Positions 1 through 64,000 of a stretch of DNA of 64,000 nt are shown here, one piece after another. The stretch covers positions 25,150 through 89,149 of the forward strand of contig ADNK01001243.1 of NCBI GenBank assembly GCA_000320545.1, in the 5' to 3' direction. The notes under the pieces are model-generated. The model did not search any database. It had not been told where the DNA came from and saw only the letters and a list, made by a program, of their open reading frames with translations. The position numbers and the translations under genes were made by a program. The first letter of the stretch is position 1, and every line of letters begins with the position of its first letter. This DNA comes from Bigelowiella natans CCMP2755. Taxonomy: Eukaryota; Protista; Cercozoa.

Positions 1-1680
1 TATCTAAATCCTTCCTTCCTCGAAACAGCGTTAACCATAACTCCATTACTGAGCAACTCGCGTACTTGGAAAGTGTGAAGATTTGCACTGAAGCAATTGG
101 TGCCAAAGATCCCGAATGTGCAGCTCTCTACATTGTGCGCGGTATTGCGTTCATGCACCTGAAGAAGAATAAAGAAGCCATCAAAGATTTCCAGACTGTC
201 CTCTCAATCGAGCAAAAAGTAATCCATACATAGATATGTTGATTCCTGATAATTATCTTGTACAGTTATTCCCGATTCTCTCTATTTCGATGGATTTCCA
301 TACTAAGTTAAGACGGTTGTAGGCAAGAACAGAGGGCTATGAAGATCGATGTGCTGACGCTCTTTGTTTCACAGGCTTTTGTCAAGCGGTTTGAATTTCA
401 TCTAAACCGAATTCTGCTGCCAATCTTATGATGAATGTGGTCAAGAGAATAGTGTTGTGAGAGTAAATGTTCTGGTAATTTCAGAGATTAGAGCAGTTTC
501 CCCAATCGATAAAAGAGTTGACCGAGGTATGTGAAGATGCAAAACAGTGTTTTTATTGTAGGTTGACCTTCCTATCTTGTTACGTTTATAGGCGATTCGG
601 CTGAATGATAAGATTTATGCTTACAACTACATTCGAGCTGGAGCGTAATTCGAATTTAAATTGAACAAAAGGATGTGCAATAAATTTACGTCTCAATTTG
701 ATGATCAGTTACATGAAGCTTGAAGAAGTGCGTCAGAAGACAGTATTAGACGACATTCCATCAAAAGTAAACGAAATTGTTTAGTATCTTCTCGGATTTT
801 CTTCCCAAATATAAAATTTGATGATATTTACAGGATCTAAGAGACTCTGCTGATTTGACCAAAGCTATTGCTGACTACACAAGGTACGTTACATCCAGTC
901 AATCAAAATATCTCAAGACTTGTGTGAGATTCAACGTGCATAGTTTGCCAGTATTAACTACGTATTCATCTACGATTCTCCTGACATAGTTTTGGTGGTC
1001 GTTGTGAAGAGCAAAACCCATTATTTTTCCGGAGACTTTAGAGATTAACTTACTTTTGAGCCTCGCAGACCATTTATGATTAAGTTCACGATATAATGCT
1101 AAGATATTATACTACTACATATCGCATGTGGTGGGTGGGTGGGTGTAAGTATATATAATTTGTATATATGTATTGAAACGTAATTATTTCTAGAGCTTTA
1201 GTTACCTATTTCGTACATTATCTTATCATCGATCGCTCCAAAATGTTGTGAAATATTTTGATGTTTTGTGCTAGGGCTATAAATCTCCACCCTAAATTTT
1301 GCTACGCTTTCTACAATCGGGGACGGGCACTGTCCGCACAAATGAAGCTGTCGCATGCAATCAAGGATTTCAATACTACCCTAAAGCTGGATCCTGATCA
1401 TGCAGCTTGTCTATTTAACAGAGGAATGTGCTACCAGAAAAAGGTCTCAACTTGCAGAGGATCATCAGCAAAACAAGTAACACCAAAGACTAAGTCCAAT
1501 TCTCCTTAATGTTTGGAAAATAGGTAAGAATAGACTGGATGAAATCTCATAAATTGTGTCCAAAGAAGGAGACGGTCGGATACATAAGACAGGTGCGTAA
1601 ATCGCATGGATATCATTGTAGTCTATCGTATTAACATTATTTCAAATATAACAGGTAAGTTCCATGTTGCGATATCCTGA
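1..1680 (+). CDS. TPR-repeat protein, multi-exon, 5' end outside window (3' end approximate)
   Basis: Exon translations ALYIVRGIAFMHLKKNKEAIKDFQTVLSIEQK (~120-218) and RAINLHPKFCYAFYNRGRALSAQMKLSHAIKDFNTTLKLDPDHAACLFNRGMCY (1273-1440) match the TPR consensus; GT-AG introns lie between them. Confidence 0.75.
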
Positions 1681-1937
1681 CAACCTTATTACTCCGAGAC
1701 TGCCGTAATCAAGGCTGTTGGATGATGATAGGTGTTCATAGAAAAAATGATGATGAGATGGGGCGTAGTAGGGGAGCCCATGCATGATGTCTGTATGTAT
1801 TGAACGGATAAGCGATTCCTATCATTCCTGCAAGCTGTGTTCAATATATCCCATTGGCGTGGAAAAATAATCAATGATGAAGGCAAACAGAAAGGCTATA
1901 TGTGCCATGCGTGCGAGGAAGATTTCGCTACTTTCAT

Positions 1938-3120
1938 GTGAGACGGATGTAATGAAGTGATTTAATCTTTTCAATGGTCATCCTAATGTAGCTATGCAAA
2001 GCAGCGGCTACAGCGCTTATTATGTTGTGTCATGTGTCAAAGCTTCTTTCTTCGAGGCACGCATGCTAGCTAATTGTATGCGATGCCGCTGCGCGTCCAT
2101 GTAGCGCGTGTACGTTTAGACGTGCGTAGGTACCAGATGCGTGTCAACTGCAGCAGCCATATGATCAATCGCATGGCATGGCTAGATGGGTAATGCCTGT
2201 GCTGGGGCGTGGTGCAAAGTCACGCATCGCCGCATCAATGTTTCTGACAGCTAGGCATGTCGTACATGCACATGTGCTTATTGCATGTGTGCATGTCTCA
2301 GTCTGTAGCAGTAGTGGCGGCTTGGTGTCAGATCTGGTGTTTGGGCATGCCTCAGTGAATCGAAAACAGCAGGAAACACTCCCAACAACGCCAGCACTTA
2401 AAAAAGATCTGCACATGCAAAACACACATGTGCAAACAAATGAAAGTTTGCATGCGATGTGTGCTGCCACATCGCACTTCACAACGTACATGTTGGTCGA
2501 TCTAGCGCGCGATGAGCGGCGCTAGCAAGTCAAAAGCTGCGCATCGCACTTGGAAAAACTTGGTTTCCTGCCGTCCTCTCGCACAACTGGTATCAAATTA
2601 AAGCTCCCAAGCATTGCCACATCATGGATGCGCGCCATTTGTGGGGTTGGCAATCTTGGGGAATTCATGAATGCCCCAAGGACAATGCACACAAGCAGAT
2701 GCCACATGTGGCACGCTGCAGGACGTGCATGGACATCATCTCCTCCAATGCAGGAAGTGCGAACATCAAACAAAGGCTAGCTCAAATTGAAAACAAACAA
2801 CAAACTGCTACAATACGCCAACGTCAAATGCGGCAGCATCGCGCTCACGCGCATGCGCGTGTCGTGCAAGCTTGCAAGGCTGGCTAGCTGGCTAGCAGCT
2901 GGCCATACCATACATGCCACTTCTTGCTGTTGCTAGCGCCTACTGGCTAGCTAGCGAGCCTGCTGGATGACCACGCATGAATGTGCACGAGCCTGCTGGA
3001 GGCAATTTTTGTCCAGCGTTAGAGCTTGCATGCATGCACATCTAGACATGCATGCTCTAGATGCTGTCTAGGGTTGCATGACAAGAAGACGCGTGCAGAG
3101 CCATGAACTAGATGAAGCCA
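1938..3120 (+). repeat. Dispersed repeat (GAGACGGATGTAATGAA-end family) followed by TpA-depleted degenerate sequence
   Basis: 1938-2020 is nearly identical to 51874-51955 and 46858-46940, and to the reverse complement of 35940-36040. The downstream sequence is rich in CATG/TGCA and the surviving TA is mostly CTAG. Confidence 0.8.
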
Positions 3121-3246
3121 GTTGCATGAAGAAAATGAATTGCTAATTAAATGGAATCAAAAGGTTTTCCAAGAGGTATCAACTCAATGTGCACATATCA
3201 TGTATGTGAGTTGCAACTGGGCGATTTTCCGAAAGGGAATCTTCAT

Positions 3247-6200
3247 TCATCTGGAGGTCTGCTTGTTGAACGTGAAGACCTCCAACTTACTGACTAAATT
3301 CTGTCTGGTGTGCATCAAGGTGCGCAGCAATCCAGTGTTCTTCTTTACTTTGATCGTGTTGTGACGAGCTTCCTTTAGACTCACGCTCCTGACGCTTTAC
3401 AAGTCTCATAACAAACTTACCGTTTATGGTTCTAATTTTCGGAACTGGGCCGAGACCACATGCTTTGTACAAAGTGCTTCCTGCTTATTCACACCATTCA
3501 GAGTGTTTAGTTATACACATCATGGTTTTCTTCCAAAATAATTCTGACCATTGGCAAGAGGAAGCTTTCTGGACTGACTCAGATAGTACCTTCATTTCAT
3601 GGAACATGCAAATTGGGATCAGCACAACTTATCATAATATTTTGTCGACGATTTACCAAGTACAAATGTCTCCAACACTTCGAGCGTTGGGGTTCTCAGC
3701 ACCTTATGCAAATAAAAAATTGAATTAAAAAAATTTTGTACTTGAAAAATATACGATGGAATTTACATAGCCCATATCCTGCGGTGACTCCCCCATCTCC
3801 TAGCTCCAATCTAACAGTGCCTAGAACAACTATGTAATAAGACAGATTTGATGCAACCTGTTCCTTAGTTTAAAAATTTAGACCGTTCATTTTTTTGTAC
3901 TGAAATCCACTCGGCATTTTTTGGTATATCCTGATTGTTTAAAGATTCGTGTAATGGAATAGGAAGCTCATTCGTAAAGAGAGTCTGAAATAAGAGACTA
4001 CCCATTCACTTCTGGTGAGCCTGCATGTGTCACAACTAATAGGTCGTCATTTGGACTTTCGCTCTGGTGGTGTTTCTCATGAGTCTTATCTTCCTCGGCT
4101 TTCTTTGCGATACGAGTGACTCTTGTGACCCAGTATCGTTCATAATAAAAATACCCAGAGATGAACATCATAATCACCTATTTCGAATAGAGTATAAACT
4201 TGAGGGAGAATTGGCTTGCAAACTGAATAATATTGCGGACCCCGGCCCATAAAATTCCAAATTTTATGTCCCTCGTAGCGCTTGGATAGCTGGTTGAAAT
4301 GGTGAAATGTAAACCACTGAGTTCTGAATTGATTGTGTCCTTTTGCAACTACCTTAAAACAATAACAGCTAATACTCCGCCCCATATAGATGCAGCTAGG
4401 CCCACCGTTCGTGCGATGTTGTATAGAGGCGGAGTACTTGGCTCTCCAAGTATCTGATCATTCATCTCAATTCGTTATATTATCATATTATTATTTTGAA
4501 GAAAGCTGATACTCCACTTTCAAGTACCTCATATCCGAAACGAATAGAAGGTCTGTTCATCCAGAAAATCGTTGCCATTGTGAGAACGACACCTTGTTTT
4601 TTAAGAAGGAGGCAGGAAAGATACTGTAGGTTATGGGTTATACGCGAAAACCTCTCCATACGTGAACATACCTGAACCGATGCTGGCCAGTATTCCAGCG
4701 ATCCGGCCATTAGATCCGAAAAACCCGCTTGATATCACCTGAAATACTGTTCCATTAGAACGAATATGGGAGACACGACACAGCATGTACCAAGGCCGTT
4801 TTCATTAAAGCAATGAATGAGAGGAAGGGCTTTGCCACTAAGAGGAAATTTGTCATTATTGAGAAACTTGGTGATTTGATTGATTTAACCAAAGATGTCT
4901 TTATCTTGGGCTGGAGGCTTTCTTGCTGAAACACCTCCTGTAAGAGTACAGTTTAAATCTGCAGAATTCAAAATTCAAAAACTTTGCAGGTAGAGATATA
5001 CCAGCTGCTTCGTTTTCGACTGGATCTGTTTCACCTAAATAAAATGAAATTATTTGAGTACTCCTTTCGGTACTTTTCCATGCAAGAACACTAACCAAGC
5101 ATCGGGGCTATCATCGATGCCAAGGGCACATAAATTCCAAAGGAAACCTACAATTATCAAATATCATCTTGCTCCTTGTAGTAGCATCATCCCCTCCATT
5201 TATATTTTATGAGTCAGCAACTAACTGGTAATTAAGTTTTTACCATCGACAAAGCAGCATAGAATTGATGGTCCTGCAGAAAACAAACCCAATGCAACAG
5301 TAAATATACCATATCTATTGCTCATTCTTAAGTACCCCCTCCCAGCACTTCACGCTTCGGTCCAGTATGCTCACAAACGCATCTTCATTTATACAGTATT
5401 CAAGTGAATGATCTCGTTTTCAGATACGGATACTCAAGGGAAACCATTCTGACTGTCGTCCCGTAAGCATGTCAGCACCAGAATTTGACTAAAAAGACAG
5501 TCATTGGTGAGATCCACCGAGTAGTCCATGCCACATTGTCAACAAGTTTAGAATCGTACTTGGTCATGATCACAATCAATAGAGTATCGGCAAGGATCTA
5601 ATGTCGAGATAGTATTGAGTGGATATCTGACGATTTGATATTGTTACAATCGAATATTGCCTACCACAGCCATGTAGGAGAGTGATGAAGATAGGCCTAA
5701 AAGTTCAGACTGTTAGGAAAATCACGTCTCTACACCAACACTTCAGCATACCTCTTACATCGCCGTGGCCGTAAACTACAGCCCCTGGAACGGAGTAAAA
5801 CCAAACACGGCCAGCATCACGATCCAAACCTGTTGGCATATGTCGCTGATCGAGTGTAAAGTCTTCAGAGGCAAAACGGTGTCAGAACCCTTTTCACGAA
5901 GTGCCTGTGACTTGTACATTTCCTTTAGTAGTTGATAGATAAACAGCGCTACCAAGGCTACTGTGACAGCTTTTGGAACAAAAGAATGATGATTATTTAT
6001 TGTTCGGAATAAGCAATAGTAAGTATGTAAACCGAAGGCTGAATATGCATAGATCCCCACAGTATTCCTGAGGATGAATGTTCATACATTGAGCTGCAAT
6101 AAAGTTCTACATGGTGTCATACCTTTCGATATAAGACTGGATATCTATGTAAAACACGGCGTAAAACCTGAAAGAAGTTCCATGACATAAATCCAATCAA

Positions 6201-9200
6201 CCAATGGTGTGATCATACCCTTCGTCGGTCTCCGTATCCGATTCAGAATCTCCTACAGGTAGATATGTTAGATGTTATAGAACAAGATTACATTCAAGAA
6301 GAAGAAAGACTTCTGTTTGATTGAGGCGAATCTTCCTGAGCTGAAATGGATTGAAGTCCGAAGGAGCTTAGCTGAATAACCTAATACGATTACCAACATG
6401 CCGTCACGCATACCAACTTTAAAAATTTGTAAATGCATCAACTTCGATAATCAGCGAAAAGACTTCGATAAGGTTTCCCTGAGATGTTATCATCCAACAT
6501 TACTAACGAGATTCGACATGACGGCCCGATTCTGTCTAGAGTTACCAAATTGAACCATCTAAACTTCAAGAAAACCGTTGGAGGAGCTTCATGAGCTATG
6601 GGCTCTACTCTCAATGCGCTTTTGGGGACCGATATTTGATGCTGATTCAAGAAGATAAATTTTGTTGGCTGGCAGCATTAGAATGGAAAAACCTAGATGT
6701 TTTGACGGAAAGCGAGACGAAAACTACCTCAAAAGTATCGAGGACAGGCTTTACCGAAATGTCACACAATCCAGCACCATGTGGAGAAGGGATTTGAATT
6801 TGTTGGACTTCTCGACGCTGGCTTTGACGTTTGAATCTCGTTTCGAATACGTCTGCTTTCATTTCCTCGAAAGATCTAAAGCTACGGTATGTTCCTAGTG
6901 CCTTAATAGTACAAGTGAAGAAAGTAATATGCTGTGTCGGTATGTTTGCGTGCTTATGGTGTGTGTGTTTAGAAAGAAGAATAGAAGAGGTAACCACCTG
7001 GAGAATCAGGATTAGAATGAGGAAAATCCCTGTGCATGTACAATTTGTGAAACCGAAGTTAGACGCTAATCCTTTTAAGATTATAACCCTAAAACTCTAC
7101 CTATTGATAGCCCAACCTCCAGTTCAGAAACTCCTTCGCTCCCAGAATCCAATATCTATTATATCACTTCGTTACGAGCTGATTATCAGTAGCAGTGCAT
7201 ATAAAAGGCCACCAAATAGACGACTATCAGAGGATATCCAACTAGTAGACCGAGCACGGGTATCGAGCGCGTAGCAATGGAAATGCCTAGAATATTAAAT
7301 CAGTCACTCACTATATCAATTCCTACGAAATTCCACGTACATCGAAGGGATTTTTTTGCAGTAGACTCTTGTGCCAACAACTCCTGGCGAATCTCGTAGT
7401 CATCCATATGACGTTGGATGTTTTTAAATCTGATGTAGTGCGCACATGTGGGTGTGTCTGAGTATGTGTTAGGCCCATTAGAAATACTTTACCTTGAAGC
7501 AAGAAGGTACAAGCAAGCTGGAAGAACCAAAAGGAGAGATATCAAAACTGCGATAAAGTAGCTCAACACAGCACACTGTGGATAAAAAAAACTCTGTCAG
7601 CTTTGTATTTTCAGTTTTCTTCTTATTGATTCAAAACTCACAAATTTTCTTCCCAAGAATGCAGACACATCATGGCCTAATGGACAGGTATTTTAAATTC
7701 CTTTCACTCGTGTACTACGTAAATCAATACATTTCGAGTTTCCGCTGATTGGAGTTGATATCGAATCCTTTGGTGAAACGATCTGGGTTTGCAATGTTAT
7801 GAACGTATTAATCCAAAAAGAGTGTCAAAGAATCTCCAGAAATGAAACCTGCACTTCCAGGCCTGATACGATTGAAGATATGACCAACGAATATCCATAT
7901 CCAGATGGCAGTGTACTGGGTAGATTATGAGACACTCCAGCATCTTTTCCCGAGAGATGGTATCTAAATAAACCCAGAATCCAGGAGAGAGTTCTATCAA
8001 GTTCATAAAAAATACGATGATATATGAATTGGCTTTACCTCAGAGTTCGCTTCTCAAGATTGACTGATACAGTTATTATCTCCCCTTCCCTCCATTCTCG
8101 AGCATATATCTCAGGCACAGTCTTCGATTTAAGCTCGGAATCTTCAAATGTCTTCCCTGTCATCAGGAATCTGAAGCAAAGAATAATTCAAATATTCAAC
8201 TAATCCTCAATCGATAGTTCAATGACAACACCCATATTTCATTTCTGGATATGGCAACGGTTCCTGGGAAGATGATCTATGGAATATAAAAGCATTTCCG
8301 CTTTTCTTTCTCGGTTGCCTTTCGAGAGCAATTCCAATTGCCGCTCCCCAAGTGTTATCTGAACGGCATTATTTTTCATTCATTCTATCTAAACTCTATA
8401 GTGCAATTGCCCATACCTTTTGGAAGAGATTCAGGCAGCTTGTTGATGCGAATTCGCCACTCGTGCAAGCCTTCAGTAACTACCTACTCACACAAACAAA
8501 GGTCAATACGAGTTGCTGTGCGGAAGAGATTTTGAGCACCTTTTGTCCATGCACACTGTACCAGCCGCCATTCAATTTTGAGCTTCCTTGGTTCCTCGAG
8601 GACTTGAAATCGCGTTGAAATAAATCGATACTGAGAATGGATGACTCTGAGATGTCCGCAGTGACACGGCCCGAGATAGACTTTTCGTCAAGGTGACTCA
8701 TGGAGAACCTACAGATATTGGACCCCACACTAGAAACCTATATTTTGGTGGACCATAAATAAATTTAAGTTGCATTTTTGCGACAGCTACACGTTCGTGA
8801 CCATGGGATGCGGATGGAATTGGTCTTCGACCCAGGTATCGAAGACACCTATACATGTAAGAGTGATCATAGCTGATGAGGAGATGAAGAGGAGGCAGGA
8901 AAATGCAAATACCCGAGTCCTGCTTCGAACCCCACCAGGTTAACCAGCTGAGAAAGTTAAACACCTGGAGTGATATGAATGTATTAGTTTATGGAGTACC
9001 TCGAATTCCTTGGAATTGCATCCTACATTTTCCATATCCGCATAGACATCGTCTATCTCTATTTCTTCTTTGGTAGTAGCCTCAATTATTTCGTCTCCGG
9101 CAATTTCAACTTGTTCGTCTTCCTCGATGTCCTACATAACCCACGTATATTAGCCAAAATTGTAGACATTGTATTCTTCTACTTTTGGAGTGCTCGATCA

Positions 9201-12200
9201 CCATATCATATTTGTCGAAGTTGGTTGCGAATTCCGGAATCTGGGCCCTCTCACTACGCAGCCCACTTGTTCGATCACTGCGGATAGTAACATCTCGTAG
9301 TTTCTCTTCAATTTTCTTACCTAGCACAGCAAGCTCCTTTTCTACTTCGGGAGCTTTGGTGGGGATGGCTGTGGATGCAGGCCGAACTTTAGATTCTTGG
9401 AGTCCTCGCATGGAAGATGATGGGTCCAAAGCATCACTAACTTTCCTGAAGAATTTTAGTTGCTTTGTTTGGATCTAAAAGCTATTCGGAAAAACTTACG
9501 TTTTAATTTCAGGAATTCTTTTAAGTGGAATTGACGACGGTGGGTGGCTTTTTCTAGAGCTTTTTCTAGTCAGCCTTCCTTGCGTCTGCACGTTGGACGA
9601 AGGGACGATGCGAGATGGACTAGAGGATTCCAACTGTAGCATGCTTTCCTTCTTCCTAATAAGTTAATTTTACATTCTTGCGCTTGAAGAATTTAGAAAT
9701 CCTGTTTCACAACCTTTCTCGGCGATGCCTCCTTTTTTTTTTAATCGATATTTGAGGTGTGCGTTTTGCTTCAAGAGCGGCACCATAGAATACTCCTCCA
9801 CTATCTCCTCCGCTATTTATCCCATCAAGTATCCCAGCAGAACTAGAGATGAAAACATTTAACATTCAAAAATTTAATCAACCACCATCCGACCTAAGAA
9901 TGGTTATGTATGATATAAATAAATTTACGCGAGTCCTTTGCGAAGTATGGAATCCTTCAAACATTCCCAAACCTTTAATAAATACCACTTAGTTATTTTT
10001 CTTAGTCGCTTCAAACAAAGGAAGAATGTATAGATATATAATATACCAGTGTCACTGAATGCACGTCTGTCGCCTCAACAACGTGAGTGTGAACGTATCT
10101 GGCAGGAAAACTTAACATATTGACCATAGATTTCGATCTATGAATGCGTTAATTACCCATCGTATAATTTTTCTTCGAAAGCACTCGCCACGGAGCTAAG
10201 AGCCTAAATCATATTTGTGCGATATATTGTTCCCGTTTGATGTAGAGAGCGAATCAAAAGTTCAGTACGTCGCTAGTGTTTACAGGATCTTCGTCGAGAT
10301 CTTCTAGAGCTTTGCAATCAGCCAGAGGTTTCTGATGTAAACCAAGCGTTAGGATATCCACATTGTCAATATTAGGAACAGATACTTGTTTAATGAGTTC
10401 AACAAAGCTTTCCCTTCCCGTCAAAACCAACGCCTTGGTTTTCCTTTCCATACCTCTGGTTTAGTGTGCATGTGTTAGACCACGAGGAATAATACTGAAG
10501 AGCAGAAACAAGAAAACTCTCTGCCTTGAATTCATTATTTCCTCAAATTCACGTAGTTCCCTTTCGATCTCGCTTTTGCCATTCTCTTGCTGAGGAATAT
10601 TGATACAAATTGATGAGGAAGGGATATTAATCTTCGATCAATTTCCATGACCCGAGCATAGGATGTTAAATCAGCGCAATAGATGAGCATATTAAAATCT
10701 TCGCAAGCCAGCAGCAGTCCTTGTCTTGTGCGACGCTACAGGTTACAGTAAACAGTAAGTGATGCTAGGATACTTAAAGTCGTGGCCAACAGGATTTCGC
10801 TTACAGTAGTTGTCCCATATCCAGGTAGACAAACAAAATGAAAGAAGTGTCCATTGTAATCCATGGTAAATTCTCGAAGCGAGTTTAGGGAACTTGAAGC
10901 TCCATTCTGCAGTACATCTAGATCGATTACTATTTCTCAAAATGGAAATTTCTCATCAAACCTGCTGAAGATCAACATCTGTATGAAGAATATCCTCTTT
11001 TGAAGGCTCGTATCCATCGCTCCTTAAGGTGCATCAAAAGATCAAAAGTCAGTTTTGGAAAACAAATTTGGATGAAGGTTTGCTAATCACCCAATCCGAT
11101 CGAAGTGTGATAGAAAGTATAAAGTATGTGGAGACAAGCCTCCTTCCTAGTGTGATGATATTCAAGAGTTTAGACAATTCAAGACTAGTATTCTAAGAAG
11201 GAACCTTCCAAGTTTGTGAAGCTGCATACTTTGCATAGAATCCAGCCTTGGAGAAAGTTTAAATCTTTAACTAAAAAGTTTGAAGAGTTCAGAAGATGAA
11301 CACATTTTTTACATCTTCAGTCAGAAGAGTCTTGACGTCCTGGAACAACGCTTTGTCACATCCCAAATCCTAATGTCGTTAATATGTGCGTAACGCATCA
11401 AGGTCGTATTTTTTATCACCTTTCTATCCATAATCCTCTTTCGAATTCGTTGACATTTCTGTGATTCTAAGAAGACATTTTTTTTAATTTTTCATGTCAC
11501 CACATCGAAGCACTTACCGCTAAGGGCCTCTTTATTTGCGAGTTTCAATATGAATAATACTCCTTCCAAAACGATTCTGTATCATAAAACTTAGGTTCAA
11601 AGTAGGTTCCGTTCAAGATAGTAAAAAGATCTCATGGCCACAAGTATCTGATTACCTGAATATTTCCTCTTTGTACTTGAATCGATTTTGATGGCTAGCA
11701 TCTCCCCCCCTCTAAAACGAAATAATATTCTATTTCCCCATTAAAATGATCAATTATTAATTACAAATGTACCAAAATCGACAATGCTCGGAAAAACCTC
11801 ATAGTTTCAAGAGCCTGCGAGCCACAATAATATTCTTTGACAAATAAGCTATAACTCCAAAATGAGTAGTACATTGTATCCCAATAATAGGATTTTAAGT
11901 TTGTTGTAGTCTTTTTGTTTATTCGTACTTAGTTTCCTCACTGCATATGGAAAACATTTTCACAATAACTATTTTTTAGAACTTGTACTTCCACTTACTA
12001 ATATCCCTATCGATATCATCTTCTTTCTTTTTCAATTTTCTTGCCCTATGCCACCCCTTTGTGTTATCGAAACATCTTTAGAAATATAATAATAAGAACT
12101 CTATGTTTGTATGTACCATCCAGCCATTTCTAGTGTCATCAGTATTAGGCAAAAAGCCCATTCTCTGTTCCCACTGGCAAAAGGACAGGTATCATTTTGA

Positions 12201-13549
12201 GCAAAACACATCATCTTCATAAAGAAACCTCTCCCAATAGATTCTCTAGGGGCTCTGGGGCTACATTGACTTTGATATGAGAGAGTTGTATAAGTGTTGA
12301 CAAGAAGGAAGCTCGAAGTAGGTACAGTAGGTACCGTGTGGTGGATGTTTGGGGACGTATTTGAAATTCACTTCCTTCAATGTTTCTGTCCTGAAGATGC
12401 AAATATGCAAATCAAGACTGAAGTGGGATGTAGTGATGTAACTATAACTATTCCAACATGTCGGATTTTTCATCCAAAAATTTCCACAGCCTCCTGTAGG
12501 CAATCACGTTTCGGTAGGTTTCCATTAAACCCGTCTGGACCTAAGAGGGAATCTTAATTGGAGGAAAGTAAATGATCTTTGTTACAGACCTCAGATGCCT
12601 GGAGTAATGTGTTGTGTTGGCGAACTTGTCTCAGAAAATAATCTTCTAGCATTCTGGAAAGCATGCCTGCGATATGTCAAAGCCTCGTGTACACCTTTAA
12701 GTTTCTAACAGCATGGATGAAGTCACCTCGAAGTTTGCTAAGACCCTTGGATTCTGGTACACCCTCCCCCATACAATTCTATCATATGGTTTGAAAGCGT
12801 TAGACACCATTTATGTTAATTATGTTTATGAAACCTGGAAAACAGTCGCTTCTGGAAGAGATCTTATGGCACAGAAAACGATCTTCATTTCGTCACAAAT
12901 TGACTGAAGCAATAAAATTAGTTCGGACTTCAAACTTTCGTTAATGAATCTCACATTTTGAATTTTGTCCCATACGAACGATATCCCGTTTATAGAGAAT
13001 GGCGCATTTACAACGCTCAACTCATAGTCATTCTCCGCATCATATTCCCATTTCGTGTGCTCTTTCTACATGGGTTATTTGGAGCGCAGTTGTTGAAGCA
13101 AATACATAGATTATAACAGCTCAGTTCCTTTGATGTCCGTTACCTGTAAAGCTTTCTTCAAATTTCTTTTTAGCTCTGGGTCCGTATGAATAAGATAGTA
13201 ACTTAGCCTGCACGTTTGATACATTCCACCTATGAACAACTAGTTAGCGGATTGGTTCTGGAGGCAGTTCGTTCTCTATCCACCTTCCTTTCCATCATGT
13301 TTGCTATCACTTCTTAGAAATGCTCCGTATCCCTCAAAGATGATGTGTTGTCCTAAATGGAAACGAGCATTCCAACATTCATGCTTCGTGTGGGGGTCTC
13401 ACAAATTCAAACTGCGGTCTTTCTATCGTCGAAACCAGGGTGGAAATGCTAACTATGCCAATAAGACATTCGATTAAAGGAATAGGAACCACACCAGAGA
13501 GCATAAAGCAGCCGTGCTGAATTATTTCCACGGAGGACGACGACGTCAT
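3247..13549 (-). CDS. Large multi-exon gene (or 2-3 adjacent same-strand genes): N-terminal region, degenerate G-alpha-like domain, SPRY-like domain, multi-TM region; ends approximate
   Basis: Run of short GT-AG-bounded minus-strand exons. Candidate ATG at 13549 (MTSSSSVEII) and candidate stop at 3247. Hydrophobic exons lie at 5100-6060 and 7490-7570. Continuity as a single gene is not proven. Confidence 0.5.
7858..8172 (-). other. SPRY/B30.2-like domain exons
   Basis: Spliced translation YAREWREGEIITVSVNLEKRTLRYHLSGKDAGVSHNLP...GYSLVISS resembles the SPRY pattern Y..w..GD.I.v.ldl...ti.f..nG...Gva. Confidence 0.55.
9980..11860 (-). other. G-alpha-like domain with degenerate nucleotide-binding motifs (pseudo-GTPase)
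   Basis: Spliced exons in G-alpha order: LFVKEYYCGSQALETMRFFRALSIL (register of [25 protein letters not shown]), NRFKYKEEIFRIVLEGVLFIL, LSPHTLYFLSHFDRI, GYEPSKEDILH, LLLACEDFNMLIYCADLTSY, KSEIERELREFEEIMNS, ALVLTGRESFVELIK. Confidence 0.65.
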
Positions 13550-13902
13550 CGAGATGCAGAATGGGGGGAGGTGGGCTCTATTGTTAGATTTTAGCGATTT
13601 TCCGATTTAATTTGTCGGCCAACACAATCCCAGCACAATCTTCAGGTTTTCTCGTCTGCGGCTACCGGTACTCCGCAGAGCTGTCGCACCCGGCAATTTC
13701 CATTCCGTTTCTTATTTCGGACCAATTTCATTCGTGTCGCGAAATGTATTTCCCCTGTTTTTTTGTAAACGAATGGAGCAGGTGAACAGAGTGAGGGACC
13801 ATCGCGGTCTCCATCCGTTTTGTTTGCGGCAGCATCTTCAGGAGCGAAGGTTTTGTTTGTGCAGCATGATCGCGGTGCCCACACTCTGCTCTTTTACTTG
13901 AC

Positions 13903-14810
13903 CAGCAGAGAATGGACCATACCCCACATTTGATTTCCCATCTGCCGTCAGTAGGGGAATGACACAAAATTTTCATTTCAAAAATTCACCTACTGACGAC
14001 CTACTGCTGAACTGAATTGCTAGAATGACATGGCAAAATTGCACGAGCATGACATGTCAAGTACTCCACAATTGATTTCCCATCAGCAATCAGTAGCAAA
14101 ATGTGCGAAAATGCGCAACATGAAAGCTTTGCCTACTGACGACCTGCTGCTGAACTGAATTGCTAGAATGACATGATGAAAATGTTCTACCCATGTGTTT
14201 TGTGAAAACAATCTTTGTTAAAAATGACATAGCAAAATCCACAGCAGAGCATCGTTAAAAACACTGTAACTTTATTATCACCTAAAACAATAAATGAGAT
14301 ATTCAAATCAAAAATGGGAAAACCATTGGACAAATGGCTGACGGAAGAACAATTTAGATCTTATTTGAAGAACAAAAGATTTTTGTATGTGATATCATCA
14401 AGCAACATGGACACATACAAAAGGAAATCTACTGAAGAACTTGTCATCAAGTTCGGCCAAGGCAAGGGAACTCAACCAGCATCAAGATTAAAAGATTACA
14501 TATCATGTCATGGGTACACTGACTCCAAAAGACCTTGGATGGGTTGCAAATTACATTACTTGCTCATCACGTACTGAAAAGAGCAAAAAAGTAGCAGCTA
14601 TAAACGTTCTATGGTTCATAAGATGAACTAAAATTAAAACAGTATGCGCTAGAAAAAACAACTTGTTAGTAGACAGAGGCGATGAAAGAATATTAATAAG
14701 GTTGAGTAAATTGATGAGCATATTAGATTATGAACAATTCAAAAAACTTACAGACATTGAGTCAAAACCTACATGCAATCTACGAAACAAAAAGCAGAAA
14801 TACATCGTTG
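13903..14810 (+). repeat. Left inverted repeat (TIR-like), homology stops abruptly at 14810
   Basis: Reverse complement of 34792-35687 with ~19 substitutions and several 1-4 bp indels (hand alignment). Confidence 0.95.
14294..14810 (+). pseudogene. Frameshifted, truncated copy of the TIR-encoded ORF 34484-35296
   Basis: Fragments MGKPLDKWLTEEQFRS... and LLVDRGDERILIRLSKLM... match the right-hand ORF but are broken by indels. Confidence 0.9.
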
Positions 14811-14825
14811 CAAGTCGATCGCAGC

Positions 14826-15260
14826 TATTCGATCTTGTTGTTATTGTTGTTGTTGTTGTTGTGTCGTTGTTGTTGTAGTTTATTATCATTGTTCATTGTT
14901 CATTGTTCATTGTTGTTGTTGGGTTCCGGTGTCGTACGTAACAATGTCTTGCAATTTGAAAAAACCAGCTAGTCAATTTACTAGTCATAGTCCTCACTAA
15001 AGCTAGTTCGAGGCACTGCGTTTCGCACACTGCAAATGTCTTGTAACATTTTGGAAATGCTAGTTTTTTGTCATTGTTCATTGTTCATTGTTCGTTCATT
15101 GTAGCTAGTTGTAGTCCTCACCACAGCTAGTTCGAGGCACTGCGTTTCGCCGTACACTGCAAATGTCTTGCAACATTTTGGAAGCGTAGTTTTTCATCAT
15201 TGCTCATTCGATTCTCGGCACTGCGTTCCGTTGCACATGATGAGCTACATTTCCAAAATG
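14826..15260. repeat. (GTT)n tract plus ~125-bp degenerate tandem units
   Basis: GCTAGTTCGAGGCACTGCGTTTCGC..ACACTGCAAATGTCTTG at ~15002 and ~15126, with looser copies on each side. Confidence 0.7.
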
Positions 15261-15649
15261 CTGCGCGTCGACATTTGCAGTGTGCGAATTGCAGGCGGAG
15301 CAGCCACACGAGGGGCAAAACTGATGCACGAACTGTTGCCAGAGTGCGCATTGATGCTCATGCTGTGTCCTAGAGACCACACAAATGTTGTCACATCTCT
15401 GGCAACACGCACACTTGCATTGTGGATCTGTAGTAGTTGTGCACACCCACAAACCTCGTCAGTGCGTTTCGCGTTGGAATGTTCAAAACGACATGTTCTG
15501 AGCTAGGTTTCGTACACATGTGATTGTAAGAACAATGCATGCGACCATGCATGATCGAGCAATAACACACATGTGTATGTCCTAATCGCAAACATGCGCC
15601 ACAGCTAGCACAGCGAACCACAACACATGACACTCCCTTCTCCAAATAG

Positions 15650-16000
15650 CTTCAAAAGTTGAAGACAAGCTGATCGAACTTCGCTTCCGTGAAGCAATCC
15701 CACCGGAAAATATCAGCAAGCATTAATATGCATTTATGAAAAATAGATGCTTGCGAAACAGCTTTAACCAAGATGGCACAGAAAATCGAAGATGGGATAT
15801 ACAATAAAAACGGCATGATACGTAAATTGCACGAGAAATATAAAATTAGGGGTTCCTTATTATTATGGATCGATGACTGGCTTAGATATCGCTCGGCCAG
15901 ATTCAAATTTGGCAACACTCTATCTGAACATATGAATTGGAGAATGGAGTCCCAGAATGCTCTTCCCTTAGCTGTTTTCTATTTATAACATACTATGATA
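15650..16000 (+). pseudogene. Non-LTR (LINE-type) reverse transcriptase fragment, frameshifted
   Basis: KLHEKYKIRGSLLLWIDDWLRYRSARFKFGNTLS is followed in another frame by ELENGVPECSSLSCFLFITY, the LINE RT stretch leading to the GVPQGSxLSPxLF motif. Confidence 0.75.
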
Positions 16001-16146
16001 TATATGAATACATAACAAATACTGATTTTCAAATAATACCCCATGAGTAAATATTGCATCTGCTTAGTTCTTCACATTAGCCACAGGAAAATATATAGCT
16101 TGGGCCGCCCACCTTGTAGATGGCGCGCATCTACTCCTGTATATAT

Positions 16147-18149
16147 CTATTTTTTCGAGCTTATGGCGACCATTTCCGCCCCCAGCCCTCGCTTCAATTC
16201 CGTGCTCAATATGTACAAATTCCTCAAGTCTCTATTGAACACCTGGACCCGTCGCTCAATGCAATCATGTTTGATGAAGGTTTTGATTTCATCATCGTTT
16301 GTCAAGCCATAGGGAGTGTCCCCATTTCTATTTTCAGCCTCAATGTTTGCTTTCATGTTGACCAGGTACTTTACGATCCTAAAATTACCGTTTGTGCAAG
16401 CCGCGATCAACGGGGTACAACCTAATGCATTGTTATGTAATCATTTCATATTAACATCTTCCACAGCTGCTGCCTAAATGCTAGCATTGGTACCCACCGT
16501 AGTTGTTTTCAGCCTCAATGTTTGCCTTCATGTCAATCAGGTACTTTACGATCTCATAACCATTTTTAGAGCAACCCCAAATCAACGGAGTATCACCTAA
16601 TGCATTGTTATGTAATCATTTCAAATTATGTAACATCTTCTAGCATTGGTACCCACCGTGCTCTTTGTTTTCCCCCTCAATGTTTGCCTTCATGTTAACC
16701 AGGGACTTAACGATCTTTAAATCACGCTTCATGCAACCCATGATCAACGGAGTATGACCTAATGCATCATTATGTAATCATTTCAAATTATGAAACATCT
16801 TCTCCAACTGCTGCCTAAGTGCTTGCATTGGTACCTACCGTATTGGCCTACCGCCTCAATGTTTGCCTTCATGTCAATAAGATACTTCACGATCCTAGAA
16901 TCAATCACTTTGATACCGTACATCAACGGAGTATCACCTAATGCATCGTTGTGTTATCATTTCATATTAACATCTTCCACAACTGGCTGCCTAAATGCTA
17001 GCACTGGTACCCACCGTAGCAGTTTTCAGCCTCAATGTTTGCCTTCATGTTAACCAGGTACTTTACGATCTCAAAATTGCCCATTTGGGTACCCACGAGC
17101 AACGGAGTATGATCTAATGCATCGTTATGTAATTAGTTGAAAGTATGTAACATCTTCTACAACTGCTGCCTAAACGCTAGCATTGGTACAAACCGTACTC
17201 GCCTTTCGCCTCAATGTTTGCCTTGATGTTAACCAGGTACTTAACGATCTCAAAATTTTCCATATGGGAACTCTCGATCAACGGAGTATCACCTAATGCA
17301 TTGTTATGTAATTAGTTGAAAGTATGTAACATCTTCTACAACTGCTGCCTAAATGCTAGCATTGGTACCCACCTTTCCTGTTTTTCGCCTCAATGTTTGC
17401 CTTCATGTTAACCAGGTACTTTACGATCTCAAAATTACCTTCACAGCAACCCGCGAGCAACGGAGTATAATCTAATGCATCGTTATGTAATCATTTCAAG
17501 TTACGTAACATCTTCTCCAACTGCTGCCTAAATGCTAGCATTGGTACCCACCGCTGTCGTCTTTCGCCTCAATGTTTGCCTTCATGTTAACCAGGTACTT
17601 TACGATCTCAAAATTGCCCATTTGGGTACCCACGAGCAACGGAGTATGATCTAATGCATCGTTATGTAATTAGTTGAAAGTATGTAACATCTCCTACAAC
17701 TGCTGCCTAAACGCTAGCATTATTACAAACCGTACTCGCCTTTCGCCTCAATGTTTGCCTTGATGTTAACCAGGTACTTTACGATCTCAAAATTACCATT
17801 TTGGGTACCCACGAGCAACGGAGTATCACCTAATGCATTGTTATGTAATTAGTTGAAAGTATGTAACATCTTCTACAACTGCTGCCTAAATGCTAGCATT
17901 GGTACCCACCTTTCTTGTTTTTCGCCTCAATGTTTGCCTTCATGGTAACCAGGGACTTCACGATCTCAAAATTACCTTCACAGCAACCCGCGAACAACGG
18001 AGTATGACCTAATGGATTGTTATGTAATCATTTCAAATAATGTAACATCTTCTCCAACTACTGCCTAAGTGCTAGCATTGGTACCCACCGCTGTCGTCTT
18101 TCGCCTCAATGTTTGCCTCCATGTCATCAAGGTACTTCACGATCGCCAT
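16147..18149 (-). CDS. Ankyrin-repeat protein, one 33-aa repeat per exon (10 full repeat exons plus a partial first exon)
   Basis: ~179-bp tandem unit = 99-nt exon (GxTPLxxxxxxGNFEIVKYLVNMKANIEAxxxx) + ~80-nt phase-1 intron GTGGGT...CATTAG (e.g. intron 18009-18088). All exons read in frame to the stop at 16147; in-frame ATG at 18149. Confidence 0.88.
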
Positions 18150-18351
18150 TTACCAAGCTTGAATTCTGGGAAGAATCATTTGGAAATGCATGGTAAATTT
18201 TCCCTTGCGTCTGTGATGAAATTATGTCGCAACCTGAAAATTAGCATTTTAAAATGTTGTTTCTAAAATCTCTTGGGACTCTCTCAAAGGTCAATACAAA
18301 ATTCACTAAAAAATCGCAAAATCGAATTTCGCATTTCTATTCTTAACTTCT

Positions 18352-21300
18352 TCAAATCCCAAGATGGACAAGGTCCTCAACACTCACCTTATCTTCAAAT
18401 TCAACATCCTGAGGGGTGTATTCACCAAATGCTGGATATGTTTGTTGGTTATTTCTACTAAGATTACACTCCACACAAGTTAATCTACAGTTGTTCCAGA
18501 GATGGGGTAGATCATTATCAATTCTATCCACAGAAACATTATCAGCAGTAAATCCACATCTACACACAGGACATTGTGGATGATTATTAACAGTTCTTTT
18601 TATCCATTCCTCATCAATATATTCTTTATCTTTCCAAGTTCTACCAGCTCTTTTGTCCTGAGATTTATATGAAGATACTTTCATTCGTAGTTTTTGAGTG
18701 ATCATACTTTCCTTTAATCTGTAGCATTCTTTATCGCTGTGCTGATATATTTGTATCTGTGAAAGGTCAGTTGAACGAGTTATAGCAGTCCAGAGCCACT
18801 TGCGATTAATTCTACAGGTGTTAGTATCGAATACGGTAATGGGGCCATCTACTGATAATCCTTGAAAACTATGACAGGTAGAGGCATATGATAATCTAAA
18901 ATGCTTACTAATTAATTCTATAGGAATTCTTATTTCTTCCATATCACATACATCCTGTATTACAAATTCTTTTTTACTTACTTTAACAACTTCATAAGCA
19001 TAGTTCACATATAGTTTTGGTTTCTTATTATATTTTTTACACACAATCTCCATACCAGCATAGTAGCAAATACCATCTACATAAACCTTTTTTCTCGGTT
19101 TCTTTTGTAGGCTATGGATATGCTTTCCTACTGAACGGGATCTAAAGTTGTAGAAGGTAATATTGTTGAGAGTTCTAACTTCACTTATACTTTTCACAAC
19201 TTTAAAATATTTTTTTAGCACATCAAATGGTTTAGTTTTTACATCAAATATTTCTTGTTTTAATTGTACAAGAGTATTTCTTTCCTCGTCTGTTTTTACT
19301 CTCTTACAGATTTTCAATGTAATTTGATTTGGAAACATGCTATTTAAAGCTTCAGTTGTTCTAACATCAAGGTCTTTGATGTTATTAAACAGATATTCGT
19401 TTTCAATGGGATCCAATTGAGCTAAATCACCAGTAGCAATAAATTTTTTATCAGTATGCTTATCCATAAATAACTTAATTTTTGATAGTTGATGTAGTGA
19501 ATACATATAAACCTCATCAAAGCACATAACATCATATGGTGAAATATCAAATTTTCTTATGTATTTACATTCGTTGTTATGAATGTTAAGGCTAAATAAT
19601 CTATGATAAGTAATAGCATCGTGTCCGCTCTCACGAATATTTTGGCATAATTTATTGAACGGTGCTACAAATAGTATTTTCTTTCCTTTGTATTTTTTAA
19701 CTGAATAACTCTTACCACTACCAGGTAATAAAGCATTCACAAGAGTTCTATCATATTTATCAAATACATTTGTGATTTCTTCTGTGTCCCATTCATTTTT
19801 TATGTCAATCTTATTAATGTTAATTAATTTAGGTTCTACCAGTTCATTTTCTTCAGGAATAAAATAATTACCGGCAACTTTAGTCCCTTTTTCTAATTTC
19901 ACACCACCAATATCTTTATTAAAATCAAAATGAGGTATAATTTTATGAACCTTATCAGATACAATAATACAATCAGTTTTAATAGCTATAGGATGTAATC
20001 CTACTGATACACATTTATCATATAAATTACACATTTTGATACTTACCATATCATATATCATATCTTTAATAGGTTTGAAGGTCTCTCTTACAAGTTTTTT
20101 AGTTGTTCTTACAAGTAAAAATAAATCATCATTCATAGGATTAATTTCACCACCATATAATTTCTTATAATGATTTGCTTCATTCAAATTTTTATAAATT
20201 TTACATACTGATTTATGATTGTATTTCTTCTCAAGCATTCCTGTAATTTTATTACATATGAATTTGTTAGCATTGATGGTTCCAAGTTCTGTTTCATACA
20301 GTTTATCAACTGCTTTACTAAATTTAACAGTAGCAATATTAGAAGGTCTAATGTAGTATAGTATATCGTAACTATTTTTATTCATTTGTTTTAATTTAAA
20401 TCCATATACTCTGTTGCATCTTTTAGGTAATAAGATATTATGAGCTTCACCTCCATCTAAACTCATCACAACATACATTGCAAGGTCTTCAATAGAATGA
20501 TCATCATATTTAACATAATTATCAAAATAATGAAAAATAGGAATTTGAGAGATTGATTTTAAAGCCCAAGTGTAACATTTATTAACATCAATACCATTTC
20601 CAATAGCATCATCACTTAGTCTTCCTACAGCAGGTCCTTTAGAATGTGCTTCATTCATTCTTAATGCTTCATCATTGAAAATGCTTATGTGTTCTTTCTT
20701 AATAATTTTTTGATAGAAGTCATCATCTGCTTTCACAAAATTTTCATAGTTATTTTCATTTACATCATAAGTAACAATGTCATTCATGTTGTTGTAATCT
20801 GGATGTGAAATAATACAGTACTTATTGCTAATTTTAAATGATAATGACAGCATTCTGTTGTGTTGAAAGAAAATTTTAGGTTCGTATTTATGAACATTGA
20901 TCATTTCAATTAACAATTCTCTCACATCCCCATGATAAAAATATTTGATATTTTCATCATTCACTGTTTTAATATGAGATACGATATCATTGAGGTTTTT
21001 AATAAATTTGAAACAATTACTTTTTTCTTCATCTATTGATCTAAATTTGTATTTGTCATAAACCTGTAATGAACATTCATTGCATTCTACCTCTTTTTTT
21101 TTCTGTTCTAGTTCTTTGATTTGGTGATTGAGCAAATAAGCATGATTATTGTGAATCATAATTCTAAAATTTCGTGGTGATGTGTGCTTGTTGTGTTCAT
21201 CAGGTGTAAATTTATCAACTAAATTATACATGTCATCGTAAACGGTTAGCCCTAATTCATATTTCTCAAAAAACTTTTTAATCTCTGCTAATTTGATAGC

Positions 21301-22173
21301 ATCATCCCTTTTTTTTTCTTTTTTTCCTACAATATTACAAAGAGCATTACAAGTAAGATTTTTATATCTGGATTTTTCAAATGATTTTTCATATGAGTTC
21401 ATAATGGCATTAAACATGCAGGAATTTTCTCTGTTGTATTTTTTAGGTTGATGGAACAGATCACCAAAAGTTTTAGCATCTTTGTTAATTTCATATTTGA
21501 GGTATTTGTAATTCATAGCCACATTGTTATCATCATCTTTCACCACAATTTGACTGACATCATAATCACTTGATGATTTAGAATCACAAGACCCATCATG
21601 AATGATTTTGATGTAATCACTATGTTCAAATGAAGGGTTATTCATTTCCTCAGCCATGTTTTGGTTTCTCATTGACACTCCACAAATTTGTCTATCAAGT
21701 GATTTTGATTTGATTTTAACAAATCTACCAATAGCATTTCTAAATGCTTGAGTAGTTTTTTTCAAAACCACACCATTAACAGTCATCACATTTGCTAATC
21801 TCAGTCCTTTGTGATTGAATTCATTAACAGCATGTTTTCTTTCTTCATCTACCCTGCGATGAACAAAAATTGTATAACTTGTATTAGTTCCACCACAAAT
21901 TGTGCGATGTGTTTTTTTCAGTTGGCTTTCGTTGAGGTTTCTAAAAGAATTAAGACTGCTATTCACAACTTCAAAAGGTGATCCTTTAACATTTAATTTG
22001 TTGCAAGTTCTACCACCAATCTTAACTAATCGGTTGGTGTTAATGTTGCATCCATAACCATTTTTCATCTCTTTGTTTTCAATTTTAGTAAAAAGCTTTT
22101 GTAAGTTCTTTTTTTGAAGAGAACTAAACTTTCTAAATTTTTTCAAAAAACTTTTCATTATGTTATTAGACAC
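18352..22173 (-). CDS. Family-B DNA polymerase core + superfamily 1 helicase + C-terminal HNH-like fusion (1273 aa)
   Basis: PolB-like motifs GIDVNKCYT, KFICNKITG, AIKTDCI. SF1 motifs LPGSGKS, CFDEVY, GDLAQLDPI, YASTCHSFQG, WTAITRS. C-terminal CPVC...SVDRIDNDLPHLWNNCRLTCVECN. Start is GTG. Confidence 0.88.
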   Translation of the reverse strand: MSNNIMKSFLKKFRKFSSLQKKNLQKLFTKIENKEMKNGYGCNINTNRLVKIGGRTCNKLNVKGSPFEVVNSSLNSFRNLNESQLKKTHRTICGGTNTSYTIFVHRRVDEERKHAVNEFNHKGLRLANVMTVNGVVLKKTTQAFRNAIGRFVKIKSKSLDRQICGVSMRNQNMAEEMNNPSFEHSDYIKIIHDGSCDSKSSSDYDVSQIVVKDDDNNVAMNYKYLKYEINKDAKTFGDLFHQPKKYNRENSCMFNAIMNSYEKSFEKSRYKNLTCNALCNIVGKKEKKRDDAIKLAEIKKFFEKYELGLTVYDDMYNLVDKFTPDEHNKHTSPRNFRIMIHNNHAYLLNHQIKELEQKKKEVECNECSLQVYDKYKFRSIDEEKSNCFKFIKNLNDIVSHIKTVNDENIKYFYHGDVRELLIEMINVHKYEPKIFFQHNRMLSLSFKISNKYCIISHPDYNNMNDIVTYDVNENNYENFVKADDDFYQKIIKKEHISIFNDEALRMNEAHSKGPAVGRLSDDAIGNGIDVNKCYTWALKSISQIPIFHYFDNYVKYDDHSIEDLAMYVVMSLDGGEAHNILLPKRCNRVYGFKLKQMNKNSYDILYYIRPSNIATVKFSKAVDKLYETELGTINANKFICNKITGMLEKKYNHKSVCKIYKNLNEANHYKKLYGGEINPMNDDLFLLVRTTKKLVRETFKPIKDMIYDMVSIKMCNLYDKCVSVGLHPIAIKTDCIIVSDKVHKIIPHFDFNKDIGGVKLEKGTKVAGNYFIPEENELVEPKLININKIDIKNEWDTEEITNVFDKYDRTLVNALLPGSGKSYSVKKYKGKKILFVAPFNKLCQNIRESGHDAITYHRLFSLNIHNNECKYIRKFDISPYDVMCFDEVYMYSLHQLSKIKLFMDKHTDKKFIATGDLAQLDPIENEYLFNNIKDLDVRTTEALNSMFPNQITLKICKRVKTDEERNTLVQLKQEIFDVKTKPFDVLKKYFKVVKSISEVRTLNNITFYNFRSRSVGKHIHSLQKKPRKKVYVDGICYYAGMEIVCKKYNKKPKLYVNYAYEVVKVSKKEFVIQDVCDMEEIRIPIELISKHFRLSYASTCHSFQGLSVDGPITVFDTNTCRINRKWLWTAITRSTDLSQIQIYQHSDKECYRLKESMITQKLRMKVSSYKSQDKRAGRTWKDKEYIDEEWIKRTVNNHPQCPVCRCGFTADNVSVDRIDNDLPHLWNNCRLTCVECNLSRNNQQTYPAFGEYTPQDVEFEDKVSVEDLVHLGI

Positions 22174-22304
22174 ATTGTTATTACAGATTAGATTTCTTTA
22201 AGTGAGAATTAAACGAATGAAAATTTAAAAAAAAACTGTAGTTTTTTTGAGAGTTTTGAAACGAACATAAAATGGTTTAAAAAGAAAAAATCCATAGCAT
22301 TACA

Positions 22305-22622
22305 ATGAGCGAAAATAATAAAATATTTAAATCCAAAACTTCAGAATATGTGAAAGAATACTACAAAAAGAACTCTCAAAAATGGCTACGAAAGGTAGAA
22401 TGTGAAGCCTGTAATTGCATGATTGGATTAGCATCACTATCTCGACACAAAAGAACTAAAAAACACATGCTTAATAGCAATCCTAATCCATCCGAAGAGC
22501 AGAAAAAATTTGTAGATGACAATGAATGTGTCAAGTTCAGAAAATGCAAATTAGTCAAATTAGAAGAAAAACTAGATTTTGTCATGAAGAAATTAGAAGA
22601 GTTAGGAAACAAAACACAATGA
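22305..22622 (+). CDS. Viral zinc-finger protein
   Basis: KEYYKKN...VECEACNCMIGLASLSRHKRTKKH motif, typical of giant-virus/PLV small Zn-finger proteins. Confidence 0.7.
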   Translation: MSENNKIFKSKTSEYVKEYYKKNSQKWLRKVECEACNCMIGLASLSRHKRTKKHMLNSNPNPSEEQKKFVDDNECVKFRKCKLVKLEEKLDFVMKKLEELGNKTQ

Positions 22623-22681
22623 ATGTGTTTTCATGATCATCACAATTACTGTTGTGATTATGAGATGATATTATGAACAAG

Positions 22682-22936
22682 TTAAATGTTGATAGTTTTT
22701 GTTTCATGACCATTGTCATGGTTGTTGTGACTGTCAACATCCTTAAATCCATCACACCAAGATGGTTTGTCATGTTGTTCTTTTTCTTCAACATCTGGTT
22801 TGGCAAGACCAAGTTTAATCAACATGTCTCTATTTTGTCCCTTACAATTATCAATGTTCTTCACAAATGCTTCTACAGATTTGTCACTAACTTTAGGTTT
22901 TGTTGGAACTTTTTCATCCTCATCAGTGTTACTCAT
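22682..22936 (-). CDS. Viral hypothetical protein (84 aa)
   Basis: ATG-start ORF tiling the gene-dense viral region. Confidence 0.45.
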   Translation of the reverse strand: MSNTDEDEKVPTKPKVSDKSVEAFVKNIDNCKGQNRDMLIKLGLAKPDVEEKEQHDKPSWCDGFKDVDSHNNHDNGHETKTINI

Positions 22937-23202
22937 TGTGACACAACTACATGTTTTGTAATAATTTCAAACGAACATTGATCAAATGATACTGTTACAC
23001 CATCAACTTTTTTAGGAACCTTTGGAATTTCTTTTTTCTTCTTTTCCTCCTGTTTTATTTTTGGTTTACGAACATCCTCAAAACATTTCTCATTGTGTTT
23101 ACTCATCTTCTCCTTTTTTTCTTGACACCTTTTCTTTTGGTAAGCAATTACTTTGTCTCTGTTCAACTTGCAACATGCCTTTTGCTTTTCTTTGTCAGAC
23201 AT
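22933..23202 (-). CDS. Viral basic hypothetical protein (89 aa)
   Basis: KQKACCKLNRDKVIAYQKKRCQEKKEK, probably an ancestral KAYY..RY motif; TCTA motif 14 nt upstream. Confidence 0.6.
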   Translation of the reverse strand: MSDKEKQKACCKLNRDKVIAYQKKRCQEKKEKMSKHNEKCFEDVRKPKIKQEEKKKKEIPKVPKKVDGVTVSFDQCSFEIITKHVVVSQ

Positions 23203-23261
23203 TTGTTGAAATAGTTTAGATTTTTACATCTAAAAAAAAATGATCTCAACTCAATTGATGC

Positions 23262-24494
23262 ATGAGTAAGTTAAGAGAAACAGAAAAAAGGTTCACACGA
23301 CAGTGGAACAATTATTTTCCATTGATAGAAGAAAATAAAAATGGAGACAAAGTTCCAAGTAAAGTCAATGTTAATCATCTTCTTTGGATGATTTACAACA
23401 AAGACTCCATTGGAGGTGATAGAAAACTTGTGGTGAGAAAACTCAATACTGAGGTAATTAATCCAATTACAGGAACAAGATTGCATTTGTCGAACATGGA
23501 AAAGTCTTTAATCACACATGCTAATGACAACGGATTTAACATTAGTAATCCAACAGAAGATTTAAGAACACCACCAAGAGCACAAACACCGCCAAAAATG
23601 ATGAGAACACCAGCACCACCATCATCTAGAACACCATTGCCAAGAGGACCACCACCGCCACCACCAAGAAGACCACTACCAAGAAGACCACTACCAGGAG
23701 GACCACCAGTAGGACCAGTATTTGGAGGACCAGCACCAGCACCAGGAAATGGACAACAACAGATAGCACAAGAAGCAAAACTACCAGCATTAGCAAGATC
23801 ATCTGGTCGCAATGTTCCAACACAAGCAACACCATCACAAAGATTTAATCAACAACCAGGATTTAGTTTGACACCAGTAGTTCCTACAACAGCACCTGCT
23901 GGATTTAAATCAACACCAGACGACATGGGTAAGAAAAAATTAACAGATTTATCTTTGAAAGAAATAAAAGAATACAATGATTTTCAGAGACCGCTACCTG
24001 AAATTTTAGAAAGACAAAATACAATTTGTCAGACCAAGACAAGGCAAGGGTCAATTCAAGAAGCAAGTCATCCATTTGGAGGTAAATGTGATGTAACTAA
24101 TGAATCACAAATTAATTGTAACACTAATTCTAAAAACCCATTCATCAAATCTCAAGCACGATTAAAGGTGAAAGAAATAGATGACACAAGTAAAATTTAC
24201 AGACCTCAATTACAAGAAGCAATCGATGATGCTAAACCATCTGCTAAATTAATAGCAAAGATGGCTAACATGGAAGCACTCAAAGTTGAAGTTCCAGTTG
24301 AACCACCATTCAAAGCAAGAGGTTTTGATCCAAAAGAATTACGACCGGTATTTAAAATTAATTACACTCACGGTGTCGTGCCTCAATTTGTGAGTGAGAG
24401 ATGCAAGAAGAAAAAGGCAGAAGTAGCTGATGTTCACACTACTTACATCAAATCAAAACAAATGAAAGATGCAAGTGATCTGTTTTTTCAATGA
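23262..24494 (+). CDS. Viral proline-rich hypothetical protein (410 aa)
   Basis: Long intronless ORF with a central Pro/Arg-rich tract. Confidence 0.75.
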   Translation: MSKLRETEKRFTRQWNNYFPLIEENKNGDKVPSKVNVNHLLWMIYNKDSIGGDRKLVVRKLNTEVINPITGTRLHLSNMEKSLITHANDNGFNISNPTEDLRTPPRAQTPPKMMRTPAPPSSRTPLPRGPPPPPPRRPLPRRPLPGGPPVGPVFGGPAPAPGNGQQQIAQEAKLPALARSSGRNVPTQATPSQRFNQQPGFSLTPVVPTTAPAGFKSTPDDMGKKKLTDLSLKEIKEYNDFQRPLPEILERQNTICQTKTRQGSIQEASHPFGGKCDVTNESQINCNTNSKNPFIKSQARLKVKEIDDTSKIYRPQLQEAIDDAKPSAKLIAKMANMEALKVEVPVEPPFKARGFDPKELRPVFKINYTHGVVPQFVSERCKKKKAEVADVHTTYIKSKQMKDASDLFFQ

Positions 24495-24537
24495 TCATCG
24501 TTTTGTTGTAATTATTATTTCTATTACAATTGTGATA

Positions 24538-25278
24538 ATGACTAAAAAAGCATGTAAAAAATTAGATGTAAAACCCATATTAAAAAATAAATCTAAACAG
24601 ATGCACAATGATTACGGCTTGATTCCATCTTTTCCTAACAGATGCTTGTTCATAGCTCCTACTGGATCAGGTAAAAGTGTTGTGATAGTAAATTTATTAA
24701 CTCGTAAAAGATGTTTAAGAAACTTTTTTGATGTTGTTTCATTTTACTCTCCTAATGTGAATTACGAAGAAGAACACATAGAAACAAAAATAAAAAATGA
24801 AAAAGCAGAAATGAAGTTTGAAGAAAAGTTCAAAGAGAAAGAGTTTGGTGCTATGGTTCACAAATTAATGAAAGAGCAAAAAGAACTAAAAGACAAAAAG
24901 AAACCTATGAAAAAAACATTAATAACAATTGATGATTTCGCATCTGATGAAAAAGTGATGAAGAGCAAAACATTAAAAGATTTGTTCTTTGCTGGTAGAA
25001 AATGTGGTACATGTGTTTGGATTACCAGTCAGCATTACAAAATAGTTCAACCAGATGTTAGAACTAATGCGGAGCATCTCATCATGTTCAGTAGGCAACC
25101 CTCGAGTGAATTGAAAAAGATAGCTGAAGAAATGTCAATAGGTAAATACACCAAGAAAAAAATTATAGAAATGTTTGATGAAATGTCTACTACAGATTAT
25201 TCATTTTTACATTATGATCGTAAGCAACCAATGAATGAAAGATACATGATGAACTTTGAAAGTTTTATGAACATCTAA
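24538..25278 (+). CDS. A32-like (FtsK/HerA) genome-packaging ATPase
   Basis: Walker A FIAPTGSGKS, Walker B ITIDDF, GRKCG..VWITSQHYK and PDVRTNAEHLIMF; likely start ATG 24538 after a TCTA motif. Confidence 0.93.
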   Translation: MTKKACKKLDVKPILKNKSKQMHNDYGLIPSFPNRCLFIAPTGSGKSVVIVNLLTRKRCLRNFFDVVSFYSPNVNYEEEHIETKIKNEKAEMKFEEKFKEKEFGAMVHKLMKEQKELKDKKKPMKKTLITIDDFASDEKVMKSKTLKDLFFAGRKCGTCVWITSQHYKIVQPDVRTNAEHLIMFSRQPSSELKKIAEEMSIGKYTKKKIIEMFDEMSTTDYSFLHYDRKQPMNERYMMNFESFMNI

Positions 25279-25289
25279 ACATGGTCAAC

Positions 25290-25640
25290 ATGGATGAACT
25301 TTTACCAGAATTACATTTAAAAAAATCAGGGTCAAATCACAATCATTTGACAGTCGTCCAAAAAAAATTAGTAAATCCTTTTTTGTGTTTAAAAAAACCA
25401 ACTGTAATGCCTGATTCTCGTTTTTTTATGAGAAAAGAACTACCTGTAAGCATCAAACGAACATTTAAAAGGTGTCAAATGTCAATTAATTATTGTCTAA
25501 ATGATGATGATAACATGTGGGAAATGACAATTCTTCACCACCAAAACCAAAACCAATTCACTTTCACAAGCCACATTTTCCAAAACCAAAACCAATTCAC
25601 ATTCCAAGAATTCCTACAGAAAAAGCAACTAAGCCTATAG
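25290..25640 (+). CDS. Viral hypothetical protein; 3' part probably read-through into the next gene
   Basis: ATG at 25290 lies 12 nt after TCTA; the ORF overlaps 25517-26080 out of frame. Confidence 0.4.
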   Translation: MDELLPELHLKKSGSNHNHLTVVQKKLVNPFLCLKKPTVMPDSRFFMRKELPVSIKRTFKRCQMSINYCLNDDDNMWEMTILHHQNQNQFTFTSHIFQNQNQFTFQEFLQKKQLSL

Positions 25641-26080
25641 ACAAAGGAACAAAAAAAGGAGCAAATCATGTTAAAAACAAACTAACACATCCCGTTACTA
25701 CTGCAAATGAAGCTAAACGAGCATCAAACAAATTGGATTCCATGTCTCACGGTAGTCTTGGTATTGTGTATCAAGGAGCTCAGATGGTGTTTCCAGAATT
25801 TGGATTAGCCGTTACATTAGCTACTGTAGCAGATGAAATGGCTCACAATGATGGTAAGTCATCTAAAAAAACATTAAAAAACATCTTGTTAAACAAGGCT
25901 ACAGGAGGTGCTCATGGTGATTATCAAAATCTTAGAACCATTGAAAAATCAGAGCTTGTGTCTAAAATGGAAAACAAATTCAATGTAGATTTACACGACT
26001 TACCAGATGTTGATAGGGCAATTCCAGTTTCAATTAATGGTAAAGTTTCTGTTGATGATGCTACTAAAAAGTTTGGATAA
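25517..26080 (+). CDS. Putative N-myristoylated virion protein
   Basis: MGNDNS N-terminus (start now GTG), duplicated PKPKPIH, hydrophobic segment AQMVFPEFGLAVTLATVA. Confidence 0.6.
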   Translation: MGNDNSSPPKPKPIHFHKPHFPKPKPIHIPRIPTEKATKPIDKGTKKGANHVKNKLTHPVTTANEAKRASNKLDSMSHGSLGIVYQGAQMVFPEFGLAVTLATVADEMAHNDGKSSKKTLKNILLNKATGGAHGDYQNLRTIEKSELVSKMENKFNVDLHDLPDVDRAIPVSINGKVSVDDATKKFG

Positions 26081-26084
26081 ATCA

Positions 26085-26447
26085 TCACTTTTTCTCATCT
26101 TCTTTGATTTTAGGAGATGGTAAAAATGTTCCAAGTGTTAGAATGACAACATTTAGAAATGCATTTCTTTCAGATGGGTTTCCTACTGTCATAACTTGAA
26201 TCACACTGAACATCAAAACACTAAATGTTACACCAGATTTTAGGAAAAACTCTAAAGCCCTTTTGTCAGAAGTTGAACAACAAGACTGGTAAGCATTGAT
26301 GTATTTTTCATCCTCTAATTCTTTTCTGTGTATGACCTCTTCTATTATTTTATCTTTGCATTCTTTAGTGTTACTAATGTTCATAACAGTGTCTTTTTGT
26401 TGTTTTTCGTCTACTTTGTGTTCAATCGATTGTGGAATTATCATCAT
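26085..26447 (-). CDS. Small two-TM viral membrane protein
   Basis: SCC..DKRALEFF followed by two hydrophobic helices ending LGTFLPSP. Confidence 0.7.
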   Translation of the reverse strand: MMIIPQSIEHKVDEKQQKDTVMNISNTKECKDKIIEEVIHRKELEDEKYINAYQSCCSTSDKRALEFFLKSGVTFSVLMFSVIQVMTVGNPSERNAFLNVVILTLGTFLPSPKIKEDEKK

Positions 26448-26500
26448 AAATAGTCATGAATGAAATGCCATAATAATTTTTTTCTGTTCTTGTGATGACA

Positions 26501-27394
26501 ATGGGATCATTTGACAAGATAAAAGATGGATTCAAAAAAGCTGCAAATGATGTAAAAAAAACATCAGGGCATGTAACAAGACAAATCAAAAAAGATTTTG
26601 CAAAAGCAGGAGATGCCATCAAAGATGCATCTATCATGGCAGGTGATGAAATTAAAAAAGGAGCCCATGAAGTTGGAGATCAACTAAAAAAACAAGAAGT
26701 CCAACAGGCACTCGCAGGGACTGGAATTGCTTTGGCTAATGTTGCTACAGGAGGGGCATTTGCTCCAGAATTAATGGTAGGTGGATTAGCAATTCAAGGT
26801 GCAATCGAAGCTGCTAATGCAAAATCTTTACCTTGTGATACCATGCTACAGGCAGGAACAGCACATGCTACTGGTGAAATAGATTTTAACAAAAGAGGTA
26901 AGGGAGTGTCAAGTTTTAGCGAAGGTATTTCTAATTTAAGAGAAGAAGGTATGAAACGATTTGATGGTGTTGAAGATGAACTAAGTGATGAAGCGATCAA
27001 GCGATGTGACAATGTCAAAAGAAAAGTGGAAAATAGATTAGGATTTGATCCAACACAAATGCAATCTACAGATGAAGCTACAGATTTATTAAAAGCACAA
27101 ATTGATAGGAATGGAAAATTAGAGCAACAGCTAATGGATTTAAGAAGTGGAAAAGCGTTAGAAAATTTAACAAATGAAGCAAAAAGTGAATTAAAAAAAG
27201 AAGTAAGTAGTCAAGGCAATAAAATACTAAATGATGTTTTAGGTAAAGTATCTCAAAAGAAAAGCAAAGTGAAAAAAGCCACAAAAAAAGTTGAGAAGAA
27301 GGTGAAATCTTCTAAACGTAAAATGGCTGATGTCATTAAAAAGATGAAACAAAATCAACAGAGATACAGAATGTCAAGTGGTATTATGAATTGA
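26501..27394 (+). CDS. Viral helical/coiled-coil protein with Gly/Ala-rich hydrophobic segment
   Basis: Long ORF immediately before the MCP; ALAGTGIALANVATGGAFAPELMVGGLAI; basic C-terminus. Confidence 0.7.
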   Translation: MGSFDKIKDGFKKAANDVKKTSGHVTRQIKKDFAKAGDAIKDASIMAGDEIKKGAHEVGDQLKKQEVQQALAGTGIALANVATGGAFAPELMVGGLAIQGAIEAANAKSLPCDTMLQAGTAHATGEIDFNKRGKGVSSFSEGISNLREEGMKRFDGVEDELSDEAIKRCDNVKRKVENRLGFDPTQMQSTDEATDLLKAQIDRNGKLEQQLMDLRSGKALENLTNEAKSELKKEVSSQGNKILNDVLGKVSQKKSKVKKATKKVEKKVKSSKRKMADVIKKMKQNQQRYRMSSGIMN

Positions 27395-27461
27395 AAAAAA
27401 AATGTTATGAAAAAATTATATTCGTTTTGATATGATTTTTTTTCATCTACACATTGTTAAC

Positions 27462-29129
27462 ATGGATGCAATTAGTAAAACTACCGATGTTAGTAGATTT
27501 CCAGAAATGGACTACAGTTTACCCCCTATGGATAAAATTTTTATTGATTCAGTCTCTCATTTTAGAGAAGAGATGAAAAATAGTAACAATGCTGAAAAAG
27601 CGAACACCAAAATGCGTTTTTTCATTCCAGCTCAACAAAGAGCAGTAGACCCATCTGAATTATATTTTCAATTAAATGTTGCTGCCAGAACAGCTGGAGA
27701 TGCTGATTTACCAGCGGTTGACCAATTAAGATTAAGACTTGCTGAAGGTGGAGTTCATTCTCTCTTTAGAGAGATGATTGTTAGAGATGGTAGAGGTAAT
27801 GTCATTGAAAAAATTAATAACTACAACCTTGTTACTAAAATTTTACAAGATGCTTTGTTAACTAAAGAAGTTAAAAATAATTCATTAAATGTGGAAGGTG
27901 TTTGCAATGACCAAGGATTGTTTAACACAGTTCATAGCAAATTTGATGTTACTGGCAACACCTTAGAATTAAAAGCACCTGTGGCTCAGGTCGTAGCTAA
28001 TACTCTTCCAGCAGGTGCGCTTAATTTTGGTGCTGCCAATGCTGCTCCTGTTGCTGCTGTGATCACTCCCGCTTCACCATCAAGAGTACTTGGTGTAGGA
28101 ACTCAATTCTTAACTCAACTAAGACCAGGTTCTGTTGTTAAATTTGATGGAAATAGTCACACAGTTGCTCATGTTGCATCTGATGCAGAATTTGTATCTG
28201 CTACTAACATTGCTGCTGATGCTGCTGCTGCTAACATTGTTGCTGGTAGAGATTTTGTTGAAGGATTACTTGAAACAGAAAGTCGTTACAAAAAATTCCA
28301 TCACGATAGACTTTTTACACCAGATGGAGCTGTTCATTGCTTCCAACCATGCTGCTCCGGATTTTTATCTCAAAACAAATACCTTCATCTTGATCATTGT
28401 GGTGGGTTAGAATTTGAATTTACTTTAGATAGCAATGCCATGATTTTCGATGACACTAACACAGCAGGTAATGCTAATATTTTCATTAAACAAGGCTATG
28501 TTCATTGCACTGCTCTTGAATTTTCACCAGTTGTTGAAGCTGCTCTTGCTAAAGCACATGTGAGAGGATCATCTATGAGTTTCCCTGTGTACCATGTAGT
28601 TAGTAGAACACAAAATGCTTCTACCTCTGTTTCTCAGGAATATCAAGAAAGTTTAGCAATTCTCAAAATGGTCAAAATTGTTAGTGGACCAACTGGGTTT
28701 GATGCAAATACTGGAGCATCATTTTTCTTTGAAGATCTAACCAGTGCTGAAAGAATTTGCTGGGAGATCAACAAACAAAGATTTACTGAGTGTGGCAATG
28801 ATGACATTTTACCTCAAGTTGTTTTTGTGAATGACAGAATTGGCAAAAATCTGTTAGGAGATTACAAACATGCTACAATTTCTTGTGGAGAATTCAAAGA
28901 AGCAGGTAAATCTGCTTTAATTTTCAACACCCAAAACCATGAAGAAGGTAATTACACAGGAGTTAACACCAACCGAGCAACTATGAGACTTAAAATTGAA
29001 GGAGGAGATGGTGCTGCTGGTGCTTTACAACCTGGAATTGCTAATGTAGGTAGACAAATCGATGTGTTAATGATGCACGAGCAATACATCATGTTAAAAG
29101 ATGGAGAAAGTATGACCGTGCGATCTTAG
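27462..29129 (+). CDS. Major capsid protein (double jelly-roll, PLV type)
   Basis: RFFIP...VDPSELYFQLNV, GGVHSLFREMIVRDGRGNVIEKINNYNLVTKIL and SGFLSQNKYLHL...GLEFEFTL follow the PLV MCP pattern; size and position next to mCP and ATPase fit. Confidence 0.85.
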   Translation: MDAISKTTDVSRFPEMDYSLPPMDKIFIDSVSHFREEMKNSNNAEKANTKMRFFIPAQQRAVDPSELYFQLNVAARTAGDADLPAVDQLRLRLAEGGVHSLFREMIVRDGRGNVIEKINNYNLVTKILQDALLTKEVKNNSLNVEGVCNDQGLFNTVHSKFDVTGNTLELKAPVAQVVANTLPAGALNFGAANAAPVAAVITPASPSRVLGVGTQFLTQLRPGSVVKFDGNSHTVAHVASDAEFVSATNIAADAAAANIVAGRDFVEGLLETESRYKKFHHDRLFTPDGAVHCFQPCCSGFLSQNKYLHLDHCGGLEFEFTLDSNAMIFDDTNTAGNANIFIKQGYVHCTALEFSPVVEAALAKAHVRGSSMSFPVYHVVSRTQNASTSVSQEYQESLAILKMVKIVSGPTGFDANTGASFFFEDLTSAERICWEINKQRFTECGNDDILPQVVFVNDRIGKNLLGDYKHATISCGEFKEAGKSALIFNTQNHEEGNYTGVNTNRATMRLKIEGGDGAAGALQPGIANVGRQIDVLMMHEQYIMLKDGESMTVRS

Positions 29130-29197
29130 ATTGTTTCATTGTTCTTAAATTCCACCAAAATTTATGTCATAAAAATTCATTTCTAACATGAATTAAT

Positions 29198-29914
29198 ATG
29201 AAACAACACAAAATTTATTTTAATAGCAAAGATGGAATTACTGGAACAACCAATGATTTAAATTATCAATTAAATAGTGCAATTGACAATGCATCTTCTA
29301 TTTCTATTACAAGAGTAAGATTTCCAATTACTTGTTACAATGTGTCAGCTAAAAATAACATTTTAGAAATTGAGAATAGTTCTGGAAACAAAACAAGTAT
29401 GGAATTAACAAAACAAAATTACAGTGCTACTGAATTAGTAACAGAATTACAAACTAAACTTTCAACTAATGCCTCATCAGTAGGAACTTTTACTCCTGTG
29501 CACAATGCTAAAACAGGAAAATTTAGTACAGGTTGTAGTGATAGTTTCAAAATAATTAAAAACGAATGCTCTAAATTTTTAGGTTACAATGACACTACAT
29601 CTCTCTCTGCATTACATGTAGCAGATAACATGAGTAATCTTTCGCCAAAACCTGTTTACATCCAAACTGATTTACAACTGGATGCAGAATTAGCAGGTCA
29701 ATTATCAAACATAGTTTATGAAGTTAGTGGCGATGTTTCTTTTGGAAGTATTTTGCATGATGATGAAAAACCAAGTGAAAGAGTAGAACTAATGAAAAAA
29801 AAGAATGTAAGCAACTTAAAATTTGCATTAGTAGATGGAGATGGAGATGAAATTGAAAATAATGGCATAGATTATTCTATGACAGTATCTTTGTTTTATC
29901 AGACTAAGGAATAA
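29198..29914 (+). CDS. Minor capsid (penton) protein
   Basis: IYFNSKDG..GT...ISITRVRFPITCYNVSAKNN and C-terminal FALVDGDGDEIENNGIDYSMTV follow the PLV/Polinton mCP pattern. Confidence 0.8.
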   Translation: MKQHKIYFNSKDGITGTTNDLNYQLNSAIDNASSISITRVRFPITCYNVSAKNNILEIENSSGNKTSMELTKQNYSATELVTELQTKLSTNASSVGTFTPVHNAKTGKFSTGCSDSFKIIKNECSKFLGYNDTTSLSALHVADNMSNLSPKPVYIQTDLQLDAELAGQLSNIVYEVSGDVSFGSILHDDEKPSERVELMKKKNVSNLKFALVDGDGDEIENNGIDYSMTVSLFYQTKE

Positions 29915-29945
29915 GAAAAAAAATATCTAATCATCATTAATAAAA

Positions 29946-31490
29946 ATGAGTGTTAGCATTACAGGTAAACTTGTTCCTAACCCTAATGTGTCTGGTGGAA
30001 CAAACAATGACAACAATTCTTCAGCAGGAGGTGTAGTTGGGATCACGAGCAATTCGAATGACATTAATTTTGATAAAGGAGTTTCTGTGAATGGTATAAA
30101 ATTTCAAAACACAGGAAACCAAAACGGACTTTTTATGGGTGTTGATTTGTCTGGTAATTCGTCTATGGAAATGGTCTCTCCAACAACCTACATTGATTTT
30201 GTACATCAATTAGGTTCTGATTATGCGAATCGCATTCTGTCAAAAAATGACGGTATTCACTTCACAGGGGATTTGCATGTGGGTATCATTAGACCTAATT
30301 GTACATCTTCAAGTACAATGACATCTACGAATGGAACTTTTAATGCTATTAATTTAGACGGTGTCCCTTTGAATCCAAGAAATTGTTTAGTTCACGGGAT
30401 TACATCTGACATTGTAAGTGGAAACATAAATTTTACTATAAATTCTAATTTTCAAGAAAAATTAACAACATTAGGTGATCATAATCTTTCAAATAAAATG
30501 ACAAACGATGCTACAAATGGTTTGATTATTAATGCTAATGATGTTAACAATGCAAGTGTTTCATTAACTAAAGTATCAAAGTTTTCTTCATCTGCATTAG
30601 GAAAAGAACCAAAAATAATTAACATTGATAATGATTTGCAATTGTCTAATCATTCAGGTGTGCCTTCAATGAGGTTCAAAGATGACACTGGTAATGTTCA
30701 AATTTTATGTAATGAATTAGAGGTAATAGATAACATGGGGCAGGTAAAATTAAAGATGTTAGAAAAAATGAATAACACAGAAAACAAACTTAATCCAATC
30801 ACTTTGTCATCTAATAACGAACATCAATTTTCAAGTTCCATTTTTGTAAATGGTTTGAGAAGCACAACACAACCTCATATCGATGGTATTTGTTTAGGAA
30901 AAGACATTCATAACAGTAGTAGTATTGACTTCGTTAGTCCAACATGCTACATTGATTTCGTTCATAACAATTTGGGAACAGATTATGCAAATCGGATTTT
31001 ATCAAACAATGATGGCATTCACATTGCAGGTGACATGCATGTGAATGATGCTAAAATTGCTGGAGATGTTACATTTCAAGGTTCATTGTTATCTAACACA
31101 ATAACAGATTTAACAAATAGATTAAATGCAATTGAAGCATTAGCTACAAGCAATAGCAACAACATTCAAAATGGATTTAGTAATGTGAATGTCCCCATCA
31201 TGAGAGTCATTAATAATTCATCTACTGTTGTTTTCTTTGAAAGTGGCAATCAGCCACCTTTTTATAATCCTCGTGTAGAAAGTGGTAAATCTACAGTTTT
31301 AGAATATGCTTCAAATGTTGTGTCATTAAATGTTCGTTCAAGTTCTCCATCACATAATGCTTTCAATCTTACAGCAGACAAAGCAGTTAGTATAAATTCT
31401 GGTTCTGATCCTAACATGCCAACTGGAGCTCAATATAGAGTCGAATTAAATGGTCAGAATTTTGTAACTTTTACTATTTCTAATCCATAA
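29946..31490 (+). CDS. Putative fibre/spike protein with an internal duplicated module
   Basis: Asn/Ser-rich beta protein with two copies of VSPTxYIDFVH..LGxDYANRILSxNDGIHxxGDxHV; follows the penton gene. Confidence 0.6.
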   Translation: MSVSITGKLVPNPNVSGGTNNDNNSSAGGVVGITSNSNDINFDKGVSVNGIKFQNTGNQNGLFMGVDLSGNSSMEMVSPTTYIDFVHQLGSDYANRILSKNDGIHFTGDLHVGIIRPNCTSSSTMTSTNGTFNAINLDGVPLNPRNCLVHGITSDIVSGNINFTINSNFQEKLTTLGDHNLSNKMTNDATNGLIINANDVNNASVSLTKVSKFSSSALGKEPKIINIDNDLQLSNHSGVPSMRFKDDTGNVQILCNELEVIDNMGQVKLKMLEKMNNTENKLNPITLSSNNEHQFSSSIFVNGLRSTTQPHIDGICLGKDIHNSSSIDFVSPTCYIDFVHNNLGTDYANRILSNNDGIHIAGDMHVNDAKIAGDVTFQGSLLSNTITDLTNRLNAIEALATSNSNNIQNGFSNVNVPIMRVINNSSTVVFFESGNQPPFYNPRVESGKSTVLEYASNVVSLNVRSSSPSHNAFNLTADKAVSINSGSDPNMPTGAQYRVELNGQNFVTFTISNP

Positions 31491-31540
31491 TAGTCTTTCG
31501 TTTAAAATTGAAAAAAAATATATAGTTATATCATAATCAT

Positions 31541-31990
31541 GTGGATAATGTTAGTAATGTTCGAGAAACTTTGAAAGGTTACAGAGTAACACAATTAAAA
31601 GAATTATGTCGTGAAGTAGGAATATCTCAATGTGCGAGAAACAAAAAAACTTTAATAGACAGATTGACACCCATGGTTCTAAAAAGTGCTGGGTGTGAAG
31701 TCGTTTCTATTGAAAAAGAAGAGGAGGTAAAAAAAGAAGCTAAAACAATCAAAAGAGTTCCAGTTAAAAATAGTGTCAAAAAGAAAGAAGAAAAAATTAG
31801 TCTTGAATCAAAAGAAGATAGCAATGATGAAAAAGTAAGTGTAGAAATAGAAGAAGATAGTAATGATGAAAGTTCAATAACTGAATCACCACAGGAAGAT
31901 CAAATTAATGTCAATCTTTCTAATGGAAGGAACAATAATTGTTTTATTAACTTTAGGTATATGTGTGATGATTGGATACATATTTGGTAG
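31541..31990 (+). CDS. Protein with Rho-N/SAP-like helix-extension-helix and acidic tail
   Basis: LKGYRVTQLKELCREVGISQCARNKKTLIDRL; GTG start; original stop possibly at 31901 (CAA). Confidence 0.6.
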   Translation: MDNVSNVRETLKGYRVTQLKELCREVGISQCARNKKTLIDRLTPMVLKSAGCEVVSIEKEEEVKKEAKTIKRVPVKNSVKKKEEKISLESKEDSNDEKVSVEIEEDSNDESSITESPQEDQINVNLSNGRNNNCFINFRYMCDDWIHIW

Positions 31991-32048
31991 AGTGTCGGCC
32001 TCAATTACTGATTTAGACCCCACTAACGATCACTTGATTACACATTAA
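31908..32048 (+). CDS. Small single-TM protein (not in ORF track)
   Basis: MSIFLMEGTIIVLLTLGICVMIGYIFGRVSASITDLDPTNDHLITH*, read by hand. Confidence 0.45.
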   Translation: MSIFLMEGTIIVLLTLGICVMIGYIFGRVSASITDLDPTNDHLITH

Positions 32049-32103
32049 AAAATTATTTTTTTTTGAAATTTTGTTTGTAAAAATTATCTAAATCTTTATA
32101 AAT

Positions 32104-32712
32104 GTGAGTTCTTCAACCGCAACTTTTAGAAATAATGTCCTCGTGGAAGGAACATTGAGTGGATTAACAATTACAAGAATCGACCAAGAGAAAACCCAAG
32201 TACTTAATAGTCTCAATCAACACATTACCGATTTCCAAGCAGAACAGACTGCTACTCAAACTGAAAGAGATGCTCTTTCAGCAGCATTAACTCAGGCTCA
32301 AACAGACACTACTAATGCAATTGCAGGAGTTCAGTTACAAATTGATGATAACAAGACAGACATAGAAGGAAAACTAGCAAATGAAGTCAATGCGAGACTT
32401 TCTCTCGCTTCAGAAGTGAGCACAAGAAATGCATTTGTGGATTCTGAAATTGTAAGGCTAGACCAACAACATGCTGACGATGATGCTAGATCAACAAATG
32501 CAGAAACTCGTTTGGACAACATTGATGTAGATTTACAAAATCAAATTGATAGTGCTGTAAATCAACTTAATATTAATCATCAAAATGTTGAACCAAGAAC
32601 AGCAAAGCTCGAGGAACATTTAGTGATCGATGAGTCTGACCCAGCAAACCCAGTCGTAAGCATTAAAGCAGGAGTGAAATTCGTTGTCACTGGTGATTTC
32701 GAACATGCTTAG
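32104..32712 (+). CDS. Coiled-coil viral protein (fibre/stalk-like)
   Basis: Heptad-rich 202-aa ORF; GTG start 13 nt after TCTA. Confidence 0.7.
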   Translation: MSSSTATFRNNVLVEGTLSGLTITRIDQEKTQVLNSLNQHITDFQAEQTATQTERDALSAALTQAQTDTTNAIAGVQLQIDDNKTDIEGKLANEVNARLSLASEVSTRNAFVDSEIVRLDQQHADDDARSTNAETRLDNIDVDLQNQIDSAVNQLNINHQNVEPRTAKLEEHLVIDESDPANPVVSIKAGVKFVVTGDFEHA

Positions 32713-32761
32713 ATTGCAAATGTGATTTAAATAACATGTAAAAATCTAACAATTAATGATA

Positions 32762-33004
32762 ATGTCTAATATTAAGGGTGGTGGTGCTATTTTCAAAGAA
32801 AGACCCACAATGTCAAATGATGTTGTAGGTCAAACAATGGATACTATTAATCAACAATTAAATGATAACAAGACCCAAAACACAGAAAATAAATTACAAC
32901 TTGATTTTTTAAAAGAAGTTTTTACAATAGACAAAGAAAACAAAACTGTTACGATGAATCCTGAATACAAACTCATCATTCCTAATGATTTAATTCAAGG
33001 ATAG
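32762..33004 (+). CDS. Small viral protein, C-terminus similar to the preceding ORF
   Basis: LKEVFTIDKENKTVTMNPEYKLIIPNDL vs LEEHLVIDESDPANPVVSIKAGVKFVVTGDF; TCTA upstream. Confidence 0.6.
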   Translation: MSNIKGGGAIFKERPTMSNDVVGQTMDTINQQLNDNKTQNTENKLQLDFLKEVFTIDKENKTVTMNPEYKLIIPNDLIQG

Positions 33005-33042
33005 TTCGTTTAAAATAGTATAGTTTTTTATAGTCATAAGTA

Positions 33043-33660
33043 ATGACTACAAAAAATGTTACGTTTTACAGAATTACATGTTTAACCACAAGAGAAACAT
33101 GTGTAGGTTCTACTACTATGGATCCAAAAGTGAGATTACAAATGCATGTTGCTAATTTTAGAGCATACAAGAAAGGTTTTGGTAATTGTTGTTCTTCCTT
33201 TCAAATCATAGAAAGAGATAATTACATGTTTCAAATAATTTCGGTAGTAGATGCTAAAAAAATATCGGTTCATCAGAAACGAAAGAAAGAAGCTGAACTG
33301 ATAGCAGAAGAGAAGACAAAAAGAAATTGTGTCAACAAAAATGTCCCAGGTAGAGATGTAAAACAATACAGAATAGATAATGGAGATTACATCAATGCCT
33401 ATGCGAGAGATTATTATCATGATGAAACGAAACACGACAAAATATATTGTTGCTTTTGTGACAGATTTGTGATCAAAAAACATTATGACAAACATATTCA
33501 TTGTAAAAAGCATATAAAAAATCTTCTCAAATTAAATAATGAAAATAAAAATACCAGCGAAAGTAAGCAAGAAAGCAAGATTAGCATTGAAATTGAAAAA
33601 ATTAGGTTGGAAAGGAATGACAGAGACAGGAATAAACAGAGCAAAGCAATTAGCACATGA
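33043..33660 (+). CDS. GIY-YIG endonuclease with C-terminal Zn finger (second motif Tyr changed to Cys)
   Basis: TFYRITC...ETCVGST...RLQMH...KEAELI...CVNKNVPGR, then CCFCDRFV..HYDKHIHCKKH. Confidence 0.8.
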   Translation: MTTKNVTFYRITCLTTRETCVGSTTMDPKVRLQMHVANFRAYKKGFGNCCSSFQIIERDNYMFQIISVVDAKKISVHQKRKKEAELIAEEKTKRNCVNKNVPGRDVKQYRIDNGDYINAYARDYYHDETKHDKIYCCFCDRFVIKKHYDKHIHCKKHIKNLLKLNNENKNTSESKQESKISIEIEKIRLERNDRDRNKQSKAIST

Positions 33661-34270
33661 CGATGCTATAGACATTGAAGATATTGTGGTGATGAATGCT
33701 TGGTTTAGTAGACATCAATACGTATCAAAAATAGGTTATGATAAATGGAAAGCACAAGGGAAACCAATGGATCAAGGACAAAGAAACAGGAGAAGAGGTG
33801 CCGTAAGTTGGGCCGGATGGGGGGGAGATGCTGGTTTTGATTGGATTAATAGCAAAAAGGTTCAAGATAAAATTAAAAAATATAAGATAAGCATCAATGA
33901 GAAGTATGTTCCAAAATCTCTTAGTAAAGAAGATAGGAAAAAACAAATAGAGAGCATTTTTTATGGTAGAGCACGGCCTAAATTAAGAAGTTTCAAAAGC
34001 AAGAAATCTAAATGGACTGTTAAAGCTGACAAGTATTTCAAAGGTGATACATCCTCATCTAATGTGACTAAAGTTTTAGATGTTCCTTTAAAAGCATTAA
34101 AAAAAATTATGAAAAAAGGTGAAGGAGCTTACTACTCTGGGGGATCAAGACCGAATCAAAGTGCTGAGTCGTGGTCAAGAGCCCGTCTGTATTCTGTTCT
34201 GTTTGGTGGACCATCTCGTGATGTTGATAAAAAGATTGTAAGCAAATATGATATTCCTTTATTGAAATAA
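33539..34270 (+). CDS. Two-domain basic protein of large-DNA-virus type (C-terminal DUF5824-like)
   Basis: N-domain GINRAKQLA...MNAWFSRH...VSWAGWGGDAG; C-domain KYVPKSLS...KGEGAYYSGGSRPNQSAESWSRARL. Family assignment is from memory. Confidence 0.6.
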   Translation: MKIKIPAKVSKKARLALKLKKLGWKGMTETGINRAKQLAHDDAIDIEDIVVMNAWFSRHQYVSKIGYDKWKAQGKPMDQGQRNRRRGAVSWAGWGGDAGFDWINSKKVQDKIKKYKISINEKYVPKSLSKEDRKKQIESIFYGRARPKLRSFKSKKSKWTVKADKYFKGDTSSSNVTKVLDVPLKALKKIMKKGEGAYYSGGSRPNQSAESWSRARLYSVLFGGPSRDVDKKIVSKYDIPLLK

Positions 34271-34289
34271 AAAAATCTATAGTATTATA

Positions 34290-34448
34290 ATGGTATTGAA
34301 AAAATTAACCAAAAGACAGAAAGATTTGTTGACCGCTCACAGTAAGCATCATAGTAAAAAACATATGGCTTCTATGAGAATGAACCTAATGTTAGGTAAA
34401 ACTTTCAAAGAAGCCCACGAGATAGCAACTAAAAAGTATGGTAAGTAA
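34290..34448 (+). CDS. Small basic His-rich viral protein (52 aa, not in ORF track)
   Basis: MVLKKLTKRQKDLLTAHSKHHSKKHMASMRMNLMLGKTFKEAHEIATKKYGK*; TCTA 10 nt upstream. Confidence 0.7.
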   Translation: MVLKKLTKRQKDLLTAHSKHHSKKHMASMRMNLMLGKTFKEAHEIATKKYGK

Positions 34449-34483
34449 ATAATTTTTATTATTATTATCAATGACAATAAATC

Positions 34484-35296
34484 TTATTTATCTTCAAGTT
34501 TGATGTTTTTTTTGTCTTTTGAAATCTTGTAATATTTGCGGAACAATTTATCAAAATCATCTGATTTGAGACCAAGATATTTTATGTATTCATCTTGTAA
34601 TTTAATATTCTCTTTGTCATTTGAGTTTTTATAATATTTAAGAAACAATCTATCAAAATTCTTTGATTTAACATCATTAGGCAACACACATCTAATGGTG
34701 CCTTCAAGACTTCCATCACTATATTTCACTTTGAAGGTAGTAGGTTCTTGATGGTTATTTTTCTTTGCTTTGTTTGCATGGTCTAATATTTCAACGATGT
34801 ATTTCTGCTTTTTGTTTCGTAGATTGTATGTAGGTTTTGACTCAATGTCTGTAAGTTTTTTAAATTGTTTACAATTTAATATTCTCATCAATTTACTCAA
34901 CCTTATTAATATTCTTTCATCGCCTCTGTCTACTAACAAGTTGTTTTTTCTAGCATACTGTTTTAATTTTAGTTCATATTTATGAACCATAGAGTTTATA
35001 GCTGCTACTTTTTTGCTCTTTTCAGTGATGAATAAGTAATGTAATTTGCAACCCATCCAAGGTCTTTTGGAGTCAGTGTACCCATAATATGATATGTAAT
35101 CTTTTAATCTTGATGCTGGTTGAGTTCCCTTGCCTTGACCGAACTTGATGACAAGTTCTTCAGTGAATTTCCTTTTGTATGTGTCCATGTTTGATGATAT
35201 CACATACAAAAATCTTTTGTTCTTCAAAGATCTAAATTGTTCTTCCGTCAGCCATTTGTCCAATGGTTTTCCCATTTTTGATTTGAATATTCTCAT
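34484..35296 (-). CDS. TIR-associated protein: T5orf172/GIY-YIG-like N-terminus, possible chromo-like segment
   Basis: FLYVI...VIKFG.....SRLKDY...E.KLK pattern, then KYIVEILDH...FKVKYSDG. Confidence 0.55.
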   Translation of the reverse strand: MRIFKSKMGKPLDKWLTEEQFRSLKNKRFLYVISSNMDTYKRKFTEELVIKFGQGKGTQPASRLKDYISYYGYTDSKRPWMGCKLHYLFITEKSKKVAAINSMVHKYELKLKQYARKNNLLVDRGDERILIRLSKLMRILNCKQFKKLTDIESKPTYNLRNKKQKYIVEILDHANKAKKNNHQEPTTFKVKYSDGSLEGTIRCVLPNDVKSKNFDRLFLKYYKNSNDKENIKLQDEYIKYLGLKSDDFDKLFRKYYKISKDKKNIKLEDK

Positions 35297-35687
35297 TTAT
35301 TATTTTAGGTGAGAATAAATTTACAGTGTTTTTAACGATGCTCTGCTGTGGATTTTGCCATGTCATTTTTAACAAAGATTGTTTTCACAAAACACATGGG
35401 TGGAACATTTTCATCATGTCATTCTAGCAATTCAGTTCAGCAGCAGGTCGTCAGTAGGCAAAGCTTTCATGTTGCGCATTTTCGCACATTTTGCTACTGA
35501 TTGCTGATGGGAAATCAATTGTGGAGTACTTGACATGTCATGCTCGTGCAATTTTGCCATGTCATTCTAGCAATTCAGTTCAGCAGTAGGTCGTCAGTAG
35601 GTGAATTTTTGAAATGAAAATTTTGTGTCATTCCCCTACTGACGGCAGATGGGAAATCAAATGTGGGGTGTGGTCCATTCTCTGCTG
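34792..35687 (-). repeat. Right inverted repeat (TIR-like)
   Basis: Reverse complement of 13903-14810; contains two ~143-bp sub-repeats and the 5' part of ORF 34484-35296. Confidence 0.95.
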
Positions 35688-36750
35688 CATCAAGAGTCAA
35701 GAGGCAAAACTAGAAACGGAACGGGAAGACGGTTCAAACGTTCACCAACTAGCAAACCACGTGAGAAGCTGAAGGTGCAAATGTGTTCATGAAAACAGGC
35801 AACTTCATTGCCGATTGATTTCAAACATGCAAAGAAACAGAACCGTTGACAAAAAATCCATGGCGGGTGGTAGTTCTGGGCCATGAGTTCGACACATGCA
35901 ACACGCGGCATGTGACACAAGAAACAAACAAATGCAACCTGAGCGCTGCAGCCGCTGCTCTGCACAGCCACATTGGGATGACCATTCCAGCATTCTGTGG
36001 CATTGAGAAAATTCAAACATTTCATTGCATCCGTCTCATGATGACGCCAGCAGCACTGTCGCACGGCACACTGCTTAGCATTTGTCCAGCTTCGCGAAAA
36101 AATGCAATCGCTACTCACCTTGTGCTCAATGAGGGAATGAGGGCACATGCACGCCATGAATCTCACTCATGCAATCTAGCAATGCCACAGCATCTCGTCG
36201 CGCCTTTTTTGTTTCGGCGCCAACCATGTGCATGCATGAATTAGATCTAGAGATGAACGATGCATGCGCTCATTGCGGCGGTCGCCAGTGTCGTCGATCT
36301 GCATGCACAAACAGCATGCATGCGCGCGCATGGCAGGTGTCTAGCTGTCACACAGTGCACTGCGGAGACCTTGATGATCGAAGCAGTTAAAATTTGGCCA
36401 ATGATGGAATTTCCACTGCATCTCGATCTGCTGGCGATCGATCACCGCGCATGCGCATGGCCACCATTATTCTTCTAGTGTTCCATGGTTGCAAGTTTGG
36501 CCACTACTCGTTCGCTCACTCGATGGCCACGGCACGCGTGACACCACTTGCATCATTAATGGCAAGACCATCCTATCAATCCAATCCGTTTCCACGCCGC
36601 AGTGCGAGAGATTTTTCTCTGCAAAACTACATCTTGCATTCTTAACTGCATGTGCAGTAAACGCACTATTGCTCATAGCTAATGGCATAGTGCATAGTAG
36701 TGCAATCATGATAGCTATAATCAATCGTAAAACCTGCCAAATGCGTGGCT
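35688..36750. repeat. TpA-depleted repeat block containing a reverse copy of the GAGACGGATG end family
   Basis: 35940-36040 is the reverse complement of 1938-2020 with TA->CA/TG changes. Confidence 0.75.
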
Positions 36751-36913
36751 AAAATTCTTTAATATAAAGTAACGCCGCCTTGACCAATTTCGAAACAGGA
36801 ATAAACGATAAGATGGAGAAATCGCAAGGAAAGAGTGGCTGAGAAGAAAAAAAAAGTGTTACAGAATTTCCAAAAAGAGGTAGATTATATAATACCTAAT
36901 TGTAGTCGTGATG

Positions 36914-37316
36914 CTAGGGTGGAGACATTGCGCTGAGCTCCTTAGCAAGCCCAATATTGGCCTGGTATAAGTAGTAGTTTTTTAAGCATACGCAAATGAA
37001 ATATCACCGCACTGCATACACGCACACACACACACACATACACACACACACACACACCATATTTATTGACAACGCTATTACTACCTGTACTACTATTCGT
37101 ACTACTACCACCACCACCACCAAGTAAGTAGTACCTTTTTGATGTGATCGAGCTCATTTTTAGCCCATGAATCAAGTTGACGATTTAGTGCTGCCATCTT
37201 AATACGTATTCGGTGTAAAACCGACTTGCACATTAGCCGCATAATCAGACGCTCCTGTCGAAGCTCTTCCGCAGCCAACTCCATCGCCTACAAACGATGA
37301 ATTACAGCAATACGAG

Positions 37317-37354
<38 letters not shown>

Positions 37355-37866
37355 GAACGCAAGCACACAAATTCGTAATATTAATGTATATCCTTCAATC
37401 CAATATACAACAACATTCACTCCAAAAGGTATGGGATACTACTACTGCAACGTTTAAGGGAAAGAAGATCATATGATGATAAGCACTTGTAAATAACCAA
37501 CACCGACATCCCATGCTATTATTGGCTCCTCGAGCACGCACATGTAGTAACAGCAGTAGTAGTGGTAGTAGTAGTAGTAGCGTTATGACGACGACACGAA
37601 AGGAGGCAGCAATTTGGCAGTAGTGGTCACATCTAACGAAGTTATTAATTCACCACAACCACCTTTTCAGTGCCTTTCTTAAGCGCTTTCTCCAGTATCA
37701 TCTTTCCATAATCACTTTCGCGTGCCATTAAGCGTTTGAAGGAATTATAATCGTTGTTATCATTGTTGTCCCGTTGGCCGCCTTCTCCACTACTACGAGT
37801 GGTTGAACTAGACTTACTCTGAACCTCCTCCTTTCCCCTCTCTGCTTTTTCTTTTTTCATCACAGG

Positions 37867-37897
<31 letters not shown>

Positions 37898-38682
37898 GTA
37901 GAAGGAATCTTCTTCTCTTCCATTCCCTCTTTGGACTGCTGTTCACTATGCTGTTTCTCCTCCTCCTCCTCCCCCTCCTGCTGCTGCTTTGTGACAACAG
38001 TTGTCGTCCTACTACGACTATCTGCTGGTGCATCATCTTTCATAGCACCCACCTTTGATGAAGCAGCACTACTATTAAGAACGCTGCTACTGCTAGTGGT
38101 TAAACGCAACTCTCCCCTCTCTTCCTCCTCCTCCTTCTCTCTCTTTACACCACTGCCGTCGCATGAAAACAGGCAATTCTGTTCAATCAGCCCGTACTGC
38201 ATCAGTGCTTCCTTGGCCATGGCAGCCGATACGTGCGGACTAACCTTTGATGAAATTACTGCCAGTTGAGCCATCAAGGGGTTGGGCACTCGCTGATGAT
38301 GATGATGAGGAGGAGGAGATGGAGGGAGAAGAAGAAGTAATAATAATAAGATGATGATGATGATGCTGACAGAGGATGCGCCTTCTGCTGTGTGAATCAG
38401 AAATAGGTTGGCGATGTGACGACGACGACACCAATGACTTGACTGCTAATTCGACAGAAGAAGAAGGAGAATTTTATCAAGACAGCAGCTTTCTAGCTGT
38501 ATTATTATGTAATGCCCTCCTCCTCCTCCTCCTCCTCCTCCTCCTTCCTCGCACACAGAAGCATTAACAAACAACCGCTGATAGGAGAACACTGCTACTA
38601 CTACTACTACTACTTCTACACGAATGTGAAAAGAAGAAGCCCATTTCCCACAAGCAAGGTAAACACACACACACGCACACAC

Positions 38683-38719
<37 letters not shown>

Positions 38720-39598
38720 ATAGGAATGTTGCTTGCTCGTGTTGCTGTATTGTAATCTTTGTGATAGATGAATATGTAATTATTACCTCGAGGAAAGGAA
38801 GTTTCTGCACATTAGTACCTCCATCGTCACCGCCTGCCGTGTCATTACTATCATTTTCATCGACTATTGCCCCAGTGCCTCTTCCTCCTTTAACAGCAGC
38901 AGATTGTTTCTTCTTCCTGTTCTTCATCTTTTTGTTGTTGCTGTTCTTCGTTTTCTTCTGGTTCTTCTTCGGCGACTTCATCAGTAACAGTAGGCGATCC
39001 TTATCCGCAAAGGAGAATGCATCCATCAGAGGAAGCCTCAGGAAATGAAGCATTGCGTGCTCACGGCTAGGCATCTGTGCATGATCGCTAATGCTTTCGA
39101 AATCTCCTCCGTAGGACTTGACGGCCTCGAGGAGGGCAAGCTCGGCCTCACCACCTAGAGGTCTCGCAGGGGAATCATGATGATGCGACAATTGACCCTC
39201 TTGAGTCTCACGCAGGAAATCTTCCGCACATAAGAAGGCTGGGAACTCACCGTTGTGGAACGCTTCAGGGGATAGCACATAACTGGGGTCTTGTCTTGCG
39301 ATGTACCGATCCTTCTTACAAAATTTTCCCGTAACGACACAACGAGGGCGTTCTTCGATTAGCCGACGAGCATCACTTGAAGATGACTTTTTCTTGCTTT
39401 CATGTAGCACACGCTTGCTACTGACTCCTCCTCCTCCTTGTGTTTTCATCATAATATTGGGACCTAAGCATACTTCGCATACTTCGTCGTCTACCACCGC
39501 TGATGATGAGCCATAACCCCCTTCTCCCAGTCGGCTCTTAGATGGATCATGGAGTAGCCTACGACGACGACGACGACGAAGAACAACCGCATCATCAT

Positions 39599-39631
<33 letters not shown>

Positions 39632-41285
39632 TATCATACCCTTGTTCAGCGTGTACGTACACAGAAGATATGAAGGTAGAGCACAACCAATCAAACATTG
39701 TATCATCATTTACAAAATGATGATAATGATGGGAAAGAAATTTGTGTCGTACTGTATAGGTCGCCTTCTCCGTTGATACCCGCCATGCTCTCCTGCCCCC
39801 TTTCCGTGCAGCAATACTGCTCTCTTCTTTCTTCTCTTGTCATTATTATTATTTTCATTATTCGATAAGAAGTGCACGGCAGCAGAGTGTCCAAAGGGCG
39901 GCAACACTGGAAACATCGCTTCCCTCTCTCCAACGTTGTTGATGCCATTAAAAGAAGAAACGCCTCGATTTATGATGCCCCATTGTGACAAGAACGCGTG
40001 TATTCGTGCGGTAACATGATGGTCTCCATCCACTAGCTTGAGGGCATGTTCCTGGTAGTGGTGATTGATGATGTTTGTGGTCATATACAATAATAATAAT
40101 AATAATAATAATGGGTCAAGATGACGATTCAATCATTTCACTGAAAGATAATAATGGGTCAAGATTAGATAATTAAAAAATAATTCGTGGGATTACGCAC
40201 GCATACAAACGCGGCTTCTTTCTGATTTTGTCACAAGCAAGTTGAAAATGAAGATTATATTTGTTCTACATCTCCTCTTGCACTTACGTTATTAGAACCA
40301 AGCAGATCACAACTACTACTCACTTACTTACTACTACATACAGGTAGTGCTTCTCACGGAAAACACGAAATAATAAAGAGCATTTAATAATGAATACCAT
40401 TGTGAGATGACGACAGCCTGCTGCCCTATAGGTTTCGACGAGAAAATTGCGGATCTTGATGTACATATCTAGCTTCTTCTTTGACTTTCTTGCAAAATAT
40501 TCTGGCATCGCCTTTCTCTCGTGTCTATGCACGTCCTCCATATTGAACCACCGAGCGTGAGGTGGGAGGAGGAGGGGCGTGTGTGTGGGTGATCGTAACA
40601 TAGCCGTAGCGGCCTGATATCGTGCATCGTTTCATTTTGAGAAGATGATTGAGGACCATGAGAGTGGAAGGCTACTACTATGCTATATAATGATGATGTG
40701 TCCAATTCAATATCCCGTCTTCTCTCACTAGAGGAGGAGGAGGAGGAGGAGGAGGAGGAGGAGGGGACCACGAAACAAAGTACGACGTTGTTAATACATA
40801 GAGCATGCTCAAATTGTAGTAACCACATACTACATCGCAGCAGCAGCAGTAGTAGTAGTACCTCTGGCCCCTCTATTGCAGCAATGAGAGGTCTGGAATA
40901 TGGGAAAGCGGGCTTCTCTCCTAGCAGCTTCGATCGTTGCGCAACTGTCATGCTACTACTGCTAGTAATGTTGGTGAGTGTACCAGAGAGCGGTTGTTGT
41001 GAGGAGGGTACTGCTGCTGCTGCTGCCTCCGCATTAGCTGTCAATCCTAATGTCAGGCCTTTTTGCGTACATGGCATCCAGCCCTCTGACCCCTTAATTA
41101 CCCGTGACGAAAGAAGCACTCCCTTCCCCTCCTCGCCATACACCTCCTCCTCGTCATCGTAGCTACTACTACTACGGGGGTGTTCATATTTCGCTACGGA
41201 AGTCTTCATCCTCCAGTTTTTGCTGACTTTGACCGGTTTATTTGCCATCCTGTTCCGTTAATATTTTAAAAAACAATAAGAGTTG

Positions 41286-41320
<35 letters not shown>

Positions 41321-43053
41321 GTTGTGAACACATCATCTGGTAACAACGCAGCAGCAAATGACTAGAAAACTACTTCGTGATTATGATGATGATGATGAGA
41401 TAACAAATGATGGTAATTGTTTTTCTTGCTGTGCGACAAGATTCATGACAAAAAATGTCCCCCCTCGAAAACAACTTGTTGAAATGTTTTCCTTTGTCTT
41501 TCCCTCCTTCCCTCATGTCTTGTAGGTTTGTGTGAGCAGCATCGATGCTGGGTGTTTTCTCGCTTCTTCTTCTCTTATTTCTCTTTGTATTGTTGTTGTT
41601 GTTGTTGTTCTTCTTCTTCTTCTTCTTCCTCTCATACTTCTCTTGCTAGCTTACTCACAAGTTGTTGCTGGCAGCATTGTCGAGTTTCCGTTTACGATTA
41701 AATATAGGCATATCGTCGTCATCCTCAGTTCCGTCTGAGCTGTCTTCTTGGGCTTCTCCACCTCCCTCCTCCAATTCCATATTTACACTTGTTGATGAAA
41801 GCGTGCCGATCTGTAATTTCTTACTGCTATGCACTGTTTCATCAGCCCTCGCCTTCGTTTCTCTCATTGCTGTTGACTTTTTGGATGAAGAGGACTTCCG
41901 TTTCTTCTTGTTTTTCTTCGCTTTATTGGTACTTTTGTCATCTTCCTCTTCCTCCACATCATCCTCCGAGTAGTCAAGCTCGTTCATCCATTCATTATAC
42001 CTTTATTACATCATTTAAAAGAGAGGAAAAAATAGCGGGACCAGCCGAAACAATTAGCAGCAACAGAAGCAATTACTCACTCGAATACATAGTTGATCTC
42101 ATATAGCGCATATACTTGCAACTCAATAAAGAGCAACGCCAACAATAACGATCTGTTATTACTTTTTGAGGTCCGTAATGAAGCGTTCAGTGACTCTCCA
42201 TGCGCCTTGTGGTTCCATGGGCGGTTCCGGTTGTCCCTCGATTTCGCTTTGCGACAACCACTGATCATAGCTGTCCGGGAAGTACCACCAGTGCACACGT
42301 GCGCGGTTGCCCTTAATTTCGATCGTGCGCAAATAGTCCTGATCGGGATTCACATAACGTTTGTTTGGATCGTTTAGAATCACGATATGCGTCGCGTCAT
42401 CTCGGCGTTGCGATATCACACCACCATGAGCCGTGATAATCTTCTCTAACCCTAAAGTTGGCCAACTTGGGTGTCCCTTCTCGAAGAAAATTGAAGGAAC
42501 CTCGAGAACCTGTCGGTCTACGAGCATCTTGTAGATTGCAAGGCATATATCTATATTCTTGCGTTCTATGTCACTGAAGCCTTTCCCACTCCCTTTAGTC
42601 TTGGCAGCTATGTGATCCCAGTAGAACTTGTCCCAGCCATACTCAATCTTTTTCTCGTAGCAAGTGAGGCAAATTAGACACACGCCTCCGCCAATCGAAA
42701 AGTCTTGAAACACGTGAGGAGGAAGCTTTGTGCACTGCATATGGAAAGATTATAATATTAGAGGGCATAACCCCACAAATGACGCGCACAAAAATGTAGA
42801 TGCCAACTGTAATTCCAATTTACTCTCACAACTTAAAACTATTGTATTTTCGTTCTCCTGACCTCCCTGCTGTTCCCGTTTAAGCCAAATGTTTTCTCAT
42901 GGAACATTTGAAGCTCGCCAATGAGTATGGATAGCGACATTCGATCAAGTTTTTCCCTCCGCAGATCCACCTAATTGGTGTAAGCATAGGCACGCATACA
43001 CCCATATTCAACGTAAACAATAGTTAATAAACAAATGTATATTATATATACAT

Positions 43054-43113
<60 letters not shown>

Positions 43114-43362
43114 CGGTGATATATTTCTTTCTGCCACACCATTCTTTGGACGTCCTGGAGGAAGTGCAGCACCGGTTTGAACTTCACCGCCTAGTTGTAA
43201 AGTTTCGGACATTGATCATATCTGCAAGATAGGAAATGGAGTAAACCTTAACATAGCTAGTTATAACTTAATGACCATCTCATCTCTATAATAGCGTGGA
43301 AGTTCGGCAATGATGCTGGGCTTCTTCTGGCGGCGCCGGGGCGCCTCAAGGGAGGTTGCCAT
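36914..43362 (-). CDS. SMARCC: SWI/SNF subunit SWI3/SMARCC (BAF155/170), multi-exon; 3' end approximate
   Basis: N-terminal BRCT/chromo module (DATHIV...VHWWYFPDSYDQWL), SWIRM (PPHARWFNMEDVH...ERKAMPEYF...YIKIRN; RIHAFLSQWGIIN), SANT (LALLEAVKSYGGDF...HFLRLP), NPLMAQLA..VSP.V.A and a C-terminal coiled coil. Confidence 0.9.
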
Positions 43363-43779
43363 TCTTGTTTGGCCGGTTGGCGCTCTCTGATACTTGACAA
43401 GCAATGTGTGAGAAATTAAGCAGGTTTTCTCCTTGCGACATCAAGTTCTACCTTATTCACAAGCGAAACAGTAAGACTGTAATAGCGCTAGTACATGTAA
43501 TAACTGTGGGTTTGGACTACTTCCAACAGCTAAATCTATGTGTGATGGATGATGAGTGGTAATATGATCAACAGAGATTAGATGTTTCTGGATTAAATAT
43601 TTAACCAAAACTAAAACTATATCGACAACAACAATATTGTTTGCCGATTAGTTCTCCTCCTCCTCCTCCTCCTCCTCCTCCTCCTCCTCTTCCTCCTCCT
43701 TCCTAGACCTACTACTGGAGTATAACAACACATAGCAAGACCCAAAATTGATTGATTGATTGATTGTATCCTCATCCCA

Positions 43780-45900
43780 TGGACTAAAGAAGACGAAAGG
43801 ACAGGCTGGAGGAGGAGAACGACGACGAACAAGGATACATACGGTGTATCGTTCCGAACCCAAACCCACTACAACGACCCAATAGCACAGATTTCTCTCC
43901 AACCTTAAGTGTGGTGGCAGTAATAAGCTGGGAAGGTCATGGACGATAATGGGGATGACTATGGCGTTTACTTGGACGGTAGTGTGAATCTTCCGATTAT
44001 CTATCACCGATTAACGCGTGTGCGTGTTCAGAATGGGTGGTGCAAAACTCAATTCACCAACTTTTCTTCGGGGGAGGGTATGTTCACAGGACTCACTGCG
44101 TCTTCATCACCGATCATCTCAGCATGCTCCTTTGTTGCAGGTGCTCATGTTGTGGGATGACTGGAATGCAAGGAGATCTCTCCAAGTACATCACCATGTG
44201 TACCGATGCGAGCGATCCTGAACTATGTGCTCAGGTTAACGACGAGGTAAGTAAACTGTGAAGACAATGATGAATATGATGGTGAGACATATGTACTAAG
44301 CTTCCATATTGAGGTAAATAAACTGTAAAGACGATGATGAATACGATAGTGATTCATGTGTACTAATCTTCAATATTCAGGGAGACGAATCCCCGTGGCC
44401 CTATTTCGTTAAGGTGCTTGTGTTAGAATGCCTTCGCAACTATAGTCTCTAATGTTAATTGCAGTCCTTCTAAATCCCACCTAATTTGTTCACATTTATA
44501 ACAATGTCGTTCCGTCAGGAGGATGTCTGGAAAGATCGAGTCAAATTTCGAGCGCTTCTGAAGAAACGTCGCAAAGAGATATCGGAGAGAACGGTAGGCT
44601 ATGCCATTTTTAAATTAGAACGGAATACGCGTGAACCGTGTGCGTTATATGAAACAGAATGAGGAAAATCTCAAAAAGCTTTCTAAAACGTGGGGGAAAC
44701 TCGGCCTAAATGAAAGGTGTTCTTTGTGGCTACTTTTTAATTAGAAAACAATTTTAAGAGTCGACGATAATTACGAACATGTGCTTTGGAAAGTCTTGTT
44801 CATAGCACATTTATAAGTTGATTATGACGCCTTCTTTCTTCCTAAATGTATTGAAAGAAGATTTCAAATTTCGCAATTTGCAGGAGAAGACTCTGCCGAA
44901 TAAATATCCCAGCTCTTCATAAATTGGCAAAAAAAGAGTGAGAAACAGCATCGATCGATGTCGATAAAAGAAGATTTATGGCTTCCAACCTTTAGGTTCG
45001 ATGTTCCATACCAGACAGTTCTCACGTCGGTCTTGACACAGGTGTGATACGCTTAATATTTTAAGTAAGGACATGCTAATTCTCCCTATCATCCCAAATT
45101 ATTTTTTTCATACTTTGGACACTGGTACATCTAGAGAGCGGGATTGATAGATATTTCATTCAATTTGTAAACATGTACATTATGTCTGCTGTTTTCTCAT
45201 CCTTCCTCTCTCCTCCGGCACCCCCTTCAACTTCTTTTACCAAGGTTCAATACTTCAAAATGACAAGATATTCTCCAGACGGTATTGCAAAAGATGAGCT
45301 CCTCTTTGAAACTTCCCTCGAATACAGCGAAGGAGAAAATGAAGGAGAAAGTGGTGGAGATGAGAATGAGGAAGGAGATGAAGAAAAACCAGAAAAGAAA
45401 GGGGGAGAAGCAGAAGGAGGAAGCTTCTGTCTGAGGACACTTGCACTTAAAGACGAGAATATTTGGCAACAACTCATACCAGGTCTTGTCGGCTATTTTG
45501 TGGAGCCGGGTGACAAGCGTGTTAAAATTTTATGTATAAAAAATGAAAAATGATTTTTCTTGTGGTTCATCAGAGGCTCGATCAAGCCTCCTACCTCGAA
45601 AAGAGAATAAGAGGAAAGAAGGAGAGGGTGATAGAAATGAAAAGGAGGAGGATGAAAAAGATGGGAGCAAGATAGGAGCTAGAAAGGATGGAGCGTTTAC
45701 TTTTCGTTCAGATCGACGACTCATTCGTCACATGATACGCGTGCTCATGCTTGGTAAATAGAAAAATGCCAGGGGAAGGGGAAACACTGAGATCTATATA
45801 TTTTCCTTCACGTACATTTTGTAAAATGTCAAATCCTGATCATTAGTCATCCAATCCTAAATTTGTTGTTGTTATGACTTTGTCCCATCATAAAATGACG
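43780..45900 (+). CDS. Hypothetical multi-exon protein (boundaries uncertain)
   Basis: GT-AG-bounded exons such as EDVWKDRVKFRALLKKRRKEISEE and the acidic exon 45245-45510; no recognisable domain. Confidence 0.35.
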
Positions 45901-46059
45901 AGTCCTTTCCATCGTACAGAAAACGTCGTGGAGTCTTTACTGTGGGTTAATGACAGTATGACTTGTTCTTTCATCGACTGAGCGTAATCGAAGTCATTCT
46001 CTGGCCTGAATGTACAGATGCATTTTAGGGTCACTACATTTATAATGTATTATTTGCTA

Positions 46060-46569
46060 GCGATAATATACACATGTACGATGCAAGACGTACATTTTGC
46101 TTGACGTCGTGATGTCGCAGCATTTTGTCGGCAAGGCCATGCATGAGTAGCATCGTTGCAGCATGTAGCATGAGGCGCACGCGAACGAAATAGCTGGTAT
46201 GTCGCACCTTACATGTGCGAACGTCAGTCCTTCATGTGTTGCCCTACCATCAAGCATCATGAAAGCTACATGCAAAACACCAGAATGATCTAGATTATTA
46301 CAGACTACTTGCATTTAATTGATGCAATTACATCCGTCTTATTACAGACTATACTTGCTACACTAGAATACAGTACTGCATGTGACGCATCGGCTGCTAT
46401 GTAAGAGTCACGTCTGCTAGCTGCATGGCGTCTATGACTAGATATTACAAGATACGATGTACGTCTAGCAGGTATCGTATCGACGGCGGCTATTTTGGCA
46501 TGTATATGCAATTACATTATAACATTCATTATACTGGCTAGACCAGCTTGCGACTGCGATACGATGTAC

Positions 46570-46622
<53 letters not shown>

Positions 46623-46688
46623 CGGAAAATTTTAAACATTTCATTACATCCGTCTCATATATGAGACGGATGTAAGCGAAATATTTAA

Positions 46689-46727
<39 letters not shown>

Positions 46728-47400
46728 ATATTAGGATGACAATTGAAAAAAGTTGAAATTTTTTTAACATTTCATTACATCCGTATATGAGACGGATGTA
46801 ATGAAAGATTTAAATTTTTTCAATGGTCATCCTAATGTAGCTACATCCGTATTATGTGTGAGACGGATGTAATGAACAAATTAAATTTTTTCAATGGTCA
46901 TCCTGATGTAGCAGCTGTGCAATGCAGCGGCTACAGCGCTAATGTTGTGTCTGTTGGTTTCTGCCACAATGTGTTTCATGCATGTGAAAGCATCCTCTTT
47001 CGACCGATGATGTCGCGCATTGCGAGCAACAATTCTCAATTCTTTTTCAGCCTTGGTCAGCAGCTTCGTCTCGTCATTGCGGTTCATGATGGCGCTCATT
47101 TGATTGCGCAATCTGATTTGTTGTCGATTGTGTGTATGTTCATAGCTTGACATTATTGTGCTAGCATGTGTGCGTCGCCAGTGATTGTGCGCGTGGCTAC
47201 ATGTGCATGCATGCACAATGAGAGTAAGAGTGACTACTGCTTCCTGCAGATGCAGGAGACAATACTGTACATACTAGCGTAGCGTAGTGCCTTGCATATA
47301 GGTCGACGTAGGGCTGCTGCGCGTTGCATGCTAGCATGCGCGTTGTTTTGTTTGATGTTTCTTCACTACTTTTATGTTTTAAAACGCTGCTGTGTACATT
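46060..47400. repeat. Cluster of head-to-head GAGACGGATG-family ends around (TA)n/(TG)n, with degenerate flanks
   Basis: Copies at ~46620, 46644-46675, 46770-46850 and 46858-46940 in both orientations. Confidence 0.8.
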
Positions 47401-47597
47401 TACCAGATGAAAATTGTGTCAGTTGTTTTTCATTTCCTGCTCTTTTTTTGTCGTTATACTCGGATTAGGAACACCTAGACGCATGCCTACATAGCCCACG
47501 TCCCTAAGAAGTGGCACGGTCAGATCATAAATTAAAAATATATGGGAGGATTATGTTCGGAAGAAAAGTTTCTATAGATGGATAAATAAAAAATACG

Positions 47598-48291
47598 CTA
47601 AATATTGTTTACACGATGTATATCTAACCGCAGTCGCGTCGGTTCGGCCGCTTCAGTAGGTTTAACTTCCATGACTAAGGACTTGAAACTATATGGTTCG
47701 TTTTCAGCAAGCTCCGCCAACATCTGGACAGTATGAAAATTATGTTCTAAATGAAGGTATAAGTAATGGATCGCACTGATGAAGTGAACAAACCTTTCTA
47801 TTTAAGCCAATACTAGATTCCTTGAGTGCACAGATGAAACGATTGTAAGGAACTCCATGCTGTCTCGCACCTGAATTGTACTTTATTAGATTACTCTCTT
47901 TCAATTAGGCTCTCTATCGACATGAAATCAGGGGGGAATAAGACTCGAGGAGTGTATCAGCTGCACCTGCATTTATTTTCTGGATCCAAACTTCTCTGTT
48001 GTCCCTCTTCTTCAGCTTTCTTCCCTTATAGGCATGCTGTGGGTGGAACGAAGACACAAAAATTATTAATTAGTTTCAAATATTAACGCAACTTTATTGT
48101 TCCATGCGGGATGAAAAACCTGCAGGCTCTTTTCGACGCGGTTCCTTGCAATTCGATGGCAATTTTTTGCCCGGCCTCGAAAGCCCTTGGCGAATTTGTA
48201 GACGAGACTCTTGTTCTTTGAAGTAATGAGGTTTAAATCAATTTTAAGCAAGCATTCATTCTATTACAGAGACGGGTACCATTCCACTCAT
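47598..48291 (-). CDS. rpl20: Organellar (probably mitochondrial) ribosomal protein bL20, nuclear multi-exon gene
   Basis: FAKGFRGRAKNCHRIARNRVEKSLQ|HAYKGRKLKKRDNREVWIQKINA|RQHGVPYNRFI...IGLNRK|MLAELAENEPYSFKSLV. Confidence 0.92.
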
Positions 48292-48921
48292 GGTAATAAG
48301 CGGTAAGCCTTTAGCAGAGTGCTATCTGTGTAGGGGATAGACTAGGCCTGGCCTGGTGCGTCCCTGAACCGATCTAATTCCGCCGGGGGAATCCCGGGTA
48401 ATCTCGGGGCTTATTACAGCGAAAAAAAATGTTGCTGCACTGTTGTTTCTATTCGCATCCTTGACTTCCCAGCTATGTTCATTCATCGAAGTGATTTCAT
48501 AATGGATGTTGTCTCATAACATGTTGTAAATAAATAATTGGATTTCTATAGAAGGTTACCAGCCGTAAACTTCTAAATCTATTAGAATCATAATTATTGT
48601 TGTCATTGTTGTTGTTGTATTTATTGAAACAATACTTCTCGGGAAATATCGGGAAATTATTGATGTTCTTTTATAATCCTCTGACCTGCTACTACTACTA
48701 CTACTACTACCAAACCTCCGAACCACACGGCAGCAGCCAAGAAGAGGAAGAGGAAGAAGAAGAAAAAGAAGAAGAAGAAGAAGAAGAAGAAGGATACAGG
48801 AGGATACAGGAGAAGGAGAGAGAGGAAGGAAAGAAAAAATCAACAACAACAACAAGAAGAATATCAATCGAAGTCTTCACGTGTTCCAACCTCCTTTTTA
48901 AACCGGTATCGAAGGAGCACC

Positions 48922-51610
<2,689 letters not shown>

Positions 51611-51873
51611 CTGCTGTGCTACACTGAAACGACATCTCCTGAATGATGAAGCACAAGTCCTTTATGACTAATCAGGCGTAGGTTACCAGATATTTTCGTG
51701 CTGCGTTTCGATGCATCTAATAATGCCATTCTCGCGTGCGTGCACACCTTGAGGGCGTATTTATACTCTATTTATTTCCGGGTGACACTTACTACATAGA
51801 ATCCGTTAGACCACTTATCTGTAGTGTGTAAATGTGTAACATGTAGCGGCGGCTATTGTCCCGTTAGAAATGT

Positions 51874-54860
51874 GTGAGACGGGTGTAATGAAGTGATTAA
51901 TCTTTTCAATAGTTATCCTAATGTAGCTATGCAAAGCAGCGGCTACAGCGCTTAGGTTGCATCCATTTGTCTCGTCCATTATGTGTGCTAAACGTTGTGT
52001 CTGTCATGGGTCATGGGGCGGTGTGTGTCATTAGGGCTAAGTCAAAAGTCGCTGCTTGATGCAAGTTGGAACTTTCCCCCGGGTGTGCGTTGGCGCCGCG
52101 CACGCTACTAGGCTAGCTTGAAGCATGCTAGCATGTGCCAAGTGAAATGCGCCGCTGGCGGATTTTTGGCTCGCTGCTCTAGTGCTGTGTGTGAGCGTGC
52201 TAGTTTGGTTCCTTGCATGTCACGATGTGTGCAATCACTCTGCAGAACTCCTGCCTAGCTGCGCAACCAGACCAGCACAAGTGCAGCTGCTTGCTGTGGC
52301 TTGCGCGCGATCGATCATCCATGTTTTTCAACACGAATCTGTGAGGAATGTCATGTCACATCACCTGTCATGATTGTGTGTGATCGTTTGTGCTAGCTGC
52401 ATGTGTGTTTTGCATCGCACAATGAGCTTGTGCACTTTGCTGGTCACGCACATTGCTAGCTGTGGGATGATGGACACAGCATGCAATGTGGTGCGCACAT
52501 CACACACGTGTCACATTGCATGTCCATCACAATGCATGGACACAGCAACATGGTGCACACTAGCACACATCGCGTGCACGTGTCACATTACATGTCCATC
52601 ATTGGGTTCAGAAATTTCAGGTACATCCAGAGGTGCAGGTTCACGTGGCATGGCAATGACACAGTGAAAACACAACACACGCACGATCTTGCTTCACACC
52701 ACACCAGCACCACACTCTGATCCACGGACATGCGCAGTTGTCCGCAAATTGAGAGGGAAGGAAGCGTGTTGGAATGCAAGCTTTCTTGAACAGCAGGGAA
52801 CATTGAATCGACTTTCAGACCACTCGTTGTTGTCTGCACGCATGGATCGGACTGATCCTCGCTCCGCTGTTCCTGGAAACTTGAACTTGACCATCAAAGC
52901 CAGAGTGCGGAAATGGCCACAGCTAGACAGAGTGCTCTTGCTGGAAAAAATTGATTGTGATCGCACGATCTCTCTGCAATCCTCTTGAGCTCTTTTGCAA
53001 AGCGAGCACGGACAGACTCATTGAACTCCGACTAGCCAGGCGTGTGTCGACAGTGATGCAGGCCAGTGGGTGGTCTGCTGGAGTGCAGACACCTCGATGT
53101 TTCGCGAGTCGCAACAGTTGATGCTCACAGCACGTTTTTTTCCCAGAGGCTCACAGGAACTCCTTTTGCACTCGTGCATGGGTTGTTCCATCCCCAAGCA
53201 ACGTGCCTGGAAGCAAACGCCGCTTTGCAAACGAACAAGAGTGGAAGAATGAAGTGATTCCAATGGCTCAGCCGAAGGTGTCAGAAGAAGAAGAAAGAAG
53301 TGTTTGCATGTGCAGGACTGTTGTTGTGGATGAAGTGAAACCACATTGACAGAGCACGCTGATTTTCGCGCCCTCAGTGGAAGAGTCCAGCCATGAACGT
53401 GGAAAGCGAAAGGAGAAAGAATCGAAAGAACAGTTTGTGGATTGCAGGCGAGGACCCGGATTGAAAGCGAACGAACGAGTGAGTGAAGCAATCCAAACGG
53501 TGCTTGATTGATCGATTGATTGATTGATTCACGCACAACTTCGACACTTCAGGCACTCAGGCGCAATCACCTTGCGTGACACAAGTCGTGCTGCCATGAG
53601 TGAGTGAACGAAGCGGTGCAGCTGCTGAGAACAATGCTTGAATGAGAACAATGATGAAAAACCAGGTTTGCAAAGTGTGACAAGACACTTGCATTGCACG
53701 AAGTGCAGTGCCTCGAACTGGCTTCAGTGAGGACTGAAAACTGTGCCTCGAACCAACTTTGGCCAGTGAGAACCAACGCGTGAAACAAAAAGAGACCAAT
53801 GAGAGTGGCACTCTGCTAGTCTGGCCACTCCTCCACTCCCAGTTTCATTGTCTTTTGTGCCTGATCTCTGCCAACTTCAGGACACGACTTCTTTTTGCTT
53901 TTTGCACCCCGAAATCCTGCTGTCGTGGTTTTGTCACTTTTGGAGATTGCCAAGCAAGAACACCACACCTTCAAACCCCAAGCGAGCAATCCCACGGACC
54001 ACACCTTCGTGGTCCACTTGGATGCACAAGCTTCACGCCAACACGCCAACACGCCAACCACAACATCCCCGGATTTTGCGGAGACATTGCCCCTGCTGGA
54101 TGGCATGAAGTTGGAGGAGGACACACTCTTCCTTCTCAGTCCACTTGCGGATGACGAGCTTCGCGTTGACCACAACATCCCCGGCTTTTGCGGAGACATT
54201 GCCCCCATCAATTTGCAATTAGAAGCACGAGCTTCACGCCAACCACAACGTCCCCAGCTTTTGCGGAGACATTGCCCGTGCTGGATGGCATGAAGTTGGA
54301 GGAGGACACACGCATCCTGACGGGAGGAACCACCCGGGATGAATCTCAGACACAGGTCCGAACATCCTTCACTTGCTAGCTTGGCAACCAAGTCACCGGT
54401 GGCTAGCCCCCACCGATGAACAGGAATGTGGTTCAGGGATGAGGGGAAAAGCCACCCTCGCAACCGAACCCCCCCCCCGCCCGTCACCACTTCGGCGGAT
54501 GCAACTTTGAATCTTGAGTGCAGATCCAAACACCCTTGATCTGGCAACCGAGTCACCGGTGGCTGGGGCGACACGTCTGTCCATCCCACCAGTGAACGAG
54601 AATGTGGTTTGTGGGTGGGAGGAAAAACCACCCTGGTGACCGAAAACCCCCGCCCATTGCCGCATCGCGTGCCGCATCGGCGAACGATGAATGTGAAGAA
54701 GAAGAAGAATGGGAAGAAAGCATTGTGATTGAATGAATCGATTCCAAGCTAGGATTGTGCAGAGCGCGTTGATTGCCGAGACCTCTGTGATCACCTACTC
54801 GATCAGGGTCAGGGTGAGGGCTTGGTGCATTGAACATTGAACATTGAACAAAGCATTGAG
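51874..54860. mobile_element. Heavily TpA-depleted degenerate repeat/TE block beginning with a GAGACGG-family end; internal tandem duplications
   Basis: Almost no TA except CTAG over ~2.8 kb; unit CACAAC..CCC...TTTTGCGGAGACATTGCCC occurs 3 times at 54058-54310. Confidence 0.6.
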
Positions 54861-54899
54861 ATCAAAACCACTGCACATGCTTGGTGGTAGGATTCAGGG

Positions 54900-55339
54900 T
54901 TTGGGGTTTGTTCTACTTCGTTCTGTCCAGCTGCGACAACGGTAAACCCATGCTGCGACAAGGGTAAATCCATGTCGCAGCTGGAAAACCCCCTACTACT
55001 CCCAGGAGGACATAATACCACTGCCCGTTACCATCCACGTTACAAGACTCGTGCAAACCAACATGATGATAAGTAGGGCTCCTCCATGGAGTACGGATGA
55101 ATGAGCTATTAGTTTCAGGCAACAGCGATGGAATTTGAATGCGACAACCTCCTAAACCTCTGTAGAAGAGCAGAGAAGTAATCCATTGATGATTCGTGTT
55201 TCGGTCCAATCCGATGCAAACGGATTCCTCATCTTGTTCTGCCTCTCTCAATCCCTTCGATCGATATGCTTCCCCTTTTGGCTCCTCATTTCTTCCCTCA
55301 CTTTCTCTCTTTCTCACTTTCTCTCTTTCTCACTTTCTT

Positions 55340-55394
<55 letters not shown>

Positions 55395-55838
55395 CCATCT
55401 CTCTCTTTCTCTTTCTTTCCCATTCCCCTCTGCATTGGTGATATTTTCCTATTCAGCATTGACTTATTCTCAACTCCCACGAATAAGACCACATCTCCAT
55501 TGGGAGGTACCTGCACAAACATGAATGTGCTGGTGGGAGATTGTATTTTCACATGATTTCACTATGCACGAATTTGTTGCGTGAATGACTTCGTCTGTGA
55601 GAGTATGAAAGTCTCCTATCACATCTGCGTTTATCAGGTTTTGTCAGTATAGGGGTACTTTTTGGTATGATGGCTGTCGTCACAGTTGGAATCATGGTAC
55701 ATCGAACTTCGCTAACCAAGTGCGTATGCATTCTTTAGTCTTATGCTGAAGTATGTTCAGAATATGGCCGCGGAAACTCAGACAGTATCTAGGCTTCCAG
55801 CTCTGGTGCACATTCTGCGAATTTGCGAACAGATTACA

Positions 55839-55901
<63 letters not shown>

Positions 55902-56412
55902 GATTTATGATGATTTGACTGATCAGGCTTCACACGATGCATACAGTTGCCCGCCAATAATGTTTACGGTACGTACATACCAACAACACCTCAAATCCTG
56001 CATCCTTCACCCAGAAGGCACATATGATATATACGACTGATGATGGCATTAGGCATTGCTTGGCCGTGAATTGTGGAATGACAGCTCCTTGATCACTGTT
56101 AAGTTTTCGCAGCGAGTGGTGAGGCAACACTTATGTGCAGCACTGACACAACAATTTATATTATGGTCTTAATTGCTTATGCATACGTATGGTTTGTATG
56201 TCAATTTACGGGAGAGCAACAGTATATACATAAATTGTAAAGCGCATATCGACACTCTACTCATCCGCGTGCACGGCACTTAGATCTACGAAGCAGACTC
56301 CAACCCAGACAAACCGAGGTACTGATTCTCATTCAATTGCTTAAAATTAACTCTGCTGTCGTTGAGGCTGGCTAGTTTTACAACTTACCGAACATACATC
56401 AACACAGGCGTC

Positions 56413-56452
<40 letters not shown>

Positions 56453-56618
56453 GAGAGAGAGAGAGAGAGAGCTCACGAATAAGAACACGCTTGTGTATTT
56501 GGTCACTGAATCTCCTTTTCTCCCTCAGAGAGAAAATAAAAATCAAATCCTTTCCGTGTAGCATCCAGAACGGGTACTCAAAAGCTGTTCAGGGGTATAA
56601 AATTATAATCATCATTAC

Positions 56619-56649
<31 letters not shown>

Positions 56650-56953
56650 TCAACACCTTGAAATATGACTGACTACCCTTGAGAGAACAATCAGCATAAT
56701 GTGATCATATAATCTATTGTGATACTATCTTCTTTAACCAACAGATGGTGTCCTGAACATCGAGGAGAAGTGCTTGGGGAGTATAGTAGCTATGAATACC
56801 GGTAATACTAGCACAACAATGCTTACAATGTTGGTGGATATACTGATGTTGCTACAGGTTGTATGTATATGTGCAAGTGCGTACTTATTTAGATCCACCA
56901 CGCTTTTTTTTTAACTTTACAGATGCGTGGCATGTAGATGTTATATGTGTGTT

Positions 56954-56996
<43 letters not shown>

Positions 56997-57017
56997 TGTG
57001 ACTCAAAATTCAATATA

Positions 57018-57058
<41 letters not shown>

Positions 57059-57830
57059 GTATATCGTATCTGTATTTATGTGCGTGTGTGTATGTTCGCA
57101 CGCCTGTTCCTCAGATATTTGAACGTGGTTTTGGAAGCGGCAGCTGGCGCTAATATCACTCACCTAAGGGTAGCAATTTTTTTCCAAGTTGTAGTCTCAA
57201 ATAAACGAGAATACTTATACACAGGAAGTGTTAAAGGACGTGTCTGTCAATCTATGGATATACGAAAAGAAATCTCGAAAGTAAATTTAAAGAAAAAAAT
57301 GCTCACATCCCAAAGCGCACACGCAACATAAAGTTGTCATAGCATCATATGCATCTTCGACTTCTGAAAAAAAAATCTACTTTTGTCAAATCGCAGCTAT
57401 GCTATTTGGAGGAGCAATGTGTACATGACATATGAACCTCAAACATGGATTGGGGCAGAGGTAAGCTTTTATTAGATTCTAATAACCATTCTTAAATATC
57501 ACGTGTAGTAGTAGTAGTAGTACTACTACTACTAATGTGAGTACAGCTTTTATGCATTGGAGTATGATGTGATTCAAAGTCGGCTGCTGCTGCTGCTGCG
57601 GTTCCAAACTGCTACCAAATCCAGGTGTATATGCACAAAGTTCTCAGCACGAAGTATGATTGGTTGGGATTGGCAGATACACAGGTATTATTTACATGGC
57701 CACCACATACGCATGGAAAGACAACACTGCATGAGAACAGAGAATGGAGTCGACCCGCATTTGTCCACTGGTACATGATGATGATGATGATGATGATGAT
57801 GACGACGACGACGATGAACCCGTAATAGGA
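54900..57830 (+). CDS. Possible multi-exon hypothetical membrane-anchored protein
   Basis: Short candidate exons between microsatellite introns, including a TM-like GFVSIGVLFGMMAVVTVGIM (~55637-55696). Weak support. Confidence 0.25.
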
Positions 57831-59183
57831 ATACAAGAAAATGAAGGACTACGAAGTACGCCGAAAAGCAGATCAGATCGACACCGATGGAGAGATTTTT
57901 AAGGTAATTTTATTGTGGATATATGAAGAGGTTATAGCAAAGGCTAAGCTGTGCTCCTCCCTCAGTTCTATATCCGCGCTGATGCTGAAGAGACGCATGA
58001 AACGGTCAGCATGCGATTCTGTTAGGAGAAGTTGCCTGCTTAATAGAGAAAAGCGCGTTGATCAGCAGAAGTTAACTGCAGTTTGAATAAGTTCTTGACA
58101 ACTCGCCAACCAACCAGCACTTGTTCTAATAAGTTTAAGATTTTACTTAGCTCTCTCTAGTCTTTCATTCAATATATTTAACATTAATTTCCATATCTTC
58201 TTTGGTGTTAATGTCGCTTTGCTTTGCTCAATTTTACTCGATGGGTTGGATGAATTTGCCGTGTGAAGATCCAGACCTACAGTCTCTCAGTTTTCGCCGC
58301 TTTTGTAGGAGGTTTCAAATTCTTTTAAAATAAAATAATAATGTGTACATGATATTAAAAACTATTTGATTATCAATGGCTTTAATGTGATGAGGAAGGG
58401 TTGCACTGGATTGTTATCGTGTTGTTGTTGTTGTTGTTGATGATGATGATGGTGATAACAGTAATGGTATTAATCAGGTGTATGGTCAATAGCCGCCGCT
58501 ACAATAGGATCGTTTGTGATAGTGTAAACAACAATTTCTCACTTTCTCTCATTTTTGTCACATTGTATAAGTCAGAAAGAGAATACACCAGATTAAAGTA
58601 CTACACTCTTATATCAATGATGAAAATATTGTAGATTGTATAGGAAGATAATTAGCCGCGACTGGTGATGTGTTGATTTCCCAGGTACAATTCGCGACTG
58701 GCGACAAAACGTAAAAATGACCGTCGGGGCACAGCGGTGATATAATTATCATTTTTTGGTGCATGCTTGCGTTAGGCTGACCGCTGATGTATGAATGCGC
58801 GCGCTTAACCAGGCATTAATATTGTCGTCTCCGGAGGCCACAGAAATTTTCAAGATGATAAAAGATAAAATTTTCGAAGACTTCAAGAAGAGAGATGGTA
58901 AGAATAAATACAGGCACTGAAAACACTGCTTTCTTACCTACAGACTTATGATATACACGTGTAAGCTTTTTAGCTATATATTTACTCATTTTGGCCAATT
59001 TGGTATCATCTTCAATATTGATGCTGATGGGCTTTTATATCCTTAACAATCGTAGATATAAAGACTACCAAAGGGAAAGGGCGGTCCAATTCAGATTCGA
59101 AATATCGTCAATTTAAGAACATGAGGAAAGCGGCATTAAAGAGTACAACGAAAAAATCATGTTTGTACACTCATGTGTGTGTG

Positions 59184-59239
<56 letters not shown>

Positions 59240-59733
59240 ATATGTATTACGTACAAGCTTGATAGATTAAACTACGCATGAATCTGACGAAGTGTTGAAC
59301 AGGGTTCGAAAGTCAGAAAGGCATCAAGGCGAGAGACTATGAGAAACAGGATATCTTTGCCCTTGGAGGAAAAGATGGTCGCAACTCTGAAGAGACAAAG
59401 ACTTCATCAAGCAAACCACATGTAGAGCTATCAAGCCCAGTCCTGAAGGAGGTACATGGGGCAGCATGAGTATCAGAACTGAAACCCAGTACTATCCTGA
59501 CTTCTACTTTTATCGTTATGTCTCTATTGCTATTACTTTACAGGACCTCGACCAAGCCACGCCATCTAGTATTCATCATCATGAACCGTTGCACGAAGGA
59601 AGATCATCTTCTCCATCCTCTCTTAGCCATAACGATCCCTCCTATAGTAACTTCAGAATTTCATTGTAACTGAACAACATGTACATCTTCTCATTATGTA
59701 AACGTAGTACAGAATGTAATCTTTTGTATGTTC

Positions 59734-60206
59734 TGGACGGATGTCATTGCAAATCTGCTAGACATAATGTGTGCTTATGATGATGACAAAATGTATGCGA
59801 GATCAGTCTCGATAGTTTTGCCGAGCAGCTGATAGCACATGACGTTGAAAACCCAATAATCAGTACGTCGTGCGCGCACAAAGATGCTGCCTCGCGATGG
59901 GTGAACGCAGAGCAATGGAGGCCAATCGCTGTCACTGCATGCTTTGCTATATGGCGGCGAATGCGCTCACTGTCACATCTTCCGGCATTGACGCTTGGCG
60001 GAGTCGTGCACGCACGCATAAGGGCGTTGCACTAGCATGTGCACTCACATCGAACACATCACGATGCATCCGTCTTGCTAGCGTGTGCACTCACATCGTA
60101 TATGTCACGATACAATGAAACAATTCTTGAACAATGTACAGCACACAGTCACAACTGTATAAGGATGACTATTGAACAAATTTGATTGATGAATTGCATC
60201 CGTCTT
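59734..60206. mobile_element. MITE-like degenerate element with inverted GACGGATG ends
   Basis: GACGGATGTCATT at ~59736 and AGGATGACTATTGAA...GCATCCGTC at 60161-60205 (reverse family end); TA-poor interior. Confidence 0.5.
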
Positions 60207-60448
60207 ACATTCCTGCCTATCACTAGATCCAAGCGGTGCGCATGAATTATTGTCCATATTTCATTTATTTAGTAATAAACATCTTGCATGAAGACATCAA
60301 GTAATAACAGATTGTTCGATCTTCCTCTATGGCAATGGTAGACATACAGGCCGTAGTTTAAGTTGCTAGATTTCTGTTATTGCAGCAGTACAGTCATGCA
60401 TAACCCTAATGAAATTCAGATATGTATCATAAGCGATAAGTTATTATT

Positions 60449-61503
60449 TTACCCCCCCCTCTTTTTTGCGAACCATTGTCTTCTAAAGATCTCCGGATTC
60501 TTAGGAGAAGTTAACACCGGTTCTCCATCATCGATGTCGTTCGAGACAATAGCAAGGAAATCAACCGATGGAGTCAACTCACGTATTGAAGTAGGCACCG
60601 TAACAAACGAGTCATTTATAGCCTTATTCCAGCAGAATAAAATGACCAAAATTAGAACTAATCTTTGTGAAGGTGTAAAGGGCAAATTCACGTGCAAGCT
60701 CAATTCCCCGTTTTTCTTCTTCTTCTTCTTCTTCTTCTTCTTCTTCTTCTTCTAATATCACGATAATTATTATCGTACGTACATCTTCTGGAACCACTCG
60801 CCCAGTTGAACGGGCCCTTCTTTTAACACGGTCTTTTATCTTGTCCAGCGAGGCTTTTATGTACACAATTGCTATTCTGTATTCTGGGAAATGCTTGCGT
60901 AACTACAAAGAAGAACAAGTATTGTTGTGCAGCATTCTCGATGAATAATTCGAATGGCGAAATGTGAAACCACCACAAGTAGTGTCCTGCACTTAACAAT
61001 ATACAACTAAGAGTGCAGAGCACAATCAACTATTCAGAGTTCAATGCTATCAATTAAATTTAAGGGAAATCAAATTTCGTCGTTATCATTACTACCTTTA
61101 AAAAGCTCTCAGTGTACCATTGGTAGTCTCTCATCGTCCCATCGATTAAAACGTTATGGTTTCTACCGTTGTAAATTATGTTATTTGGTTTATCAAACTA
61201 GGTTCGTAGACGATGTATGATCGACTCTTTCAAACGAACTCACACAATCTAGCGATGATAATGCAACTAGTACCAACTATATCGGATTTCATGAAGAACA
61301 TGATTTCATGTGGTACTTCAACTAGTACATGTTGTAGGTATTGTTATTAACACCTTCTGAGGGCTTCTTGAACCAAGATTTCTGATATCATTCCAGTCTC
61401 GCGATTTGTCAACCTCGCTGCCCTTAATGGACATGCTTCTATATACCTAATTATTTATAAAGAGAAGAATATTCGAAAATGATACGAAATTATCCACGAT
61501 TCA

Positions 61504-61546
<43 letters not shown>

Positions 61547-61623
61547 CTAAGTAAAAATAGCACAGCTGAATTATGTAGTATATACTCGGTGGTGTTTAGC
61601 CTACATAAACAACTGATATATCT

Positions 61624-61662
<39 letters not shown>

Positions 61663-63086
61663 TAACCCGTTCCACTCAGGTAGCTTCTCTCTGATCTCGT
61701 CTGGATCGACCCAAATAAACGATGACAAAGGAAAAAGATTTTTACGGGCTAGCCACTTCATCGTGTAACCCTTTCCACTTCCCATCGCGCCAGCGGTGAA
61801 TACAATCTGATGTATGTGTCTCTATGTGTTTGTGTGTTTGTGTTTGTGTGGGTGGGAACTGTATTCCTAAAATTAGGGTTATTGTATTGCAAATGAGTGA
61901 GCTGGGATCGTAATGTCTGTATCCGCTGCTACCCATCGTGATGCGTTGCAAAGAGAGAGTTGCTTCGTATATTTTCGAGAAGAGCGTCCTTGCTCCTTCA
62001 ATATGTTGAGGATTATCCGATCCTAACAACGGTAATAGTGAGAGCTTTGAATCATATATATTGGACAGAGCTATTCGTATTCATGCGAAAACCTGTAATC
62101 TGCGCCGATCGTCTTCATAGTTCGAATGATATGAGTAGTCTAGTTTCTCTCGAGAAGAGCTGAAGGGCCCGGCAAATCTCTGTAGCAGATAAAATACAAG
62201 CGCCACCATCTCAGATTTATGCGACATTGTTGTTTTCATTGCATACAGTGGAGTTGACGGCGTAGATCTCGTGAGTCGACTTGCTGCAGTCATACTCTGT
62301 GCGTTGCACAAACTTTTCTGGGAAGAGTTCTCGATCAGAGGTCGCAGGTACACCGTGTTGGCACATATTTCGCAAGTTACGTCGATGACGGTCGGTGATC
62401 CTCCTGGCGCTGCTGCTGCATGACCGAATGCGGGGGAACAACTTAGAGGAGTGATGGCGGAAATACGATGACGATGTTCTGGGTTGGCATAAGTTTCTAA
62501 CGTTTCCAGATGCCGATAAGATATCACAGGTCACCACGCTCCCAATCTGTAAGCGTTAGTCTCAACTTCAACATGACACATTAGTATCAAGCACGCCAGA
62601 ATGATGATCCACTTTCGGAGCAGCATATTTTAACAGAAACATACATGAGAGAAGACAAATTAGTGATATGTAAAGTATTAATACCCCTTCTATATATAAT
62701 ATATTACTTATTTTATGCTGACCTTCACAATGAGTGCGAGTAAAACTAGGAAAGGAATCATGTAGTATCGTGGTGACGGACGCTGCGAGATCAATCAAAA
62801 CCCAGTCTTGGTGATGATGCCCAATAAAATCTCGATCGAGGGTGTTGGATCTAAGATAAATAAGCTATTCGAAGATTGTGGTATAAAATAGAGGCAGACA
62901 AGGCGCGCAGGGCACCATCCGGCCCAGCACAATGCATCTTCCACGAATTCGGAATGTGATGAACCCGAAGAGTAGTGGGTAGCAGCAACCCTTTAATCGG
63001 CACCGAAAAAAAAAATGTGGAAATATTTTGTTCAGGAGATTCATCAGATAGAATCTCTGAGGAATCTCCGACATGTTAGAACGCAT
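60449..63086 (-). CDS. Zeta-toxin-like P-loop kinase family protein, multi-exon; 5' end uncertain
   Basis: IVFTAGAMGSGKG, VDPDEIREKLPEW, LTNRETGMISEIL, NVLIDGTMRD, RVKRRARSTGRVVP. Confidence 0.8.
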
Positions 63087-63621
63087 TTCAAGAGTTAAGT
63101 TTGCGACGCTCGCCAGATAGCCGCTCTTTTTAGAAACCGATGTTCTGTCTCGATTTCGCGTGAAAAAAACAGTCTTAGGATTTATTTATCCTGTTTTTGG
63201 GGTGATATATTGTGAATTCCGTGTGTTTGGTAATCTGAAGAAAACCTTGGTTTGCCCTTGTTCTTGGATTGCTCACGTCAAAACTCCTTGCCCGTCCCGT
63301 CTATCAAGAAGAGGACTCAAAGGAGAGGGAAGAAACAACTTAAACTCTCCACATCAAGAAATCCAGGAATCATTCTCGGCGGGCTTGCGTGCGTCCGGAG
63401 AAAAAGGGATTTTGATTTATGGCTCCCTTCCACCTTGGACTTCGAATCTGCGATGCACTCCAAAACTTAGGGATAGTTGATGCCGACGAGTGTGAGATCA
63501 TCTCCTCAAGTAGTACTCATCACTTTCATTTTTGTCAAGCACCTGCACTCATGGGTCTAGGGGTGTGGGGGTTGATAATGTGAGAATATACTACGTTCAA
63601 CATCACGCGCACACATACACA

Positions 63622-63684
<63 letters not shown>

Positions 63685-64000
63685 GAAAGAGAGAACAAGA
63701 GAAAGGGGGGGGGCAGGGTTGGGGGGGGAATTACAACCACGCACGAAGGTGCGCCCACCCACAAACGTGTACGTAAGCATTCAAGTTTGTGCAGAACAAG
63801 CTATCTTCCTTCCAAAAAATTGACATGGGTGGAGGGGGAGATTGTCACCCCAAAATATCTACAGCATTAACCAACTAATATGAACCTTTACAGGGTGCAG
63901 ATCTCAAGTATACCTCCATGCGAAAACGGGATCTTGACGGCCGCGGATTGGGGCACATACCAAATCATACCCTGATATACATAAACGATGACCTGGAACA

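Follow-up and report, generated by a model that had tools for sequence, protein, structure and literature searches.

Integrated viral and repeat DNA of the marine alga Bigelowiella natans is poor in TA dinucleotides, which raises the question of whether a directional mutation process removes them and what would carry it out. We addressed this in a window of 64,000 nucleotides, the whole stretch of DNA analysed, whose features are listed in Table 1. The two inverted repeats form a 913-bp pair that is 96% alike, and the 21 substitutions between them comprise 12 TA versus TG/CA differences, 4 other transitions and 5 transversions. The TA is retained five times in the left copy and seven times in the right copy, and TA-type changes make up 12/16 of the transitions (p=1.8e-4 under the most generous null). 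This recount agrees with the earlier note, which had assigned about 11-12 of some 19 differences to the TA type in both copies, and the residue pairs cited there were confirmed at 14507 and 14509 (ISYYG/ISCHG) and at 14775 (PTY/PTC).

Table 1. Features of the window (positions counted from its first letter; o/e, observed/expected)
Feature	Position	Strand	Remarks
TpA-poor relic	2050..3200		downstream of ~80-bp repeat at 1936; CTAG 15 of 42 TA
Left inverted-repeat copy	13903..14813	+	contains partial, frameshifted copy of the 34484-35296 ORF
TpA-poor repeat relic	15001..15700		adjoins left inverted repeat; TpA o/e 0.46; CTAG 7 of 21 TA in 15000-15650
Intron-containing, presumably ankyrin-like tandem array	16300..18200	-	10 units of 179 bp; negative control; TpA o/e 0.90
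SF1 helicase-containing replication ORF	18352..22197	-	1281 aa; polinton-like virus; Cys/His at 10 of 62 outgroup-conserved Tyr
A32-like packaging ATPase	24466..25278	+	Pfam Pox_A32, E 6e-11
Probable major capsid protein	27462..29129	+	Cys/His at 7 of 15 outgroup-invariant Tyr
Possible minor capsid protein	29192..29914	+	from position; weak DUF5901 match below cut-off
Presumed GIY-YIG-like ORF	33040..33660	+	CVGS at 33100
270-aa ORF	34484..35296	-	overlaps right inverted repeat
Right inverted-repeat copy	34789..35687	-
TpA-poor relic	35688..36600		adjoins right inverted repeat; includes TA-stripped ~80-bp repeat copy, 35920-36040, minus strand
Near-saturated relic	52000..54880		TpA o/e 0.13; CTAG 15 of 22 surviving TA

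The virus is multicopy in the genome, as seen from contig depth and from paralogues of the capsid protein and the helicase, which are Bigna1 models; the SWI3 exon in the window is 99% identical to a Bigna1 protein. The left inverted repeat lies 3.5 kb away from the virus body, and the inverted repeat is high-copy. The outer ~620 bp of the right copy is genomically far more repeated than the virus body, with a summed contig depth of 12625 in run X1 versus about 300-1900. The virus ORFs in this copy are still open, and one raw RNA run gave coverage too thin to speak to expression. Among 15 scanned ORFs of the element, SF1 helicase domains were present and neither a polymerase nor an integrase was matched. 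In Atlas, features of the probable capsid protein matched viral and Capsid_NCLDV clusters at 0.96-0.97 (0.96 for homologue P0011), with no Pfam or PDB match and a fold pLDDT of 38.7; its TAG stop corresponds to Gln in two paralogues. The family label of the GIY-YIG-like ORF, in which no Pfam match to GIY-YIG was found, is one we presume from its motif, as is the ankyrin label of the array from its translated motif. The KACC/KRCQ motifs are present at about 23130-23180 on the minus strand.

To polarise the changes, tyrosines of the capsid protein invariant in four outside homologues were scored across the B. natans copies. Among 58 such residues, 22 had become Cys and 17 His (39/58), and none had become any other residue. 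In the helicase, polarised with two outgroups, the corresponding numbers were 38 Cys and 33 His of 159, together with 16 others. The reverse change, from an outgroup Cys or His to Tyr, was found at 0/36 sites in the capsid protein and 0/72 in the helicase, and replacement of Tyr by Arg, which would require a double hit, did not occur. As such, TA is the ancestral state and each TA is hit once. Not every motif named in the earlier note is informative. Within HCFQPCC of the capsid protein, the H and also the second C do stand in place of aromatic or Tyr residues. The remaining two cysteines are no evidence, the first being invariant in the outside homologues and the third falling at a variable position. 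Three scans of outside relatives' DNA gave no confirmed locus, and therefore the outgroup polarity is protein-based only. Hits are independent in each copy and reach complete loss of tyrosine codons, copies P0008, P0009 and P0016 having 0-0.1% Tyr versus 4.5-7.1% in outgroups. Among 35 remote capsid-like homologues hand-picked from the 150 listed matches, Tyr amounts to 2.4-6.3%, and none of the 35 represents another host with a tyrosine-poor homologue.

The 5' T is strictly needed. Residues expected from A to G at a first codon position were found at 104/249 sites after T, compared with 2/214 after A and 1/72 after G; the 24/158 after C are expected where the window's own C derived from T. 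The two strands are used about equally (Cys 60 vs His 50, p=0.39). In a likelihood fit the coding strand showed a 1.32-fold excess (p=0.01), perhaps because codon classes are not equally visible. RNA editing of the ADAR type, made permanent through reverse transcription, is not borne out, since its one-strand bias is absent, with the same 60 Cys to 50 His and at most a 1.3-fold excess. Independent sequencing, which the earlier note had proposed as a check, reproduced both the sequence and the excess: in contigs of DNA run X1, A>G/T>C differences occurred at 1794 places, G>A/C>T at 634 and transversions at 629, and X2 and X4 were similar, in a comparison of a multicopy element from which rare variants were dropped.

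The process itself is already published. The earlier note knew of no characterised pathway that does this; a 2026 preprint describes it in B. natans. In that mutation-accumulation study, Mettrop et al. reported TpA-to-TpG/CpA hypermutation of integrated viruses. Two viral regions accounted for 231 of the 302 de novo substitutions, and there transitions were all on TpA and other changes almost absent (10.64898/2026.01.13.699255). In only some of the lines, hypermutation is currently active at about 6e-7 (1e-7 to 1e-6) per site and generation; the main hypermutable region is 186 kb long and single-copy, 124 clusters of TpA-poor, CpA+TpG-rich windows are enriched in transposon domains, and an ADAT2-like deaminase, Bn78255, was proposed as a candidate enzyme (10.64898/2026.01.13.699255). 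Species, spectrum and target class are identical to ours. The active regions lie on scaffolds 10 and 146, with gene model aug1.10 on scaffold 10 (10.64898/2026.01.13.699255), whereas our window, from the gene model name aug1.26, appears to be scaffold 26. No other description was found in the literature searched, and a Nature Genetics 6mA survey mentions neither natans nor Rhizaria. Taken together, the polarised proteins, the independent contigs and the published experiment bear out a directional A:T-to-G:C mutator at TpA, and we consider it nearly certain that a TpA-restricted hypermutation process operates in viral and repeat DNA of B. natans.

Within the window, tracts poor in TpA and rich in CpA+TpG are confined to foreign or mobile DNA, with a small host protein control: of six orthologue-conserved tyrosines in the SWI3 exon, four are kept, one is Phe and one His. 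Local limits are sharp. Erosion of the virus body is only partial (TpA o/e 0.66 vs 0.76-0.83 in host DNA), and the strongest depletion, at 52000-54880, lies beyond 13903-36750. CpG had been thought abundant here; in the virus body its o/e is 0.38 vs 0.8-0.9 in the host. The conclusion drawn from it, that 5-methylcytosine decay is no explanation, holds nevertheless, because 0/95 visible CpG sites turned into TpG/CpA in paralogues. The ~80-bp repeat copy at 35920-36040 differs from that at 1937-2031 by TA-type changes in 6/17 differences and from that at ~51870 in 9/20; in each case the TA belongs to the partner copy, and none is common to both any longer. The direction described earlier is thus right, but the differences are not mainly of this type. 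Folding of the repeat is not better than that of shuffled sequences (z -0.21), Pfam searches of 16 ORFs of eroded tracts and edges gave nothing informative, and Rfam on 51700-55000 gave a single, sub-threshold match.

As to the agent, a host process in B. natans would change the T-A steps of integrated viral and repeat-derived DNA to T-G or C-A. We lean towards an adenine deaminase of the TadA/ADAT type as the mutator; enzyme, chemistry, targeting signal and defensive role are all inferred. The TpA adenine would likely be converted to hypoxanthine, and the enzyme would likely be directed to silenced foreign chromatin. By the genetic code, TA to TG/CA changes cannot make a stop from a sense codon; reading frames therefore remain open as missense changes and the loss of stops erode the proteins. 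The hypermutation probably serves as a defence against viruses by DNA editing, although the virus ORFs in this copy are still open. Since ADAT2 is a tRNA enzyme found universally, its occurrence would not by itself mark it out as the mutator. To our knowledge, no DNA adenine editor has been demonstrated in nature. An evolved, engineered TadA has a TA dinucleotide preference on RNA (PMC12265680).

A thymine lesion is a rather unlikely source of the same changes. Here a TET/JBP-type dioxygenase would place 5-hydroxymethyluracil at TpA of silenced DNA and over-oxidised thymine would pair with G, giving T>C; 5-formyluracil may mispair with G. This route predicts an identical spectrum on double-stranded DNA, and a chromatin-coupled thymine mark would account for the sharp domains. 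In a dinoflagellate, repeats are marked with 5hmU made by TET/JBP enzymes, and transposons are silenced by it, but its motif is TG-rich rather than TA and the accessible part of the report describes no hypermutation (10.1101/2023.11.30.569493). The main text of the B. natans preprint does not mention hydroxymethyluracil (10.64898/2026.01.13.699255).

It is improbable that a Y-family error-prone polymerase, eta- or iota-like, places G opposite T at gaps in silenced DNA. Such a source needs no exotic enzyme. During antibody hypermutation Pol eta mutates A:T pairs at WA motifs, and Pol iota tends to insert G opposite T. The specificity is however overly strict for it, given the 2/214 after A against 104/249 after T, and nearly all change in the preprint was TpA transition (10.64898/2026.01.13.699255). 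Mutation triggered by homology pairing between repeats, as in true RIP, is slightly less probable again. The virus is multicopy and each eroded tract touches a high-copy repeat, from which leakage into flanks is possible. Yet the 10-unit tandem array between the inverted repeats escaped TpA erosion (A>G deviations following T, 9/29 vs 28% expected, p=0.68), a single array in which host-gene selection could mask hits. Moreover, the highly repeated ~80-bp copies at 1936 and 51873 are intact and retain their TAs, a tract of single-copy depth (51941-53724, one contig) is near saturation, and the preprint's hypermutable region is single-copy (10.64898/2026.01.13.699255). The targeting of repeat or foreign DNA put forward in the earlier note thus finds support as confinement, and not as repeat induction in the RIP sense. 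Finally, the mild general TpA depletion and the CpG-poor virus could suggest ordinary RIP or 5mC decay seen in the wrong direction, a codon bias of the virus, or an artefact of assembly. These readings are virtually excluded by polarity without reversals, unchanged CpG, zero differences over those 1784 bp in three DNA runs and the tyrosine content of the 35 remote homologues.

Returning to the proposed deaminase, its context carries one exception. CTAG is specifically spared, making up 28/65 of the surviving TAs in eroded DNA vs 78/2383 in host DNA. The base before TA (-2) modulates the rate with a weak preference, A > T, G > C; the preference fitted on proteins predicts a CTAG survival of 0.20 vs 1.4 observed, and therefore a simple enzyme context fails for CTAG. 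No sparing of CTAA or TTAA was seen, and a TAY-target rule was unsupported (relative rate 0.87, p=0.29). Tentatively, a base mark on CTAG, or a reader of the palindrome, might block a TpA editor that otherwise acts on silenced foreign DNA, resembling restriction-modification as an editing immunity; we regard this as doubtful. If true, no eukaryote would have provided a natural A-to-G (or T-to-C) editor of chromosomal DNA before this CTAG-gated TpA editor. CTAG sparing, the -2 effect, the use of both strands once per site and the untouched tandem ankyrin-like gene are additions beyond the main text of Mettrop et al., which mentions none of CTAG, trinucleotide, Polinton or inverted repeat and whose supplements may hold flanking contexts.

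A natural targeted A:T-to-G:C chromosomal mutator would add a novel type of genome defence, and base editors might be drawn from it. Its fingerprint for candidate enzymes is a required 5' T, A > T, G > C at -2, spared CTAG, both strands and no TAY rule. Viral proteins of B. natans in databases can be tyrosine-free, open-frame relics, by which phylogenies and folds are distorted.

Compared with known systems, the element resembles polinton-like viruses and endogenous virophage-like elements in being about 17-22 kb, AT-rich and present in several copies, with an A32 ATPase, a capsid-like protein, an SF1 helicase and inverted repeats. It differs in a capsid without sequence match in Pfam or PDB, in the integrase not found among its 15 ORFs, and in the host-type gene and repeat relic that separate the left inverted repeat from the body. 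ADAR/APOBEC and TadA/ADAT editing likewise make context-specific transitions on foreign sequence, and A>G editors share the 5' T/U preference; here, in contrast, integrated DNA is changed on both strands about equally, and changes accumulate after insertion. Fungal RIP also has sharp bounds and degrades mobile DNA by dinucleotide-specific transitions on both strands. However, it makes TpA from CpA (C>T), while the B. natans process runs in reverse, raising GC and making no stop from sense. RIP is triggered by duplication, including tandem repeats, whereas a need for duplication is not apparent here, judging from one array in which selection could hide hits. RIP involves the RID methyltransferase and is timed before meiosis. 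The B. natans process, unlike RIP, acts in vegetative lines (10.64898/2026.01.13.699255).

The TpA-directed mutation process proposed in the earlier note is real and striking. The inverted pair differs at 21 positions, 12 of them TA against TG or CA, with TA retained five times in the left copy and seven times in the right; the copies do differ mostly in this way, and both were hit. Against a generous expectation of 29%, such differences form 12 of the 16 transitions (p=1.8e-4). Host DNA, sampled in five stretches, had a TpA observed/expected ratio of 0.76-0.83; the ratio was 0.66 for the virus body, 0.57-0.58 for the inverted repeats, and 0.59, 0.46, 0.44 and 0.13 for four non-coding TpA-poor relics, with a rise of CpA+TpG to 1.4-1.7. 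The signal had been placed at 13903..36750, which does contain the depleted virus and inverted pair, but the most extreme tract falls outside. Also, CpG had been called abundant, but is low in the virus (0.38). The dismissal of 5mC decay stands, since all 95 visible CpG sites were unchanged in the paralogues and virus CpG is therefore not decaying.

Features of the locus, in window coordinates
Feature	Position	Remarks
Polinton-like virus body	18300-34780	GC 0.32, AT-rich; SF1 helicase ORF, A32 ATPase, probable capsid gene
Inverted pair	13903-14813 and 34789-35687	913 bp
Outer part of inverted repeat	35067-35687	copy number ~10-20x that of virus body; RNA reads terminate in poly(A) near 35392
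Tandem array, presumably ankyrin-like gene	16300-18200 (-)	each 179-bp unit is one exon and one intron
ORF, presumably GIY-YIG	33040..33660	
SWI3-like exon	42162-42749	99% identity to JGI Bigna1 protein, making the host the chlorarachniophyte Bigelowiella natans; gene-model name points to scaffold 26
Lowest-TpA tract	52000-54880	
~80-bp repeat	1936-2020, 46630-46950, 51873-51954, 35920-36040 (-)	borders or lies within most TpA-poor tracts
Second high-copy repeat	14981-15209 and 53640-53735	mutually inverted; connects two eroded tracts
Tracts excluded from CTAG tally	13601-14200, 22601-23500, 35101-36600	
Skipped in joined forms (13 kb)	21740 to 34782	capsid module
Skipped in joined forms (772 bp)	30280 to 31053	

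The claim that TA is ancestral and TG/CA derived was upheld by outgroup proteins. Four outside capsid homologues (62-65% identical) were aligned with the window's copy and three further B. natans copies. Of the 58 residues that these four B. natans copies have in outgroup-invariant Tyr columns, 39 had changed, 22 to Cys (TA>TG) and 17 to His (TA>CA), with no other replacement. The helicase was polarized with two close outgroups out of seven outside matches; of its 159 outgroup-Tyr cases, 38 are Cys and 33 His, while 16 carry another residue. The reverse change, from outgroup Cys or His to Tyr, was found in 0/36 (capsid) and 0/72 (helicase) cases. Neither comparison contained Tyr to Arg, as expected if one hit ends a site's being a target. 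The window's copy is partly hit (capsid 7/15 Tyr, helicase 10/62), and the TAG stop of its capsid gene is Gln in two paralogues. The annotated paralogous viral proteins P0008, P0009 and P0016, with 0-0.1% Tyr and read-through stops, are fully saturated relics whose frames are open. The host control, in which four of six conserved Tyr were kept (one became Phe, one His), is weak but consistent with the suggestion that host exons keep their Tyr codons.

In the three saturated copies, codon-initial A had an A>G residue in 104/249 cases after T, 24/158 after C, 2/214 after A and 1/72 after G, and the Cys:His ratio was 60:50 (p=0.39). A likelihood model was fitted to 694 site-by-copy observations, which are not fully independent and in which the window's codons substitute for ancestral ones. 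The relative rate by the base preceding TA was 1 for A, 0.51 for C, 0.67 for G and 0.70 for T (p=0.008), TAY was not preferred (0.87, p=0.29), and the coding strand showed a 1.32-fold excess (p=0.01) that may reflect codon visibility.

Based on a sliding rule, we identified six TpA-poor tracts and tallied the three (4400 bp) lying clear of both the virus body and its inverted repeats. CTAG accounted for 28 of 65 surviving TA in these tracts; the corresponding share in host DNA was 78 of 2383 (p=9e-23). With host DNA as the baseline, survival was 1.4 for CTAG, 0.30 for CTAC, 0.17 for GTAC, 0.16 for CTAA, 0.14 for TTAA, 0.11 for GTAA and 0-0.06 for ATAN. Protein-derived rates with one fitted scale came within about 1.5-fold of the observed survival for seven of nine contexts, with poorer fits for ATAG (0.09 predicted, 0.05 observed) and CTAC (0.16, 0.30), whereas CTAG survival was predicted to be 0.20. 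Considering that CTAG is 2.8x denser in the tallied tracts than in host DNA, part of the effect may come from regenerated sites or from ancestors rich in CTAG. In the virus body, CTAG is too scarce for a direct test of sparing (6 versus 49 expected); other palindromic tetramers are likewise avoided there, namely GTAC (10/49), ACGT (3/49), TCGA (18/49) and GCGC (1/11), which suggests ancestral restriction-site avoidance.

The signal is not an assembly artefact: contigs of three DNA runs (X1, X2 and X4) showed no difference over 51941-53724, at single-copy depth. Because these are contigs rather than raw reads, and the strain sequenced may be that of the assembly, they confirm the sequence and give no rate. 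Relative to the window, other virus copies in X1 showed 1794 A>G/T>C differences, 634 of the G>A/C>T type and 629 transversions, with a similar spectrum in X2 and X4; such an excess would arise if each of several copies had taken A>G hits of its own. By hand count, 23 of 33 transitions (25 with two CA/TG swaps), from 40 of ~3200 rows, had a TA-type context. The joined forms occur in contigs of all three runs and are deleted derivatives elsewhere in the genome. The last bin, 55069-55300, matched no contig or read of four runs, possibly an edge or filter effect. Since a repeat relic and the intron-containing array separate the left inverted repeat from the virus body, this repeat may not be the element's own end. 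The high copy number of the outer part at 35067-35687 suggests a non-autonomous element family.

We consider it most likely, with somewhat better than even confidence, that a TadA/ADAT-type enzyme would deaminate the A of TpA within silenced foreign DNA, the resulting G then being fixed by replication. TA is preferred on RNA by an evolved TadA (PMC12265680). A lesion on A and one on T cannot be distinguished by sequence alone, and thymine oxidation is a less likely alternative; dinoflagellate repeats carry 5hmU, with a TG-rich motif (10.1101/2023.11.30.569493). An error-prone polymerase seems improbable. Homology-triggered action is the least probable of these four: the 179-bp array adjoins eroded DNA though its TpA ratio is 0.90 and its A>G deviations follow T in 9 of 29 cases (28% expected, p=0.68), and the near-saturated tract has single-copy depth, though very high-copy short repeats flank it.

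Viral and relic DNA is hit as the earlier note had it, but being repeated apparently does not by itself set the process off; the array is a single case, and selection on a functional gene could mask hits in it. Silencing of foreign DNA, with spread from repeats, fits better. The ~80-bp repeat is very high-copy (summed contig depth >300x single copy in its bin), retains its TAs in edge copies and has lost them in the 35920 copy; RNA-run reads match it in both directions, and it gave no Rfam match or notable fold.

While no characterised pathway had been recognised in the earlier note, the process is already known in B. natans (Mettrop et al., bioRxiv 10.64898/2026.01.13.699255). In that preprint, 15 mutation-accumulation lines yielded 302 substitutions, of which 231 lie in two regions of integrated viral DNA; these are almost all A>G/T>C changes at TpA, arose in some of the lines and correspond to ~6e-7 per site per generation. 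The preprint also describes 124 TpA-poor clusters, sets the process beside RIP, and proposes the ADAT2-like Bn78255 as the enzyme. A term look-up in PMC12695648 and PMC3978516 gave nothing useful. The main text of the preprint makes no mention of CTAG, trinucleotide, Polinton, hydroxymethyluracil, 6mA or inverted repeat. Our analysis extends the process described there to another locus and supplies a fingerprint of its sequence context, in which the sparing of CTAG stands out.

Follow-up and report, generated by a model that had tools for sequence, protein, structure and literature searches.

An integrated viral element in Bigelowiella natans carries three genes that begin with GTG preceded by T, and a CAA codon where the closest relative stops. 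Host hypermutation of the type TpA>TpG/CpA very probably produced all four, with T-ATG starts and TAA/TAG stops hit like any other TpA site. Comparison with relatives supports the loss of starts at 25517, 31541 and 32104 and of the stop at 31901. Positions are those of the window, the whole stretch of 64,000 nucleotides that was analysed (Table 1).

Table 1. Features of the viral element discussed in the text, in window coordinates.
Feature	Position	Strand	Remarks
Left TIR arm	13903..14813	.	repeats, with frameshifts, the 5' part of the 34484-35296 ORF
SF1 helicase gene, 1268 aa	18352..22158	-	Pfam AAA_30, Viral_helicase1, UvrD_C_2
T-GTG five codons upstream of helicase ATG	22171..22173	-	TCTA 15 nt upstream
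CAA TGA end of 23262 ORF	24489..24494	+	candidate former tandem stop
A32-type DNA packaging ATPase	24538..25278	+	Pfam Pox_A32, E 1.9e-11; TCTA 14 nt upstream
Small ORF with candidate lost stop, CAA 25476-25478	25290..25640	+	passes through TCTA, 124 nt into next gene
187-codon gene, GTG for start	25517..26080	+	relatives begin M-G-N; next in-frame Met is codon 76
Predicted major capsid protein, heavy TpA-type missense	27462..29129	+	Atlas capsid-like clusters 0.96-0.97
Likely minor capsid gene	29198..29914	+	DUF5901 weak, E 5e-4, below Pfam cut-off
SAP-domain gene, GTG for start	31541..31990	+	4/4 relatives start with Met in register
CAA, likely lost stop	31901..31903	+	closest relative P0038 ends at preceding codon
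Conserved 202-codon gene, GTG for start	32104..32712	+	no in-frame Met anywhere
Right TIR arm	34789..35687	.	

The element, its sequence support and its transcription

The element spans 13903-35687 (~22 kb), is bounded by terminal inverted repeats (TIRs) with arms of 0.9 kb, and has a GC content of ~30% compared with ~40% in the surrounding host DNA. An A32 ATPase, an SF1 helicase, a capsid-like gene and the inverted repeats mark it as integrated DNA of viral origin. The arms are 95.9% identical (13903..14813 against the reverse of 34789-35687), with many small insertions in the left arm relative to the right, and no target-site duplication was seen at them. The element is likely of the Polinton-like virus type, sharing with these viruses and with B. 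natans provirophages, as outlined in PMC7805220, PMC5127031, PMC6905037 and PMC8547959, its size (15-40 kb range), TIRs and A32 ATPase, and probably its capsid-like and putative minor capsid genes. Its TCTA motifs resemble the late promoter of mavirus and CroV. Lavidaviridae virophages possess a gene for a capsid maturation cysteine protease, whereas no protease family was matched in a Pfam scan of 19 element ORFs, and the element may be incomplete; the same scan returned no integrase match. The proteins closest to the element's products are B. natans models (77-91% identity). Searches for related loci with flanks gave none usable among the viral contigs searched, where the sole match was the ATPase at 24%, and a single 1066-nt contig among metagenome contigs, matching from residue 29, beyond the start.

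Public DNA contigs show 0 differences from the window over 24275-24651 and 25092-25547 (X1, X14; one sample) and over pieces spanning 31541, 31901 and 32104 (X1, X11; two samples). The pieces displayed span 24489, 25517 (~30 nt from the end of the piece 25092-25547), 31541, 31901 and 32104, and none spans 22173. Sequencing or assembly errors, which the small insertions of the left TIR arm might suggest as the source of the odd codons, are refuted for these five sites by the contigs, and their overall probability is negligible. Position 23765 reads G in X1/X14 alone, while both the window and X15 have A there, a possible sign of continuing mutation; a filtered contig could account for this difference. 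This copy of the element is transcribed in X15, alongside a less mutated sister transcript; that X15 is RNA is our guess, with GT..AG joints in support. A raw RNA run (X22) gave a thin yield of 29 and 4 reads from ~6% of the run.

Start and stop codons compared with relatives

The earlier note had described T-GTG starts at 22173 (minus strand), 25517, 31541 and 32104, all of which are present with T before each. Three of them had been placed at the normal distance from TCTA, and the motif does lie upstream by 15 nt (22173), 17 nt (25517) and 13 nt (32104), compared with 12, 12, 12, 14, 14 and 16 nt for ATG genes with TCTA nearby; upstream of the GTG at 31541 there is no TCTA, and AAAATTGA stands at 31504 instead. 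The preceding T is weak evidence alone, and was rejected as a stand-alone argument, because T precedes 168 of the element's 376 GTG triplets (45%; chance of four out of four, p ~0.04). Each of the four GTG codons is preceded by AT and so reads ATGTG. A fifth ORF beginning with T-GTG, at 26492, was discarded as no genuine start, since it has in-frame ATGs at 26495 and 26501. The 20 inferred starts include 4 TGTG, 3 CATG and 2 TATG; these counts match a hit rate of ~50% per TpA at Tyr codons, and specific targeting of start codons was rejected.

Metagenome gene callers write Met for GTG starts, so Met at the N-terminus of a predicted relative is no proof of ATG. The proposed destruction of starts is supported for 25517, 31541 and 32104, whose relatives begin with Met; ATG is evidenced at 25517 by sister gene models and at 32104 by a sister contig, with none at 31541. 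At the 25517 codon, four of eight non-self relatives (P0025, P0026, P0029 and P0031) have M-G-N, including two B. natans sister models that begin M-G-N-D-N-S-S, and the N-termini of P0027 and P0030 are different and longer. A splice from ~25471 to 25776 in X15 was considered as a rescue of this gene; by frame arithmetic it is out of frame in the window's copy. The middle part of the overlapping 25290 ORF has counterparts in P0032/P0033. Among the 40 of 412 sister-copy differences listed, none falls at 25517, 22173, 24489 or 25476. The 32104 gene has Met at the aligned N-terminus in 16 of 17 relatives, and a related X1 contig, whose alignment has a loose end at 32097, carries C-ATG in register with the window's T-GTG. 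In the SAP-domain gene, the next in-frame Met after the GTG at 31541 is codon 45, beyond the SAP domain (residues 11-43, below the Pfam cut-off). Two sister contigs span this GTG, with no G>A among the 40 differences listed (93 more), and one or both may share it.

These comparisons bear on the possibility that the virus family has always used GTG as a non-AUG start at these positions. Met in predicted proteins can represent GTG, T before GTG is common (45%), and the differences listed for the two sister contigs over 31541 contain no A. Such native use is nevertheless improbable: the two sister models start with Met at the 25517 codon where the element's own model skips to Met76, the related contig has an in-register ATG at 32104, and in a sister copy Val replaces Met at the start of the minor capsid gene, which is an ATG in the window. 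Slippage that duplicated the TG of an original ATG, instead of an A>G change, would also give ATGTG, as found at all four sites, but it is very improbable. The related contig has six bases followed by ATG in the same register as six bases followed by GTG at 32104 in the window, no indel row occurs at the GTG sites among the differences listed, and AT is intact before the ATG at 29198.

At 31901, CAA is supported as a likely lost stop by the end of P0038 (124 aa, 82% identical to the 31541 product). The predicted run into the next ORF does not occur: read-through adds 29 residues and ends at TAG 31988-31990, 113 nt before that ORF. P0041 extends beyond this position, P0039 is too short to tell, and the sister contigs become indel-rich at 31889-31920. 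The CAA TGA at 24489 is possibly a former tandem stop on sequence grounds; as TGA adjoins it on the 3' side, the CAA adds at most one residue. CAA-TGA ends three of the seven TGA-ending ORFs (p ~7e-4 from CAA codon frequency, for a pattern noticed post hoc).

At 22173 the GTG may be a mutated ATG, but one that matters little. It leaves the helicase with an in-frame ATG at 22158, codon 6 of the GTG ORF, which has a separate TCTA 8 nt upstream, and so does not inactivate the gene; the Atlas entry for the helicase also begins at residue 6. The helicase gene is likely fused to a polymerase-like N-part, which presumably holds polymerase motifs, and an HNH C-part.

The TpA signature and the capsid genes

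A TpA mutator acting on the element, as had been suggested, is borne out by transitions in the capsid, the sister copies and the TIR arms. The 50 capsid differences from environmental relatives comprise 26 single-step changes of the TpA type, 1 GC>AT, 0 other AT>GC, 8 transversions and 15 multi-step changes; 26 of the 27 single-step transitions are therefore of the TpA type, with the TpA route chosen wherever one existed. Among the 40 of 412 sister-copy differences listed, 26 of 33 transitions are of this type, though TpA holds only 18% of A/T bases, and 12 of the 17 transitions between the TIR arms lie at TpA. At four TpA sites, one copy has CA where another has TG. Enumeration shows that TpA>TpG/CpA converts no sense codon into a stop, with outcomes that include TAA to CAA/TGA, TAG to CAG/TGG, Tyr to Cys/His, Met to Val and Ile to Met. 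Frames thus stay open under the mutator, as the earlier note had argued; its further point, that the provirus can look intact to annotation, applies to callers accepting GTG but not to the eukaryotic EukProt model of the 25517 gene (P0028), a truncated protein of 112 aa from Met76.

The predicted major capsid protein has BLASTP identities of 83-91% to B. natans proteins and 62-65% to environmental proteins, and its Atlas similarity is to capsid clusters of viruses and NCLDVs; searches of Pfam and of PDB sequences gave no match. Polinton-like viruses have a double jelly-roll major capsid protein and a minor capsid protein; both capsid structure models obtained here are too poor (pLDDT 38 and 42) to assign a fold firmly, with weak Foldseek rows for a Tetraselmis viridis virus S1 protein, the Sputnik capsid and D13. 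Conserved Tyr has changed to Cys/His at 10/19 capsid positions in the window, 5/19 in P0001, and 17/17 in both P0002 and P0003, while the Phe, Asp and Trp columns are the same across these four copies except for gaps. The capsid stop is read as Gln in P0002 and P0003, and P0002 has Val in place of Met at the minor capsid start, where T-ATG is intact in the window (29198). Start and stop loss in the sister copies is thus also supported. The missense load is probably about as important as the loss of starts.

Consequences and relation to known systems

A hit on T-ATG would yield either C-ATG, with the start kept and the target gone, or T-GTG, with the start gone. The ATGTG context would leave an out-of-frame ATG two bases upstream, opening frames of 41 (25517), 11 (31541) and 1 (32104) codons, and host ribosomes that scan for a start would usually pass over the GTG. 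If it is skipped, as proposed, the 32104 gene would give little or no protein, the 25517 product would lack its first 75 residues, and the 31541 product would lack its SAP domain. Given start loss and capsid missense, this copy would likely make no particles by itself, though it is transcribed, and we infer that the element would be dead. A preprint (bioRxiv 10.64898/2026.01.13.699255) hypothesizes that a DNA adenosine deaminase resembling ADAT2/3 is responsible.

Mutator changes may also have had little effect, through GUG initiation, leaky scanning, supply from less mutated copies, or neutral decay of an already disabled element, a reading compatible with the mutational origin of the codons. 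The copy is transcribed, X15 contains the less mutated sister transcript, only 5 of 19 conserved Tyr have changed in P0001, and the element has no integrase or protease match and a left part that appears disrupted. An out-of-frame ATG overlaps every GTG, however, 32104 lacks an in-frame Met across 202 codons, and the capsid bears 26 TpA-type missense changes, which makes so mild an outcome rather unlikely, though less so than any of the other alternatives.

Fungal RIP and APOBEC3 editing change C to T, which in RIP raises TpA, and premature stops are common. The TpA mutator resembles them in being host-directed and dinucleotide-specific and in making transitions; it differs from RIP in its opposite direction (1 GC>AT against 26 TpA-type AT>GC changes in the capsid), with starts and stops removed and no stop created. 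The preprint presents RIP and APOBEC3 as cases in which the host directs transitions to particular dinucleotides and thereby disables DNA that is foreign or repeated, and its main text already describes TpA>TpG/CpA hypermutation of B. natans viral inserts, that is, the same change in the same kind of target and likely in the same host (bioRxiv 10.64898/2026.01.13.699255). As reported there, rate and spectrum were measured in two regions, one NCLDV and the other virophage, new mutations still arise at a very high rate in some lines, and TpA was not clearly depleted across 197 genes of viral origin. At the present locus, comparison with unmutated relatives gives the changes a direction and exposes damage to individual genes, up to saturation, across a multi-copy family. 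The terms 'start codon', 'stop codon', 'nonsense', 'non-synonymous' and 'inactivat' occur 0 times in the preprint's main text, though its supplements may treat start and stop effects or list this element. The mutator's inability to make stops from sense codons, by which it would disable genes through lost starts, read-through and missense in open frames, was not found in print, and literature searches returned no further paper on the B. natans TpA mutator.

We propose, tentatively, that the chlorarachniophyte TpA mutator is a mirror image of RIP that silences endogenous viruses at translation without stops: T-ATG is erased, out-of-frame ATGs are planted, TAA/TAG stops become read-through fusions and structural proteins lose their Tyr. 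Transcribed, open-frame, intact-looking viral inserts of this lineage, including those of a proposed anti-giant-virus defence, would then be mostly dead, and mutation load would date insertions.

The locus provides direct gene-level evidence in the form of lost starts, a lost stop and changes at half of the conserved capsid Tyr codons, and its sister copies range from lightly hit to saturated. Polarising changes against free relatives is a sensitive test where bulk TpA counts failed. Predicted proteins in the lineage that are rich in Cys/His and free of Tyr, and fused gene models, would be products of the mutator. As the damage leaves frames open, open frames and transcription are no sign of an intact endogenous virus in the B. 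natans lineage, a caveat that bears on the defence role proposed for the 'highly transcribed' B. natans provirophages (PMC5127031).

Gene content and the TpA signature

An AT-rich, gene-dense block (~18.3-35.3 kb; GC 27-38% per kb) lies within eukaryotic DNA and forms much of an element bounded by inverted repeats. The element has genes for an A32 packaging ATPase, matched by Pox_A32 at E 1.9e-11, an SF1 helicase and a likely minor capsid protein. A further product, of 555 aa, is capsid-like, scoring 0.96-0.97 in the Atlas against capsid clusters of viruses and NCLDVs; its fold models are too poor to confirm the capsid assignment. The sequences closest to this capsid are gene models of Bigelowiella natans (83-91%), followed by environmental proteins (62-65%), which makes B. 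natans the likely host. No protease or integrase family was found among the 19 element ORFs scanned, so the element resembles Polinton-like viruses more than virophages (PMC7805220). TCTA motifs precede many of its genes and are similar to the mavirus/CroV late promoter (PMC8547959).

The element's sequence indicates that a mutator causing TpA>TpG/CpA changes has acted on it. Where four environmental relatives of the capsid mostly agree, the window copy differs at 50 positions, comprising 26 single-step TpA>TpG/CpA changes (a route assigned wherever one existed), one GC>AT change, no other AT>GC changes, eight transversions and 15 multi-step changes. Of 22 conserved capsid Tyr columns, three were dropped because every one of the four B. 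natans-type copies has Phe there; in the remainder, Tyr is replaced by Cys or His at 10/19 in the window copy, 5/19 in the related P0001, and 17/17 in each of the sister models P0002 and P0003. Of 412 differences from sister contigs, 40 are listed; these include 33 transitions, 26 of them at TpA, a dinucleotide that holds 18% of A/T bases. Between the inverted-repeat arms, 12 of 17 transitions fall at TpA. A second set of differences comes from the comparison that covers 31541, 31901 and 32104, with 40 rows listed and 93 more beyond the listing; in the first 22 listed rows, four TpA sites have CA in one copy and TG in another, which shows independent hits on the same dinucleotide. The mutator itself is already known: this process is reported for B. 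natans viral inserts, and the element's changes match it (bioRxiv 10.64898/2026.01.13.699255).

Two further observations concern individual copies. At 23765, in TA context, contigs of runs X1 and X14 read only G and the window and run X15 read A. One sample may thus carry a new hit on the window copy, or a contig may have been filtered. P0033, a protein labelled Norrisiella sphaerica, retains Tyr and Leu at positions that are His and Ser in the related P0032 and in the B. natans-type copies; its source may lack the mutator, or that copy may be young.

Features of the window and side observations
Feature	Position	Remarks
Inverted repeats bounding the element	13903-14813 and 34789-35687	95.9% identical
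Array in left part of element	16322-18144	~ten 179-nt units; exon-like pieces translate to putative ankyrin-like repeats
Four-base palindromes strongly under-represented, unlike in flanks	18352-35300	CTAG 14 vs 91 expected; GTAC 22 vs 82 expected
GT..AG skips within viral ORFs	23413-25776 and 31724-31955	~ten, in X15 contigs, not in DNA runs; likely cryptic host splicing
TCTG instead of TCTA	26483-26501	upstream of 26501 gene; the mutator may erode promoter motifs too
Shared motif beginning TTCGTTTAAAAT	31497-31530 and 33005-33038	ahead of two TCTA-less genes; first copy contains AAAATTGA, which we take to be the mimivirus early promoter motif
SAP domain of 31541 gene	residues 11-43	below cut-off
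ORF	33043-33660	no Pfam match; N-terminus presumably GIY-YIG-like, with Cys at a motif position usually Tyr
ORF	34484-35296	no Pfam match; N-terminus presumably GIY-YIG-like
Host Rio2 kinase gene, intron-rich	48900-51610	Rio2_N E 3.8e-8
Repeat-like host-side DNA almost without TpA	52001-55000	many spurious ORFs on both strands; TpA observed/expected 0.14 and CpA/TpG 1.68 (52001-54000); likely an element mutated to saturation
90-nt piece	53640-53735	matches 14989-15209

Start codons

The four ORFs that an earlier note described as opening on T-GTG (22173, 25517, 31541 and 32104) do so, each as ATGTG. This context alone is weak evidence of a mutated ATG, because T precedes 168 of the 376 GTG triplets across the element. 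The GTG and CAA alleles are real: contigs from X1 and X14 (one sample) show 0 differences from the window over 24275-24651 and 25092-25547, as do X1 and X11 contigs (two samples) in pieces spanning 31541, 31901 and 32104.

That these GTGs are destroyed starts is supported for three genes, all with Met-starting relatives. At the 25517 codon M-G-N-D-N-S-S opens two sister models from B. natans, and M-G-N opens two environmental relatives; of the other relatives, two carry N-termini that are longer and unlike this one, and two are spliced chimeras. The M-G-x-x-x-S start resembles a myristoylation signal. For 32104, which has no in-frame Met, Met stands at the aligned N-terminus in 16/17 relatives, of which two share both the length of 202 aa and 73-74% of residues; in the exception, P0021 from B. 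natans, the model starts from an internal Met that is Ile in close relatives. In register with the window's T and GTG, a related X1 contig reads C followed by ATG. For 31541, Met is in register in 4/4 relatives, P0038 (82%) beginning M-D-N-V-S-N; the next Met, codon 45, lies beyond the SAP domain, and P0038 has Ile there. The DNA compared gave no ATG codon for this gene, and no G>A at 31541 is among the differences listed, though two sister contigs cover the site.

The claim fails for the helicase (22173, minus strand), which has an in-frame ATG at 22158 where the Atlas protein begins. Its TCTA lies 15 nt from the GTG vs 8 nt from the ATG, 15 being more typical. The GTG could therefore be a former ATG, but its loss would cost no more than five residues.

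Stop codons

Of the three lost stops that the earlier note proposed, one is borne out: CAA 31901 is a likely lost stop, since P0038 ends one codon before it; P0040 ends about two residues earlier, P0041 runs past the position and P0039 is too short to tell. Contrary to the earlier note, the read-through does not enter the next ORF: the 29-residue extension ends 113 nt short of it. CAA 24489 is directly followed by TGA, and CAA-TGA closes 3/7 TGA-ending ORFs (p about 7e-4, a pattern spotted post hoc), which suits former tandem stops whose loss has little effect. The 25290 ORF extends through the TCTA of the next gene and has a candidate lost stop, CAA, at 25476. Sister models are direct parallels: in P0003, Gln replaces two successive stops of the window; in P0002, two stops likewise appear as Gln and the Met of the minor capsid gene as Val, yielding a fused model.

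Expression and probable gene inactivation

No account of the mutator's effect on start or stop codons was found in the literature searched, and the relevant terms occur 0 times in the preprint's main text (bioRxiv 10.64898/2026.01.13.699255). Enumeration of all codons in all contexts gives no change from sense to stop, confirming that frames stay open; TAA becomes CAA or TGA, TAG becomes CAG or TGG, and 14 kinds of missense arise, including Met>Val, Ile>Met and Tyr>Cys/His. By these outcomes, T-ATG would end as C-ATG, with the start kept, or as T-GTG, with the start lost. The 20 inferred starts (11 AATG, 4 TGTG, 3 CATG, 2 TATG) are what a hit rate of about 50% would give, which argues that starts are bystanders. 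Such genes look intact, as the earlier note expected, to GTG-accepting callers only; the window copy's own model of the 25517 gene (P0028) has 112 aa, from Met76.

X15 contigs match the window copy with 0 differences; a single contig among them, interrupted by an intron-like skip, includes both 31541 and 32104. The window copy is thus still transcribed, X15 being presumed RNA, a guess backed by GT..AG joints not present in the DNA runs. P0032 and P0033 each join 25290-like and 25517-like genes in frame, which for P0033 points to similar splicing and a related element in another chlorarachniophyte transcriptome. An out-of-frame ATG overlaps each lost start and gives 41, 11 or 1 codons. We infer that translation would fail and that the window copy would produce no particles.

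Follow-up and report, generated by a model that had tools for sequence, protein, structure and literature searches.

TCTA ahead of the genes of a Polinton-like virus integrated in Bigelowiella natans: a likely giant-virus late signal in a copy probably disabled by host TpA mutation

Layout of the integrated element

The window (the whole 64,000-nucleotide stretch of Bigelowiella natans CCMP2755 DNA analysed here) contains an integrated element that, as far as its sequence allows this to be tested, is the Polinton-like virus (PLV) PLV-Bnat26 (BnTV26) of this alga, reportedly first described by Blanc et al. in 2015. Its major and minor capsid proteins (MCP and mCP) read like PLV-Bnat26_9 and PLV-Bnat26_10 when compared by eye, and six protein lengths (269, 565, 238, 205, 243 and 1268 aa) agree with Table S1 for PLV-Bnat26. 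The helicase gene adjoins a divergent Zn-ribbon gene, as in the published PLV-Bnat26 (PMC5499653). The main features are as follows.

13903..14813, + strand: left inverted-repeat arm, within which the terminal ORF recurs in truncated, frameshifted form
14815..18350, no strand assigned: host-like insert that separates the left arm from the helicase; its minus strand has an exon array with a 179-nt period
18352..22173, - strand: Tlr1-like SF1 helicase with a fused polymerase-like domain (Bnat26_18 in the published element), opening at GTG 22173, first ATG 5 codons on
22305-22622, + strand: Zn-ribbon-like ORF
24538..25278, + strand: A32-type packaging ATPase (Pfam Pox_A32, E=1.6e-11)
27462..29129, + strand: double jelly-roll MCP (Bnat26_9), with Cys or His at 7 of 15 conserved Tyr positions
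29198..29914, + strand: mCP (Bnat26_10), 238 aa, directly after the MCP
29946-31490, + strand: 514-aa ORF
32104..32712, + strand: conserved gene of 202 codons that lacks an in-frame Met, an out-of-frame ATG lying 2 nt upstream
33043-33660, + strand: GIY-YIG nuclease ORF (Bnat26_13)
34290-34448, + strand: 52-aa ORF
34789..35687, - strand: right inverted-repeat arm; the 270-aa terminal ORF 35296-34484 overlaps it

Terminal inverted repeats are present, with arms running from 13903 and to 35687 in blocks that are 94-100% complementary; the left arm is degenerate and lies 3.5 kb from the core and its helicase, and no target-site duplication was seen. No viral gene was seen in the intervening insert, whose exon array looks ankyrin-like by eye. 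All long frames of the element are open. The helicase matched SF1 helicase domains in Pfam and agrees in length with Bnat26_18, while its polymerase-like domain, which found no match in our own profile searches, is taken from the inactivated family B polymerase domain described for the PLV-Bnat helicase (PMC5499653). The MCP model (pLDDT 81, pTM 0.77) is a double jelly-roll, and its Foldseek matches are double jelly-roll capsids (E about 1e-12 to 1e-17, 7-17% identity): in the PDB the Sputnik MCP ranked first at 10% identity, level with Faustovirus and PBCV-1, and in BFVD the highest identity was to TVS1 (17%). Published trees place this MCP with PLVs. Neither an integrase or recombinase nor a protease family was matched among 19 proteins searched with Pfam and 20 with PHROGs, although several ORFs had no match at all and a very divergent protease is possible; the same two collections returned no RNA polymerase or transcription-factor family. 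The maturation cysteine protease is a core gene of virophages of the mavirus and Sputnik lineage. According to PMC5499653, PLVs lack it.

Promoter-like words ahead of the gene starts

The tetramer TCTA lies 10-17 nt ahead of 11 of the 20 curated gene starts, on both strands, with gaps of 15, 14, 14, 12, 17, 12, 12, 16, 13, 13 and 10 nt in coordinate order. These sites, two variants and a second word are listed below.

22189..22192, - strand: TCTA, 15 nt ahead of helicase GTG 22173
23217..23220, - strand: TCTA, 14 nt ahead of ORF 23202-22933
24520..24523, + strand: TCTA, 14 nt ahead of ATPase ATG 24538
25274..25277, + strand: TCTA, 12 nt ahead of small-ORF ATG 25290, a start picked after the motif was seen
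25496..25499, + strand: TCTA, 17 nt ahead of GTG 25517
27446..27449, + strand: TCTA, 12 nt ahead of MCP ATG 27462
29182..29185, + strand: TCTA, 12 nt ahead of the mCP
29926..29929, + strand: TCTA, 16 nt ahead of the 514-aa ORF
32087..32090, + strand: TCTA, 13 nt ahead of GTG 32104
32745..32748, + strand: TCTA, 7 or 13 nt ahead of the ORF ending at 33004
34276..34279, + strand: TCTA, 10 nt ahead of the 52-aa ORF
22291..22294, + strand: variant TCCA, 10 nt ahead of the Zn-ribbon-like ORF
26483..26486, + strand: variant TCTG, 8 or 14 nt ahead of the ORF ending at 27394
22211..22216, - strand: TCGTTT, at -43 of the helicase
22969..22974, - strand: TCGTTT, at -38 of ORF 22936-22682
24498..24503, + strand: TCGTTT, at -40 of the ATPase
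27422..27427, + strand: TCGTTT, at -40 of the MCP
31498..31511, + strand: TCGTTT followed directly by AAAATTGA, ahead of GTG 31541
33006..33011, + strand: TCGTTT, at -37 of the GIY-YIG nuclease ORF

The initial annotation had reported TCTA at this spacing ahead of 11 starts, including those of the MCP, mCP, ATPase and Pol-helicase, and all of its coordinates hold; three of these starts (helicase 22173, 25517 and 32104) are GTG. The two TA-mutated variants that it named do exist, but as a class variants show no enrichment (3/20 versus 69/852, p=0.22). Nine of the 20 genes have no TCTA, and the word occurs 167 times in 18100-34500; one further occurrence, at 23229, was left out of the count because its distance is 7 nt to a 9-codon ORF and 29 nt to the 410-aa ORF.

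The positional signal is enriched over both AT-matched and shuffled controls even in a motif-blind set, defined as the first ATG of 19 ORFs: at gaps of 7-16 nt, 6/19 of these carry TCTA versus 37/860 other ATGs (p=1.6e-4) and 8/189 AT-matched ATGs (p=4.9e-4), and 2 of 2000 dinucleotide shuffles attain six. In the curated set (gap 7-17) the corresponding figures are 10/20 versus 35/852 other ATGs (p=6e-9) and 5/182 AT-matched ATGs, with 0 of 1500 shuffles attaining the curated count, but these p-values are inflated, since starts 25290, 26501 and 32762 were picked after the motif had been seen, and the motif-blind comparison is the one to rely on. As controls in the curated set, the window 21-36 nt upstream gave 1/20 and the reverse word TAGA 0/20. 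A scan over all 4-mers and windows returned TCTA as the best word (log10 p -8.9); none of 300 random AT-matched ATG sets yielded an equally strong one, the best null (-8.5) lying near the observed value. The AT-rich context noted earlier was likewise recovered, with an AT content of 0.84 in the flanks of the 11 start-linked sites versus 0.67 at the 162 other TCTA. In the host flanks the word is not common ahead of plus-strand ATGs (10/307 and 18/685), which are not gene starts.

The second positional word, TCGTTT, lies at -37 to -43 of 6/20 genes. The ORFs that follow it (helicase, nuclease and terminal) mostly lack TCTA, so it may be an early or upstream element. The mimivirid early-promoter word AAAATTGA occurs four times in the element and is well placed only behind the TCGTTT at 31498..31511, where it differs in three other B. 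natans copies.

Lost starts, capsid changes and host RNA

Four long frames open at a T-preceded GTG in place of ATG (22173, 25517, 31541 and 32104), and at three of these (22173, 25517, 32104) an out-of-frame ATG begins 2 nt before the GTG. Among T-preceded starts 4/6 are GTG, among the others 0/14. Contigs from DNA runs bridge the ATGTG at three sites without gaps, so these are not errors of assembly. The nearest homologs of the 32104 gene begin at the same residue, with Met, and another copy has ATG at that position; the helicase of another copy begins Met-Ser-Asn at the site of 22173. The GTG 25517 frame has 187 codons and its first Met at codon 76. No homolog was found to confirm the start at 25517 or at 31541, and the latter GTG may be shared, since it is absent from the 40 differences listed for three other copies. 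The mCP start is altered in the same way in two other B. natans copies, and one of them, in its gene model, also has TCTA turned into TCCA.

The capsid points in the same direction as the published hypermutation of this alga. At the 15 Tyr columns that are invariant in four environmental MCPs, 8 residues are kept here and the 7 changes are all to Cys or His, versus 245/265 of the other invariant residues kept; leaving out each environmental MCP in turn, Tyr is kept in 60/67, and two other B. natans copies keep 11/15 and 0/14. Of the 69 differences from the environmental majority, 25 fit a single TpA to TpG/CpA change. Such hypermutation is described for B. natans viral inserts by Mettrop et al. 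(bioRxiv 10.64898/2026.01.13.699255), and the loss of 7 of 15 conserved Tyr bears its signature; the capsid gene has thus likely been edited by the host. TpA depletion does not discriminate by itself: rho is 0.66 in the core versus 0.75-0.76 in the host flanks, and 0.52 versus 0.58 for the L002 homolog, the environmental homolog being low too. L002 was the only true relative found among free relatives, and it has no upstream region and two downstream ORFs that are ambiguous for TCTA; another candidate returned was an unrelated phage. This copy is less edited than some other B. natans copies, by the Tyr counts above and by the X1 contigs, in which A>G (299) and T>C (284) changes compare with 113 G>A and 139 C>T. 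Other copies have lost stop codons. Since TpA editing removes stops and does not make them, open frames would be no sign of health.

Host-driven transcription, which the initial annotation had set against its promoter reading, was borne out in part, by spliced read-through RNA in three runs guessed to be RNA, but these RNA-like contigs cut across genes and starts and therefore do not look like productive expression. Among the splice joints listed, 13/15 are GT..AG; splicing takes out starts and two TCTA sites, and the transcripts are antisense to the helicase and the terminal ORF. Across 22288-34551 the raw RNA depth never exceeds 0.6 in any bin on either strand (X21, 624.5 million letters). 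Splicing across genes would fit genes that were not shaped for nuclear transcription.

Candidate helper virus, alternatives and known systems

The initial annotation had read AT-flanked TCTA as a late promoter of the Cafeteria roenbergensis virus (CroV) type and called for a giant virus with the same motif. The link to such a promoter is supported and sharpened by ChlorV, a relative of CroV that infects B. natans and carries in its particles an RNA polymerase, a capping enzyme and a poly(A) polymerase of its own (PMC13196603). Its predicted motifs are a late TCTA near -14, similar in position to the sites here, and an early AAAAATTGA near -34 (PMC13196603, bioRxiv 10.1101/2025.11.19.688996), the late motif being a prediction from a MEME run pre-sorted on TCTA. 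ChlorV is thus a better helper candidate than CroV. Since TCTA is shared with the predicted late-gene signal of that virus, the element likely parasitises a ChlorV-type giant virus, and precedent also suggests such dependence: in Cafeteria a match of motifs predicts reactivation, as only EMALE04, which bears the CroV late motif, responded to CroV (PMC8547959, PMC10945749), and PLVs can be helper-dependent, as is PgVV/Gezel-14T (bioRxiv 10.1101/2022.07.28.501842).

Taken together, we favour as probable, if by no means assured, the reading that TCTA ahead of about half of the PLV-Bnat26 genes lets late machinery of the ChlorV/CroV type read them and that host TpA mutation has disabled this copy. 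The proposal of an inducible antiviral provirus is correspondingly weakened for this copy by its lost starts, altered capsid Tyr, damaged left end and the lack of an integrase match; it is probably no longer a working defence. On the favoured reading the free virus would enter or reactivate when ChlorV infects, be transcribed late in the cytoplasmic factory and, like mavirus, reduce the yield of the giant virus. Once integrated, it would be exposed to host editing of TpA steps, and because such steps occur within TCTA, within every ATG preceded by T and within every Tyr codon, each copy would decay. It is tempting to go further and to suggest, tentatively, that PLV-Bnat elements are virophage-like ChlorV parasites whose promoter code has two words, TCTA for late genes and TCGTTT as an early or upstream signal, and that antiviral TpA editing wrecks them at the very letters that they cannot avoid, in the TCTA imposed by the helper, in T-preceded starts and in Tyr codons. 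If so, the host erases a potentially protective provirus, editing sets the half-life of endogenous virophage defence, constant re-acquisition is needed, and young copies are inducible and old ones not.

Alternatively, TCTA and TCGTTT could be signals of the element or host, serving RNA polymerase II initiation or an encoded factor, with nuclear replication, no helper and a merely convergent match to ChlorV and CroV. Some PLVs do replicate independently, the host transcribes the element without known infection, and TCGTTT has no counterpart among the ChlorV motifs reported in the text available; we nevertheless consider this unlikely, given partly antisense transcripts spliced across genes, the very low RNA depth over the core, the lack of polymerase or transcription-factor matches and the scarcity of TCTA at host-flank ATGs. 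Similarly doubtful is that the copy is still inducible and protective, with ChlorV switching it on and particles being made through weak GTG starts or proteins from other copies. Its open frames, its 11 surviving TCTA sites, a capsid that still models well, lighter editing than in some other copies and the reported reactivation of integrated Tetraselmis PLVs speak for it; a conserved gene without Met, the capsid Tyr losses, the missing integrase match and target-site duplication and the degenerate, distant left arm speak against it. We give a small chance to a helper other than ChlorV, either another member of Aliimimivirinae or an unrelated lineage reading TCTA and TCGTTT: ChlorV strains vary in host range among chlorarachniophyte strains, TCGTTT is unexplained, the one well-placed AAAATTGA differs in three other copies, Algavirales can serve as PLV helpers (CpV-PLVs, 10.64898/2026.09.29.755237), and B. 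natans itself has a large giant-virus insert that was described as probably Phycodnaviridae. Chance, or a by-product of start choice in AT-rich spacers, is scarcely credible for a signal that, although the word is short, some curated starts were motif-guided and the best null came close, is significant in the motif-blind set, clusters at 10-17 nt and shows no excess farther upstream or on the other strand.

What is new under the favoured reading is that the element has a name, that a candidate helper is in culture and that the effect of B. natans PLVs on giant viruses, called an open question in 2016 (PMC5499653), can be tested directly. No virus of B. natans was then in culture, whereas ChlorV now is, and the shared motif points to a helper and to the positions where transcripts should start. 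The editing signature means that open reading frames overstate the intactness of such proviruses and that ATG-based annotation misses genes, such as the 202-codon gene without Met; provirus reactivation and TpA editing, both proposed as defences of algae, may oppose each other. The 2016 study (Krupovic, Yutin and Koonin, PMC5499653) contains no occurrence of "promoter" in main text or supplement and, in its accessible text, no discussion of lost starts or editing; "polinton" and "transpoviron" do not occur in the two ChlorV papers, and the literature searched held no report of a TCTA late motif in a PLV.

Among known systems, mavirus and EMALE04 of Cafeteria burkhardae with CroV (PMC8547959, PMC10945749) share the AT-flanked TCTA before genes, the integration in a protist genome and a host that a related giant virus also infects. 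They differ in that the element here has a PLV capsid lineage and an SF1 helicase fusion, with no rve integrase or protease found, that TCTA marks only about half of its genes in a copy damaged by host editing, and that reactivation was shown for EMALE04. ChlorV-1 to -4 (Aliimimivirinae) share the predicted late motif and the host, but are lytic giant viruses for which the available text reports no TCGTTT-like motif. The TpA changes of Mettrop et al. likewise concern integrated viral DNA of the same alga, but the two regions measured were others, on scaffolds 10 and 146, and the text available treats neither start codons nor TCTA nor this element. PgVV/Gezel-14T, Tsv-S2/S3 of Tetraselmis (10.1101/2025.10.09.676808) and CpV-PLVs are PLVs that need a giant virus, and the Tsv-S elements reactivate from the algal genome. 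PgVV has an early AAAATTGA motif, in stated contrast to virophages with late promoters (bioRxiv 10.1101/2022.07.28.501842); if borne out, PLV-Bnat26 would add a PLV with a late promoter, unlike PgVV-14T.

Extent, gene content and identity of the element

The element lies in an AT-rich block, with a GC content of 0.27-0.38 per kb over 19001-35000 compared with approximately 0.41 in the surroundings, and this block is bounded by inverted repeats, the left one starting at 13903 and the right one ending at 35687. The gene products of the element include an SF1 helicase, an A32 ATPase and the major capsid protein (MCP), which has 555 aa and takes the form of a double jelly roll in a structure model (pLDDT 81); an earlier structure model built from seven sequences was discarded (pLDDT 36). 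Three gene models from B. natans are closest to this MCP, with 83-91% identity, followed by four environmental proteins with 62-65%. Searches of the ESM Atlas led to unnamed viral clusters, with the environmental homolog P0004 assigned to an NCLDV-capsid cluster at 0.96, which we regard as no more than a lead. When compared by eye, the MCP and the minor capsid protein (mCP) read the same as those of PLV-Bnat26 in the supplement of PMC5499653, and all six protein lengths in Table S1 of that paper agree with ORFs in the window, so the element has already been published as a Polinton-like virus (PLV). The question here is its promoter.

Within the MCP (27462-29129), residues ~155-270 form a confidently modelled β-rich insertion, whose profile also matches repeated domains of many large proteins and which is possibly a surface tower domain. 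The environmental homologs P0018, P0022, P0016, P0004/P0175 and P0007 are located on contigs of 10.7-21.9 kb, leaving room for most of a free relative. Scans for related loci returned nothing usable beyond the 1-kb locus L002; a second locus was rejected as a tailed phage. L002 does not include the sequence upstream of the shared gene; its TCTA words lie 12 nt ahead of a 3-codon ORF and immediately in front of a further ATG, an arrangement that counts neither for nor against conservation of the motif in free relatives.

Two words upstream of the gene starts

As the initial annotation had claimed, TCTA is found 10-17 nt upstream of gene starts in the element, at 11 of 20 curated positions. Its positional enrichment holds against both AT-matched and shuffled controls: in a motif-blind set of 19 ORFs, each taken from its first ATG, TCTA precedes six starts compared with 37/860 other ATGs (p=1.6e-4) and 8/189 AT-matched ATGs, and 2 of 2000 shuffles reach six. 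The ORFs were hand-picked from the ORF listing, leaving out overlapping short frames. For the curated starts, three of which were picked with the motif in view, the corresponding numbers are 10/20 against 35/852 other ATGs, 5/182 AT-matched ATGs and 0/1500 shuffles; a window farther upstream contains TCTA in 1/20 cases, and the reverse word occurs in 0/20. With all words and windows competing, TCTA is the top 4-mer and none of 300 null sets equals it, the best of them coming close. The proposed TA-mutated variants, TCCA at 22291 and TCTG at 26483, are present as well, but as a class of their own they are not enriched (3/20 vs 69/852). The idea of mutated variants is supported at a homologous site by two further B. 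natans copies whose gene models read through the MCP-mCP spacer: both have an altered mCP start, and one reads TCCA where the window has TCTA at 29182. As a separate observation, at 23229-23262 a run of eight A separates TCTA from an ATG; the frame opened there has just 9 codons and is not that of a 410-aa proline-rich ORF located 22 nt downstream.

A second word, TCGTTT, begins 37-43 nt upstream of 6/20 genes (the helicase, ORF 22936, the ATPase, the MCP, ORF 31541 and the GIY-YIG nuclease), compared with 2/852 other ATGs and 0/182 AT-matched ones. It was found post hoc, yet it survives the scan over all words (0/300 nulls). CpG is far rarer in the element (18352-34450; rho 0.37) than in the host flanks (0.81-0.85), and the CG-containing TCGTTT therefore stands out. 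The shorter TCGTT adds the terminal ORF, and four of the seven genes preceded by TCGTT(T) are without TCTA. At 31498, TCGTTT is directly followed by AAAATTGA, the mimivirid early-promoter word; this is the sole well-placed copy among four in the element, and three of its letters differ in three other B. natans copies. In the part of the literature that our search for TCGTTT covered, no paper dealt with such a motif and the sole match was a primer. A σ70 scan showed no excess of sites (70 vs 59.2 +/- 8.5 in shuffles).

Lost start codons and probable decay of the window copy

Four long frames open at a GTG preceded by AT, so that an ATG lies 2 nt upstream in another frame.

Long frames opening at GTG: position; codons opened by the ATG 2 nt upstream; first in-frame Met
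22173; 5 codons; codon 6
25517; 41 codons; codon 76
31541; 11 codons; codon 45
32104; 1 codon; never

We rejected three other origins of these "ATGTG" starts, namely an inserted TG, a device for frameshifting and a fault in the assembly, since contigs from the DNA run span three of the sites without gap or mismatch and other copies, known to us through contigs and gene models, have ATG at the GTG position. The site at 32104 is ATG in another B. natans copy, and the closest homologs of this gene begin with Met-Ser-Ser-Ser at the same residue; likewise, the helicase of another copy begins with Met-Ser-Asn, five residues ahead of the first ATG in the window. Among T-preceded starts, GTG is found in 4/6 compared with 0/14 other starts (p=0.003), a comparison that is partly circular for 25517 and 31541. 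In the part of the literature covered by our search, the sole match to AUGUG concerns E. coli.

Replacements are also seen in the MCP. Of 15 tyrosines that do not vary among the four environmental relatives, seven have given way to Cys or His here, compared with 245/265 other invariant residues kept; the relatives themselves keep 60/67 of such tyrosines in a leave-one-out comparison, and two other B. natans copies retain 11/15 and 0/14. Furthermore, the second motif of the GIY-YIG nuclease (33043-33120) reads Cys-Val-Gly, with codon TGT at a position where we presume the family motif to have Tyr, and this is likely a further TpA edit. On its own, the TpA odds ratio was not accepted as evidence of editing. 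In a table uncorrected for composition, TpA depletion is among its weakest in the contexts CTAA and CTAC and among its strongest in ATAT, which may be why TCTA outlasts the AT-ATG starts. Hypermutation of TpA to TpG/CpA in viral inserts has been measured in B. natans (bioRxiv 10.64898/2026.01.13.699255), and the lost starts, the tyrosine changes and the TCTA-to-TCCA change fit this process as described there. At 25290-25640, a small ORF preceded by TCTA runs ~120 nt into the next gene, and TpA editing may have removed the stop that once ended it.

No target-site duplication was seen, and the left arm, which carries frameshifts, is separated from the core by a host-like insert of 3.5 kb. The copy of the terminal ORF in this arm (14290-14820) carries several 2-4 nt insertions when compared with the right one (34780-35300), a second kind of decay; no such frameshifts were seen in the core genes. 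Between the left arm and the helicase, 14815-18350 holds an array with a period of 179 nt; its frames on the minus strand read as ankyrin-like exons of 33 residues, separated by non-coding spacers as in an intron-rich host gene. Either this array was inserted into the element, or the left arm is part of a different insertion. No integrase was found among the element proteins (19 searched against Pfam, 20 against PHROGs). The suggestion that the element could act as an inducible antiviral provirus is thus weakened for this copy, which is probably decayed, given its GTG starts, the loss of 7/15 MCP tyrosines, the missing integrase and the damaged left arm.

Transcription and a candidate helper virus

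Constitutive transcription by the host had been named as a finding that would speak against a viral promoter. Host RNA over the element does exist, but as spliced read-through rather than gene-sized messages, in samples whose infection state is unstated. In X15, X17 and X18, sequencing runs whose RNA nature is our guess, contigs have GT..AG joints that the DNA run does not show in 13 of the 15 rows listed, with a further 84 rows beyond these, and some pieces are identical to the window copy. These joints run from one gene into another and leave out the start and the TCTA site of both the ATPase and a 52-aa ORF, and we therefore conclude that the host reads through the region. From X21, the one raw RNA run compared, ~6% of the run yielded 408 reads on 17.5 kb; across 22288-34551 the depth does not exceed 0.6 per bin and strand. 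Ends of X21 reads at 27180 and 23171 (5-6 molecules) are not readable as starts. Most X21 reads come from the right repeat, where the plus strand shows a poly(A) end at 35392. The polyadenylated plus-strand RNA at 35336-35400 has several different loose 5' ends and probably derives from other repeat copies elsewhere in the genome.

The initial annotation had also assigned TCTA to the late-promoter type of giant viruses and proposed a search for giant-virus sequences with the same motif in the host genome or the environment. Giant viruses of this alga with such a predicted motif are known: the Aliimimivirinae ChlorV-1 to -4, which infect strains of B. natans, have an early motif, AAAAATTGA, whose peak is near -34, and TCTA as a late motif near -14 (bioRxiv 10.1101/2025.11.19.688996), both predicted without transcriptomes. 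A helper-type promoter in the element is thus likely, with ChlorV as the candidate helper of PLV-Bnat26. Our literature searches returned no paper that connects PLV-Bnat with TCTA or with ChlorV; Blanc et al. 2015 may bear on priority. Taken together, three published but unconnected facts, namely PLV-Bnat26, ChlorV and TpA editing, are here combined into one direct test.

Helper-dependent PLVs and virophages with TCTA are already known. In Cafeteria, TCTA is characteristic of mavirus and of EMALEs of type 4 (PMC8547959), and of the EMALE types only type 4 responded to CroV (PMC10945749). The median TCTA gap of 13 nt in PLV-Bnat26 places T at -17 and A at -14, compared with approximately -14 in ChlorV, whose reference point is unconfirmed. 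Integrated PLVs of Tetraselmis are reported to be reactivated on giant-virus infection. PgVV-14T, a helper-dependent PLV, uses the early motif, in contrast to the putative late-type TCTA of PLV-Bnat26.

Follow-up and report, generated by a model that had tools for sequence, protein, structure and literature searches.

In a 64,000-nucleotide stretch of the Bigelowiella natans CCMP2755 genome (contig ADNK01001243.1, positions 25,150 to 89,149; hereafter the window), some blocks have lost nearly all of their TA dinucleotides, and in two of them most of the TA that remain sit inside the tetranucleotide CTAG. The question raised by this locus is whether the bases on either side of a TA decide how readily it is lost and, if so, what kind of activity would read them. 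Judging from sequence comparisons, the loss of viral and repeat TA to TG or CA is very probably graded by both flanking bases. The best explanation of the whole, to which we give a probability of roughly 0.55, is flank-dependent TA loss through the hypermutator already reported for this host, likely a DNA adenine deaminase.

Mettrop et al. (10.64898/2026.01.13.699255) have described the hypermutation of foreign DNA in B. natans from TpA to TpG/CpA, with 231 new mutations, a rate of about 6e-7 per site and generation for two viral inserts, and a rate raised about 1000-fold; TpA accounts for every AT->GC change in the viral regions, and all but one of the 231 mutations are transitions. The same preprint counts 124 TA-poor clusters and names an ADAT2-like candidate, Bn78255, modelled on amphioxus ADAT2/3. 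Its main text treats the dinucleotide only, with no CTAG, tetranucleotide or flank context, of which the supplements may hold some. A literature search that took in the main text of the preprint did not find the flank rule in print. The system is thus already published for B. natans, and the flank rule is an unpublished refinement of it, one that corrects the proposal of the first-pass annotation that TA is spared in the context YTAR.

The eroded blocks

The window includes a host exon (42162-42749, 99% identical to the B. natans model Bigna1 134776), and the targets of TA loss in it include a virus-like element and multi-copy repeats. The near-saturated, TA-depleted block at 51960-54860 (without strand, like the other blocks) holds 24 TA over 2901 bp, with TA observed/expected (o/e) values of 0.25, 0.03 and 0.21 in the 1-kb bins of 52001-55000. 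CTAG accounts for 15 of the 24 (62%), and for 15 of 18 in the subrange 52108-54795; the other survivors are CTAA/TTAG (4), CTAC/GTAG (2), and one each of ATAA/TTAT, GTAA/TTAC and GTAC, with TTAA, ATAC/GTAT, ATAG/CTAT and ATAT absent. A host-like reference made of three stretches of the window has CTAG at 79 of 2262 TA (3.5%), and a binomial estimate by hand for 15 of 24 against that rate is about 1e-16. Over the whole 64-kb window there is no enrichment (151 CTAG vs 155.8 in shuffles). CTAG makes up 9 of 13 TA (69%, o/e 9.8) in a second eroded block at 2880-3120, and a third at 35637-36460 has 11 TA (CTAG 5, CTAC/GTAG 3, TTAG 2, TTAA 1). The first-pass annotation had placed nearly every remaining TA of the first two blocks in CTAG; CTAG does dominate both, but at these shares the wording was too strong.

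In all three DNA runs a single contig spans the single-copy part of the block (51941-53724, 1784 bp) and agrees with it at every base, which argues that the TA and CTAG pattern is not an assembly artefact; almost no targets are left there. The repeat-derived part (53604-54912) has a summed depth of about 2-fold to 350-fold single copy, and at many of the sites listed for it the window copy has C or G where most other copies keep T or A. With bin edges of our own, CpA/TpG in the three block bins is 1.87, 1.50 and 1.40, and set beside the signature given in the preprint all three bins agree in TpA and one of the three in CpA/TpG. No tRNA was found in the window, and an Rfam search of the block gave one match, below threshold.

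Sites lost from a virus-like element

An integrated Polinton-like or virophage-like element at 13903-35687, lightly mutated and present in several genomic copies, is bounded by inverted end repeats (13903-14813 and 34789-35687) and encodes a predicted A32 ATPase and SF1 helicase, with a capsid lead scored at 0.96 by features. Protein searches with the predicted major capsid gene (27462-29129, plus strand; no sequence match in PDB) and the predicted A32-type packaging ATPase gene (24538-25278, plus strand) return B. natans copies (Bigna1 models) and environmental relatives. Cys or His has replaced conserved tyrosines in the B. natans copies and not in the environmental relatives, and both replacements are seen at identical codons in different copies. 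These shared codons, together with the end-repeat and repeat-copy pairs described below, place TA->TG/CA change on both strands; measured against free viral relatives (capsid and ATPase), its direction is T/A->C/G.

Lost sites in the two genes were tallied by hand from amino acids and mapped to the window DNA, assuming a path through TA; columns that could not be read clearly were dropped, silent losses come out too low because they show only when another copy reveals them, and some I/V, I/M and N/D changes in the tally may be ordinary viral divergence. So counted, the capsid gene (from codon 39) has 43 sites lost and 92 kept, and the ATPase gene 32 lost and 54 kept. Three tiers appear in the two genes together. 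ATA/TAT contexts are fast (ATAT 16 lost of 20, ATAA/TTAT 31 of 42, ATAC/GTAT 11 of 19, plus 2 losses that are ATAT or GTAT); GTAA/TTAC (6 of 37), ATAG/CTAT (3 of 20) and TTAA (3 of 27) form a middle tier; and CTA/TAG contexts are slow (CTAA/TTAG 2 of 32, CTAC/GTAG 1 of 19), with GTAC at 0 of 3 and no CTAG site to count. ATAT, ATAA/TTAT and ATAC/GTAT thus lost 60 of 83 sites against 15 of 138 for the others, an odds ratio of about 21. Losses are nearly balanced between strands (ATAA 18, TTAT 13; ATAC 6, GTAT 5).

The order of the tally agrees with the NTAN o/e values in the element. TTAA, CTAA and TTAG had been said to persist in the virus, and ATA, GTA, TAT and TAC to be lost often. The first part is sustained by o/e values of 0.75 for TTAA and 1.01 for CTAA/TTAG, and the loss of ATA/TAT by those of ATAT (0.38), ATAC/GTAT (0.46), ATAA/TTAT (0.52) and ATAG/CTAT (0.60); the loss of GTA/TAC fails, with GTAA/TTAC at 0.99 and CTAC/GTAG at 1.27.

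A more heavily mutated copy is given by P0008, a Bigna1 model of 779 aa homologous to window 27573-29914 and containing zero tyrosine. In the gene 3' of the capsid gene (29198-29914, plus strand), P0008 is hit at 10 of 11 ATAA/TTAT/ATAT sites, 1 of 6 TTAA, 3 of 12 CTAA/TTAG and 1 of 6 CTAC/GTAG. The capsids of P0008 and a further copy, P0009, have visible hits at 10 of 34 TTAA, and by strand at 10 of 27 CTAA, 3 of 12 TTAG, 5 of 15 CTAC and 2 of 8 GTAG; CTA/TAG is not slower than TTAA in them, and the order inside the slow tier is therefore tentative. Hits on ATAG/CTAT are uneven in these copies (ATAG strand 10 of 12, CTAT strand 1 of 6), so that strand symmetry is only approximate. P0008 has also lost a TAG stop, and read-through has fused two viral genes in one model.

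CTAG is the rarest class in the element (7 sites, o/e 0.14; GTAC has 11 sites, o/e 0.22), and an element nearly without CTAG yields no CTAG loss rate. The scarcity of both is probably an older avoidance of palindromes, and the absence of CTAG among the inferred losses (0 of 75) fits prior absence. Pattern searches of viral contigs for DNA of free viral relatives gave 4 and 289 matches, none confirmed. The stretch 18350-35300 shows strong avoidance of CTAG and GTAC and also of CpG, whose o/e is 0.17-0.63 in most bins.

DNA run X2 shows 644 A>G plus T>C differences on the element, 322 C>T plus G>A and 234 transversions, from several copies; among the 40 of 1547 rows seen many come from diverged lineages, and these differences were kept out of the rates. 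Other copies also mask private changes in the element. About 10 tandem units of some 175 bp, ankyrin-like by eye and on the minus strand, occupy 16331-18144 and have lost few TA (o/e 0.87-0.97). At 35392-35394, in the multi-copy end repeat, 43 RNA reads (run X21) end in poly(A), and any copy could be their source.

Survivors in eroded DNA

Three outside loci, L001 to L003, come from one metagenome scan with the short repeat that borders the block as query. Loci found in this way offer no unbiased test of the link between that repeat and erosion, and L003, which shares this repeat, can be placed in B. natans only tentatively. The eroded stretch of L003 (1900-4617) keeps 49 TA, namely CTAA/TTAG 28, CTAC/GTAG 13, GTAA/TTAC 5 and CTAG 3, with all other NTAN classes at 0, TTAA included; the flank at 1-1500 has 81 TA, 59 of them without CTA/TAG. 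For the locus, CTAA stands at 37 vs 17.8 in shuffles (reached in 0 of 200) and DTAH at 88 vs 109.6. There are 3 TA in L001 2625-2990 (by eye) and 8 in L002 275-1060. The window sequence at 15720-16020 resembles a reverse-transcriptase-like element of L002 (74% column identity; label by eye); the pair is too diverged for polarising changes.

Six blocks were pooled, with 24, 13 and 11 TA from the window, 49 from L003, 3 from L001 and 8 from L002; the block borders were chosen after the fact, and of the 108 survivors 49, close to half, are those of L003. The slow classes are CTAG 35, CTAA/TTAG 36 and CTAC/GTAG 21, and the rest are GTAA/TTAC 8, GTAC 3, ATAC/GTAT 3, TTAA 1, ATAA/TTAT 1, ATAG/CTAT 0 and ATAT 0. 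The 2262 TA of the host flanks divide into CTAG 79, CTAA/TTAG 200, CTAC/GTAG 272, GTAA/TTAC 226, GTAC 105, ATAC/GTAT 301, TTAA 160, ATAA/TTAT 377, ATAG/CTAT 236 and ATAT 306. CTAG, CTAA/TTAG and CTAC/GTAG thus make up 92 of 108 pooled survivors vs 551 of 2262 in the host, and TTAA 1 of 108 vs 160 of 2262; in the window blocks alone, TTAA is not separable from CTAA/TTAG. CTAG is the most over-represented survivor and the slowest class in the saturated blocks of the window, with only 3 of 49 in L003.

YTAR does not describe these survivors. CTAC/GTAG, which is not YTAR, is among the slow classes and supplies 21 of the 108, TTAA, which is, survives at 0 of 49 in L003 and at the single pooled site, and an A before a purine is not spared, the ATAA strand having lost 18 sites in the viral genes vs 13 for TTAT. 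The broader point of the first-pass annotation stands: copy comparisons and flank-dependent TA->TG/CA rates show a loss that is context-specific and near saturation, unlike general AT->GC drift. That the preference is of an enzyme type is what we infer from it.

Survival, loss and ancestry of CTAG

Between 52625 and 54795 the expectation is some 100 TA; of the 7 that are left 6 are CTAG, which stands at about its host density, and in the repeat part of the block 4 CTAG are kept vs about 3 lost, other TA surviving at 1-2%. CTAG is slow and not immune, for at least three CTAG sites differ between aligned copies inside the block. The window has CTGG at 53718-53721 (plus strand), where two in-window copies read CTAG, and CCAG at 53839-53842 (plus strand), where CTAG makes up 87% of depth; both would be CTAG losses. 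A CTGG at 54563-54566 (plus strand) faces CTAG in the neighbouring unit 54403-54406, in a direction that is uncertain: other copies read G at position 54405, so the CTAG of the window could be a gain.

The o/e of 9.8 in 2880-3120 is beyond what survival alone can give and requires a CTAG-rich ancestor. Within the larger block, 9 of the 15 CTAG lie in 52108-52563. The un-eroded stretch 46290-46541 has 6 CTAG in 250 bp, and L002 1-160 holds tandem units containing CTAG; such units were seen in 0 of 11 tandem rows in 51960-54860. From these distributions the CTAG excess is partly ancestral. The ancestral motif offered earlier as another source of it goes some way to explain 2880-3120 and the initial 500 bp of the block, but not the remainder.

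Changes between copies and a second target

Between the two inverted end repeats of the virus-like element there are 12 TA transitions, and no CTAN strand is among those hit. (Five insertions of 2-4 bases set 14360-14650 of the left repeat apart from the right copy; they may be scars of repair or noise in the assembly.) The changes CTAT->CTGT, CTAC->CTGC, CTAA->CTGA, TTAG->TTGG and GTAG->GTGG are found among copies of the bordering repeat, from which it follows that a C at -2 or a G at +1 is not by itself enough to prevent loss; the TTAG->TTGG exception noted near 35975 is real, at 35973-35976. Among 40 of 318 rows, the window copy has G or C vs mostly A or T at 10 non-TA sites, 8 of them ApT (within 53836-54533; 3 of the 8 could be CpG decay in other copies) and 2 AA/TT. 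ApT o/e is 0.60 in 53001-54000, and ApT may be a weak second target in the saturated block.

The bordering repeat

A short repeat of several hundred-fold depth borders the block at 51873-51986 (plus strand), with further copies at 1937-2031, 46616-46951 (46785-46951) and 35921-35986 (minus strand), and at L001 367, L002 195 and L003 1575. A hairpin-like inverted form is found at 46616-46660. The repeat adjoins TA-eroded DNA at every place seen and keeps its own TA steps, and in L002 erosion weakens away from it; it could be a MITE nesting in dead DNA, or a targeting mark. At 51910-51915 the copy next to the block retains two TA in fast contexts, with C at 51914 in about 97% of depth, a sign of either an older subfamily or a back mutation.

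Proposed mechanism and its alternatives

With the site written as N-T-A-N' so that the A is the base that mutates, an A at -2 and a T at +1 would make the reaction faster, a C at -2 and a G at +1 would act as brakes, and the flanks would combine roughly as a product. CTAG has both brakes on both strands and would accordingly go last. A rule so nearly strand-symmetric suggests an enzyme that senses the duplex around TA and not one strand alone, and that likely acts on locally opened double-stranded DNA. Deamination of A to inosine by a host enzyme, to be fixed as G at the next replication, is the chemistry that we lean towards; repeated rounds would lead to block saturation, where ApT would also be weakly hit. 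A one-flank model was rejected, as it cannot yield CTAA/TTAG 28 alongside TTAA 0 in L003, and so was melting strength alone, since stacking energies would put GTA slower than CTA. PMC6511876 describes CTAG as a highly polymorphic tetranucleotide, which is a lead for a shape-based brake. It is also conceivable, if unlikely, that a natural editor of an undescribed specificity class is at work, one that reads the duplex around TA (ATA/TAT hot and CTA/TAG cold on either strand), differs from the ADAT2 candidate and also occurs in diatoms, so that distant algal lineages would have a genome defence of the reverse-RIP kind in common.

TA is palindromic, so sequence alone cannot tell A from its partner T as the modified base, and the same flank rule would hold if the T of TpA were oxidised and read as C, with ATA fast and CTA slow. 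Such products as 5-hydroxymethyluracil and 5-formyluracil mispair with G, every count fits equally well, the near strand symmetry (18:13 and 6:5) suits a duplex-acting enzyme, and known deaminase motifs match poorly; yet a strict TA preference is documented for TadA-type enzymes on DNA, we know of no candidate enzyme or modified thymine in B. natans, and we hold thymine oxidation to be rather improbable. Somewhat less probable again is an error-prone polymerase at work on silenced foreign DNA, which would put G opposite T at error rates that vary with the context. The A>G and T>C changes outside TA and the low ApT value speak for it. Polymerases of the eta and iota type have WA hot spots, though, and the non-TA changes are mostly ApT rather than ApA; a spectrum of great purity is also unusual for polymerase error. 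The preprint's main text reports just such purity, with every AT->GC change on TpA and a single mutation of the 231 not a transition.

Two further accounts concern CTAG itself. Its excess might have been inherited from GCTAGC-rich ancestors or rebuilt by C->T at CCAG after the mutator had acted, as the o/e in 2880-3120, the tandem units of L002, the un-eroded 46290-46541 and the possible gain at 54405 would allow; but no tandem row of the block has a CTAG unit, the 6 of 7 in 52625-54795 stand in unrelated surroundings at about host density where other TA are down to 1-2%, and both the lost-site tally and the CTAA and CTAC survivors of L003 are left unexplained, which makes this a doubtful account of the whole. 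The most improbable of all is an all-or-none shield on CTAG, in the form of methylation or a bound protein, with the other contexts equal. Palindromic CTAG does dominate the most saturated block, but loss in the remaining classes ranges widely, from 80% down to 5%, the half-sites CTA/TAG are likewise slow, and some copies have lost CTAG. A literature search found no paper on CTAG methylation in B. natans, and none of the giant-virus methylation motifs in passages of 10.1101/2025.11.19.688996 is CTAG or GTAC.

Relation to known systems and significance

Many ADAT2/3 tRNA substrates carry C/U-U-A-G around position 34, which is the cold context here. In fungal RIP, too, the host mutates a dinucleotide on both strands and so wears down its repeats and mobile DNA; RIP makes TpA from CpA. 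It was set aside as a model, with C->T there and T/A->C/G, removing TpA, here. Flank-dependent loss through the reported hypermutator shares with the Mettrop system the species, TA->TG/CA change on both strands, and the targeting of viral inserts and TA-poor repeats, and differs in the grading of rates by the two flanking bases, in ApT as a possible weak target and in the viral element concerned. Amphioxus ADAT2/3 (PMC10354150) is a natural deaminase of A in DNA; as described in passages of that paper it deaminates A at GAA, changes C to U at TCG and favours hairpin loops, and an enzyme of this type was rejected because these targets mismatch the TA spectrum seen here. ADAR1 and ADAR2 also convert A to I with U/T 5' of A, and their hot motif on double-stranded RNA is given as 5'UAG in PMC10661471; ADAR-type editing was rejected, the TAG classes being slow here. 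TadA-derived editors make A->G/T->C changes in DNA with a TA preference, among them TadA8e (ABE8e) in PMC13225742, which is engineered and for which the passages give no -2/+1 base preference.

The rule offers a direct test, as any enzyme proposed would have to attack ATAT and ATAA/TTAT before the other contexts and CTAG after all of them, and the four-letter fingerprint counts against two printed analogies, ADAR UAG and ADAT2 GAA. The tiers provide a dose scale for dating inserts, according to which classes are gone, and tyrosine-free, Cys/His-rich gene models could flag mutated inserts at the protein level. Natural DNA A-to-G editors are rare, and the activity is relevant to base editing; its fingerprint could also be used to look for such an activity in further algae.
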